This document shows, piece after piece, positions 1-64,000 of a stretch of 64,000 bases of DNA. The stretch comes from Takakia lepidozioides (taxonomy: Eukaryota; Plantae; Bryophyta). Location: contig CM060731.1 of NCBI GenBank assembly GCA_030704615.1, forward strand, positions 22,692,001-22,756,000, read 5' to 3'. Below the pieces are notes generated by a model. The model had not been told where the DNA came from. It was given only the letters and a program-made list of their open reading frames with translations, and did not search any database. Positions within the stretch are counted from its first letter, which is position 1, and every line of letters starts with the position of its first letter. Made by a program: the position numbers and the translations under genes.

Positions 1-327
1 AAGCGGTGACTGGCTGTGTTTGGCTGTGTCGGGCTGTGACTGGCTGTGTGGCTGTGCCGGGCTGTGACTGGCTGTGTGGGCTGTGTCTGCTGTGACGACT
101 GTGACGGGCTGTGTGGGCTGTGTGGGCTGTGACTGCTGTGTGGGCTGTGTGGGCTGTGACGGCTGTGTGGGCTGTGACGACTGTGTCGGGCTGTGTTGGC
201 TGTGTAACCCCCCTCTACAGTGCGCTGCTGTCACCCCTAAGGTTCCTGTTTGTCTCAGTCTGTGCAAAAATTAAGGGTACCCTACAGATCCCGTATAAGT
301 GTCTAAGTCCCCTACCGTTCTCTAACA
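1..327 (-). mobile_element. Terminal part of an LTR of the same Gypsy family as 12637-25889 (element or solo LTR extends left of the window)
   Basis: GGCTGTGAC/GGCTGTGT array followed by gtgcgctgctgtcacccctaagg...aaaattaagggtacc...gtgtctaagtcc...ctctaaca, matching the LTR ends at 13639 and 25889. No PPT follows, so this is an element boundary. Confidence 0.9.
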
Positions 328-656
328 GTATTCAAATGAGATTGTAAACATGAAAGGGAATGTTAGATGGTGCCCTGTAAAGGGCTGTTTTGTCTTTCAA
401 TGACAATGACCTTAGCGGTCTTGTCCATGTCTTGACATGACATGTATATCTTCCCTCTCTTTCGTGTTGCTCACAAAAAAAAAAAACCACAGAGGGAAAG
501 AGGGGGTATAAAAAGTTAATAAGAGAGAGGGAAGATATACATGTCATGTCAAGACATGGACAAGACCGCTAAGGTCATTGTCATTGAAAGACAAAACAGC
601 CCTTTACAGGGCACCATCTAACATTCCCTTTCATGTTTACAATATCATTTGAATAC
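328..656. repeat. 133-bp near-perfect inverted repeat (fold-back/hairpin) with a 63-nt loop
   Basis: 328-460 is the reverse complement of 524-656 with one mismatch. Confidence 0.93.
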
Positions 657-1847
657 CCCATTACATTTCAGGGTCTCTGAAAAAACAGGGCGGGAGGGTG
701 GGATTCCAGGTCATTCATATCATGAAAGCACCATAGTATGCATCATCATCTCAAAAATTCATTTCAAACTCATTTCAAAAACCAGATTGCAGGTTTGGTT
801 TGAAGATGATGTTTTAGAACCAAGATATAAGCAGGATTCTTAAAAAGGAAGAAGAAACAACAGGGTTGAGCCCCCTTAAGCAGGTATAGGCCTAGAATGG
901 TATTTTAAGGCCTCATAAAATAGTTCTGCCAAGGTGAAAGAGCAGCTCAAAAACCCCTGTTTGTTATCAAGCCATGAAACCAAAATGATATGAGGGCCTT
1001 GAAGAATGTGTGTTATCTATCAAAGCCTATCCTTTTGATCCACCAAGTATCAAGGCAGTCAGAGTAACAACTGCTATTTTGTATCCTTGTACCCTTCATA
1101 GCTTAATTCCTACTCATGCAAATGTAGTTGTAAAAAACCAGAAACAGGGGTAAGGAGAGAAGCAGATCCTCATTGGAGCCATCTTGGAGCAGGTCTGAAG
1201 CGGCATGATGGCAGTTTGAAACAGCAGATGGCATCAGTAGCATAGGCAGCAGCAGAATCCACATTTGCAAGAACAGGAGCTGCAAGCTTCAAGAAATCAA
1301 GACAAGTGAAGACCCTCACCTATGCCCGTCTCAAAAACCACCACATAGCGATGTGTGTTAGTGAGGATGCAGCAGGTGAGTGGCAGGTCTTCACAGTTGC
1401 TATCCATGTCAGTGTTGAATTCTAAAGCAAGTACAGATCACAATTCAAGCAAGGGTAAACTCAAAAAACCTTGAGTGTTTGTGGTATGCCCTGCGCCATG
1501 GCGTCCAATAGATCGTCTCCAACAGAACGCAATCAGAGTAGAAGTGTTCACAGATAGAGAATGGCTCATACACAAAGAGAGAGCAACATGTAATCTGTAG
1601 ATAAATAGGGATAGAGTACTTCCCAACAAGGAGTAAAAGCGCCGCTGCAAAATAAAGAACCATGAGTTTCTGATCAAAGCGATCACCGCTTTGTCGTCTG
1701 CCAGAGAAGAATCTGCTTAACCACCAATGCGCATCCCAAGAGCCAGCCATCACGAGTACCATGTAGCAGCAGGGGAGCAGGTTTATACGGCGCATCATCA
1801 AGGTTCACTGAAGCACGAGTTCAGTGTTGTGAAGTGTGTCGGCCTGC

Positions 1848-2215
1848 TTAGGGCACAACTTCCTGATTTCTCATCCAGGGTGGATGAAAAATCACATTTT
1901 ATCAAGAGAAGCACTTTGTCAATGGATGACATCCAATAGAAATGTATCTTTTAGGGTTATGGTATAGGCTTAGGTTTAATAACTGCCATCATTTATGATG
2001 GTAGTTTTATTATTCTCTTGGATTTTAAAATAGGTAACCATTATTCATGTAGATCATCCAGTTTAGATGAAAGAAATAGATGGTAAATCAAGCTTTCTGT
2101 ACATTAAGTTTCATCATCCTATAATAATATCATCCAGATTTGGATGAAAAAGGCTGGGATGAAAAACTAAATAACCTCAAAAGGTTAAGGCCAGATGAAA
2201 TCCAAAGAGTTATAG
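1848..2215. mobile_element. Possible MITE-like relic with CATCCA/TGGATG subterminal motifs
   Basis: AT-rich segment with many catcca/tggatg(aaa) copies in both orientations. TIRs are only weakly recognisable. Confidence 0.3.
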
Positions 2216-2289
2216 AGGGAGAGGGAGAGAGGGGGCAACAATGAAAAAAAATGTGTTGGGGGGGGGAGGTCAGATAGTGGGGTCAGCTG

Positions 2290-3009
2290 TAGCATATGTC
2301 CAATACCAGATATCCTAAGTTAATCGACTCTATATCTTGGAAACAGGACCGCCCACCGACCTGTCAAACAGGCTAAGTCCTGGGCAGAAGACAGTAGAAG
2401 AGATTCTCAAGGACCTGGACCTGGAACCGCAAGTCTTCACCCTGCTGGATAAATCTGACTTAGAGGCTGTAGTGTCCAACCATGTCTGTTGGCATGAGAT
2501 TGTCTGATGAAAATGAAGTTGGGCAAAAAACTTCCCTGAACTTGTTTCCAGTTAGTGACATGGGGGAGGACATCTTGGATGACCTCAAGGGTCTACCCAC
2601 TCTTGGCACTAGACTGAAATTTAAACTCGGGGCAGGAAGCCTACCTTTGAACAGCAAACAGAAGCAGAGAGGAAAGGGAGAGTGCAATTGCCCGTTGTGT
2701 GGTCAATCTAAAGACAGTACTCATTTTCTAATACACTGTTCGGGGTTCTCTCACCAAAGAGACGCTCTCTTCAAATCTATTAAGGGAATTGTGCATGTAC
2801 CTATGTTTACTAACTTTGAAAATCTCGAGGCTAAGCCAAAAGCCCAGCCCCTTCTGAGGCCTAGTTTTTGGGCATCTCACACACATCAGATTGATGCTTG
2901 TGTGAAGGGATTTGTAGAGGATATCTGGAAAACCCGGATTAATTCTATATGTGAAGGTAAGTCTTACTACCAACGTCAGCCCCTGTATAATGGTAAAAAA
3001 CAAAAATAA
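2290..3009 (+). pseudogene. 3' fragment of a LINE (non-LTR) ORF2 with a C-terminal CCHC zinc finger
   Basis: ORF 2482-3009 contains RLKFKLGAGSLPLN...CPLC-x6-THFLIHC...FVEDIWKTR, typical of a LINE ORF2 C-terminus. Confidence 0.75.
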
Positions 3010-3422
3010 AAATGGAGAAACAAATATTATGGAAGAGTCATTGAGATGGACAAGTATTTAAATTAACGACTCGTCGTTGGAACCTGGTCTTAAGATACAT
3101 AGAAAACGCACTAGTATGTAAAGGTAAGTGCATGTGAATCCAAAACAAACGAGAAACTGTCTGTTTTGTAAGCCAAAATCCCCCACACGGATATTTGTAG
3201 ATGAACAGAATGTACAACAGTGCAGAATCTAGCATGCCAAAAAAAAAGATCGAGAGCGTCCACTGCCCACTCGAGGTTCAGTACGACAGAAAAAGAAAAC
3301 AAGAAGGATCCCCCAACGCAAACACAAAGGGAAAAAAGAATTTTTATATCTTAAAACGAATGACCGTAAATGACCTCATTATTTAGTCCACGAACAGAAA
3401 GTGGTTCGCAAGAAGGTAACCT

Positions 3423-6400
3423 TCAGGTATCTGGCTGAAGGTTAGCCTCTTCCAAATTCGCGTGCGCATTCACTGCTTCCACCGTTGTAATTCTCTTTGT
3501 GCTATTTCTTGTCGTATTTTTCGTGGCGGCATTGTCCACACGACATTGTTCACGTGGATCCATTGAGCAGGATCTGACGGGTTGTACTCCCAAACTTTTG
3601 ACCATCAGTCCCTGTACCTCTCCAAGTTTGAGGGCTAACCTCCTTTCTTCGGTCTCCACCACTCCACCTTCACTTTCTTAAAATTAGGATCCTCCCTTTC
3701 TCGGATGATATCTGAAATTGCCATTCCTATCCAGACCGGGCACGTCGTTGGGTCATGAGGGCGAACGAGCACAAAAAACCATTTCTCACTAGGTGCCATC
3801 CCTCCGATGGTTTGAGGACCAATTTGTTTTCGGCTAGAATCCCTCAAGAAACTGAATACGTTCCGAAATTTCCTGCATTGGCTTATCCAGTTCGGCGAGA
3901 ATATTTCCCCAGTATTGGTCGTATTGTTCCATTACACCTCGGTAATGATCGTCAAGCAACATTCCTTTGGTCCAAAAATCTCTGTAGTTCTTAATACAAT
4001 TTTTTATGAAGGACTGTTTTTCGGAGGAGTCGTCCCCGACAACCCATATCGGTCTTCTTGGAACGGAATCTAGGTCTCCTTCAGGGAGATTTGGATTCCC
4101 GTCAGGGTTGGACTTCCACATCTTAACACTGGAGTTTTAGGAAGCCACTCTGAATTAGTAGCTGACTTCTTGTACTTCATAACGGGCCAACCATCCGCAT
4201 CCTTAAAAACCCGAAAGATGTGCATATCTGAGATCCCGACCAAAGCCTCTTTTCCATCAAGAATACAACCCTTAACAAACTTCTTAAAGTCGGGAACCTC
4301 CTGAATAATTTGAGGAATGAATTGCATATCTTGGGAGATCATGAATGACCTCATCAAATCCGGAAGAATGTAGGTGTTGCGTTCCTTTAGCTTCTTTGAG
4401 ACATAGCTAAAGAATCCATCAATATCGTCATGGGTGTGCCCGCATGAGAAACCAAACTGGATCTCTTCAAAGACATCTTTGGTAGTGAGGAGGGATAGGA
4501 AAACAAGCATCCATCGTTTATCTTGCGGCCTGCAGGGTTTCGGAGCCACCAAACATCTCGATTTACCCCTCATGAGCGTTTCAAAAAAATCATTTTGAAT
4601 TGCAGTGTCAAAAATGTTCCTAGATTCCCGACATGTTGGCTTTTCTAGTTGACGCATGCACCGAGCCAACAACCCAATTGTGAAGTTTGAATTTTCCTTC
4701 CAGAACTCAAGAGAAAATTGAGCGTAAGCTCCATCACCGTGTCTGTGTGTAACCATTCCTGTCAATGAGATAGGCAACTGACCCAATCCCGAGACCATCT
4801 TGTTCGTCGTCTGTAGCCTCGGAATAGCTGTTTTCCTATTATCCGTCTTATCGTGAATAATACACAGGAACTCCTCCGGAATCATAACGGACTCATTCTT
4901 CCAGCTATGGTACAGCCTTCTGCATGACTCAAGTGCATATCAAGTGCCCGCTTATGTGCGACCTGTTCGGTACTCCTTTTAATAGACTTATTGATCAAGT
5001 CCTTCAACATCTCGCATTTTGTGCACTTAGCAAAGGTGCTTCCGATTTTCCGAACCTCCACGTTAGGAAATATTCGATTCCGGATGCGGCTTATAGCGGG
5101 CTGCGTGACTCCTTTCAAACCGAGAAGTCTATTTGTCTGCACCCCAACTCCCCAATAATGTCAACGTCCACTGGGCAGTGGAGGTTCTACAAAGTGGAAG
5201 AACAAGAAGGTATGATGGCATCAACACTATTTTGAAACAGGAAATGAGGACATGGAAAAAAAGTCACCTCATTGGACTCCTCTCGAATTCTCTTCCAGTT
5301 CATTTCGAGTGGCAAAACTCTCAAAGTATCTCGACATCCCTCTCCAATGCAACGTGTTTTGTGAGGCACATAAGGTCAGTATTGGCATTGATAATGGACA
5401 TAATGTTCCCCTCTGCCTGGAGTGTCCCTGGTCGAGGCTGCTTGACGCCACAATTTCCGTGCAAAGATATTAAACAGCCCTCTTTACTGAGCTTTTTGTA
5501 CTCCATGTACATTGACCTTTCAATTCCGTGTATTATCCACCATGCTTTCTCACAAACATCAACACCCTCTATCGTAACATACGACCTGCGCGATGCCCCT
5601 TCCATGATGTGAAGTCGTTTTGAAACATTCAATCCAAGTTCTCTCTTCTCATCGAATGACGAACCCCAAAATGCAGTACGAATTGTCAAGGTTTTTCTCC
5701 AATCAAAATACTAGCAGCACTGATTCAGCTTGCAGCAAGGTTTGCTACTCACCGACCTCACTTCCTCTAAAGTAAGATTTTTCTTGCATTTTTTTTAGTC
5801 CTCCAAATTGGATGATTTCTTCTTCCTATTAAAATGCCTGTACGCTGCTTTCTTCACGCCTATATGATGGTCGTCATGCTCCATGTCACTGCATGATCGT
5901 AGGAAATTTTTGAGATCAACGGAGAGTATCCGGCCATTTTGATCAAGAAGTCTTGTTTTTGTTAACGGCCATTTCACCAGAAACATCGTCCTCTCCGAGT
6001 TTGTCATTCAGAATGATCTCGTTAGGAATGCATGCCTGAATTCGGCCTTTGAACAGGGCGTTTCCGTCCTCCCCAACAAAAAGACATTGCAAGTTTCTCC
6101 AACAATTTCTCCCAAGACCTACAGCCGGATCCCCTTCAGTCTCACTGTTGGACGGAATTTCATTGCTTTCAGTGAATTGTCCTTGATAATCACTATCTTC
6201 TGTGATGGAATGAGATCCCGGATTTCCTTGAGATGCCGAATCCACAGTTTCATGCGGGTGAACACATGAGACGTCCCACACAACTGGAGTCCCAATTGCC
6301 TCCTTCAATGTGTCTGCATCCATGTGTCGATAAGGCAGAGGACAGGAGCCGAATGCATCATCACAAAAGGTCAGGATAATTGAAATGGTTTACGAACACG

Positions 6401-6514
6401 AGTGGTGTCCGTGGCAAGGTCCTTCCCCAGAGACATTCATGCACCTCCTGAGGCATCCACTGACGGAGATCCAGGAAGCGACAGAAACACCCTTTGGCCT
6501 ACTTGGAACCCCAT
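3423..6514 (-). pseudogene. Sola-like (DUF7869-type) DDD transposase, degenerate, with N-terminal Tnp1/Transposase_23-like SH3-type repeats
   Basis: Motifs CC..N.C, RTAFW, GVDVCEKAWWIIHGI, FAKCTKC, IIHDKTD and GHTHDDIDGFFS. The expected LQLDN segment appears deleted (PCRPQDKRWM). Intron at about 5137-5267. N-terminal VGQRVFL…PLPY…TLKEAIGTPVVW. Contains frameshifts and stops. Confidence 0.75.
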
Positions 6515-6797
6515 GAATTTAGTAACCTCCACTGGACAATGGAGGTTCAATAAAATCGGATTACGGGAAGGAAGATAAACTGAACGAAAGAACGTCGTGC
6601 CACCGAAAGGAAGAGTTGAAGTAGAACTTTTTCGACGGTTTTGAATGAAAACATCAATATGGTTTGAAAAGGTAAAGTCAATGTTTGGATTTATTCCGAG
6701 ACTAATGAAAGACAATTGGAATTGAAGTGGAGTATGAGGGCGGACTATAGAACAATGTGACTACATCTATCTGATCTGTCAGAAGAAGTCACAAATG

Positions 6798-6825
6798 CCA
6801 ACCTCCACTGGACAGTGGAGGTTGG
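6798..6825. repeat. Best copy of the dispersed palindrome CCAACCTCCACTG-GA-CAGTGGAGGTTGG
   Basis: Perfect 13-bp arms. Related 24-bp copies start at 3255, 5163, 6524, 9739, 9945, 11729, 27887, 28921, 29966, 31139 and 45365; half-sites at about 6936 and 30069. Confidence 0.92.
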
Positions 6826-7832
6826 ATGATATCTATTGATGAAATCAACCACATGGATGAACAATGGATATAAATGAAGAGGCCCTCTGTAGATGAGAAA
6901 ATGATTCTAGGGATGGATGAATAATAATGTGGGCGACTGCCCAGTGGAGGTTTGGGAGTAACTTTAGACAAACAAAAGCAAGTGTAGCTGGTGCACATGG
7001 AGAGTACACAAAAAAATGAGTATCATATTATCCTACGTGAGAAATGTGCAGTTGACACCCGAGACTAAGGAAACAGAGAGAGACGCAGAGGCTGCTTCAG
7101 AAGTACCCTATGGCCAAAGTGGTGCAGGACAGACGAAGAGGTGCACGTTGTCAAGAGAGGTGCAGGATGTCTAGAGAGGTGCGCGAGAGAAAAGAAGCAA
7201 GTGAGAGGTTCGCAGTGGGAAGTTGGTGTTGTGTGGAGTCAGACATTATATAGAGGTGACAAGTAACTTTCATCTTGAATCGCTCCAATGGCAATGTGGT
7301 ATGTTTTCTCTCCCGGATCGATTGTGGCCATCGTGGATTAAGGCGGAATCGAACGGCTTATGTATACCTGCGAAACCAAGGTTTCATTGAAAGTGTGCAC
7401 AATTTTTCATTTATTGACATCAGCCATTGTCACACTAATTATGCAACAACGATAACGGCCGCGATCAAATTGAATTCTATCATACTTGTATGTTAGTAGG
7501 GCTACATGTCTGGCATCATTATCGTGCAGCTTTGATAGCAGACTCTGGAATAAGCGTGAAGGATGCCGATTCTGACAAGTGGCCGGGAGAAATGAAGTCA
7601 TGCGGCTAATCGCCACTTGGATTGCACATTAACAATCGATCATTATAATCTGGGAGGAATCCGGAGGTGAACCATAAAGCACTTTGAGATTTTTCTGTTT
7701 ATATTTATCATGCTGTTACAGTGAATAAAACACTTGGGTAGGCCGGCGCATTGGACAGCGAGGGCGGTGCATAATAAGGGGTGTGCGTAATGCAGTGTCG
7801 TGCCTTGCTTGCTTGCACATGTTTAATGTAGG

Positions 7833-7925
7833 GATGGACCCCTCGTGTCGGGTATTCCTCGATAAATGGGCATTCCCTCTGGCTCTGGACCTTAAATCAA
7901 GGAATGCCCGACACGAGGGGCCATC
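7833..7925. repeat. About 30-bp inverted repeat with a 32-nt spacer in the divergent intergenic region
   Basis: gatggacccctcgtgtcgggtattcctcgat ... atcaaggaatgcccgacacgaggggccatc. Confidence 0.85.
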
Positions 7926-10021
7926 TACTATCCTTAAAGCCGTATGTCACATGGTACTTGCGGGTGTTGTCAGAGAATATTGACGTCTGGCGGCTAATTA
8001 CAGCCGAAAGTAATTGTGGACGGCTCATAAGATTATACTGTGTGACAAATCCATAGGTACACCATTGTGTCCTCTAGCAGATTGTGTTCAAAACGATTGC
8101 CTAGGCGTGCCACGTGGGTGGTCACATGTGCGTTTGGGGTGTGGGTTAAGGTTTTGCGGCTTCGAATCTATTTTAAGATTTTTGTAAGCATGCGGGTTGC
8201 AGAGTCTGACCAATGGCGTCATTACAGTCATTTCGTCCTTTTTTCATTCGTTTGTCCAGTTGTCTGTCCAAACGTGTGTGCATTCATCTGTCAATTTGGA
8301 ACAAATATTGAACTAATTTCATCTGTGTGGATGGACAGTATTAATGTTAGTTTGCGTGGATGGGGCAGAACATCCATTTGGGCCGCGCGACCGTTTGATT
8401 TCGGACGGAGGCGATGGTTCCCATCATCCCTGAAGGTCGCTTATAAGGGGTGCGCTCTTTGAGCCCGACCTTTGGGCTTCCCATTTTCTACACGTAAGCG
8501 CTGCGCGAGTGAGAGCTTGACAGTTGAGAGAGGAGAGCGTGAAAAAGAAGAGTTTTGAGCGAGTTTTGCAGCGATTGGACACTGGAGCATGGAGAGCAAG
8601 AGAGCAGATTAGGCAAGTGCAGAGAGAGGAGAGGGTGAAAGGTAACAGAGTGAAATAGGAAAAATTTGAAGACCGGGGAGGAGAGACAGGACAGTGGTGA
8701 GTGGAGAGAGACGAGTGCAGAGGCGAGAGCACAGGGCAATTACCGGCTTGCAGGCGGAGGTGCGGAAGAAAGTATCAAACGAAGGATTGTGGTTGCAGGG
8801 ATACCAAAATGGCCAACCCAAGTAGGTACAACATTGAAACTCCTTCTTTTCGTCTTCTGTTTCCTATTTTGTGTTGGCCTGTTCTCGATTCATGTGGTTC
8901 ATGTCAATTCGTTTGGCTCCTGCTTCATTCTATGCTACACTGCACTCTCTTCAGTGCACTCTCATCTCTGCTTCAGGGCAGAAGCATGCTACAGTGGCTC
9001 ACTTTTGTCTAGTCTAGTCTAATCTTACTCTCATTTTTTATCTTCAAAACACAACAGCTTTGTTGGAAACCAATTTTTGGGTGATCTCAAATTGAGTTGA
9101 CAGCAAAAATAAGTTACAACACCTAATTTAAAGTTCCTATGAAAAAAGATATAAATGAAAGTAGACTAGTTTAGACTGGACAAAAATTTCGCAAAGTGGT
9201 TGTTTGCTTCATTCCTGCTTCATTTTTTGTCAATTCATTTCACTCCTGCTCCATTCTATGCTTCAGTGCACTCCTGCTTCATTGCTTTATTGTTGTTTTT
9301 CAATTCACTGATGGTTTGTATGGTGGTTTTGTGTGCAATAGGGTTTTTGTACACTCGTTCTGGTAGATTAGGGTAATGGTTTAGGTTGGCGGGAGATTAC
9401 CATGCTGGTTGTATTGCTTGTTTTGTTCAATGTGGTGGTGTTTTGAGGACAGTGGTTTCGGAATAGTCCGGATGTTTATTTCTCAACCGTTTTCTTGATC
9501 CCCAAATCCAGCGTTAGTTTGTTCTTATCAAGATATTGTTGATGCATTTCTTCCCATTCCATTTCAATTCTCGTCCGCCCCGCCATATCTAATTTTGTCC
9601 AATTTGGCAATTATGAAAAACCACGATAGCCTAGTCTACTTGTATGCCACACTAGACATAGGCTAACAATAGGCTTCTTGCAGGCTAGAGTAGACTATTC
9701 GTAGACCCATGTCATGCACATGAGGAACAAAAAACTGGAACCTCCACTGCCCAGGGGAGGTTCGTGTGATGTCTGTTTGGGGAAGCTGAAAGACATTTTT
9801 TTTAAAGTAAGGACGAAATCGGATAATTCCGGGAAAAATGATTTAATCATTGTGAGAGGATGTGGGAACGAGTGATGGAATGATATGTGTAATATTGTAA
9901 GTGTAACACATATTTTCCAACGAGATTGGAATACGATAATTGGGAACCTCCACTAGATAGTGCAGGTTCGATATTTCTTTGGGTCAGCCAGTTACACACT
10001 TTGATTATTTTTTCTGTCAGT

Positions 10022-10676
10022 ATGAGAAAGAGAGGCGTGGGTGGGGAACCGGTGTCTGACGATGAGTACAAAACCGTTAGCTTAAAGTGGAGCAGGAGAC
10101 GGTGTTCGGTAGACGCGATGGAAGCGGACCATCCAGATCAAGAACATGATGTTTTGAAACCAGATGAAAAATCCCGTTGGAGGTTTACCGAGCCGAACAA
10201 AATGTCTGGGATTGACGAAAATGTGACTGTAGAATCCCCGCAAAACGCAGCCGAATCTCCTAACAATAGACCTCAAGACTACTCCCCGGATACCCTGGCG
10301 GAAATAAGAGATAGCGTTAGTGAACACACTGATGTCTACGGATCTCCTGCCTACTCCCAAAATTCTCCGACATACACCCCTCCAGACTATTCCCCGGACA
10401 CTTTGGCGGCGATACGAGAGACCGTTTTTGGATTTCCCGCATCTTCGGATTACTCGCCAGCATCTCTTGTATCCACCACAGGATCCTCCATGATATTACC
10501 CTCCACACTTTTCCCTGGACACTGCAACGAGAGAGGGAGTCCTGGAACCCCTGGACGTCTCTGGATCTCCAGGATACTCCCCTGCATCTCGTGATAGTGT
10601 CACCTGATCCCCGACGTACACCCCTCCAGACTATTCCCCTGATACACTCAGGGTGATCAGAAGGAGCATTTTGTAG
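10022..10676 (+). pseudogene. Ser/Pro/Tyr-rich repeat protein with YSP motifs resembling the Pol II CTD; one frameshift near 10490 and one in-frame TGA
   Basis: PQDYSPDTLAEIR…GSPAYSQNSPTYTPPDYSPDTLAAIR…SDYSPAS…(alternative frame) GSPGYSPAS…SPTYTPPDYSPDTLRVIR. Confidence 0.6.
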
Positions 10677-11179
10677 TGGTTGGGTATGTCGTAGACTCGT
10701 GTGAGTATAGTAGACGAAGTCTGCGCGTGGAGGCTCTTATATATGGAATGATGGATGCTAGTAAGAGAAATCTTGTTATTGGATTATCTAATGAATTTGT
10801 ATTTGGTTGTAACAGAAGACATCCTACACCACCAGATTGCGTCCCGGGATTGATTGGAGATATTTGTGGCGCATTCATATGCCGCAAGTGCTCAAATTTC
10901 AAAACTGACCATACCGCAATTTTTGAGATAAACCCAGAGGTGACAGATTGGGGCATCCGTGGAGTAATAATAGACGTAAAATACGCAGAAGCTATCGACA
11001 TTGAGCTTGAATCTGAAGAAGAAAACCCGATGTTGGTTTTGTTCCTGTATGAGGATGCGAGAACCCCCAAGACGTTTGGATTCAAAGTGCAGGTGGATCG
11101 TCTGAACAAGTCGTTGATGAGTGAATGCATTGGACTGGGTTTTAGATTTTCCGACGAGGCTCAATATTTACCGACGTAG
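10676..11179 (+). CDS. Uncharacterised 167-codon open frame inside the outer element
   Basis: Stop-free frame with globular composition and a CxxxxCxxC cluster. No family recognised. Confidence 0.35.
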   Translation: MVGYVVDSCEYSRRSLRVEALIYGMMDASKRNLVIGLSNEFVFGCNRRHPTPPDCVPGLIGDICGAFICRKCSNFKTDHTAIFEINPEVTDWGIRGVIIDVKYAEAIDIELESEEENPMLVLFLYEDARTPKTFGFKVQVDRLNKSLMSECIGLGFRFSDEAQYLPT

Positions 11180-11223
11180 GTTTGTCGAGGGCCTGGAGTA
11201 TTTTTCTGGATTTTGTGCACGCA

Positions 11224-12636
11224 ATGGGGAACGACAATCGTAAGAAGCGAGCACTGGAGGAAGCATCGAAGCTGAAGAAGGGAAAACGCAAGTCGTCGAC
11301 TGCCATGAATGATGACAATGAGGCCGGGACATCCGGAGGAAAGAAGAAACAGAAGGAGGATCCGGATCCAGATGGAGGAGAGGCTCACGAAGGAATATAA
11401 CGATGTATTTCCGTTTGGATTCGAGAGTACCTTCCTTGTGAAGGTTTCCATGATGGAACTAGCTCCAAGGAGCATGGTTTACAGGCTGCTAAATATCAAG
11501 CATAAGGACGAAGTGAAAGCGCGACTCTTCCAGCTTCATTTGTTCGACTCCAAACATCCGGTATATCTTGCGCCAATCAACCCTTCAAATCCGGAGAAGA
11601 TTGTTTCATCGCGACCGAAGCAATGGAAGGAAATGAACGTATCCAGGTTCTTCGTAATTGGAGAACAACACACCATCGTGGCCGCAAAGGTAATGGACTT
11701 CATTGCCACCCAGACCTCTCTTTTAAGGAACCTCCACTGGGAAGTGGAGGTTGGTGCTCCCTCGAAGTTGGATATGTCGCTATCTCTTTCACCTCTCTCA
11801 TCCATTTTACCCTAAGTGTCACAGGAACTTTTCGAGGATCTTGCCGACAACGAACTGAAGGAATACTACTGGGAGTGGCCTGCGAAGATTGTATGGTCTT
11901 CCGATGAACAGAGGCTCCTGAAGCTATCAAAGCTCCTCAATGATCCCAATAAGGCGCAAAAGTTTGATACAACAATGCCGGAGAAAGTTGCACATGCGCG
12001 AATGTTATTCAACCTGAGGGGGAAGCCAAAGAAATACAACGATCACACCACCAAATTCGAGACGAAACAATGGAAGGTATGCATTTATGGAATGAAAATA
12101 TATTATTCACATTCATTTAATGCTAAAGTATACTTCTGTGGTCGGAGTGACATTAAAATTTTCCGTGGATGAATGTGCAGGAGTTCATGTTTGTCTGTCA
12201 TTTGATATTTGAAATGGGTAGCATTAAGGAGGCAATGGTTCTGGTACTTTGCAACGACGACATTTGGAAGATCTGGGAAGATGTGTTCAAACGCTGGGAG
12301 CAGGGAAAGCTTCTCGACCCGCTTGGGGTACAATACAAGGGTGAACAGCAACAACTCACGAAATCTGTTATCGCAAAGCTGCAAGGATTGAACAGATGGC
12401 AGCTGATAAAAGTTGCACAAAAAATCCTGGACTTGAAATTGAGCATTCGAGATTACAAATAACAAGACAAATCCATTCAAGGCATGAACAAGTACATAGA
12501 CGACATGAAAATGCACCGGTTTATTGTCGACAATGTTATGGAAGTTTTGGGGTGGCCTCGGAGGAGCAAATAGTGCACGGAACCATACACTAAGGACGAG
12601 TAACATGAAATGAAGAAAAAATATCACTTCAATAAG
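11224..12636 (+). pseudogene. 5' half of a ParB/Srx-fold protein gene (NLS, ParB-like domain, helical region), interrupted by the Gypsy element
   Basis: KKRALEEASKLKKGKRK; VKVSMMELAP…YRLLN…PVYLAP…FFVIGEQHTIVAAK…WPAKIV…LSKLLN. GT-AG introns at 11690-11824 and 12077-12180 rejoin the frame. Confidence 0.65.
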
Positions 12637-13639
12637 TGTCACGCGGCTTTTGCTCACCCATCCCTTCGCTATCCGAGGCGGAAACTCCAAGATAGAAGAG
12701 TTGGAAATCTCTAAGCACTCAGCCCGCTCAGAACAAATCAGTCATGACCTACAGCTAGTGTATCATGGGGGTGTTTCCTATTTGTTTTCCTTCCCGCATT
12801 CATGTTAGCTAGTTACCTTACTGTTGGTAATTAAGTATCAGTTTGCTTCAGCAATCTATCGGATCCCATCAACTCATCCATTCATTCCACAACTTCACTC
12901 AGATCTCTCTACACAGTGTGAGTATGAAGTATGTATCAGATTAATATCTATCGAGTATCAGGCTGAAGCCATGGAGTCTCTAATCTGCTCTACATTACAA
13001 CTCTACTGCTTGCATTCATTAAGCATCAACAGATCGTCCTCCTCCTACTCTGTGCTCTCCCTCCTTCCGCTCAGAGATGCGCTCTCTCCTCCTTTCCTCC
13101 CGTGAAGTCCGAAGTTCCCCCAAGAAGTGATCCCTCGCCTCCTTCTCCCCGAATTCCCCCAAGAAGTGATCCCCCGCCTCCCGTCCTCGCTCCTGGCTTT
13201 ATCTTCCTACCCGTCGTTCTAAACGTTTTCCTCACTAACCGTCATCCGTGTACTAACATGTTCCATTCGCAGATGTTGTTCCCCACAGTCGTTCCCTATC
13301 CTACTATCCATTCCCTATGGTCGTGACAGCTGTGTCAAGCTGTGACTGGCTGTGCGACTGTGTTGGGCTGTGTCGACTGTGTCGAGCTGTGACTAGCTGT
13401 GACGGCCGTGTCTGGCTGTGTCGGCTGTGTCGGACTGTGACGGGCTGTGTTGGCTGTGATGGGCTGTGACGGGTTGTGTCGGACTGTGACGAGCTGTGTT
13501 GGCTGTGACGGGCTGTGTGACCCCCCTCTAAGTGCGCTGCTGTCACCCCTAAGGCTCATGTTGGTCTTAGTCTGTGCAAAATTAAGGGTACCCCCACAGA
13601 TCCCGTATAAGTGTCTAAGTCCCAGACAGTCCTCTAACA
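12637..13639 (-). repeat. 3' LTR (1003 bp) with a GCTGTG tandem array
   Basis: Nearly identical to 24887-25889 apart from a few substitutions and repeat-unit indels. Confidence 0.96.
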
Positions 13640-13657
13640 TTACCCCTTTCCCCTCTC
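13640..13657 (-). other. Polypurine tract
   Basis: Minus strand reads GAGAGGGGAAAGGGGTAA immediately before the 3' LTR. A similar tract is at 59141. Confidence 0.9.
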
Positions 13658-13678
13658 AAAAAGTCGTGTCCTCACGGT

Positions 13679-16600
13679 TTACTGATTGGGATTAGCAAAC
13701 CTTTGTGAGCGAGCACCTTTCTGACGTTGAGAGTCTCGTGAAGGACTCTGTGTACGAGCCCGAGGTCTGTCACTGGTTGACGGAGATGATTGAACACTAC
13801 CTGGATATGTGAGGCCCTCTGGAGGCTGATATCGAGGTAATCTTTCAGGCATAGGAGACCCCCGTCGCTTCTTCTCTGCCATCTGAATTGCATAGTCTTC
13901 TTCCATGTCAAAAGAGTCCGCTGAAGAAACAGTTGTATCAGAATCCTCATCGCCTCTCAGGTGTTTTAACTGCCGAACTTTTTGTGGAATCCTCTGGGGC
14001 ATACAATGTTGTCCTACCATGTCTGGAAGTTTAAATTTTAAAACTTGATGTAAACGCTGAATGGCAAAATTGGTGAAGACCCTGAGCTCCTTGTCTATCC
14101 AGGTGAGTGGGGTATCAATGACTTGTGAATTGTGTAAGTATTTCTATGCATCCTGTCCCTTAAAGAAAATATCATCAGGGCCGAATTTCTGTGTTGACAA
14201 ATTGTTCCAGGCCGCATGAAACCATGAACGAATTTGAGAATCCATAACTTTTGCCTCATATAGGTACTTATGAGGTGGCACTGAAGGTAAGACCCAATGA
14301 TCCCCACTGGAATAACTCAGAAAGCGCGATTGCATCTTGTGCTGCTCAATGTGATAACGTACCAGAAAACAAGCAGCGTAGTATAACCCACAGCCCATGA
14401 CAATACTTGCTACCTCCTTGGTCTTGGTATAAATGAATCCATGTACAACTTGGAAGGCAATTAATTCCTTCAACATGGTACTTGCCTCATGCCAGTACCG
14501 CGCAAAGTGATGATCCTCAATGGGTCGATTGTTTGGAAGAACCTTAGTTCTAGTTGCCACTGGCAGCCAAATGTGCATGATTTGATAGTAATGTGCCAAT
14601 GACTGCGGATGACTAAATTCTTTCCAAGCCAAATCCAACACAATGGGAATTTGGTTGAAGGGCATAATCATAGCCCTACTGTACCCCCTTGCAGCTGGAG
14701 TTTTAGGTGGGTTAAAAGCAGCATTCCCCCATACCTCAGGCTGTGGTGGCTGTGGTGTGGCTGTAGTAACAACAGGGTTAGCTACTGGCACAGTGACTTG
14801 TTGTGGTGTTGGTGGCACTGGCTCTTGTAGCATTTGCATCTCCTGCACCTCCTGTGAAGAAGACTGAAAAGCCAAGGTTCTCGCTTTTAAATAAGAAGCC
14901 ATTAGCTGTTCCTCAGGTACACAGACTCTCTTGTCGATATTTGAAGTGAGGTCCTCCACTTGAGTCTGCAGGCCGTCTACATCCTCTTGTAACTCCGCTA
15001 TTCTACTATAGACATTGTCTATAGTAGTAGTGGCAATGTTCTGCACTTGCAGTCTGAGCTCATTCATCTCGCTTTGGGTGAGCTTTCGTGGTGTTTTGCC
15101 CTCCACTGGCCCTTGTGCTAACCAGACCTGCATAAGGTGGTTATCCACCAAGTTGCTTGTGGTACCTCTGAGAGTCTGCTCCTCTCTGAGTTTGTACATA
15201 TCTAACTGCTGTTGTAAAGCCTCCATGCGCTTCGCATGAGGTTCAACCAAATTCGCATAGGCAGCAAGCAGATTATTGGCTTCCTTCCAAGCCTTGTTAG
15301 TGACAGAGATTTCATTTCTATTGGCCATGACCGTTTGTTGCAACTCCAGGATGTGCCTCTCTTGGTCAGCTTCAACCTGCCTGTATTGCTTGAAAGTATC
15401 CTCATTGCGACAGATTGTATTCTTCATATCGACAATGAGTTTCACTTGCTCAACATTCTCTGCCTCTGCCTTCGTACATCTTTCCGCTTGACTGTTTATT
15501 TCTATTGTAGATTGGTCAAGCATAGTTGTGAGTGTAGCACATTGGATGGCCATCCTGTCATGCACTGTCTGCAACTCCGTATGTAGTGCATTCACTTGTT
15601 GCAACTTGCTTTCATGCTTCACCTGCATTTGGTATAGCTGTTGCTTATGTGCTTCGTGCAACTGGTCTTGCGCGAGGCCTGCCTCAATCAATTGTTCCTT
15701 GGCCAATTGCAAAGCCGCTTCTGTACTCTCTAAGTCTTGCTGCATCTTGAGAGTGACCTCTTCATCGACCTTGTTTGCACACTCTGTGGCAAGTCGAGCC
15801 TCAAACTCCTTCCTGAGTTCCTCCCTCAAAGCTGCCAATTGAGTAGTGGGAACATGGGATTTGACATAAGTACCCAACAAATTAAGTGTCATGCTTATGG
15901 AACTCATAAGCATGGCCTGTTGAGGGTCATCTTGGTGAGCTTGCTGCTGTTCTCCCTGATCCTCAATAGTGTGATGCCTTACGAACCACTCAGGCCATTG
16001 CCCCACCAGATTTTCTTCCTGAACCACTTCATTCGTCACCGGTGCTGCAGTGTCTTGACATTCTACCTGTGGTACCTCCGTCACAGGTGTGTGTATTATA
16101 TGCACCGCAGGGTTTCCCCTGGACAACCGTTGCACCTCCAGAATCACTGTGTCCTTTATCATACCAGAATATTCATAGAGAAGGTCCCCCTTCTCAATTT
16201 CTGCCACCACCTGTTCTGTAGTGGGAATATCTAACCCTTCTTTTTCCAAATCAATTATTTCTGGTGGAACTGCATGGACAACTTGTGGTAACTCTGTGAC
16301 AAGCCGATCATCTGGCTGTGATGGCTGTGATACTGAAGTAACTTCCTCTTCCCTCTCTGAAGGTCTTGCTTCCAGTAATAGCAGTTCTCTGTGCTGCTGT
16401 GCCCCTTCCTGCACAAGAGCTTGGGAAACATTATTATGCGGATTCCGTGAAGCTAGTGGATCCGCCACTACAGTCTTTCCCCGCCTCTGTCTCTTAGTCT
16501 TGGGTTGCCCTGCCAGTCCACCCTCACTGTGTGAAGAGCCTTGCTCTTCCATTGCAGTGGTTTCTGGCTCAAACACTCTCATCTCCTTTCTTTCTCGAGC

Positions 16601-17442
16601 ATCAAGTATGCCAGAATCAAGAATTATTTGAGCAATGATTGGGCCAGACACTATGATAGGAGACTTTGCGGCAGTACCCTGTAATCTTTTCATCTCCTCT
16701 ACCAGTGCGTTGTACATTATGTCCGCCCATTCTACCTCTTCTCCTCTCAGGGCTTTGAGTATTTCTTCTGTGAAGGATCTGCTCAAATACTGTTGGTTCT
16801 GTTTCATGGCAAACAGAATGTTCAATACCTGGCCTACCTCCCTTAGCCCTGGGTACACGGCCTTGGTACAAGCATAACCCTGAGTTTTAAAGAAACTCCC
16901 TTCTTGGAATAAGTCCCGTATTTGCAGTCTTGCCCTGTGCTCCTCCACATGCACCTGACCTGCTGGCAATCGAAACAATTGCTGTAGGTGTAGGGGAGTA
17001 ATTACTAATTCAACTCCCTTCACCGTTGTTACTCCTGTCCTTGGCTCAAAGTTCTGCAAGAATTGTAACATGTACTGTCTATGGTGCAATGTCCAATCTT
17101 TGCTTTGCAATCCTTCCAATCGCAGCTCCTTCAGTAACTTTACCGCCTATGGAGTAGCAATCGTTTGTTTCTGCAGGATTGTGGTGCTCTTCACCCTGAT
17201 TTCTTCCATTCCTCTCACTCTCTTCATTCTAGACCCACAGAAATGTTTTGGCTGTAACAATTGAAGAAATGCCTGCAGGGCACAAAGCATAAACGTATGG
17301 TTGTCACAAAAAGCTATGGGTAATTCTTGTAAGACTGCGGGGCTTGCAAGCATCGATCAAGAGAAAAGACCCGTTCTGTTCTTTCGTCCCTATGCCACTG
17401 CGTAAGTAATATTGCGAGCGTATAGTCTGTTAGTTCCTCCAT
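13679..17442 (-). CDS. Extra 3' ORF (env-position): Transposase_32/Athila-like N-terminal domain, long coiled coil, conserved C-terminal domain; core ORF 14144-17119 (991 aa)
   Basis: LQFLQNF…VKGVELVITPLHLQQLFRLP…VEWADIMYNAL…SGPIIAQII followed by a heptad-rich region. The protein is conserved in the copy at 59179-62910. Confidence 0.8.
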
Positions 17443-17937
17443 AGCTTCAAAGCTATAGCATTGATGGTTTGTCCCGTCGAGACGCCCGTTACTTAGAACG
17501 ACGCCGACTCTTGCGCTTAAATTCCCTCCAATTTCTTGATCCCTTTTCTGGCTTTCGATTGGCTGTAACCGCTGTGACTGGATTTTAGATTTAATTTTCT
17601 TTATTGGACTTTCCCTGCTGGACTGTCCACTAGGATAACACATGTGACAAGAATTTCGCTTTTTTGTACTTCCCGTTTGTTCTGTTGCCCCTTTTCCGTA
17701 TTCATTAATGGGCCCGCCATTCATCCGAATTGACGTGCTAATTAGGTATTTTGACGGCCATTCTTGTCCTCTTTCTTGATGACATCTGTTCTTGCACTTC
17801 CTTCTCAGCTGTGTGTTGCGCCTTGACTTCCACGTGTCCCTTTCTAAACTGGCTTCCGTCCTTTCTTCCGCCGGCCATTTCCCTGAAGTTATCCTGCGTC
17901 CACCTGTCACTGATTCTATGGATTGTGTAACCCTAGT

Positions 17938-18120
17938 AGGCTGTGTTAAGCTGTGACAGGCTGTGTCATATTGTGGTACGCCGTGATAGGCTGTGATACA
18001 CTGTGGTAAGCTGTGATAGGCTGTGACACGCTGTGGTAGGTTGTGATATGCTGTGTCGCGCCTTGATGGGCTGTGATAGGCTGTGTCACGTCGTGATGGG
18101 CTGTGATAGGCTGTGTCGCG
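17938..18120. repeat. Internal tandem array of about 20-bp GGCTGTG units between pol and the extra ORF
   Basis: gctgtgataggctgtg… units share the core of the LTR array. An equivalent array is at 63060-63195. Confidence 0.85.
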
Positions 18121-18249
18121 CTTGTTCTGCCCGCCCTGGTCATATATGCTCGGCCTAGCGACAAGTGCTCCATACTCCGTTGGTATCACTGGCGCAGCCC
18201 GTGACTGCTTTTGCGTTTCAACATGCAAATCATGCTGCAATGGTTTGTC

Positions 18250-21200
18250 ATGGATACCACTGTACCCCTTCAACTTATTGGCATTGACTCTTCCCAGCAT
18301 CTCTTTGTTAATGGTTTGTAACATGGCGGTGTTGTTATCATACATCTTTTGTATGACATAAGGTCCTTTCCATGGTGATTTAAGCTTAGAAGCTTTAATC
18401 TTTCCCTTCTTCTGCAACCATAGAACCAAATCTCCCGTCTTAAAAGTCTTTAACTTGCCTTCATCAAACTGTTCCTTCCTCTTCATCTGAATTCTGGTCA
18501 TATTATCAGCTGCATCAGCACGTACTTCTTCCACATGGTATAATTCATGTTTCCTGACCTTAATGGAATCTTGCAATTCCATTCTCTTTCCCCATTCCGT
18601 TCTCATGGTAGGTAACAGGAATTCCACTGGAAGTAAAGCTTCCATACCATAAACTAATTGGAATGGTGTATACTTAGTGGTGACTTTATATGAAGTCCTG
18701 TATGACCACAAAGCTGTCAGCAGCTTTGTATCCCAATCCGTTCTGTTTGCATTGACTATCTTAGCCAAGATAGTACATAGTATTTTGTTGGTAGCCTCTG
18801 CCTGCCCATTACCCTGTGGGTAATATGTTGTACTCTTCCTATGCACAATCATGAACTCTTTAGTCAATAATTCAATGGTCTCATTAATGAAGTGACTTCC
18901 CTGATCACTGATAAATTCCAAGGGACAGCCAAATCGTGTAAGTATGTTCTCATACAGGAACCTTGCTGTGGACTTGGCTGTGTTGTCCCTCAAAGCTTTA
19001 GCTTCCACCCACTTCGTAGTATAATCAGTGGCTGTAATTATGTACCTGTTCTGTGTATTCTTGGCTGGTGGGTTAATTGGTCCAACAAAGTCTAGTCCCC
19101 ATTTCTGAAATGGTTCCGTAGGCATTGTAGGATGCAAAGCCATCTTCCCAGATCTCTGCAAAGGTCCTAGCCTCTGACATTCATCACAACTCTGACAATA
19201 CTTGTGTACATCTTTGAACAAAGTAGGCCACCAGTAACCTGCATGTAGTATTTTCCTGCTGGTAGTCTCTTCTCCAAAATGACCTCCTGCCACTCCTTTA
19301 TGAACTTCCTCCAAAACTTTATTAACTTCATGGTGGTATAAGCATCGCTTCAGCACTCCATCTGGTCCTAGCTTATACATTCTGCTCCCTACCATAGTGT
19401 AAGGTAGAGCCTTGATAGCAATTCTCTTTCTCTGCTCCTTTCCATAACTTGGTGGGCACTGACCATGAGCAAGGTAGTATCTGATTGGCCACTGCCAATC
19501 TAACCAGTCATCTGCACTTCCCTGCACCTCCACTGCAAATAGACTCGCATCTGGTAATTGATCATCTACTCCCGTGGCTGGTTCTCCTGTTGATAACCGT
19601 GACAAGTGATCCGCCACAAGATGCAGCCTCCCAGGCTTGTAAACAACCTCGAACTCAAACTCGTGCAAGATTATCAACCATCTTGCTATTCTTCCGCTTA
19701 TCAGAGGTTTGTTTACCAGGTATATCAGAGCCTGGTGATCCACATAGAACATAAACTTCTTGCCCAACAGGTAATGCCTGAATTTCTTCACTGCATAGAT
19801 CATTGCCAATGCTTCTCTTTCCGTTGTGCTATAATTTCTTTCGGCATTGTTCATCAATCGGCTAGCATAGTACACAGGTGAATCTATCCTTCCTGTAACA
19901 TTTTGGGCTAACACTGCTCCTAGTGCTTCTCCAGAAGCATCACAGTGAACATGAAATATTTCCTGCCAGTGAGGATTAATCAGCACAGGTGTAGTTGTTA
20001 CTGACAATGTAAGTTCCTCAAAAGCCTGTTGACATTCAGGTGTCCATGCAAACACTGCATCTTTCTTCAGAAGTTTGCTCAATGGTGCTGCTATCTGTGC
20101 ATACCGTCTGACAAATCTTCTGTAATAGCTGGTTTGTCCAAGGAATCTCCTTAGACTCTTAACATTCACTGGTGGTGGAGAGGCTTTAATGGCCTCTGTT
20201 TTCCTGGGATCCACAAGAAGTCCCCTCTTACACACAATGTGTCCCAGAAGCACCCCTGAGTTCACACAGAAAGTACACTTCTCTGGATTCAGGCCCAGAC
20301 CTCTCATCCTGCATCTGGCCAGACATAACTCCAATTTATGCAAGTGCTCATTCTTAGAGCTGTACACACTGAAATCATCCAAGAACACCTGCATGAAATC
20401 ATCCAGATACTCATGAAAAGATTCACTTATCACTCTCTGAAAGGTTGCTGGTGCATTACAAAGTCCAAAGGGCATGACTTTGTATGCATAAGCACCCCAG
20501 TCTGTGATGAAAGCTGTCTTTCCTTGGTCTTCTTCTGCCACTTGCACTTGATTATAACCACTGAAGCCATCCATGAATGAGTACATCTCATGGCCTGCCA
20601 CAGTGTCCAATACTGCTTCTGTGAATGGCAAAGGGAAGGATCTTTCTTCGTACAAGCATTCAGCTTCTTGTAGTTCACACAAACTCTTAGTTTACCATTC
20701 TTCTTGGGAACTATCACAATGGGTGACAACCAAGTTGTATACTCTATTGGGTATATAAACTTAGCCTCAGCCAACTTCTTGATCTCTTCTCCAACCTTCT
20801 GTGCGTAGTTGGGATTCATTCTGTACCTTGCCTGCTTGATTGGTACTGACCCTGGTTCCAGTTCAATATATGCTGACAGATTTCAGGTGGTATCCCTTTT
20901 AGATCCTCATAGCTCCAAGCAAATACATCTCTGTATTTGATGAACAAACTCTTAGCTTCTTCAAAGAATTCTGGCTCCAAATCAGCTCCTACCTTCACCA
21001 TCCTCGGTTCCTCTTTAGTTCCCACATTCACTTCCCTCACTTGCTCATCAGCTGTGATTGTCCAACCAGTCACCACTTCATCCTGTAAACTCACAGTGGC
21101 TGGTTCCTCTAGGATTTCCATTTCTCCTTCTTTTTCTTCATAGAAATGTGATGGGTAACTGCTGGTTTCCTCTTCAATTGGTGTTGCTGACACTACACCA

Positions 21201-21960
21201 CAGCAGATACCCTTAAACAACTTAGGCCTTCCAGCCGCATCTCTGCAACCTGCTCCCACTCTGGGTGTGCAGCAAATAGGGTAGCTTCCTGCTCCTCATC
21301 CAGTCCTCCTCTCCAGTCATACTCTCTGACCCCTCGAGGTCTTCTCGTAGCAGGTAATCTACTAGATTTCTTTGTGGTAATTTGTATCTCGTGTATCCCA
21401 TTATGCACGGTTAGTAACTGAGAATTCCAGTCATGGAATACCCTGGCCTGTTTCAGCCACGGACGTCCCAATAATAAGGAGTAAGCCTCCATGACTTCAT
21501 CCATCTTCAACACAGTTACTGTGATCATAAAGATCATCTTCTGTATCTGTATCTTAACTCCTCTTATTAATCCCAATGGCTGTACACTTCTTTGATCTGC
21601 CATTGTTACTGTAAATGGGGCTGGTTTCATGTTACTTAGACCAAGCTTCTTTCTTAATTGGTCTGTCATGATATTTACTCCAGAGCCTCCATCTATCAGT
21701 ACATCAGTTAGTTCTGTGCTTCCAATTCTCAATTGGATTACTGGCATAGAATCATCAAAGTCCATGACTGTTTCTCGCCCTTCCGGCTTCACATTATAAC
21801 TGGTCACCTTGTTGTTCAGGTCTGTGTTTCCTGTCTCCTGGGCAATTCGATTGATTGCTTGATACAGCCTGTGTCTACAATAAGGTGCCACAGCCAATAG
21901 CTGTCCAATGGTAATCTCTGCTTTGGTCTGGCATATTACTTCAGCCAAAGTCCCTTCATT
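18250..21960 (-). pseudogene. pol: pol: aspartic protease, reverse transcriptase, RNase H and integrase (frameshifted)
   Basis: LIDGGSGVNIM (protease); MPFGLCNAPATFQ and FLDD (RT); CDASG…YVDHQAL…ADHLSR (RNase H); H-x6-H…CxxC, WGLDFVGP, SDQGSHF and QGNGQAE (integrase). Confidence 0.95.
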
Positions 21961-24276
21961 ACTGCATGTCTGCATCTTCTTTCTTCCTTTCATCCTCACT
22001 CACTTCTTCTTCTCCATCAGAATCAGAGGAATCTGCCACAGGAATATCAGTACTCTTCTGCATTTCCCTTATGGTATCTGCCACTTCCTTGTGCAGTTCC
22101 TTCTCATCTCTCCAAGCCTCATCATCTTCAGGCATATCACTGCCACCTTCATTATCATCCTCTTCCTCAACTACTGGAGGTATTAGTTTGGCTTTGCTTC
22201 TTGTTACTATCATTGTACTTACTTCTGGTACAACACATGGCCTAACCATGTGAGCTGCCACCACTGGGCCCTCATTCACAGGAGCTCTCATCTCATTCTG
22301 GTGTCTAATCCAGAATGAACAGGCTGCCTTGCGATGTCCTGGCTGATTACAATAGTAACATAGTTCTTCACCATTGGGTCCTCGCCCTTGGTCTGTTCTT
22401 GGATTATTTCTGTAATCCTAATTCCCGGGCTGGTAATTCCCCCTTGGATTACCCTGATAGTTGCCTCTGGAATTTCCTTGGTAATTCCCTCTTGAATTAC
22501 CTCTCCCTTCCATGCCATTGTTATAACCACCAGACCTACCATAGTGGTCCTGATCATTGTTTCTTCTTGGCTGGGGCTGCACCTGATGCACCCTTACTTG
22601 CCTAGGTTCTCTTGCAGCTGTCCTTCTGTTGTAGTAACAATTCTCAGTAGAATGGTTATTCATTTTATAGATAGTACAGTGTTTCTCCTTATGTGGCATT
22701 CTGTGGTGGTATGGCCTTCATTCTGGCACTTTGCACACCATACACCCTTCCTCCAATGTGTTGCAGCCTCTGTGGCATACTTCTTCAAGATTTCTTCCAA
22801 TCTTTTCTCATAGTTATCCCTCTTCAACTTCTCCTTTCTCTTACTCTTCCTTTTTAGTTCTTGCTCTTCTTCTTCATCTGACTCATCCTCAGAGTCCTCA
22901 TCATCCCTTTTCTCTCTCCTGAGCATTCCCAATTGCTCAATTCTGTTTGCAGTTTCAAATGCCTCCTCCACTGTATTATGGGGTAACATATCCACTTTCT
23001 TTTGCAACTCTGGTCTTAGTCCACTCACAAACCAAGTCTTCTGTAAACCTGGTGCTGGTACTGCAGCCAGCTTTTTCATCATCAATTCCATCTTTTCCAT
23101 ATACTCCTCAACAGTTTCATGCTTCTTTTGCTTTAACTGTTGTAAACTTCCATACACCTCATCCTCAGTCTTGTCCTGAACCTATTTCGTTTTACTTGTC
23201 CTGAACCTATTTCGGAATGCTGTATTCAAGCCATTCCAGGTTAGGAAATGATTATCAGGGAATCTTGCATACCATTCACTTGCTTTCTTGATAAGTGAAC
23301 AAGGAAACAATCTCATCTTGGCATCATCGCCATTCTCATTGTTCACTATACACATGTGCTCAAATTGGCTAATGTGTACATCGGGATCCCCTTTTCCTGA
23401 ATATATTGGAAAATGTGGTTTTGCCCGTGTTGGTTGTAACGCCATCTGTGGCCCTACCTTCTGCCCACTGACAGGTGCTGGCACCCTTGCTGGTGCTGGT
23501 CCTTCAGGACCTGTTGTTGTTGTGGTGGATCTTCCACCAAGTGGTGGCCCTTGAGCACTCCCTGCTACTGGCCCCACGATATTCACAGTATTCCCAGCTT
23601 CAGTTGCACTACTTCCCACACTCCCAGTCCCCCCAGAGCCAGATCCAGGCAGCCCGCCTAATCCCCCTGAGCCGACACCTTCGTTGGCCTGTGATCCAAG
23701 TGCTCCACTTGATCCAGGTCCAACGGGTTGGGATGTCCTGGTTGTAGTCTCAACCTCAGCTGTTGGGTCTACTTCTTCATACTCTTCCTCTTCCAATTTC
23801 TTCTCTCTGTTTTCATCCTCCAAGTTCTGCCCTTGGGTTTCTTCTTCACTCATGTAACTCAACTGCAATGGTGTTGGAGAGTCTGAACTCTCCGTTGGCT
23901 CTGCCACATCCTCTCCTCCTTCTTTACCTTCCGCTTCAGAAACTGGAGTTCCTGCTTTTGGTGTTCCATGCCAACTCTTATCAAAGATTTCTGTCAAATC
24001 TTTTATCCAGGGATGTACCTCAGATCTTTCACCTCGTGATTGATCTTCTTCCCGTACCAATTCCCTTAATCTTTCTTGCAAAGAAAAAGAAGGAGTGGCA
24101 TCCAACTCTAGTTCTTCCGGTATGGGTGATGTACTCTTTGATCTTAATGGTGCGAGAGGTCCAGATGATTCCCCTATGTCTATTCCTCTCTCCCAAAGAT
24201 ATGGATAATTAGCTTTCAGATAGCTTTCTCTTTTTGCTGAATATCTCTGGCGTCTAGCTTCTCTTTCATCACTCAT
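21960..24276 (-). pseudogene. gag: gag with zinc knuckles
   Basis: YSGKGDPDVHISQF…LFPCSL…ASEWY…F.NRF; LKQKKHETVEEY; CAKCQNEGHTTTEC. In-frame TAG at 23182-23184. Confidence 0.9.
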
Positions 24277-24297
24277 GTCCCATGTCTTTCATTTCTT

Positions 24298-24822
24298 TTA
24301 ATGTGGCAATAACCAATACTCTCTTCTGTAATATCTCTCGTATATGCCTGGGTTTCTTTCTAGCTTCAATGCACCCTTGGCTATACTAGAAGTCTCCGTT
24401 ACCATATAACCATATGGCAAACAAGTCTGGAAAGTTGTTCTTGGTGTGAGTTTGATCCACAAAATATCCTTTGGAATCCAATTCTTTACCAGTACAAGCT
24501 CTTCATGCATATGAGTATACACATTCACCTTTCTTTCCTCCCAGCCTTCAAACTCTACTCGCTTAATGGATAGCAATGCTATTACATAAACCAGTGTTGG
24601 TAACCAACGTGCTCTTCCTCTACAGGCCACCTGATAAATCTTTATCACTCCTTTCTCCAGACCCCATTCAGGGTCAGCATCATGCACTCTCTTAAGAATG
24701 TTTTCTTTACAACCGTCTGGCAATTCCAAGAACCTTTGAAAGAATCGTTTGGATAATCTTTCCTTCTCAGTTTCACAAGGAATTTGATTCACATCAAAAT
24801 TCTTTAATTCTCCAACCACCAT
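24298..24822 (-). CDS. Extra ORF (174 aa) between the PBS and gag
   Basis: ATG-initiated, stop-free, and fills nearly all the space between the PBS and the gag start. Confidence 0.55.
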   Translation of the reverse strand: MVVGELKNFDVNQIPCETEKERLSKRFFQRFLELPDGCKENILKRVHDADPEWGLEKGVIKIYQVACRGRARWLPTLVYVIALLSIKRVEFEGWEERKVNVYTHMHEELVLVKNWIPKDILWIKLTPRTTFQTCLPYGYMVTETSSIAKGALKLERNPGIYERYYRREYWLLPH

Positions 24823-24864
24823 GATCCTACCAGATGCCTGTCACATCTGGTTGTTCATGATCCA

Positions 24865-24884
24865 GTTCCCCAGTATGGTCGCCA
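24865..24884 (-). other. Primer binding site TGGCGACCATACTGGGGAAC (tRNA-Arg-like)
   Basis: Starts with TGG 2 nt after the 5' LTR and resembles the TGGCGACTCCACTGGGGA PBS of Tat/Ogre elements. Confidence 0.75.
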
Positions 24885-24886
24885 AA

Positions 24887-25889
24887 TGTCACGCGGCTTT
24901 TACTCACCCATCCCTTCGCTATCCGAGGCGGAAACTCCAAGATAGAAGAGTTGGAAATCTCTAAGCACTCAGCCCGCTCAGAACAATCAGTCATGACCTA
25001 CAGCTAGTGTATCATGGGGGTGTTTCCTATTTGTTTTCCTTCCCGCATTCATGTTAGCTAGTTACCTTACTGTTGGTAATTAAGTATCAGTTTGCTTCAG
25101 CAATCTATCGGATCCCATCAACTCATCCATTCATTCCACAACTTCACTCAGATCTCTCTACACAGTGTGAGTATGAAGTATGTATCAGATTAATATCTAT
25201 CGAGTATCAGGCTGAAGCCATGGAGTCTCTAATCTGCTCTACATTACAACTCTACTGCTTGCATTCATTAAGCATCAACAGATCGTCCTCCTCCTACTCT
25301 GTGCTCTCCCTCCTTCCGCTCAGAGATGCGCTCTCTCCTCCTTTCCTCCCGTGAAGTCCGAAGTTCCCCCAAGAAGTGATCCCCCGCCTCCCGTCCTTGC
25401 TCCTGGCTTTATCTTCCTACCCGTCCTTCTAACCGTTTCCCTCACTAACCGTCATCCGTGTACTAACATGTTCCATTCGCAGATGTTGTTCCCCACAGTC
25501 GTTCCCTGTCCTACTATCCGTTCCCTATGGTCGTGACAGCTGTGTCAAGCTGTGACTGGCTGTGCGACTGTGTTGGGCTGTGTCGACTGTGTCGAGCTGT
25601 GACTGGCTGTGACGGCTGTGTCTGGCTGTGTCTGGCTGTGTCGGCTGTGTCGGACTGTGACGGGCTGTGTTGGCTGTGATGGGCTGTGTCGGACTGTGAC
25701 GAGCTGTGTTGGCTGTGACGGGCTGTGTCGGACTGTGACGAGCTATGTTGGCTGTGACGGGCTGTGTAACCCCCCCCCTAAGTGCGCTGCTGTCACCCCT
25801 AAGGCTCCTGTTGGTCTTAGTCTGTGCAAAATTAAGGGTACCCCCACAGATCCCGTATAAGTGTCTAAGTCCCAGACAGTCCTCTAACA
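24887..25889 (-). repeat. 5' LTR (1003 bp)
   Basis: TG…CA ends; matches 12637-13639. Confidence 0.96.
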
Positions 25890-25894
25890 ATAAG

Positions 25895-27579
25895 GCAGAG
25901 TTCTCAACATTTAAAGACAAACTGGGGACGGATTACATTCAAAGCAAGTTTAAGATGAACATGGAGACAAAACCACTCACGGCTACTTTTGTTAAGTACG
26001 TCTCCTCCATCAAGAAAGCTTATGAGGATAGAGGGGATGCCATGGCGATTATTTCAGCGAGTTTCAAGTCTCATTACGCTCTCATGGGGGGGGGAACCAA
26101 AATTCGCCGATGCCAAGTCCCGTTTGCGACTCGCACCGAGGAAACGGTTTGACAACATAACGATGGTGTTTGTCAATACAATTTCTGAAGATGACTCTGT
26201 GGTATTTTAGGCCAAGGACTATGTGAACATACTGGAAGCTTTTGTGGCTCAAAAAATGAACACGAGTGCTTTTGTTTTCTTCTTGACGCAATTGTCCTCG
26301 GCCGATCTGGTCTCCTACATCCAAAATGGTCTCGAAAGAACATTGTATCTTGTCCGGCAGGGATTTTATGTTCCAGGGGAGTATGAAAACGTTTACAAAA
26401 ACATCACAAAGACTTTCTCTCGGACTGTCCTGTGCCTGTCCTGTGCCTAGACTATGTTTTTCCGACGACACCTGAGGAGATGCAGAATCTGGACGAGCAC
26501 ATTGCGACAATGCTATTAATCAAGCCAATTCAGCCGATTCTTGAAGGGCCTTTTGGGAAGCCATCAGCTTTTGAAGAAGACTGCAGGACTTATACTCATG
26601 AGCTACAAGGTGACACCTGCGACTATTTGGCCTCCCTGTTTTGTCGAGACGGGATGTCCGCTGTCAACATTTTTGGAGGCGTGATGTTGACGTACGCCCT
26701 TCATGTAAGTGTAAAACCTGTTTGCATTTTAAATACGCTTTTTACATTTTGGTTCGAGCACGTCCTCAGTTTTACTGACTGGGTTTATCTGCAGGCAAGA
26801 AACATTTGAGTGCTTGACATCAACCAACAAAAAAAAAAAATTGCAAAGAAAAAGTTGAAGCGAATTTTAAGAAGCTTCAAATTGAGAATGACAATGTTGC
26901 TGACGAGGTTGACGGTGGAGACGATGATGAGGATGAGGAAGTGGAGGATGAAGATTTGGAAGAAGAAACCATTCAAGGAGATGGAGGACATTCCGAACAC
27001 AGGGAGGAGGACGAGGGGATCGAGGGTGACGAGGGCAACGAGGGCAACGAGGGCCACGAGGGAATCAATGCAGAACCTTGGGAGGCTAGACACCTTGATG
27101 TGATTCAGGACTTCAGAACTCAGTCACTGGATGGACTTGAGAACCTCACGCAAGACGTTGCGGTCCACAAGGTTGTGATTCTTGACGGGAATTCGTCGAG
27201 TTCAAGCAAGAGAACTAAGAGTAATCCTCCTTCACCCTCAAAGGGTGGCGAGGCCAGCGCTATGGAGGTAGGCGGGAATCTTGTTCGGAGTACAAAAGAG
27301 TGGTTCAAACCTGTAGAAGGGGACGAGCCGGCGCCAACGTCCCCGTCTCCCGCTAAAGACAGGGTAGAGAGAGTGAGGACTAAGAGCCCGTGTCCCACAA
27401 AACACAGCGGACACAGAGCGAGGACCAAGAGCCCGTCTCCCGCAAAAGACAGGGGAGACAGAGCAAGGACTAAAAGCCCGTCTCCCGGAAAGGACAGGGG
27501 AGACAGAGGCAGGACTCAAAGCCCAACTGACTCTCACAGTGTCTCCCAACATGTCAATGTGGATGTAGGTAACGAATGA
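25895..27579 (+). pseudogene. 3' half of the ParB-like gene: degenerate N6/N4-methyltransferase-like domain, acidic tract and RTKSPSP repeats
   Basis: In frame with the 5' half across the TSD. YLASLFCRDGMSAVNIFGG…TYALH|ARNI.VLDIN (intron 26705-26794) resembles the LxxxFxxxGxxVxDPFxG…RNxxGxD SAM-binding segment. Confidence 0.5.
27340..27530 (+). repeat. 42-bp coding tandem repeat (about 4.5 copies; RARTKSPSPAKDRG)
   Basis: The period is visible in both the DNA and the 26941-27579 translation. Confidence 0.88.
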
Positions 27580-28103
27580 CACCTCGAGATTTATATATGG
27601 TGTCTTTAAGTATTTTAAATAGAACAAATTGTGTGTATTGCATCTGGTTGTGTTCTGGTTGTGTTTATGTTAATAGCTAATCTGTATTTTGATTTTTGTT
27701 TGGCGTCATATTCCCACCTCCTTCAACTTTACATGTGACTGACGGTTACAAAAACTCATATAGATCCATGAACGGAAATTGGAGGAAATTACACAAACAC
27801 GGACAGAATCCATCGCAACTCAAACAGTGAGGAGGCAGGTGGACTTAACAATCAGGGTCAGCCCCACCTGATCCGGTCATACAAGCAACATCCACTGCAC
27901 AGTCGACGTTGCGAGATGGAGGAAATGAGTCGGAGATGGTCGTTGCTCAGCGTAAAGGAAAAGAGAGCGAGCAGCCACACCAACAAATTCGGAATCTCTC
28001 CCCGAAACGGGAATACACTTCATAACCATCTTAGAAATGTTCTTCTTTGTCATTCTTCTAGTTCTCAAAATGAATTAATTGTTATGTTATTCCACAGGAT
28101 GAT

Positions 28104-28898
28104 ATGATTCACCCTCCAATCGACTATCACCAATCTGTGAACCCACAGGATTGGTATCGCCTCTCTGAGGGACCGAATGGATGTCGACCAGGATACTATG
28201 TCCTGGTTCTTGACGTCGGTTACCTTGGTGAGGTTTACCTCCGAGATGGACCGAGATCCCCTCCCACAACCCATCCTTGTATCTGCGATGAAAAATTCAA
28301 GCTTACAGTCCGACATGGTTTGGACGACTTCTTGAAATGGGTCCTTAAACATTTTAAGGTCTACTTTTGGAAAACTTGACCGTTAGACAATGTCCTGGAT
28401 ATAGGGCTGGCTTTGTTTAGAAGAACATTTCACAAGGTCAGGGAATTCAACAATGAGGACTGCGTGAAGCATAGATAGACTTTCAGTGACGAATGGCCCA
28501 AATATCCGAAAGCACCAATATATCTTAAACGTCTTTACGATATTATCACTGTAGACGACACTGTAGCGTACAGATCAAACACACTTCTCATCGATACTAC
28601 AGAAAATATGTATAAGTCTTACTTGAACCAAAAGTCGATCGGTATCTTCCTTCCAAAATATAAAGCGCTCGTCGACCCATATAAGGACATGTTTCTTCTA
28701 GATGAACTCAAACCGCACCTTGACGAGTTGCGGTTATCCGGAAAAGACGCTGATATATTCAACGTGGAAAAACCCATAGGATGTCGACCGTATAATGACC
28801 AAAAGGTCAAATGCCTCTTGCTATGGGATTTGCAGTGGCAGGTTTATCTTAGAAAACAAAAATTGCCTGACACTTCCTTGGAACAGATTGAAACATAG
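28104..28898 (+). pseudogene. FCP1/NIF (HAD) phosphatase-like domain #1, catalytic motif degenerate
   Basis: VLVLDVGYL…VRHGLDDFLKWVLKHFKVYFW…EDC…IYLKRL…NTLLIDT…LN, with two in-frame stops. Confidence 0.75.
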
Positions 28899-29039
28899 AT
28901 GGCTATTCAAGATTTTCCTGAACCTTGACTGTCCAGTGGACGTTGCTCCCAATGTCAATCCTGTCCATGGTTTATCTTGATTACTACCTAAGTAGATGTA
29001 TGAATTTATGACAGATTGCAGCACTTGTTTCTCTACTTG

Positions 29040-29724
29040 CGAAAGGATTGCGCTTGTTAATTTTTTACCTGAATGGAGTTTTGTGAAAAATCTGAAGCAC
29101 TAGAAGAGCTACAATGTCCCCTGGATGTCAGAGACAGACTACATGATACCAGCTCTTGTTGGATTTCGACTTGTCTATAGGCAGGAAAAATATCGCGAGA
29201 TGTGGACAGAGTTGAACAAACATTTCTGTGTAGAAATATGGAGCTGCATGATGTACAAGAACTTGCAGTCTGTCCTGGATTTTATGCTTCAGGGTCTTCC
29301 TCAGCCGACATTCATTATGTCTCAAGAAGATTGTATCTCCCGTTCTACTTCTGTCCACCCTCAATTCATATCAGGATACGACCCACCGAGTCTGTTATTG
29401 AAGCCATTGATGACTGTCTGGCAAAGATTTGGTGGTTAGTACAACAAGAGTAACACTCTACTCGTTGACGATTCTGCTATTAAATGTGTGTTGAACCCGC
29501 TTGAATCATGTCTGATTCTAAATCGTTTGAATCCGTTGAGACGGATTCTTGCTATCTCTTTGCTTGAAATGAAGAAATCTCGCACCGTTTCCAGTTATCT
29601 CAGAGAAAAGAGGATAGGACTTAAGCCTTATCATAACGTTTCCACCGATCCCAAGTTTAAGCCTCTCTTGGATTATATTGACGATTCTAATTACCAGAAT
29701 CTCCGATATGATGCTTCAAAATAA
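29040..29724 (+). pseudogene. FCP1/NIF-like domain #2, no recognisable motif I
   Basis: KHFCVEIWS…FIMSQEDC…LLKPLMTVW…NTLLVDDSAIKCVLNP. Confidence 0.75.
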
Positions 29725-31769
29725 AGATTTCATTGATCAACCACGTCTATGTTGCAATCTCAATTTTTGGTTGGTTTTTCTCTAGGTTGCATTGTATTTG
29801 TATGAGCACTGTTGTCTATTGTGCTTTCCATTTCAATTTGAATTGACATGGAATTGTTTGCTATCTCTTAGTCTCATACTTGCGTTTCTCCATCCTATAC
29901 ATCCCCGATCCTCTGGGATACAAGCCTTCTTTGAAACTCGTCTCGGGGGATTTTTCAAATCCGACAACCTCCACTGTTCAGTGGAGGTTATCTTTTGTCT
30001 GTACAATGACCATGTAAGTTCATTTGGGCAGGTTCGTGGAGATGCTTCTGATGCCAACTTCTCGTCGGAACCTCCATTGGAATCCTCCATATCAGAAATC
30101 CGTTGACAGAGGGACAACATTTACAGTACTGTTGAGATTTCTATCATCGACGGTGAAGCATCATCCAGGCACTTGGCTTCCCTTCAATTGCATGACCTCT
30201 GCTTCAGTCCATTCCTGAAAAGGATGTTCCGTCGCAGGATTGTTTAGGATTGAATGTCGAAGGTGGAAGCCAACATGACAAATGTGTAGGGGATTGCGTT
30301 GACCTCACTTTACAATTCTCACCCTTCTTTTTAAGTGTCAAGGGTCTGAAATCTACCTCGAGAATGTCAGCCATTGAGGACGCGGCTGAGGCTGCGGCTC
30401 TACAGCACATTGTTGCCTCTCTTCCCTCCTTCTCTCCCCAGCATGAGGGTTGGACAACCCAAATCAAAAGGAGTAAGGTGACATTACTTATATCTGAATT
30501 CTTACTCGTCTTTTTGTTTTCCTTAGTACTGGGTCTGATGTTCTTGTTTTACTCCAGGCCAGAAAATCTACGGATTATGGCCTTCCTGTCAAACGACGTC
30601 TTCATTGGAATTCTGTTTCGAAGTAATCCCTTCATTATGTGTGCATTCCATTTAGGATGTGGAGTGCTCAAGGGACAATTTCCATTCCGTTCTCCTTCTC
30701 CGCATCCATTTTCCTTCTCCGCATCCATTTGGACAAGGACAAAGACGAAACAATTGCAGTTTCTCGGCTTCGCGACCCTGCAGTGTTGGCGCAATGTTCT
30801 GCACCAAGGAAGCAGCATAAAGCCCCCAAACCATTTCTATCTCTTATACAAATCGGTTTCACCGGAGAGAAGTCTGTCTTCAGAGACAAAGCAAAATCGA
30901 GGAAGAAAAGTTATACCTCGGACATACCGGGGTCTCATCAAAACACGTCCGTTGGGATCCCAGGTCCGCCAGCGAGACTTTCCAATAAGGCGACATCAGT
31001 ATTATTCGATATCATTTTTCCACTTTCTTCTCCTTTGTGTTCGTTTGGTTCTGCACTAATTAACTCAATCTTTTTTCAAGAGGCGGGGATGCTGCACGAT
31101 ACCTTCATCAATTTCCCTCCGTACAAGATATTTTCTTGAACCTCCACTTGGCAGTCGACGTTCCTCTTCTTTGCAATATTTACCCTCATTTCGAAACATT
31201 CCAAGCCCGCAACACGTACAGGTTTTGGCCACTTTTTGCACGTTCGTGTTGATCTTCCATACACTCAATCATTATGGGTCATGGGTATTTTCATGGCAGA
31301 AACACTATACTACAAGAGATGAGCGTTTTTAGGACTACGGGTTTGGCGGAGTCATAAAAACTGCACGGTACATGACTACAGAGCGCTGAAATGCATTACA
31401 GTTTTAGTTTTATGACTTTGTAGTAATGGATATCACTACATGACTCCGGAAAGTTAGGGAGCATTGGTCAAACATTGTTGACCATGATGACAGGGATGGT
31501 TTATATGACTAGTGTGATATGTTTGACTACACGTGGACGACGTTTCATGGAATCTTATGACTCCATGACTGAAGATGGTTTCAGAGCTCTATTTATACGA
31601 CTACATCACTACACGTGTCATTTTGAAGGCACATATAATGCAAATAAGGTTGCCCATTAGGTTTAAAAAAGTTAAAATTTTTGCTAATAAGGTTGCCCAT
31701 TAGTGTAATCGTGAACAGAAAGGAGGGCTGGGACTTGGCGTCTTTTTGTCTCCTGCGCCACACCACATA

Positions 31770-33850
31770 GCTGAGGGATGGAACGCGATGATAGCAGGAT
31801 ATGCAGGGGCGTGGGATGGAGGCGTTGAGCAAATGATGCACGAAGGAGAAGAGGAGGAGGAGACGAGACGAGACAAGCGAGCTCGCCGTTCTTGGGAGAG
31901 TCAGCTTGGTCTTAGCAAGCGTGTTTCAATCTCTGACTACTCATCTACGCCGTAGTGGTTCGATCTGACAGACCAATCCGACATTACCTGACTACAGACA
32001 CAAGCAGCACACACAAGAGGTCATCGGTCAAATCCTCCATGGGTCAGGACAGGTCAAGGACAATGTGGTAGGGCACCTTCTTCTTCAACCTATTTCAGCC
32101 TGTGTTGCCCTCTCATCAGACTCGGCCGCAAGATGCATATTGAATTCTGTAAGTTAGGTCGTTGGGTACATCTGTGGTGGTTTGGAGTGACTTTGGCAAG
32201 TTACTGCCAGTGTGGCAGCAGGGAAGTATCCAAAAACATATAATAGAGGTGAGGAGAAGCTTTGGGGTGAACACTTTCCGACCCCAATGGTGGGACAATG
32301 GAGACAAAAAGGCGAATGCCTGTTGGACTACAGAGAGAAGCAGATGCATTTCAGATTGTGATAAGTAGGGTGGGGGTGTTTTGGGGAAGAACTCCACACC
32401 AGTATGGTTGGGGTGTTTGCTGGTAGAATTGTAGGCTGTCAGAGGCATGGATAGCTGAAGGAGCAGGGATAGAGTGTGGGTCCACATTCATCCAAGAGGG
32501 CTGGATTTCAAGCTCCACATTACCTATGATTCCCTGTGGAAGGATAGGTACAAGAAACCTACATGGGTAGATGGTCAACTGGAAGCGGCATGCTGTACTA
32601 TATGTCATTACTGTACTATATGTCATTCCAGAGACTGTCATTGTTGGTCCATGTGTTTTACAACAATGCTATCAATATAAGACTCCTGGTTCGCATTGGA
32701 AGCTCAATCCCTGCAAGTTCATTGTGTGTGAAGCTCAAACTTGCGATTTGAAGGATCTTGTAGCCAAGTTCATTCAACCGGAAAGGAGAAATTCTGAAAG
32801 CTCCCAAATTTGATGTGGGCAAGCTTATGGAGGTAAGACTTAGCTTCCCTCCTCTAATGTAAGTGTTGGATAAGTTTCATTTAGTGTCGACCTTCACTGC
32901 ATATATTGGCTCTTTTCTTGGCTGGTTTCATATTTCTTGGCTGGTATGCTGTTGGTTGGCTTCTTTCATTTCACGTGTGTAGTGGAAGGGGAGAAGTACT
33001 TTCCTAAGTTCTGCTGCAACAATGTCTTTTTCCAGCCTAGATGTTTTCGATGGATACAAATTGAAGTGCTTTGAATGTTGCTGCAATACTATAATAAAGT
33101 GGAGGGTGCTGAATGCAGTTGGCCTTGCTTCGTGCAGGCATAATCCAGGGAAATGTGGACATAGCTGAAACCCCATGATAGCATTTCCAGAGGACGGTGT
33201 GGATGGCCTCACAATCCAGCATGCAAAATCCATGACAATGTGGAGCTGGCTGAATGGGCAAACAGGTTAAGTGGCGAACAAGCCACGTCACTGGTACATA
33301 GTTGCATGCTTACATAGTACATGAAAGCGTACTATATGTCATTCCCAAATTGACCATGTTGGTCCATGTATTTTACAACAATGCTATCAATAAAAGACCA
33401 ATGGTTCGCATTGGAAACTCTATCCCCGTAAGTGGCTTGTGCGTGATGCTCAAACTTGTGATTTGAAGGATCTTATACCCCAGTTCATTGCAGAGGTCAT
33501 TGGAAAAGACATTGAGAAGGCAACAGCCGTTATCTATAATCTACAGATCCCCTTCAATTTGATGTGGGAAAGCCGGCTGGCTGGAGGTCTAGTCTCACTT
33601 TCACTCATCTAATGTCAGTGTTGTATCCATTGCAATGTGGAGATGTTTGAAACAACATTGGAGCATTTCCAGAGGATGGTCTGGATGGCCTTTCGTGGCG
33701 TGTGCCGAATCCATGGCAAGAAAACATTGCAGGCAGAACCCATGGCAATGGTACCAGCACGGGTTGGTCCAAAGCCAATTGCAACAACAAATGAATAAAG
33801 GGTGCTGAAAGGAAAGCACTCCATAATTGATCATAAAATCCAGTGTCCAA
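31770..33850 (+). pseudogene. Captured host fragments inside the CACTA: PPR motif pieces, PPR E-domain pieces and OSB-type PDF motifs
   Basis: WNAMIAGYA; PQWWDNGDKK…HPRGLDFKLHITYDSLW; LALLRAGIIQGNVDIAE, ACKIHDNVELAEWA, VWMAFRGVCRIHG. 31888-32590 is homologous to 55403-56130. Confidence 0.8.
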
Positions 33851-33949
33851 GCATGATATCTTAATGGGAATGCGAAGGGAGTGTTACCACCTTAAACTAT
33901 CATGCATGGTCTATAACTGGAGTGCACAAATCGCGCATATCTAATCTTC

Positions 33950-36900
33950 ATCATCCTCATCTATGTCTGGGTCACTACAATGTATCACTGTCTTCATCAC
34001 AGACTTCATCTTTTCCAAGGGTTGGCTGAACATCATCACCACGTATACGGGGTGCTCGGAGGTACAAGGAGGCCACCTGCTCTGGAGTCCGGTACCATCC
34101 GCCGGCTGCATGTTGGGCCATCAGTAACCACAGTCTCCTCTAGTCTTTGTGGGGCTAACAATCCTTCCACTTCCACATCAATTGATATGTCGTCAGACCA
34201 CTCTACGTGCTCGGGGGCTCTTCTCCAGGACGACTTTCCACCCCGGCTCCTTCACACAATCAGAAAAAACACTTGATCAACCTGGCCAGAAAACACAAAA
34301 GGTTGCTCAGAAGGTGGAAGCATACGGTTAAAATTGACAAGTGTGAAGCCAGCATCATCCTGCTTCATTGACATAGGTTGACGACGACCCACGCGACTCG
34401 CCCGTACCCACGAACACAAAAACACTATAGGCTGTGTTTGGCCATAGTCAATTTGCAAAATCTCCCTTATAAGACCCACATATCTTGTAGGTTCCTCCAT
34501 GTCATTGCCTGAATTGTTGGTAATGGGCTGGTGCTGGAAAACAGATGAGACTCCACAATCAAAAGACACCATACTTGTTGTGTTCATGCCGGGGGATGTA
34601 ACCCTGTAATGGTTACCATACGCTGTCATACTCTTGAATGACAGGGCAGTAAATGATGGAGGCCTTAAAAGATCCAGTAATTCCTCACGTGTTGTAGGAT
34701 CAAGCCCATCTGATTGAATTGAGAGATGATCCCGTACACCTTGAGGGAGCCAAACAGCAAATGGAGGACAAGGATGCAAATCAGGAGGGTACTGAATTGC
34801 CGTGGGATTGCTCATGCCTTCCAGCCCTTGCTCCTCACGAAACAAGCGTCGTCTGGCTTCTATCCGTGTGGACTCTGCTTCATATATCCTGTCACAATCC
34901 GAGGGTCAGCCAGGAGATTGACAGAGGTGGCGTGGGAGATTTGAAAAGACGCCATATGCCAACTAATGATAAATGACTAAAACTTGGAAATCTGAATGTC
35001 AATGAAGTAGATTTCTTACCCCAACATGACTGATAGACGAGGATGGTTCTGAATGATGTACTCATGTACAATATCACACAGGTCATTCAATTTTCGGGCT
35101 TTAGAACTTCCTTCCACAACTTCACGTTCCACAGATTTGCCTCATCTGCATCCCACACCCTTCGTACACTTCCATCAAATCCTGCCATATACTCTGCAAA
35201 AACCCAATGCTTCTTCAAATTGGTATCCTTCTGCCATGCTCCCTCGGGCCTTGCCATGTTTCTTACGTAGCCCTTCATATCTTTCATTGCCCGCTCCATG
35301 GGGTACATCCAACGAGATGCTACGGGCCCGCATAAGTACAACTCATCCACTAGGTGAACAACCAGATGTGTCATCACATCAAAAAATGATGGTGGGAAAC
35401 TCCTTCTCTATAAGACACAGAGTGAGAACTGCTTCAGTCTCAATTCCTCATACTCTACAGGATTCACCACTTTTGCACACAACTTCTTAAATACACGACA
35501 TACTCGCAAAATGGCCCTTCGAGGACCACTTGGCATGAGCCCACGGATAGCAAGCGGTATAATTTGCTGCATGAGCACATGATAGTCATGTGATTTCATG
35601 CCTGACAACTTCTTCTTCACCACATGCTTTTTGAAAGCTGATGCGTAGCTTGTTGGCACTTTCAAGTTCTGCACAATCTCCAGAAAGACTTGTAACTCAG
35701 CCTCAGTGAGGACATAAGGGGCAGGAGGCATAATTAACGTATCTGCTCTGTCAGGATCACGTTGTAGCCACAATTCCGGGCGCATCCCAAGTAGCTCCAA
35801 ATCACGGCGAACTTTCAATGTGTCTTTCTCACCAAAGATAGTTTTAATAATATTTTCAGCCAAGTTCTTCTCGCAATGCATTGCGTCAAACGTGTGGCGG
35901 ATGAGGAGACCCTACAAAATGAACACATAAGCAATTGAGCATTTACTCATCACAATTTAAACAGAAAACGCAAAAATGTACACAGCCAATTTAAAGGCCA
36001 TGAAGGAATTACCTCCCAATAAGGTAAGACATATAAAATTGACAATCGCTTAACTCCATGAGTTTTTGCTGGGTCTGTCCTGCTATCTGGCGTCCCTCCG
36101 TTTCCACCCATGCAGTGCGAGCTGTTGCAAGGTCCTTGATTTGTGTTCCAGTCTGCGTTTTGGAGGAGTTCCATGCTCAGTAGCGCCATTGAACATTCTT
36201 GACCTTCTATATAGATGATTGCGGGCCCAAAATCTTCGGTGGCCTAGGAAAACAATTTTTCCACATGTGTGTAACTGCTGTGAAGTCACCCCAGGTCCAC
36301 AAGCTGGACAACCAGCATAACCTTTCGTCACTTGACCTGAGAGCAAGCCATATGCAGGGTAGTCATGGATTGACCACATCAACACTGCCCTCAGTGTGAA
36401 TTCGCGTTGACCACGAGGACGGGAAACATCATGAGCTGCAATCCCTCTCCATAGTTCCAATAGCTCTTCCACTAGGGGCATCAGGTAAACATCTACGTTG
36501 TCCGAGGTAACAGACTCCTTACCAGGAATCAGTAGCGCTAACATGACAAAGAACTTTTTGGTCATTAACCACGGAGGCAGATTGTAATTGACCAAGAGAA
36601 CGGGCCATGTGCTCCAACTTGTGGATTGAGCTCCGTAGGGATTTACACCGTCTAAGGCCAATCCAAATCGCAGAGATCGTGGCTCTGCAGCAAAATCCGC
36701 AAATGTGGTGTCAATGTGTCTCCATGCTTTGCTATCAGCTGGATGTCGAACCAACCCATCCTGGCTCTTATGTCTGTCGTGCCATGTCATGAGGTTAGCG
36801 ATCGATTTACATCGGTACATACGTTTCAACCTTGGAATGACAGGGAAGTGTCGCAATACTTTCTTGGGCACACTTCCACGACCTGGAATGTAACGGGAAC

Positions 36901-38081
36901 TGCGGCACACTGGGCAAATGTCTACATTCTCATACTCCCCACGGAAGAGTACACAACCACGCTCACAGGCATGAATCATCGTGTACTGCAATCTCATCTT
37001 GGCAATCATGGTTTTTGCTTCATAGTGAGTTTTCGGCAATGAATTCTCTTTAGGCAAAAAACTCTTACGCAACAATCCCAGAAGCTCATCCACAAATGCA
37101 TTGGTGCACTTGTGGGTAGTGCATGCGTTCAGCAACGTCAAAGTTGCTTGCAGCCGGCTGATGGAGCACCCTTCAAAAAGTGGACATTGCGACGCTCGGA
37201 AGAGTTTATCATACTCGGGATCAACGTGCAGGTGAGCATTCTCATCAAATTCATTGTCTCCGGAATCGTCGAGATCATCGTCATGATCGGCAAATGTGTG
37301 ATCGGTTCCACCATGAATGGGGTCCTCTCTGTTTGCATCTGCAAAGAGAAACGCTTCCTGCAATGCACGCTGCATTTCTACCTCCAATCCACCACTCTCA
37401 TCTGCGTTCTCTGTGACATTGGGCTCCCGCTGTGCCGCAGGGCCTTCGTCTTCATCATCTGAATATTCACATCCCTGCATCCCAATAGTCATCTTGTGAG
37501 TGGACCAACAACGATGTGACACTTGTTCATATTATGACATAGGAGGCACGGTGACGTTGCAGTGATGCAGTCATATTTACGTATGTATCTTATGAATATA
37601 CACCCAATCAAAACACGACATTTGTAACCATTGAAGTCATAGTTGCAGTCACTTACTTAGTCATATATGACTACATGACTACACATGACCAATGAAAACA
37701 CGACATGTGCATTAATTAAAGTGATAACGGAAGTGGCGTAGTCATACTCACGTCTGTATCTTATGACTTCTTGACTACAATCACCCAACGAAATGTCGAC
37801 ATGTGGAGAAGAGGATCGTTGCATTCAAAATTCAAACTAAAGTGCTGAAGGGAAAGTGACGATCTTACCGGAAGAGAACAGCGTTGGAGAAGAGGATCCC
37901 TCCCGTGTATCATGTAATGATTCCTCACTGTTTCCAACAAGAGTACTTTTCCTCCATGACACTCATCGCAGTTGCATAGCATTTTTGTATGCCCATTCCT
38001 TGTGGCATAAGCTTCTTTCATTCGCCATAGACGGTCATCTATTCTACGCCTACGCATCCGTTCGCCACCTGCACTGTACAT
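33950..38081 (-). pseudogene. CACTA TnpD/Tnp2 transposase (Transposase_21, DUF4218, DUF4216)
   Basis: IHACERGCVLF…CPVC…HPADSKAW…LDGVNP…STWPV…YNLPPW…HDYPAY; MHCEKN; MKSHDYH; WMYPMER. Contains frameshifts. Confidence 0.93.
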
Positions 38082-38641
38082 GCTTTGAACGTCACCCCTT
38101 CCCTCTTTGCATGCTACGCACAGTGCATTGTCTCTAGTTTTGCACCAGCTGCCAATGTGCTATTTCTATATCTATAGTATACTATAAGTATCGTTTCTGA
38201 GTGTCCATGGTGAAGCGGAAGGTCTTCGAAGTGACAGTCCTTCTCACTGAGTACGAGAAGTTCCGAGAGCGCCGGATTGCTGCCATAAAGGAGGTGGAAG
38301 CAACGTTCAAGCAGTCGATAGATGGGTGAGTTTAGTTCCTGACTTTGGATACCCACCCACTAAACTTGCGATTTGCCTTATCCTCTAACCTTCCTACAGC
38401 GATCATAAGCTTCATAGCACAAATGGGGGCGAGTAGCTGCGACTTGTACAAACAGAGAGGCAAACAACATGCAGTGAGTGACGATTAGGTTTGAGGAGGG
38501 TGTGTCATTAGGCGGGAGATGTCCGCCGTCATTCGTGGGCAGGCATTACGTCCTGGTAGGGTGCGGCTGTGGTTCAGCGTAGGCTTAAGAGTATTAGGGT
38601 ATGTATGCTTACATTTGTTTGTTGATTGTTTGAGGGAGGTC

Positions 38642-41600
38642 ATGGAGGTGTTTGTGCAGGCTTGCGGGAGCGAATCGCCCTCGCAAGCCACGCGCTCCGA
38701 AGGAAAAAGTAGGGATCAAGGTCCTGCAAGGCAAAGTGCCAGACTGAAGACGATGAAGACTACGATTCTGCATGAGGGCTCTTCTGAGGACGATGAGGAC
38801 GATCCACTCCTCCCACGCCAGTGCGAGGCGAGTGCGTCGTCGGCGGATGCCACGGCAAGCCGAGGAGAACATGCCCATGCTCATGTCGCAGGACAAAAAA
38901 CCCATCATCTACACTACGAACACCTTCTCCGTCTGTGAGTTATAGTTCTTCACAATGACCATGATTCTAATTATGTATGTTTTTGGTAAAATCACGAAGA
39001 GATAGGGTATGTCTGTCAAGACAGGGAAGTTGGACAATGCAGGGGTCAGCCAAGGCACAATCACAAATGATTTCCACTAGACAAGTTGAAGTGCCAAAGG
39101 CATGATGTCAGGCCAATGTAGACTTCAGGTGTGTTCAAATTCTTTGCCCCATGAAACCAACGTCCTGGTACTAAGCTACAATGGCTACTTATAGAGATAC
39201 TTGGGTTACTTATGCACCCAGAATATCAGTAAAACTTGGAGGGATACTTCTCATGGACCCATCAGGTTTGTCCATTTGAATTCTTGCTATGGATTTCAGG
39301 AACACCCCATACCTAAGAGGGCTAAAAAATGTACTGGGAGGACATCATTGGGCCAATCAAATTTGGGAGATTTACTGCCCAAGATCATACTGAGTTTTGG
39401 GTAATCTTGTCTTTACAAATGATATGTGCTTCCAGTTTGTTTTGCCTGATTCAAGGATTTGTTGCTTGCTGCCTATATGTATGTGTAATCACCCACATTG
39501 TACTGGGGGAATTTCTTTTCAGGCAAGCACAAGCGCACTGGATCCACGATCCCTGCTGCTAGCAATGGAGATGGCGCCCACAAGAACGCAGGAGGTGGCC
39601 CTAACTCTCCCAACGTTGTGGGTTCTGTGCCACCAGTACCCCCACCTTATTATGGTATGCCTCAGTACCCACAGTCTGGCACTCAGTATGGTCAGGGTCA
39701 ATATGGTGCTCCTCCATATGGCCAGTATGGCCAGTATCCTCCTCCACCATATTTGCCACCCCCTAATAGCTATGGGGGTGGCAGGCCACCGGAATATCCT
39801 CCTGCTTATGGACAGTATGGCCAGTATGGTCCTCGGCCTTCTGGCCAACAACCATGGCCACCAGTCCCTACTTGGCAGGATCCTGCTTTGAATTCTCCTG
39901 AGCGCACGGAGGTCTCTGAAGGAGGGGAGGGTGCCGTTTCAAAGAATGATAGAACCAATGCTTTAAGGAGGGCTAATAGCTCAGCCAAAATTGAAGCTGC
40001 CAAGGTCAAGGAAGAGAGAATAGCTGCAGGTCTTCCTCCCACGGTGATTTTGACGAACCTCAAAGGAGCCCCGTATGGTCAGACCCGGAATGTATGGCAC
40101 GCTGCCCTTAAAGGACAGGCTTATCGCAAGCTAGATTGTTCCCTTGCCATCAACAACCAACCTGATGAAGTTGTATACGAAATCAGAGATCACCTGGCTA
40201 AGCTATTTTCATATACGCCGCACGAGTTAAAAGACTTCCACCTAAAACAAACAATTGGCAGAATAATGAAGAGCCAGCGTTATGAAGCACACACTGCGTG
40301 GTTGGGTGGTAAGGGGAAACCCATTACTGTATCTGACGAGGTATGGAACAAGCTTGTAAGTTACTGGCAGACAGAGGTGTTCCACAAAGTGTCGGGCAAC
40401 ATGAAGAAGGCAAATGGTGCAATTCTGAATCCTACCAAGACTGGCCGTGGTGGGAAGGCAATGGTGGAAGCACGCTTGGTAAGTGGCATCATCACGACTC
40501 TGTATTTTGTTCCTCATTGAATTGCTATGTGTATATAGTCAGCCCTCACATTGCTTACTGACTTGTGGCATGGGTTTGTTTGTGGCATGGATTAATTTGT
40601 AGGAAACACTATCAGGGTGCCCTCCTACATTATATGAAATTCAAGAGGGTTCAGTGTCACGGTTGTCAGCTGTGAGTGACAGGCGGGTAAGTGTGTTTTC
40701 CACGCTAGAGTGGTTGCTGCATCATAGGTTGCTAGGGTTTTTTTCACGGCTTTTGGCCTGGGTTTTCTTTCAATGGTTGTTCATGCTAGGTTTTTTTGGT
40801 TTGATTCATACATACTGGGCAAGTTTTCATTGGCAGGAGGGAAGTCTCGCATATTCTACAGTAGTTGGCAGGATGGATGGCTTGGACAAACTGGTGGAAT
40901 CACAAGGACGTGACATGGCAGAATTAAAATTACAGATGCAGAGTATGATTGAGTACCAGAAAGCCATTGTGACCAGATTGGGGATTAATCTACCAGGCGC
41001 AGGACCAGTGACATCTACGATGGATACGTCTGCTGTGACAGTATCAAAATGTTTGGAATCCCAATTTCAGACGGTAACTGGTGCTCACTCTAAGCCCTTA
41101 TGTCTTCCTGTCACTGATGATCTTTTGAATTTGACCGAGCAGCAGCAGGATACAGGGAAGGCCAGCTGTGAGGTACACGTGGAAATTCAGCCCTTGCCAC
41201 GTACAAAGGCAGTAGCAGTCCAGGGGGCAATGGTGACAGAGCCGCCGGGCACACCGGATTCTGGTATGCAGGTATGTGGGAGTTTAGATGGGGAGGAAGA
41301 TGCAGACGGGGACAAAACAAACAAGCAGGTTGCTTTAATTTCTCTTGCTCACATGTTGAAGCCAAATGTCAGTTTACTTCCTGGACCAACGAGGAAGCAT
41401 TTACTAATTCTGGACTTAAATGGTCTGTTATGTGAATCTTTTCATTCTGCTAATGGGCCTGCATCCCTTCCCAAAGGTTTTGTGGGGAAGATGTGTGGCA
41501 AGAAGATGGTAGTTTTGAGACCACGCTGTTATGACTTTTTGCAAAAGTGTTTTGAACACTTTGAGGTGGCGGTGTGGTCTTGTTGCCAAGCTCGCAACTT

Positions 41601-42739
41601 CTTCCCAATGGTGGACTATATTTTTGCAGCCCACACTAACCTGGTTTTCCAGTGGGATGCCCTTCACTGTGACGAGGATCCAGTCCTCCCATGCCGTAAG
41701 GGGTCTGATTCAAAGCCATTATATTTCAAGAACTTGTCTACAGTGTGGGCAGACTGGCCAGAATGGACTTATGAGGACACTGTTCTTGTTGACGACACAC
41801 CAAGAAAGGCGGCAAACAATCCTCCCTTCAGTGGGATTTTTCAGAGCCATGGAAGGTGCAACCAGATTCACCAACTGATGAGTATCTAACAGAGGTGTTG
41901 TGGCCTTTCTTGTGGAAGGCATCGAAAGCTGCCAGTATTCCCAAGTTTTTGGAGTCTCAGCCTGTTTTCGGACAACAACCATACAACACTGCTACTGTGA
42001 AGGTACAAACATTCTGACAGTGCTCCAGAGGCTACATTTTTGTGGGTTCATTCATTGCATTGCTTTCCTGGATGCTTCTCCTCGGTTGCTTGATTAATGC
42101 TAGGTTTTCTTTGCAGCTTTTCATGTTGGCTTTTTTTGTTTGATTCATACTTGGATTTTGTTTCTATTCACTATTCCTGTTTGCTCATTGCTTTCCTGGT
42201 TGATCTCTGGTCTGTGACACAGGAACTTGTGACAAACAAAGGTGATATTGTCGACAAGCCGGTACAGACGAGGGGCAAGAGTGTCGACCCGGCGAGTAGC
42301 CCCCCAAAAGAGGTCTCACCACCACTGGAGACTGCAAATGGAGTAAGTCCAGGCCGTTGTCTTGTCTGTTATATTTTTTCCAACCTTGGGGCTCTCTTTA
42401 ACTCGCAAATGTTGAGTGTCCTAGTCGTGTGTATGTCATGGGTTTTCACATCGTGTTCTTTTTTGTGTGGAGTTGGGATCACAGTTCAGGGTGGGTGACG
42501 AGGTTCGGCTGTTGGATGTGAACTCCAAACGCAAGAAATGTGGAGTAGGGCTGATTGTTGCTCTTCAAGGTGTTGTGGTGGGTTACGGGTACCCTGCTGT
42601 GCCCCTTGATTATGCCTGTGTGTACATCAAAGAGGCATGTGTCAGTAACACCCCTCTACCATATGTGAATGGTGTTAGGAAACAGACCGAGTTGGGGCAG
42701 GTGGTTGGCCAGACAACACTTTGGAGTCTAAAGTTATGA
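38642..42739 (+). pseudogene. Multi-exon CACTA accessory (TnpA-like) gene: QYG/Pro-rich region, Transposase_24-like region, FCP1/NIF domain, Transposase_23-like C-terminus
   Basis: VSDEVWNKLVSYW…TGRGG; LLILDLNGLLC…LRPRCYDFL…FEVAVWS…YFKNL…TVLVDDTPRKAANNP; VGDEVRLL…PLPY…LGQVVGQTTLW. Confidence 0.78.
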
Positions 42740-43319
42740 AACTTATGGAGCTGCGGAAGGGATAGTCAGTATTGCACTGTTTAACAGAGTTCTTGATTCT
42801 AATAGCACTAGAACATACTAGCTACAACAATTCAGCCCATGTGTGGGTTTGCTTGTTTTTGGCTGGGCCTTTTGAGGCATGGATTTTTTGACCTTGTGGC
42901 TTTTGAGGTGTCCATTGGGATATTGGTCTCATTTGGATTTTTGTAATGTGATTTATAGGGCTTGTATTGCCCTGTAGTTGACTATTTTCATTCTCCTTGT
43001 GGTTGATAGTATGCAGGAGGGATCCATTCTGTTTTCATGTTGGAATTTCACCATGTAATGAAGATTTTAAATCATTTAATTCACTTTCATTTTAAATAAT
43101 AATATTAAAAATAATACCATTAAAAAAAAATCCAAGGCTGCAATCTCCCTGTTCTTTTAAATATTAAATGAAAACTAAAAATTAAAATATGAACATTAAA
43201 AATATAAACTATTTCGGAAAACAATCTTGATGACACGTGGCATCACTCTTGCTCAAACCAGAACACGCGGCAGTATAAAACACGACATTCTTTATCCATA
43301 TTTTCACCACGTGTAAAGA

Positions 43320-43920
43320 TCCGTAGTCATATATGCTAGTCATATATTTTGTCTGTGTGCCACATGTCACATCTCAAGTGCAACAGGTGTCCCGCTAATA
43401 TCTCTCCATGTAGACATCCCTGTAGTCATATGAGCGAGTCATGTAGTCACCACGTGTGAAATCTGCCATAGCACACGTGTCTCGCTAGCGCCTCTCCATG
43501 TAGGCATCACTGTGCAGACATGTAGTCATATGATCATGGCAAGAAGTCGTGACATGTCAAATTCGCAGTGGCGCACGTGTCCATCCGTCGCCTCTCCATG
43601 TAGGCATCACTTTGCAGACATATAGTCATATGATCCCTTGACGAATGCATGACGTGTCGCTTGCACAGTGGCGCACGTGTCCCGCTGAAGCCTCTCCATG
43701 TAGGCAGCGCTCAACAGACAATGTAGTCATATATTAGTCATATAGTTGTGACTGCAACCCTCTCTGCAGCAGGACTCCAGGTGCCACGCAAGCAGTCATG
43801 GATATGACTTGCTAAACGCAGTCCTAAAGACTAGTCGCTATGACAGGGCTTTTTTCACTACAGAGTGATGTAGTCATGAACGCATATAAGACTGAAAAAA
43901 TAGTCATATGTGAAGTCATA
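43320..43920. repeat. CACTA right subterminal repeats, including about four longer cacgtgtc…ctctccatgtag…gtagtcat units
   Basis: Directly visible tandem units. Confidence 0.85.
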
Positions 43921-44016
43921 AAAATGCTCATCTGTTGTAGTGCTAATGTCAGTGTGTGATTAACTTGTTCAGAATAAAGTTTTGTCTATCATCTTTTACA
44001 TGCAACAGCAGGGAAG

Positions 44017-45038
44017 ATGAAACGGATGTTGTTAATTTTGAGTGTCAATGGACTCCTCTGCTACCGGCCACCCCCAACCGGCGGTGAACTGTTTAAGGAG
44101 AAATATATTTCGTTTCAGAAATGTGACACTTCAAGTTCCTGACAGACCGTTTGTGGTGCCTCGGCCTGGAGTCTTGGAGTTTCTGGACCTTGCATTGAAG
44201 CATTTTCACGTGGTCATTTGGTCATGCGCTGATAGAGGTGTTCTTTGTAGGATGTTGGAAACCTCCATCCCCACGAAAATAACGAAGAAGTTTTGCTTCA
44301 TATGGTCAACTGAAGATTGCAAGGATATTACCGGTTATATCAGGCCCGAGATAAAATATCTCGTGAAAGATATTCGCAGTGTTATTGCCAAGTCCCCTGG
44401 TAGACCGTTTGCTGCGCATGGGCAAATACTTCTTGTAGATGATGAGCCATCAAATGACCTGCGAAACCCACAAAATACTGGATTCTTCCCTTTCTCGTTC
44501 AAGCCATCACCAAACGGCTTGCGTGACCGGGACGATATGACAAAGGCAGTATGACCATACATATGGGCCTGGTATGGAAGATATCTTGATCCTCGTGTTT
44601 GGATCCCACAACAAAATGAACCTGATTACCTTGGTAGGCAAGTGGATCCCCCTATTCTGTTGTTTGTTCAGAATTTGATTTTCGAATTCTTTTGCATTTG
44701 CATTTGCACTCCTACCTCAACAAATCCTCATTATGCAAAACTTCCACTTTGAGCCTAACATTTGTCATTTCAACCGCGTGTCCCCAGTTACATTCAAGGA
44801 ACGAATTCTAAAAGAGGAAGAAGAGCTACGTGATTGGGAAGAATGGCGGGCGTGCCGGGAGGCTTCAAGGGCATCAAGTAGAGTTGGCAGCAATATTTCA
44901 GATGACAATGTCAGCCGGTTTCATCTTCTTGAAAGTATCTCCGTTTCCTCTGGTGCGGAGACCATTGCAAGTGGTTGTGGTAACCGGAGGCGTCTTCGGA
45001 CACACGCCTTGACTGTGAGCCGTTTGGGAGGAGGCTAA
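44017..45038 (+). pseudogene. FCP1/NIF-like domain #3 of the outer element (motif I D>S) with a downstream exon
   Basis: MKRMLLILSVNGLLC (frameshift) …PRPGVLEFLDLALKHFHVVIWS…EDC…LVKDI…ILLVDDEP…NPQN. Confidence 0.8.
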
Positions 45039-45748
45039 GTATTATTAATGAGTTAATATAAGCCGTAATGGCTTCAAAATCTATGGCTTGTATGACATTA
45101 AATCCATGAACGGATGTACGGTTGACGTTCATTTCCCTGTTGGTCCATCGCCTTGAATGATACAATCTCAAATAAAATATGAATGTTTCATATCATCAAT
45201 CAGGTCCCGGTAGACTCATTTTTCCATGTTATCCTATTCATCATTTGCCATCATTGTTTCATATTTGGTTCTGCCATTGTTCCATGTTTGTTTGTGTATG
45301 TCATTTTGGATATCAGAGCTCTCATCATTATTTGATTCATTGCATCCTCCCATTCCTTTTAATGAACGTCAACTTGGCAGTGGATGTTCTTCTAAGACCA
45401 CAATACATACTTGTATTTCTGCGTAGAATGTGTGGAGGATTATATAATTCGTTGTTATATAGTGCACAAATAGCCAAATAATTATAGATATATCTCTTTA
45501 TTTGTATTATAGATTATATTTATTCATATATCTTATATTATTTCTGGACCAAACAAAAGTCCATAATTAATTAAAATAGTGTTAAGACCTCATATATAGC
45601 TATCATTGGAATAATTTTATGAGACCTAATTATGCTAGCAAGAGCGATGACAACCTTAGGCCTAGTACATAAGCTGCACTGACACACTTTTATCGGCGCA
45701 ATGTCCATCTTTCAACATCACATCCAACTATTGAATTGGGGTTGGCAC

Positions 45749-46273
45749 CAGTGTCGGACCGGTATATAGGTCTCGTACGGGTATCAACTAGGGTATGGGT
45801 AATGGTATGAGGATCATACCAAGCGGGTACGTGCAAGGGCAAGACCCGGCAATACCTTGGAGAGGTAGGGTACAAGGACTTTTAAGCAAACCAGACCAGT
45901 CTAGTCTTCTTCGTCGCGCTACCACTCCAATACCATGCATGCGGCGACTGAGGGAGGGTAGGATGTTAAAAAGAATTGGCAGAATGTCATTTTGATGTAC
46001 TTGTACGTAAACCTCAGCTGCAATCAACACACATCAGTGTTTCTTGCCTATTTGCTATGTCATTTCGTGTTCAGTTTGCGAAATTGTTTTGAATGGTTGT
46101 GAAAGTCATTGTAAAGCACTAGTGGAGCTGGTACCAGACCTTGGCATACCATATACCAGCTGTCAAATTTACACGTCATTTGATACCACTACCATAGTGG
46201 CTTGAATAATTCAACCCTACCCCAATACCTATACCCCAGTGGTATCAAAAAACCATGATACCAGTCCGGACCG
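45749..46273. mobile_element. hAT-type MITE
   Basis: Imperfect TIRs cagtgtcggaccggtat / ataccagtccggaccg; 8-bp TSD gttggcac/gtgggcac (7/8 match); GGTAT/ATACC subterminal motifs. Confidence 0.6.
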
Positions 46274-47459
46274 GTGGGCACATACTCGGCCTTCCACAGC
46301 TTCGTCGTCCTCGGCTTGCTCCATGTCTGTGACTAGCTAACAAGTGAGCAGCCAAACGCGATTTTAATATGGAAACAATATCACATCATTTAGTATTAAA
46401 GCCAATACCTGATCTCACATGTCATACTAGAGCCAATGTCATTCTCACACCATCTTGACACATATAACATGGATGAGTTGTTTAACGACATCCATGCCAC
46501 AACCGTTGGGGTACTCGTAGCCCGGCAACTAACTTAATAAGAGATGTAGGTAAACATTTTACGAGTAAATAGGGTGTAAAAAAAAACATGTTCTATGTAT
46601 ATTTTAAGGATATTCCAAGAATTACCTTTCTAGTGATTATAGGGTGCTGATATCATTTTTACTTGATAGGGTGCTAGAAATTACCCAGTATCTCGTGTGG
46701 AACAAAAAAATGTAGAAGAGCGATCCCCCGGATCACGCAATGGGGACGATGACCGCATGCCATACGTACTAGGTAGCGCACTGGAGCGCGGCCGCTTCGG
46801 GCCGTAGCAGGAGCTGTGCGTGGCGAGACGCTCCCAGGACGTAATGTCACTGTCACTAAGGATGGAGCAGGTCATTCAGCCCTGCTGAGTAGGTCTTTCA
46901 GCCCTGTCACATCATAAAGGACACACAAAGGACACAAAATACGAGATGAAAAGAAGGACACATGCTACAGGACAGCGTCCGGAAAATATTTTGAGTTGAA
47001 CCAGCCAGTGGCCGCTCATTTTCAGCATGAACCGGCTAAGTGGGTGGGGGGGTCGGCTGCTGCCCCTTGGTGGTAACTTCAGGCGGTCAATTTCCTACAT
47101 ATTGTTCTACAACCGGTAATATATATATATATATATTGTGTTCGGCTATAAATCCGGCCATTGTACATATCAACCGGTTCATTTCCTGCAAATGAAAAAT
47201 AAATTCGGCTGCATACAAATTCAACAAATGAACAACAATAAATAATCACAACCAATTTTAAGCAATTCAAACAAGTGCAGAAAAGTATCCTTGGCAGGAG
47301 TTGAACCTGTCAATGCCCTCCACCAGTTGGAGGCCAAGGATCGAACCCTTCTAAAATGCAAGGACCTCAACCAAAAATTGAAGGGCCTTGAATTTTAGAA
47401 ACGTTACCTATCTAAACAAACAAACAAACAAAAATTCAAAACTGCAAATCATCATTGGT

Positions 47460-49665
47460 ACTTTCTGCATTTGATGGCCCACCTTCTGGTTGTCCAGCTA
47501 TTGGCTTTCCAGCTAAATATAGCTCAGGATGAGAGAACAAATGTCTGAAGTTTGTGGAGTTCTTCCACAAAGATATGGCCTCAATCAAAACAGGTTGACA
47601 TGCCTACACACTTGGCCCTTCCAAAGCAACACAAAGCACTTTTTCAACTTGTTTCGAAATTTAGTTTTGATTCAGTTTTGAACTGAGAATGCCCTCTCAC
47701 ATGCGGCAGTGCTTACACATTGAACTCGAGCAATTTCAAAAAGCACAAGCAAGTTTTCATACTTCATCGTTAGAGAAGGGTTCCAAGTCACCATGCCCCA
47801 AAGATCCTTGAAAGTTTTCTCCATCCACTCGGTACTTGCCTGTAGTTTGAAAGCAAAGAACTCTCATTTCACCGCTGCTATGTCAATAAGGGCAGGAAAT
47901 GTCCTTCCTTCAATCTGTCTCTCGACACCATAGTACGCACATAATATTTCCAACTCTACTACACCCCAACTTGCTAACCCCACTTGCGTAGTTGGTAGGT
48001 TACATGGACTCAATATTTTGAATGCACTTACAACCCCGTTGTCCTCAAATCTGGCATCCAAAGCATTGCAAACAGCCTCTGCATAAAGCTTTTGGAAGTA
48101 AGTGCTGCCTCCAAATCACCCCCCATCCTCTCTCGTGTCATTTGTACACCATGAAATTTGGATCCCCTAATCTCAGAGGCTAGCCGCCTCAAATACCCAC
48201 CAGGAGGACCAAACTCCGGGATGATGTGATAACCCGTTTCCTCATTGAAGGTGGATTGGTTCAAATCCGTGCTATCCTCAATGAAAAACATTTGTATTTG
48301 TGCAATCTCTGTCTTGACTATGGACGCAATGCTGGTTACATCCACAAACTTCCATTGGAACACACGTGAGAGTAGAGATAGACCGTGCAACATATCAGCC
48401 AAAAAATACAAGACATAAATAATTTTGAATGACCTTAGCTTGTTATACAAAAGAGGGGCTGATCCATCATCCTTGGCAGCCGACACATCTCTAAAATACG
48501 TGAGAACACTCTCAAGACTATCACAAAGCGATGTCACGGCCTGCCACCTAGATAACCAACGAATCTTGTGAAACCTTTTGAGGCACTTCTGAGCATCATT
48601 AAGCTCGGTCTGCAAAGCTTGCAAGGCTGCCTTACGCTTAGATGATTTGCGAAAATGACCAGCAAGAGAGTTCAAAAGTGTGTCAACCTCATTTGCAATA
48701 AGATCACATGGTGATGTCTTGGCAGCTTCTAATGCTGTGGTCCTATGTGCTACGCAATGGACGGCCAACATAAAGGGGTTTACCTTTTGCTTAAGACAAG
48801 CAGCCACGCCGGATCGAGCCCCCACCATGGTTGCTGCCCCATCCGAACCAAACCCCAAAAACTTATCTAGATCCAAACCCCACTCTTTCAAACTAGTTAG
48901 TAAACACTCATATATCATTGCGGCATCCTTCTTGCCATCAATAATCTGAAGTAACCCCAAAAACAGAGTGACTCGTAAACCCTCTTCAACAAAAGAAGCA
49001 AAAACAACAAGATGACCGGTGACTGAAATATCAGTTGACTCATCTATCATGATTCCATAGTACTTGGAATCCTTCACTCTATCCAACACCTTCTTCTGAA
49101 CAACACATGAGATACAAAACAATATATCAGGACATGACTTCTCATCATGGTACAGTTTCTGGGTAATACAAGCTTTGAGAGTAACCAAAAGTTGACACAA
49201 ACCTAGAAATTTGCTAAATGGCAAGGCCTCCAAACCAATGTAGTAAGCAGCTTGGAAAAGAGCCAAAACAGCATTACCACAAGCTCGGTTAGCACTAGCT
49301 ATGGCTTTCTTACCAGATTGTAGGGCCCAAGACAATTTACGATGCTCTTCTGACCTAGCATGGTCTTGGAATGAACTCACCTTGACATTGACAGAACCAG
49401 CATTTGCAAAGACTGTCCTCCCTCCTTTCCCTCTACAAACTTTACAAAAAACCCTACCTAGATCATGGTTAAACTTAATCCAATCAAATTGAGTGTACCA
49501 AGCATCTTTCCATGCTTTCTGGGCTGCCTCTACATTATTCGATGGCTTGTCCATACCACTTGAAGATGAGGCAGAGGGGACAGTGGAATGAGACTCCTCA
49601 TCACAATCACCAGTGCGACCAGCCCTAAATAACATATTTCTTAGATTCCTTTGGCGCTTGGCCAT
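47460..49665 (-). pseudogene. hAT transposase (ZNF862-like) with hATC dimerisation domain; element probably spans about 46.9-50.3 kb
   Basis: WY…FDW…VFCKVC…H…H; IMIDESTD; GSDGAATMVG; HCVAHR; IRWLSR; STAACERAFS. Frameshift near 48090. Confidence 0.9.
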
Positions 49666-52600
49666 AGCCAAGACCTTACAAAATACAAATATATAGCACG
49701 GAAATTGCAACAAAGAAGGGCCAGCGATCACCAAAGGGGCTGAGCACATAAATTGCAATAAAGAAAGGCCAAATTTCACCAAAGGAGTAGATGAACAAAG
49801 GACGTTCCAAGCTTGGCACAAGAATATAAGGCGGCCAAAATGAAGAAACTCCCCCTAAGCATAAGTGCGGGGCCCGCGCAATGAGTGTGGCTGCGGCTGG
49901 GGCGTTGGCCTTGAACTGTGGTAGCACGCAGCGAGTGCAAGCAGGCGTGGGATGGCAGGAGCGTTGGCAGCACATCAACATATAGCCAGTGGTAAGTGCG
50001 GGCCCCGGCAGGTGAGCTGTGGACTTAGCAAGGAACGAGTGCAAGGCTGAAAGCATGCGTGGGCCTACGGGAGGGTGGAGCTGCGAGCAACTTCCTAAGT
50101 CTCTTCTAGGGTTTGCCCCCAACCACCCTAACCCCGTCCGTTGGATGTAACCAGGCCTGGGCCCTGGCATGCTGGATTTCCGCCACGTGGCAGCATTCAA
50201 CGGCCATTTTCCGTTTTCTTAGAAGATAAGAACGGCTGGAATCCGTCCAGGCGTGCCAACTAAGGCATATTTCCGGCATTTACTAATACGGAAAGGAAAA
50301 AATCCGTCCTAAAAGCAAGGCACTAGGATGATTTCCTCTTGGGCCATTTTTTCCGTCGGTTCATTTTCTGGAGGTTTCATGTCATACCCGGAAATTCCAG
50401 GATGGCACTCGGCTGGCATGTAACTAGCTGCCGGTTCTCCCCCTTCGTTGCTACAGGAAATAGCAGGCCTCGTCGTACGCAATCAAAACATGCCACGTCA
50501 GCGTGATGCGCACGGCAGTGTCGGAGATGACGTGATTCATTTGAAGATGATGGTTCGGGTTCCAAATTTCCATTATCTACGGAGGGCCCTGCTTGCACGT
50601 GGGAAAGATTTTGACCATTGACGGCGGACGGCTCGCCAGCAGCGGGGAAGATCGCATCACTTGCCATTTATGTACTTGAGCTCTTTAGACTCTTTCCAAA
50701 GTCCCTGAGCATTTCAGACAAAGGCTGACAGGCGCAATAAGCTCAAAGGTCATTGCCAAGGGCTGTGAAGTTGTGAATTGAGAGACTTCTCAGCGAAGGA
50801 AGAAGGGACGGAGGAGAACGTCAGCTTAGGTGACTGACTAATTAAACCATGACCTCCGTTGCAGCGCTAGTTTTGCATTTAGATCCTGAAGCTGTTCAGT
50901 CGGTATGAGATTCTCGTTTTCGGGTTGTATCTGTGCTCACGAGTTGGTCATTTGTTTCGTACTTCTGCTTGTTCTTTGCTTTCTTATTATTTGTGCTGTG
51001 AGCTAGTAGGGATCCAGGGTGTGTATAATGTCTGACTGGTGTACTCGTGCGATTGAGAGAAACGCCTCGAGGGCTCTCGATTTTGTTCTTCTCTGTATCC
51101 TGGTTGTTCTTATGCTTGTAGTACACGTACGGATCTTTGTTCCTCGAAGCACTCTGCGTTGTGCTGAGGCCGCAATAACACAGTCGGGTCTGTGGTTGGT
51201 TATTCATGACTGTCACACTTAAAGAGGAGTTCCTGGCTTGCTCAATCTCCGTCTTCTCTTTCACATGTGTGTATAAGGACTTGCTTGTGCATAAGGCACA
51301 AACCTAATCCTTCACTCTGTCTGCAGCAATAGTGCAAGTAATCCATTACTCTCAACTCTTCGTGCAAAAAATTTGCAACCACTAGCGTCCGTCAGTGATT
51401 TACAGGTGAAAGACTCTTATGCTTTTACTCATTGGAGTCATTTGTCAACAGTGCAGCAGTCTCTGCCTCCGTCCGTCTTTTATTGCTGAAGATGCCGCTC
51501 AATCTAGGCTTCATTGTGCAGTGATGGGCCAGTGATTATTCATCCTTTTGACCAGAATCAAAGACTAGAAAGTAGTGGTAATGACCTCCTTGCTGTCCAC
51601 CTCCTGTCCACATTAGAAGTAGCATCATGTAGCACTTCCTCTCTTAACACACAGTATATTGAAAGGTCCGTCCTTGTGAAGGGTAGGCTTGTTCCTGCAT
51701 CATATAATTGAACCTCCTCAGAAGCGCTAACAATGGTACTACTACTACGCGGGCATGGAGCACAGCTAGTAGATACAACATAGACCAGTTAGAATCCGAT
51801 TACAGAAGATCATCAGGAGCAGGCAATCAATGAACAAGTTTCGATTTGCAATAATGCCCCTGTTCAGTATCTTTCCCGTACCTGCAGCATCTTCACTTGT
51901 GTAATTATATGTTGTACACTCTGCGATGCAGCATGCCAGTCTCTACTAACAGGTAGGTTTAATAGGGTTCTTTAGAATTACATGGGCAGTCAGCATAGAG
52001 TTCCAGTCATGTATGAATCTTAGAGGATCTTGCTCAATACTGACTGCACATTTGCTAACCCCGAATCGAGCAAAATCAAGGACTCAACCGCTCTCAAAGC
52101 GTTTCAATGAACCTGCAAACCTTGTTTGACAACAAAAAGGAGAATCTGAGCAGCTGTGATTGTCAGTCTTCTTGCTTACCAGGAATGAGCAAAATCAGTG
52201 ACTCAGCCGCTCTCAAAGTGTTTGAGTGAACTTGGAAATCTTATCTGACAACGAGTAGGAGAGTTTCAGCGTGGTTTTTAGGTGACTGAGTGCTCGTGAA
52301 CTAATATAAGTAGAACCAGAAAAGGTGAGCCCTCACATACCGCGTTCTTTCTTATTCCTTTCTCTCCATCTTAAGATCAGCAGATTTCTTGGCGGAAGCA
52401 GAGATTGAGTTGGCCAATGGACGTGGACAACTTTAGTCTTCTGGTCTGAAACGTTGCTCTAACCACTACGTTCGATTCCACACAAGGGTTGGCTCGTGCC
52501 GGATCTCGGGCCGCGCTCCTGAGCCTTCTTCTATCTTCGGTGGAACACAACCATCCAAAGTTCCTACACCGTAGTCTCGAGAATTGCTTTGGTGAAATTT

Positions 52601-52911
52601 TTTACTGTAGCAGTTAGCTTGCGATACAAATTTGCCTTCTTGTTGTCCTCTTGAAGGGTGTATGGATTAACTATAGTTCTCCTCGTTGTCATTGACTAGC
52701 CTGGAATTTCTTTGTCGACAATCTGTACATTTAGATGCTCCATACATGCACCTTTTCCCAAGGGATGCTCATGGAGCGACTGTCCAGGCCTAGATACTCC
52801 CCGAGATACTCACTCTTCTCCTGCTCCTCATTTCCTTCCTGTGACTACCTCACTCTTCTTCATGAATAAGAACTAACTCAAACTGATGCCGCGCTTATTT
52901 TTGCGATGCAG

Positions 52912-53701
52912 ATGACGACAAATACGTGGGGAGGTGCTGTGACAGTGATGGGAAGTACTGTCACAGGCTTGGCCCTCAAGGTTGGGCCTCCAATTATTCT
53001 GAAGACAATCGGATTCACCGCTGCAGGCCCCGCCGCTGGATCAACCGCAGCTGCGTGGATGTCAAGGTAATTGAGCTCACCGTGGAAGAAACTACAAGTC
53101 CACCATGGCCTTCAACAGGATCATAGGGGTCAATATCTGGGATCATAGGGATCATAGGGATCATAGGTAGTCAATATCTGTAACTATAAACTTCCCTACA
53201 GTCCATTCGTCTATAACTAAGTTTCAGGTTTCCATGAAAACTCAATGCATCTGACTCATGCTCAAGCAGGGAGTAAGTCTGGTCTTGTTTTTGGCCCTTA
53301 TCACATGCTCCAATCAACCGAGAGTATGTAATTTGAAGTACAGATCAAGTCATCACACAACCGTTCCACCTCAACAACAAGCAATGATGAGGTGTATGAA
53401 GCTTAAGACTTTGTATGAAGAACATGAGCATTGAAGGAGCTTCATGCACTCGAGGCCCGTTGTGAACCTGTACTAAGAAATATGCTGGACATGATGATAA
53501 GATTTCAAGCTCAAGAATTCTGTTGGGTGCAGCATTGCGGTAGGAAATGGAGTAGGTGTTGCTGCGGGATCGTGGTACGCGGCTTGCCAATCTGCGGCAA
53601 TGGGGGGTATGGCGCTGATTGGAGCCCCTACTGTTTTGACCGTTGCAGCAGTGCCAGCAGTTGGGTATGTCGGGTATCAGTTGTATAGGATAATGTCCTG
53701 A
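52912..53701 (+). CDS. IFI6/IFI27 (ISG12, Ifi-6-16 family)-like small membrane protein, 107 aa; exons 52912-53066 and 53533-53701
   Basis: Spliced translation MTTNTWGGAVTVMGSTVTGLALKVGPPIILKTIGFTAAGPAAGSTAAAWMSSIAVGNGVGVAAGSWYAACQSAAMGGMALIGAPTVLTVAAVPAVGYVGYQLYRIMS*. The intron is GT-AG and there are no lesions. The ORF track missed it. Confidence 0.85.
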
Positions 53702-53869
53702 GTGGAGGGTTGAATTTTTTCATCCTCATACTGGGGGTATATGAACATTGGGTATGATACTTCTACTGCTCTTCATACCAATCAGAAATGTCATTACGTC
53801 ATTACACAAGCTCTTCATAGAGAGTAGAAAAAAAAATTAAAAAAAATGTTGAATGAGAGTAAAATACTT

Positions 53870-54720
53870 TGAGCAAAGACATCTTTGTTAAATATATGTG
53901 ACTGCATTCCACAAACACCCGTCTGTTTCGTCTTGACGAAGAGAGAGATCTCACGGGAGAATGTAGAGGGGGACCAGCAAACCTTGTTCCAGATGCTGTC
54001 AAAACATCAACCCCTTCTTGCACTTTCTTCAAAACTCTGTAAAGTGCATCATTCTTTCTTTGCATATTCTGTGAAGCTTAGGTACTCTTTTTTGAGACCT
54101 CCGGTGATTTTTACGGCTAAGTGGAATGCTAAGTGGAGACACCTTTCCTGCCTCCCGACCAACTGGAAATCCATATGGAAAGAAGTTTGGAGAAAAGACA
54201 GGGCTGCTAAACTGAGTGGGCTTTTTTTAAAACTGGTCAATAGGATTTTGTCGGACTTCTCTTTTATTTCATCCTCCCCCCTTTCTAGCTCTGTCTGTAA
54301 CACTGGAAGCTCTGAATCTAACACTGCCTGGTACAGTGCCCTCTGGCTTCGTTTTTGTGGGGTATGGTCAGGAAGTTCTACTCCTTTTGGCGTAGGGACT
54401 TCTCCCTAGACATCTCAGATTTGCTCCTCAATCTACAGTGGGAGCTTCCATGGAGCTCCTGTCTTGTGTGGGCCTCAGCTCTGAGGGCCCACACTCTATG
54501 GAATATTTGGAAGTCTAGATGCTCTCAGGTTTATTGGGGGGTGCGGCTTTGCGTTAAGTTGGTGTTGCACAGAGTTCACTCAGACATCATGTCTGAAGCC
54601 TGTGCAGCTGTTACTAGATGTGCGGAGGAAAGGCGAGTGCACCTATTCTTTGGCTTTGATAAATCTTGGAGAAAAAACGGCCACTTCTGCTCAAGAATCT
54701 CTCAATCAACGATTATCTAG
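53870..54720 (+). pseudogene. L1-like LINE 3' fragment (zf-RVT region)
   Basis: WKSIWKEVW…FLKLVNRIL…VCNTGSSESN (frameshift) HCL…CP…LW; TLWNIWKSRC. Confidence 0.7.
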
Positions 54721-55127
54721 AATGACGGCATCCCGGCATGTTGGTAGCTCCATTAGTGCGCAACAATCGGCGAAGCGTGAGGAATTAGATGTCAATTGGC
54801 GACACAAGTGTAGCCTTAGGAAGGGCAACTCTAAGGCCCACCTCTCCTTCGATTCTTCTAGGCGTAAAAATGATATCGTCTAGTCTCTTAGTCTCTGTTC
54901 CTTGCTGCGGAACCTTCCTTTCCTTAGCTTCCTACAGTTTCTCCTAGGTTACTGGTTTGGGGGCAGTGTCCCCTTTTTCATCCTCCATGGTCTGTAATCT
55001 GAGGTTATTTTTTCCTCGCATTTCAATATATTCCTGGCCCTTCGATCGGCCAGTTGAATAAAAACAAGTTGCTAGTTGTATGGCTCCTCTTTGTGAATAA
55101 TGAAAACAGCCTTGTAGTCTCTGAAAG

Positions 55128-56170
55128 ATGGGATTGTGCCAAATATCATTTACTGCCCTCATCAATATGTATGCTAAACGCGGAAGCCTTGAGGATGCAA
55201 AAAGAGTGTTTGACAAGATGGCTGAACGTGATGTGAGCTGGCATGAGTTTTTTAAAGATCCTTCACGATGGTGGGACAACCGGAATCGCAAGGTGTGGCT
55301 TTTTCTTAATGTACGATGTGAAGAAGTTTGTCCATCCTGCAAAGCTGGGCTCTTGGCTCCTGTTAGTACCATGATTTGGTATTCTTCCTGATGTTTACAA
55401 GGTTCTTGGGAGAGTCAGCTTGGTCTTAGCAGGCCGTGTTTCAATTTCTGCCTACTCAGCTGCACCGTGGTGGTTCTCCCAGACCAATCCGACATTATCT
55501 GATTACAAACATAAGCAGCACACACAAGAGGTCATTTTGGGTTGATGGTCGGTCAAATCCTCCATGGGTCATGCAAAAGGTCAAGGACTTTCTTCTTTGA
55601 CCTATTTCAGCTTGTTTTGCCCTCTCATCAGACTCGGCCCTGAGATGCCCTGAGATGCATATGAGTTCTGTAAGTTAGCTCATTGGGTGGATGTGTGGTG
55701 GTTTGGAGTGACTTTGACAAGTTATTGCCGATATGGCAGCAGGAAAGTATCCAAAAACATAAGAGAGATGAGGAGAAGCTTTGGAATGAACACTTTTCCG
55801 ACCCCAGTCAATGGTGGGACAATGGAGACAAAAAGGTGAATGTCTGTTGGACTACAGAGATAAGCAGATGCAATTCAGAAGTGGAACTACTGTAATAAAT
55901 AGGGTTGGGGTGTTTGCTGGAAGAACTGCACGTCGTCAATGTCAGCTGCTAGCAGCAAGACTGAGGATGTATTCATGATTTGTACACAGGCAGGGATAGC
56001 TGAAGGACCAGGGATAGAGGTCCAGATTCATCCAAGAGGGCCGGATTTCAAACACAAGATTACTTTTGATTCCCTATAGATCAATAGCTACAAGAAATCT
56101 GCGTGGGTAGATGGTCAACTGGAAACAGCAGCGGCAACAGCACCATTGATAGAACAAGGCACTGCTAATG
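55128..56170 (+). pseudogene. PPR motif fused to OSB-type PDF motifs (intron-containing, degenerate)
   Basis: TALINMYAKRGSLEDAKRVFDKMAERDVSW-HEFFKDPSRWWDNRNRK; LWNEHFSDPSQWWDNGDKK…HPRGPDFKHKITFDSL. Confidence 0.75.
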
Positions 56171-56633
56171 AAGGCACCTTCCTCAACACATTTCACCCTT
56201 TTTTCCCTGGTATGAGAGTCGTCCATAAATTTTCATGTTGAGTTTTGCAAGTTACCTCGTTGGTGGATCTATGGTGGTTTTAATTGCAGCACACCTATTT
56301 AGACGGATAAACTCTGAAAAACATGTAACGGCCACTGTCTGTGATTGTCCCTTGCAATTGTGGAGCATATCCACCATTGGAGCCAGCTTTGCACTATATG
56401 CAACAAAATACCAGCAGCCCCCATCCACTGTCATGTAGTCCCAAAACACGATTGTTGCACCTATCCTCTCTTCAAAGACCTTCATAGTTGCAGATCACAA
56501 CAAAAGAAGTTTAATAACCAATGTACGGTAGGGGAATCTTAACCAGGGGTTTGCTTTCCTAAAATGGTGTGCAAAAGTCCTACATGTCAGGGAGCAGTGC
56601 TGATCTAACTTAAATGGCTCACACTAAACACAG

Positions 56634-57745
56634 ATGACACCAGATTATGCCATGTGCCTTGATGTATTTGTATTGAAGTCTCGATGCCACAAAAGAGGGT
56701 TGAAGCTAAGCTTTGACATCATCAAATATGGAATTACTCGAGATATCATTCTCAAGACTGCCATTGTCAACATGTATGCCAAATGCGGGAGCATGAAGGA
56801 TGCGTGTCAAGTGCTCAACAATATGGCTGTACGGAATGTTGTCTCATGGAATGCAATGATTGCAGGATATGCTCAGCATGGGTAGAGTAGAGAGGCTTTT
56901 CAGATGTATGAGTCAATGATGTGGGATGGGGTGACACCCAATAAGGTCTCATTCACTTGTGTTCTCAGTGCATGTGCAGGCTTGGTAGCATTGGACAAGG
57001 GCAGAAAGGTCCATGGGGATATAATCATTTTGAAATTGCTCCAGATATCATTCTGGAAAATACTCGTATCGACATGTATGGGAAATGCGGGAGCTTGAAG
57101 GATGCACGTCAAAGTGTTTGACAATATGGCCCAAGGGAATGTGGTCTCATGGAGCTCAATGATTACGGGGTATGCCCAGCATGCGTGTGGTTGGGAAGCC
57201 CTCCAACTATTTGAACAAATGCAACAGGAAGGAAGCCAAATGGTATCACCTCTGTATGTGTTCTCTCTGCATGTACCCATGTGGGCTTGGTGGATGAAGG
57301 CAGTCACCACTTTGATTCCATGAGTCAGGATCATGGCGTCACCCCTACTGCTGAGCATTTTGGCTGCATGGTGGATCTTCTTGGCCGTGCAGGACAATTG
57401 GATAAGGCAGAGGGCTTCATCGAGAGAATGCCATTTGAACCAGGTGCTGCTGCCTGCATACTTCATCAACGATATGGATCGAGCAAAACTACAAAATGCC
57501 TTCTCAAGGCAATCCAGAAGATGTTGGATCTTATGTGCTCCTATCCAATATGTTGCGCTGCTGCTGGGAGGTGGGATGATCAAGCAAAGGTAAGAAAGAT
57601 GATGAAGGATGCAGGTGTGAGAAAGGAGCCAGGGCACAGCTGTATTGAGGTGGAGAACCAGGTGCATGAGTTCTGTGTAGATGACAAATCACATCCACAT
57701 ATTGAGAAAATACATGTTGAGCTGAGGAGATTGTCTTTGCATTAA
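56634..57745 (+). pseudogene. PLS-class PPR gene remnant with E/E+ domain
   Basis: MYAKCGSMKDA…NVVSWNAMIAGYAQHG; CMVDLLGRAG; KEPGHSCIEVENQVHEF…SHP. Multiple frameshifts. Confidence 0.92.
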
Positions 57746-58034
57746 GGGAGGATAGCTCAACAGCTTCTCAAAGAAAGCAACTTCATAGAGCCTTGTTTCA
57801 GTATGTGACTCCCTATTTGTGGTGCTGTACTGAGGTGCACATTTATTTGGCAGCAAGTTTCAGTGTGGCTGCTTGAAGCTTTTAGTTGATCTATCAACGT
57901 AGCAAGCACAACATCATAGCTGGTTTCTACTTTACAGAAGAGCTCATAATGATAATATCACCAAGCTCATTTGTCCGTTGCACTATACTTGTCATCACAA
58001 GTTTACTGGAGAACATGCTGACATTGCTGCAGAT

Positions 58035-61000
58035 TGTCGAGCGGCTTTTATTCACCCATCCCTTCGTTATCCGTGGAGGGAACTCCAAGATTGAAGAGTT
58101 GGATATCTCTAAGCATTCAGCCCGCTCAGAACAATCAGTCATGACCTATCTCTAGTGTATCATAGTAGTGCTTCTTGTTTGTATTTCTTCTTGACTTCAT
58201 TTCAGCAATCTACCAAGTTCTGATTGCCCAACCATTCATTCCACAGCTTCACTCAGTTCTCTCTACACGGTGTGAGTAAGGAATGTGTATCATATTAATC
58301 TCTGTTCAGTATCAGGCCGTAGCCATAGTGTCTCTAATCTGTTCTACAGTACGATTCTACAGCTTGCATAAATCAAGCATTGATCCATTCATCTTCCCAT
58401 CTTCGCCGTGTTCTCTATCCTTGGTTCCATTCTTGCTCTCCACTTCATCTCTTCCCCTCTTAACCAAGAAGTGCTCCCCAAGAAGTGATCCCCTTCCTGT
58501 TGCTGCTCTGCCTAATCTACCTACAAGTTGTTCTAACCGCCTAACTAACTAACTGCCACCCTGAAGTAACACGTTCCCTCTGCAGATATCGTTCCCACAT
58601 AGTCGTTCCTTGCTAATGATAACCGTTCCCTATGTATACTGTGACGGGCTGTGCCAAACTTTGTCGAGCTGTGACTATGCCGAGCTGTGATTAGCTATGT
58701 CAGACTATGTCGGGCTGTGACTGTGCCGAGCTGTGACTGGCTGTGTCGGACTGTGTCATGCTGTGACTGGCTGTGTAAAGCTGTGCCGGGCTGTGTCATG
58801 CTGTGGCAGCTGTGACTGGCTGTGCGAAGCTGTGATTGACTGTGACAGACTGTGTAAGGCTGTGTCGGGCTGTGTAAGGCTGTGTATGGCTGTGATAGAC
58901 TATGATAGGTTGTGTACGACTGTGTCGGGCTGTGTAAGGCTGTGTATGGCTGTGATAGACTATGATAGGTTGTGTACGACTGTGTCTGAGTGTATAAGCC
59001 TATCTACCACCCCTAAAGCCCGTGCTTGTCATCCCTAAGGCATCTGTTGGTCTAAGTCTACCATCCGTAAGGCTGCACAAAAATTAAGGGTACCCCACAG
59101 AGCCCATAAAAGTGTCTAAGTCCCAGACAGCCCTCTAACATTACCCCTCCCCCTCTCAAAAAGCCGTGTCCTCACGATTTACTGTTTAGAATCAGCAAAC
59201 CTTTGTGAGCGAGCAGAATTTTGTCGGTGAGAGTCTCTTGAAGGGCTCTGTGTGCAAGCTCGAGACCTGTCACTGGTTGATGGAGGTGATTGAGCACCAA
59301 ATGGAAATGTCTGACCCTCTTGTGGTTGATAACGAGGTAACCTCTCAGGCATAGGAGATCCCTGTCGTTTCTTCTCTGCCATCTGGAGTGCATAGTCCTC
59401 CGCCATGTCAAAAGGTTCCTCTGTAGAACCAGTAGTATCAGAATCATCTTCCCCCCTAAGGTGCCTCGGTGGCCGAACTTTAAGTGGCTCCTCCGGAATC
59501 CTGCGTGGCATACAATGCTGGCCCACCATGTCTGGAAGCTTAAACTGTACTACTTGCTGTAAGCGCTTGCAAGCAAAATGAGTGAACTCCCTGAACTCCT
59601 TGGCCGTATAGGTAAGAGGTGTGCCAATGACTTTGGAACAGTGTAAATATTTCTAGGCTTCATGTCCCTTATAGAAAATATCATCAAGGCCCAATTTTTC
59701 TGTGGCCAAGTTGTTCCAAGCCAAATTAAACCATGAACGAAGCTGGGAATCTTTCTGCATCATGACTTTCGCATCATACAGATACATATGGGGTGGAACT
59801 AAAGGTAAGACCCAATGATCCCCACTGGAATAACTCAAAAATCGTGATTGCATCTTCTGCTGCTCAATGTGATAACGTGCCATGAAACAAGCAGCATAGT
59901 ATAATCCACAGCCTATGACAATACTAGATACCTCCTTGGTCTTGGTATAGATGTACCCATGAACAACCTGGAAGACAATTAATTCCTTCAGCATGGTGCC
60001 TACCTCAGACCAGTACCTTGCAAAGTGATAATCCTCAATGGGTCGATTGTTTGGAAGAACCTTAGTCCGAGTTGCCACTGGCAACCAAATGCGCATGATC
60101 TGGTAATAATGTGCCAATGACTGTGGAGGACTGAATTCCTTCCAAGCCAAATCCATCACAATGGGAATTTGGTTGAAGGGCATAATCATAGCCCGATTGT
60201 ACTCTAGTGCAGCAGGAGTCCTAGGTGGGTTAAAAACAGCATCCCCCCAAACCTCAGGTTGTGGCTTAGCCATGGTATCAACAGGATCAGCCACCTGCTG
60301 TGGAGGCTGTGATATTGCCGGCATTGTCCCTCCTACTACTGGCAACTCCTGCACCTCCTGCGAAAAAGATTAGAAAATCCAAGTCCTGGCCTGCAGATAA
60401 GTAGCCATGAGCTGCTCTTCAGGAACTAAAGCTCCGTTGTCAATGTTCGAGCTCAGGTCATCCACTTGAGTCTGCAGCCCTTCTACATCATCTTGTAACT
60501 CAACTATTCTACTATAGACATTGTCTATAGTAGTTGTGGCAATGTTCTGGACCTGTAGCCTGAGATCATTCATCTCTCCCTGGGTGAGCTTCCTTGGTGC
60601 TTTTCCTTCTACCGGCCCTTGTGCTCACCACACTTGCATAAGGTGATTATCCATCAAGTCATGTGTGGCACCCCAGAGAGCCTGCTCCTCCTTGAGTCTG
60701 TACACATCTAACTGCTGCTGGAAAGCCTCCATGCGCTTTGCATGAGGTTCAACCAGGGCCGCATAGGCTGCAACCAGATTATTGGCCTCCTTCCAAGCCT
60801 TGTTAGCCACAGAAAGTTCATTCTTCTGGCCCGTGAGAGTTTGCTGCAACTCCAGGATGTACCTTTCCTTCTCTGCCTCCATTCGACTGTATTGTTGGAA
60901 GGTATCCTTATTGCCACGGATAATAGCCTTCAACTCAGCAATGAGTTTCCTTTGCTCCACTGTCTCGGCCTCCACTACCATATACCTCTCTGCTTGTTTG

Positions 61001-64000
61001 TTAACTTCTGCTGTAGAACAGTTGTTAGTGTGGCGCATTGGATGGTCATTTTCTGATGAACTGCCTCCAACTCTGTATGAAGCACCTTCACCTCCTGCAA
61101 TTTGCCTTCATGCGTCATTTGCAACTAGTATAGCTGTTGCTTATGTACTGTATGCAATTTTTCCTGCTCCAGACCTGCTTCAATCAGATTCCCCTTTGCT
61201 AGCTGCAAGACAGCCTTCGTGTCCTCCAACTCCTTATGTAACTTGAGGTTGGCCTCCACATCTACCTTGTTTGCACACTCAGTGACAATTCTAGCCTCAA
61301 ACTCCTGCTTGAGTTCCTCCCTCAAAGCTGCCAATTGTCTAGATGGAACATGGGATTTCACATAAGTGCCCAACAAATTGAGTGTCCTGCTTATGGATGG
61401 CCTGCTGTGGATCTTCATGGTGAACTTGCTGTTGTTCTCCTTGATCGTCCACAGTGTGATGTTTCACCAACCATTCACGCCACGTTCCCACAAGATATTC
61501 TTCCTGAACGACCTCATTCTCCACAGGCGCTACAATGCCCTTACATTCTACCTCTGGAACCCCCGCCACAGGTTTGGGTATCACATGCACAGTAGGGATT
61601 TCCTTGGACAAACTCTGCACCTCTGGTACCACTGGTTCCCTGACCACGCCAGAGTTTTCATAGAGAAGGTCACCATTTTCAATTTCCGCCACGACCTGCT
61701 CTGTAGTGGGAATGTCCAACCCTTCTCCTTCCAGAGCAATAGGCTCTGGTGCAACAACATGTACTAACTGAGGGACCTCTGAGACAACCGAGTCAACTGG
61801 CTGTGATGGCTGTGGTACCAAAGTGACTTCTTCTTCCCTCTCCAAAGGTCGTGCTTCCAGTAATAACAGCCCTCTGTGCTGCTGTTCCCCCATCTTGCAC
61901 AAGAGCTATGGAAACATCATCATTTTGCGGTTCCCTTGAAACTAGTGGATCTGTCATTATAGTCGTGTCCCTCTTTTGTCTCTTGGACTGGTGCCGCCCC
62001 TCCAATCCACCTTCACCATGTGAAGAGCCCTGCTCCTCAATTGTAGTGGTTGCTGCCTCAAACACTCCCATCTCCTTACGTTCTCGCGCATCAAGTATGT
62101 AAGAATCAAGAATAATTTGCGCAATCACTAGGCCAGACACAACGATTGGAGACTTAGTAGCAGTGCCTTGTAACCGCTTCATCTCTTCCACCAAACCATT
62201 GTACATTAAGTCCGCCCAAGCCACATCTTCCTCCCTCAAAGCTTTTAGTATCTCCTCCTTGAATGATCTGCTAAGGTATTGTTGGTTCTGTTTCATGGCA
62301 AACAGAACGTTTAGAACCTGACCAACTTCTTTTAACCCTGGGTACTCGGCCTTGGTGCAAGTGTATCCCTGAGTCTTAAAGAAACTCCCTTCTTGGAACA
62401 AATTGCCTATCTGCAATCTTGCCCTGTGCTCATCCACATTTAAACAATTGCTGCAAGTATTGGGGAGTAATCTTTATATCTACTCTCCTCACTTGTGTAA
62501 TTCCCGTCTGAGGTTCAAAGTTCTTAATGAATTGTATCATGAACGCCCTATGATGCAAGGACCATTCCTTGCGTAGCAGTCCTTCCAATCGCAACTCCTT
62601 CAACAGCTGCACTGCCTGAGGTGTAGCATTTGTCTACTTCTGCAGAATCGTGGTGCTCTTCACCCTGATATCCTCCATTCCCCGAATTCTCTTCATTCCA
62701 GACAAACAAGATGGCCTTGTTTGAAATAGCTAAGAAAGCTTGCAAGGCGTAGAGCATAAAAGTATGGTTGGCACAGAAAGGAACGGGTAAGTGCATATAA
62801 GCCTGTGGAGCTTGCAAGTATCGAGTGAGAGAGAATGTACTCTCAACCCGTCCGTCCTTGCGCCACTGTATAAGAAGTGAAGCGAGCGTATAATCTGTAA
62901 TATCCGCCATAGCTACAAAGTTATAGCTTTGATTGCCCCTCCTGTCGAGACACTGGTTATTTGGAGCCACCCCGACTCTTCCGCTTATAACTCTTCTAAA
63001 AAGTGGCCGTTAACCCACATCCACCTGTCACTGACCCTATGGATTGTGCAACCCGCGTAGGCTGTGACAGGCTGTGTCAGACTGTGACGAGCTAAGATAG
63101 GTTGTGTGATGTTGTGATGGGTTGTGATAGACTGTGTGACACTATGGTGGGCTGTGATAGACTGTGTCACATTGTGGTGGGCTGTGATAGCTATGTGAAT
63201 ACTTGTACTTTCCGCCCTGGCCATACACACTCAGCTTTATGACATGTGCTCCATACTTTGTTGGTGTTACTGATGTAGTTTGTGTCTGCATCTGTGTTTC
63301 AAGATGCAAATCATGTTGTAATGGTTTATCATGTATATCACTATATACCCTTCAACTTATTGGCATTGACTCTTCCAAGCATCTCATTGTTAATGGTTTG
63401 TAACATGACTGTGTTGTTATCATACATCTTCTGTATGACATAAGATCTTTTCCAAGGTGACTTAAGCTTAGAAGCTTTAATCTTACCCTTCTTCAACAGC
63501 AACAGTACCAAATCACCCGTCTTAAAAGTCTTTAATTTACCTTCATCAAACTGATCCTTCCTCTTCATCTGAATTCTGGTCATGTTATCTGCTGCATCAG
63601 CACGTACTTCCTCCACATGATATAATTCAAGTTTCTTGACTTTAATTGAATCTTCCAATTCCATTCTCCTTCCCCATTCAGTACTCATGGTAAGTAACAA
63701 GAATTCCACTGGAAGTAAAACTTCCATACCATAAACTAATTGGAATGATGTATACTTAGTGGTGACTTTATATGAAGTCCTGTATGACCACAAAGTTGTC
63801 AGCAGCTTTGTATCCCAATCTGTTCTGTTTGCATTGACTATCTTAGCCAAAATAGTACATAGTATTTTGTTGGTGGCCTCTGCCTGCCCATTACCCTGTG
63901 GGTAATAGGTTGTACTCTTCCTATGCACAATCATGAACTCTTTAGTCAATAGTTCTATGGTCTCATTAATGAAGCGACTTACCTGATCACTGATAAATTC
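58035..64000 (-). mobile_element. Second, older and diverged member of the same Gypsy family (3' LTR 58035-59140, PPT, extra ORF, integrase); runs off the window
   Basis: Homologous LTR, PPT at 59141, fragmented extra ORF at 59179-62910, integrase at 63341-64000. Confidence 0.94.

Follow-up and report, generated by a model that had tools for sequence, protein, structure and literature searches.

The 64-kb stretch of DNA analyzed here (the window) contains a transposase gene, a series of accessory genes transcribed away from it, and repeated copies of one 24-bp palindrome, which raises the question of whether all three belong to a single mobile element and which of its proteins the palindromes serve. 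Two nested elements, proposed in the preliminary description of this locus, are both real and have exact target site duplications (TSDs). The Ty3/Gypsy retrotransposon has long terminal repeats (LTRs) of ∼1.0 kb with outer edges at 12638 and 25889 (direct-repeat families D4, D5, and D12), is flanked by the 5-bp duplication ATAAG (12633-12637 and 25890-25894), and encodes RT, RNase H, and integrase domains in this order. The ends of the second element, 31308 and 43942, were set by the terminal 18-mer; these CACTA-type ends, the 3-bp duplication CTA (31305-31307 and 43943-43945), and a match to Transposase_21 (E = 5e-72) are features by which CACTA elements are recognized. Removing both insertions leaves segments 3255-12637, 25895-31307, and 43946-45388, which sum to ∼16.2 kb, in agreement with the single 16- to 17-kb unit suggested earlier. 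This unit consists of a DUF7869 transposase on the minus strand and, as had also been noticed, a divergent cluster of several accessory parts in series on the plus strand. The genes and nested elements of the window are as follows.

3638-6389, minus strand: DUF7869-family transposase gene, recognized from Pfam entry PF25273, homologues, and exon-by-exon tblastn
9893-10672, plus strand: open reading frame (ORF) with three SP(T/N)Y.P.DYSPDTL motifs (repeat family D20)
10643-11176, plus strand: orphan open frame of 178 aa
11146-11397, plus strand: Lys/Arg-rich open frame, which begins upstream of the ParB-like exon and overlaps its start
11309-12459, plus strand: part of a ParB/Srx-like gene, recognized from its relatives (alignment A1), in an order matching that of the related loci L003 and L004
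12638-25889, minus strand: nested Ty3/Gypsy LTR retrotransposon, outside the unit
25895-26806, plus strand: degenerate exons resembling N6/N4 amino-methyltransferases
26818-27576, plus strand: low-complexity linker ORF, acidic and then Ser/Pro/Lys-rich
28074-28895, plus strand: NIF-like domain 1, with LVLDVGYL at the motif position (Pfam NIF E = 0.015, under the threshold)
28990-29721, plus strand: NIF-like domain 2, with LIFYLNGVL at the motif position, similar to the NIF domains of L004 and of the CACTA element
31308-43942, minus strand: nested CACTA element, outside the unit
39498-41889, plus strand: TNP1-like plus NIF gene (LILDLNGLL) inside the nested CACTA element
43978-45035, plus strand: NIF-like domain 3 (Pfam NIF E = 7.4e-9)

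The proposed limits of the unit, 3255 and 45388, are simply the positions of its outermost and most degenerate palindromes. The shared ends, terminal inverted repeats (TIRs), and TSD that were sought for the outer unit did not emerge: no TIR or TSD at these limits rises above chance, and the flanks share no more 7-mers than expected by chance. No RNA runs containing the element were found.

The transposase gene could be traced by tblastn against the related loci L009, L013, and L020 as exon pieces 5946-6389, 5324-5710, 4885-5160, 4073-4939, 3837-4136, and 3638-3931. ORF 4070-4885 matches PF25273 (DUF7869) with 89.3 bits (E = 3.1e-25; curated cut-off, 26), and nearly all of its 61 homologues, at ∼50% identity, contain the same domain, a term found in no paper of the literature searched. 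The DUF7869 protein is a transposase of the RNase-H-like (DDD/E) type and probably belongs to a cut-and-paste element. Its relatives share three conserved acidic blocks, IIHDKMD, LQLDN, and GHTHEDID (alignment A4); the catalytic Asp residues are putative, and LQLDN probably carries the second one. The window copy has a gap at the near-invariant LQLDN block. The DDD transposase of the preliminary description is therefore a DUF7869 gene on the minus strand, as stated, but not an intact DDD/DDE enzyme, which is ruled out by the missing block.

The palindrome, AACCTCCACTGNNCAGTGGAGGTT, occurs in the 64-kb window at 10 sites with up to 3 mismatches (0.00 expected), and two weaker copies start at 3256 and 45365. 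All 12 are located within the 16.2-kb unit and none in the remaining 47.8 kb; the probability that the 10 scored sites would be so confined by chance is ∼1e-6. The observation that one palindrome ties together the transposase and cargo parts is thereby upheld, and this palindrome is found nowhere else in the window. The sites are perfect dyads, spread across the whole element, including introns, upstream regions, and intergenic stretches.

3256-3279, no strand: leftmost degenerate palindrome, the proposed left limit
5163-5186, no strand: palindrome between two transposase exons, with a counterpart in L001/L002, L009, L013, and L020
6524-6547 and 6800-6823, no strand: two palindromes in the divergent upstream region
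9739-9762 and 9945-9968, no strand: two palindromes where the cargo cluster begins
11729-11752: palindrome in the intron after the first ParB-like exon
27887, 28921, 29966, and 31139 (span 27887-31162), no strand: four palindromes in non-coding DNA between NIF-coding blocks
45365-45388, no strand: rightmost degenerate palindrome, the proposed right limit (repeat family D13)

The site at 3256 starts 6 bp past the A-run that closes a LINE-like fragment. At 9958 and 9963, the window site has decayed, and other genomic copies keep the consensus half-site. Neither conserved flanks nor flanking duplications were seen at individual palindromes.

Four other assemblies (L001/L002, L009, L013, and L020) contain DUF7869 relatives that carry palindrome arrays of their own: L013 with 17 sites and L020 with 18 sites of GTRTCGGCYNNNRGCCGAYAC, L002 and L001 with 12 and 3 sites of CATCTGGAGATCTCCAGATG, respectively, and L009 with 24 sites of GTGGGGAGGCCTCCCCAC (0.00 to 0.01 expected in each case). 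The palindrome sequence differs between the transposase lineages and the spacer stays at 0 to 3 bp; in every lineage compared, the same pair of transposase exons is separated by a palindrome. The sequence examined at L001, L002, L009, and L020 yielded neither a ParB-like motif nor a profile match, so the palindromes follow the transposase and not the cargo. Judging from these loci, repeated palindromes characterize the transposon family as a whole and not a helper gene.

The cargo starts with the SP..DYSPDT repeats, followed by the orphan domain, a basic stretch, the ParB/Srx-like part, the degenerate N6/N4-methyltransferase-like part, and three NIF domains. The first ORF (9893-10672) has no Pfam match. 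Its DNA repeats (10256-10320, 10364-10428, and 10608-10672) have unit starts 108 and 244 nt apart and encode three copies of the 13-residue motif SP(T/N)Y.P.DYSPDT, not tandem heptads near YSPTSPS, so that the designation "CTD-like" is not retained. No homologue was found for the orphan frame, and the Lys/Arg-rich frame that follows it looks like a candidate nuclear-localization stretch.

In the ParB-like gene, exon 1 extends from 11309 to ∼11700, ending in FFVIGEQHTIVAAKV, and further exons lie within 11816-12169 and 12157-12459. A search of 1.84 billion representative proteins identified 16 true relatives of its domain, with the family signature FF(I/V).GGQH(T/S)I..A.K (alignment A1). The Arg residue of the ParB/Srx GxxR motif is absent from this family, its position being occupied by T, S, I, or M; no ParB helix-turn-helix (HTH) domain was identified in the gene, no row of alignment A1 (17 in all) matched ParB_N or a related Pfam domain at E values up to 10, and a PDB profile search with the domain gave no match. 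The proposed fold comparison yielded nothing for this part either: Foldseek, VIA-align wide, and Atlas shape searches returned no match for the ParB-like models, which are poor (pLDDT 62 and 45). Among its language-model neighbors, DUF3723 clusters are the nearest named ones (0.95, 182 shared features), and ParB_N clusters score 0.91. DUF3723 is a conserved auxiliary gene, of unexplained function, of the fungal Starship giant transposons (PMC9156397). The likeness consists in an accessory gene that travels with a transposon; however, Starships are fungal elements that use a tyrosine recombinase, and no member of the ParB-like family matches PF12520 (DUF3723) in HMMER searches. The possible link to DUF3723 is offered as a lead only.

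Within the methylase-like exons, KP..FE and motif-I-like stretches alone are recognizable (26387-26806). Neither these exons nor the corresponding ORF of L004 has a Pfam match, PF01555 included, and the positions of motif IV, (D/S)PP(Y/F), and motif I, FxGxG, are degenerate in both, yet 26 of the 30 named Atlas clusters nearest to the L004 ORF are PF01555 (N6_N4_Mtase) clusters of bacterial or phage origin. The labels "ParB" and "methylase" thus denote motifs and language-model neighbors alone, as Pfam, PDB, and fold comparisons gave no support for either of them. The order of the two parts is that of the phage and plasmid fusions of ParB with N6_N4 DNA methyltransferases, in which a ParB-like domain precedes a PF01555-like methylase. 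In contrast to those, the genes described here are eukaryotic, intron-containing, and transposon-borne, have NIF domains added, lack Pfam-level similarity, and have degenerate DPPY and FxGxG-type motifs. The eukaryotic ParB-HTH-Dam fusions (Iyer et al., PMC4738411) contain a methylase of another group and come from another lineage.

The third NIF domain contains LILSVNGLL within 43978-44139, a main ORF at 44042-44551, and a C-terminal tail at 44679-45035, and scores 35.9 bits against PF03031 (cut-off, 21.8). Along with the NIF domains of the CACTA copy and of the L004 and L002 genes, it resembles the FCP1/SCP-type CTD phosphatases and their inactive relatives above the Pfam threshold; the best solved relative of the NIF domains is UBLCP1. 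However, the catalytic DxDx(T/V) motif of the phosphatases is replaced in every copy: the unit has DVGY, YLNG, and SVNG instead, and the CACTA element, L004, and L002 have DLNG. Given what is established for this family, catalytic activity is unlikely, and the description of these domains as pseudo-phosphatases is borne out at the motif level.

A search for other copies, suggested at the outset, revealed that region 4500-10499 is multi-copy: 1,731 contigs of the same organism, at 80 to 100% identity, cover all 30 of its bins (run X1), and hundreds of diverged contigs of that organism cover, without a gap, the 6 kb running from the transposase as far as the first cargo ORF. These contigs are too short to span transposase and cargo. 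In L013, a ParB-like gene with palindromes in its introns is encoded divergently from the DUF7869 transposase, and its profile matches are in the right order (exon 2, probability 79.5%, E = 1.5e-5; exon 1, E = 2.4e-4). L002 has a NIF gene with the motif DLNG (Pfam E = 1.3e-10) at a distance of 4.3 kb on the downstream side of its transposase. The short contig L004 carries a ParB-like gene, a methylase-like ORF, and a NIF domain (E = 2.6e-13), in this order, which shows the module to be conserved as a whole, and in L006 and L007 ParB-like/NIF genes adjoin a CACTA element. No DUF7869 gene was found near the L004 and L006 modules in the sequence examined, most related transposase loci have no cargo within the sequence examined, and L001 and L002 share just ∼3.4 kb around the transposase. 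The co-occurrence predicted for transposase and accessory genes is therefore seen in the divergent pair of L013 and in L002 but not in most relatives, and the existence of cargo-free transposase loci, together with ParB-like/NIF genes beside CACTA elements, indicates that the link is not obligatory. Even so, the available sequences support the view that the two belong together in a single mobile unit that is repeated in the genome.

Several known transposons offer partial parallels. The Sola superfamilies of eukaryotic DNA transposons were reportedly described by Bao and colleagues in 2009 and by Yuan and Wessler in 2011. Typical Sola members encode a transposase only, which L001 and L002 resemble, and the likeness would extend to cut-and-paste transposition by an RNase-H-like enzyme with three conserved acidic positions. 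Pfam names the domain DUF7869 only, and neither a TSD nor TIRs emerged for the outer unit. Palindrome arrays or a ParB-like/NIF cargo are not known to have been described for Sola elements. VANDAL Mutators with their VANC proteins likewise combine a DNA transposon, an accessory protein, and short motifs repeated in their own non-coding DNA, but belong to a different transposase superfamily, encode an unrelated accessory protein, and differ from the family described here, in which the motifs track the transposase and not the accessory gene. CACTA/En-Spm elements (TNPA, subterminal repeats) are two-gene transposons with many short repeated motifs that are acted on by the second protein and the transposase, and the CACTA element nested in the window also carries a DLNG-type NIF domain. 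However, CACTA motifs are located near the ends and are non-palindromic (in the nested element they cluster at 31368-31610 and 43421-43893), whereas the sites in the unit are perfect dyads across its entire length.

The palindromes were initially interpreted as parS- or operator-like sites of the ParB-like cargo, the two together serving self-recognition or anti-silencing much as VANC does in VANDAL elements. This reading agrees with the classical binding of ParB proteins to short palindromes, as it does with the joint presence of palindromes and a ParB-like gene, introns included, in the window and in L013 and with the ParB_N clusters among the language-model neighbors. The co-occurrence expected of a ParB-parS pair fails, however, at L001, L002, L009, and L020, where arrays of different sequence surround DUF7869 genes and the sequence examined has no detectable ParB-like gene, and every lineage keeps one palindrome at a fixed place within the transposase gene. 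As the conserved Arg (here GGQH(T/S)), the HTH domain, and a fold match (from poor models) are also missing, such an assignment appears unlikely.

Another possibility is that each palindrome is a tiny mobile or copied unit of two abutted 9- to 11-bp transposon ends, 0 to 3 bp apart, seeded locally by the transposase and surviving in non-coding DNA only. Several families of bacterial IS use abutted inverted repeats as active substrates, and this precedent would suit sites that have no conserved flanks, occur solely in non-coding stretches, number from 3 to 24 per locus, and change arm sequence with the transposase lineage at a constant spacer. The absence of duplications beside individual palindromes, and the retention, rather than random seeding, implied by at least one site holding the same inter-exon place across lineages, make this quite improbable. 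Least probable of all, and very unlikely, is the juxtaposition of two unrelated neighbors, a small element encoding just the transposase and an independent cargo gene of the host or of another transposon. The short segment shared by L001 and L002, the L004 and L006 modules without DUF7869 in the sequence examined, and the lack of detected common termini would fit such an arrangement, but within the 64 kb a single palindrome marks the two sides and no other place, the genome contains further copies of each half and of the DNA that joins them, and the divergent arrangement recurs in L013.

On balance, the window probably represents a single copy, decayed and interrupted twice, of a DUF7869 DNA transposon family with many copies, with the palindromes as putative transposase-dimer sites and the cargo as a putative binding helper. 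Such a family would be defined by its RNase-H-like (DDD/E) transposase of the DUF7869 type and would have as its hallmark an array of short palindromes over the whole element, lineage-specific in sequence. The palindromes would be bound by dimers of the transposase that the element itself encodes, not by the cargo protein, and could serve in element recognition and assembly. The lineage represented in the window would have added a gene (or a cluster of genes) that runs divergently from the transposase and whose product may assist transcription or transposition of the element; with all recognizable catalytic motifs of the cargo lost, it most likely acts by binding rather than catalysis. What is new here are the family-wide palindrome arrays that follow the DUF7869 transposase and the recurrence of the cargo at other loci.

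A bolder and decidedly doubtful proposal is that the cargo is a phage-type ParB-methyltransferase fusion joined to CTD-phosphatase-like modules, all disabled and kept across distant plant lineages, possibly related to the DUF3723 of Starships, which would read the palindromes of the element and hold or mimic the phosphorylated CTD of RNA polymerase II. If this were true, the disabled ParB-methyltransferase-NIF protein would constitute a self-targeted transcription or anti-silencing device.

The two insertions nested in the unit, as claimed in the preliminary description, are genuine: exact target duplications flank the Gypsy element (5-bp ATAAG, 12633-12637 and 25890-25894) and the CACTA element (3-bp CTA, 31305-31307 and 43943-43945), and the CACTA protein matches Transposase_21 (E 5e-72).

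12638-25889: Ty3/Gypsy element with LTRs of ~1.0 kb and RT, RNase H and integrase domains
31308-43942: CACTA element with an 18-mer common to both ends and subterminal repeats at either end

Excision of both leaves 3255-12637, 25895-31307, and 43946-45388, ~16.2 kb in total. The Gypsy interior contains, downstream of pol, a 991-aa ORF with zero Pfam matches (14144-17119, minus strand), and a repeat array with a 10-bp period (GCTGTG type) is found both in its LTRs (13356-13527 and 25566-25786) and internally (17907-18149). In the CACTA element, three 100-bp tandem units, 68 to 76% alike, occupy 43421-43720 in the subterminal region of the right end. Elsewhere in the window, a diverged second Gypsy copy occupies 58.0-64.0 kb, and a 329-bp perfect foldback that looks like a MITE (328-656; 133-nt arms, 99% complementary, and a 63-nt loop) directly follows an LTR end. 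A 597-aa ORF outside the unit (48028-49821, minus strand) combines zf-C17orf113 (E 9e-11) and DUF4371 (E 2e-6), domains typical of hAT-derived proteins.

The minus-strand ORF at 4070-4885 matches the Pfam family DUF7869 (E 3e-25) and has homologues that are ~50% identical; further transposase exons, placed one by one against these relatives, lie between 3638 and 6389. Members of this family share three acidic blocks, IIHDKMD, LQLDN, and GHTHEDID (alignment A4). The initial assignment of a minus-strand DDD transposase is upheld by the DUF7869 match but not for all three blocks in this copy, which has a gap at the second one (LQLDN) and, accordingly, appears to be dead. A profile search of PDB sequences with A4 gave zero matches, and the term "DUF7869" was not found in the literature searched.

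The most solid new result is a family-wide, lineage-specific array of palindromes. In the window, the 24-bp palindrome AACCTCCACTGNNCAGTGGAGGTT has 10 matches with 3 or fewer mismatches (0.00 expected), and two weaker copies are located at 3256 and 45365. All 12 sites fall inside the 16.2-kb unit, with none in the Gypsy, the CACTA element, or the flanks, so that, as originally noticed, a single palindrome is common to the transposase and cargo halves. The sites lack conserved flanks and are non-coding: they occupy gaps separating exons of the transposase gene, the divergent upstream region, the intron that follows the ParB-like exon, and the stretches that separate the NIF blocks. Other genomic copies have the consensus half-site at 9958 and 9963, where the window copy has decayed, which indicates that these sites are conserved features of the family. 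An exact search of metagenome contigs for this palindrome produced 0 matches. Loci from other assemblies that encode related transposases carry palindrome arrays of their own.

Palindrome arrays at loci with related transposases (percent identity is that of the core exon)
L013: transposase 42%; palindrome GTRTCGGCYNNNRGCCGAYAC; 17 sites, ~0.01 expected
L020: transposase 44%; palindrome GTRTCGGCYNNNRGCCGAYAC, as in L013; 18 sites, ~0.01 expected
L002: transposase 47%; palindrome CATCTGGAGATCTCCAGATG; 12 sites, 0.00 expected
L001: transposase 49%; palindrome CATCTGGAGATCTCCAGATG, as in L002; 3 sites, 0.00 expected
L009: transposase 51%; palindrome GTGGGGAGGCCTCCCCAC; 24 sites, ~0.01 expected

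In every lineage, one palindrome is found at the place of the window site at 5163, between the corresponding pair of transposase exons. Given this retained inter-exon site and the separate array of each lineage, the array is a trait of the transposon family, with a sequence that changes along with the transposase. On the 64% G+C contig L009 (1-17593), the transposase adjoins fragmented bacterial cell division and cell wall genes of the mraZ, rsmH, ftsI, murE, and mraY types. This contig could be chimeric, could come from a degenerate symbiont, or could show a eukaryote-like transposon residing in a bacterial genome. It also contains a 387-aa ORF (3096-4259, minus strand) made of 138-bp tandem units, each with one palindrome of this locus and a second dyad, CCTCCGTCA....TCACGGAGG.

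The palindromes had been proposed to serve as the cargo's own recognition sites. This view does not agree with the arrays in L001, L002, L009, and L020, where a strict motif search and the profile of the ParB-like family (alignment A1) detected zero ParB-like genes, a result in favor of assigning the sites to the transposase and not to the cargo. Binding of the palindromes by the ParB-like protein is thus unlikely, even though palindromes are present in the introns of the ParB-like gene of L013. That the palindromes are mini-units consisting of abutted element ends is less probable still. The predicted binding partner is the transposase, an assignment with roughly even chances of being correct.

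The cargo was read exon by exon, and the protein searches were likewise run with individual exons, not joined into a spliced protein. It begins with two ORFs:

9893-10672, plus strand: repeat ORF with three copies of SP(T/N)Y.P.DYSPDT
10643-11176, plus strand: orphan ORF, an open frame

The three motif copies, initially described as CTD-like repeats, bear a loose likeness to the RNA polymerase II tail but are not arranged as heptad tandems. The homologue search with the orphan ORF returned nothing.

The ParB-like exon (11309 to ~11700) belongs to a very small family: of 1.84 billion representative proteins, 16 are true relatives, and the top match, the Ig-repeat protein P0062, was spurious. 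P0065, P0066, and P0069 come from contigs shorter than 2 kb, which offer no genomic context. The family signature, FF(I/V).GGQH(T/S)I..A.K (alignment A1), is similar to that of ParB/Srx/DndB proteins (strand-GxxR-helix), except that the Arg residue is missing. Among language-model neighbors of this domain, DUF3723 scored 0.95 and ParB_N scored 0.91. Pfam had zero matches for the ParB-like and methylase-like exons, the A1 profile had none among PDB sequences, and a search of metagenome contigs with the window exon found zero relatives. The AlphaFold2 models were of low confidence, with pLDDT of 62.1 for the window exon (17 sequences) and 45.4 for residues 350-553 of P0078; searches with these models gave no Foldseek match in the PDB at E <1, a best Z of 2.5 in the wide VIA-align search, and TM of at most 0.32 in the Atlas shape search.

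The methylase-like reading of the window exons derives from a better-preserved relative on contig L004, in which the genes are ordered ParB-like, methylase-like, and NIF (with a DLNG motif). The middle ORF of this contig retains a recognizable, if degenerate, motif I region, and 26 of its 30 nearest named clusters in the language-model comparison are N6_N4_Mtase; the window exon at 26387-26806 aligns to it weakly. A homologue search with this ORF returned itself alone. Three NIF-like domains follow in the unit, NIF1 (E 0.015), NIF3 (E 7e-9), and NIF2, which was identified by its similarity to other NIF domains. All three lack the DxDx(T/V) motif, in agreement with their earlier designation as pseudo-phosphatases. 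A fourth pseudo-phosphatase of the window is carried by a different transposon superfamily: in the nested CACTA element (39498-41889, plus strand), a TNP1-like ORF (Transposase_24, E 7e-4) precedes an ORF of 411 aa whose NIF domain (E 8e-13) has DLNG in place of DxDxT.

Judging from gene content, the cargo is linked to the DUF7869 transposon family beyond the window. In L013, the ParB-like profile matches two exons, in the right order, of a gene that diverges from the transposase (exon 1, E 2.4e-4; exon 2, which carries LYIIGGQHT, probability 79.5%, E 1.5e-5), and the transposase of L002 is followed, 4.3 kb downstream, by a NIF gene that has the DLNG motif. The co-occurrence is partial, extending to the ParB-like gene in L013 and the NIF gene in L002 but not to the ParB-like gene in the other four loci. 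L013 (7329-13815) and L020 (426-8341) are 80 to 85% identical over ~6.5 kb, with a 1.5-kb stretch exclusive to L020; this homology ends just upstream of the L013 ParB-like gene, so the cargo may vary between copies in that genome. L006 and L007 represent the same locus of another plant-like genome, where a CACTA end (CACTACAAGG, at 14239 of L006) is directly flanked on its outer side by a NIF remnant (LIFDLNRVL) and a ParB-like exon (L006 9971-14239); the transposase of this CACTA element is encoded on the opposite strand. The same layout is seen next to the CACTA end at 29.7-31.3 kb of the window. These genes outside the CACTA end, together with the NIF domain inside the window CACTA, show that the link between cargo and transposase is not exclusive; such a layout could result from preferential insertion or from an exchange of genes by the two kinds of transposons.

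Hundreds of contigs with 80 to 100% identity, from four runs of one same-organism sample, cover every bin of 4500-10499, a stretch comprising the transposase, the upstream region, and the sequence up to the first cargo ORF. Run X1 alone contributes 1731 such contigs, each shorter than the transposase-to-cargo span. The apparent joint between 5139 and 6799 most likely does not represent a true deletion but a contig whose terminal palindrome fits the better copy at 6800. The proposed giant transposon is thus repeated DNA across this stretch, but the search for a TSD or TIRs at the unit ends revealed 7-mers at chance level and none above it. A LINE-like fragment (2482-3249, plus strand) comprises a 175-aa ORF, in which a C..C....H...C knuckle is encoded, and a subsequent A-run (3241-3249); no TSD was found for it. 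Its A-run abuts the leftmost palindrome, the proposed left limit of the unit, so that the true left end may be masked. Juxtaposition of the transposase and cargo halves by chance is very improbable.

The overall picture, somewhat favored by these data, is that of a multi-copy transposon with transposase-associated palindromes and a helper cargo. In such an element, the transposase would bind the palindromes as a dimer, and the palindrome array would mark the element and help its assembly. The cargo would be a nuclear, non-catalytic binding protein that aids the element by acting on DNA, the polymerase tail, or silencing. This way of working can be likened to that of other two-gene DNA transposons, CACTA with TNPA and VANDAL with VANC, from which the unit differs in its transposase family, dispersed dyad sites, and cargo composition. 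No description of this architecture was found in the literature searched. The ParB-linked methylases described in eukaryotes by Iyer et al. (PMC4738411) are of other types than the methylase-like part seen here, and DUF3723 is an auxiliary gene of fungal Starships whose function is unknown (PMC9156397).

In the source genome, the 24-bp palindrome provides an annotation marker for an abundant transposon family. As far as is known, DNA transposons control their own recognition and escape silencing mainly through accessory proteins, of which few kinds have been described (TNPA, VANC, and the Myb-like protein of Harbinger elements). The recurrent cargo protein is predicted to combine three disabled enzyme-like folds, one reminiscent of a phage ParB-methylase fusion and another of enzymes whose substrate is the tail of RNA polymerase II. 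Should this protein indeed bind the polymerase tail or the element itself, transposons would have a previously unrecognized way of regulating themselves; plant transposons would be linked to fungal Starships if the weak lead from DUF3723 is true. The lineage-specific palindrome "bar code," which co-varies with the transposase, offers a natural system for studying the co-evolution of transposases and their sites.
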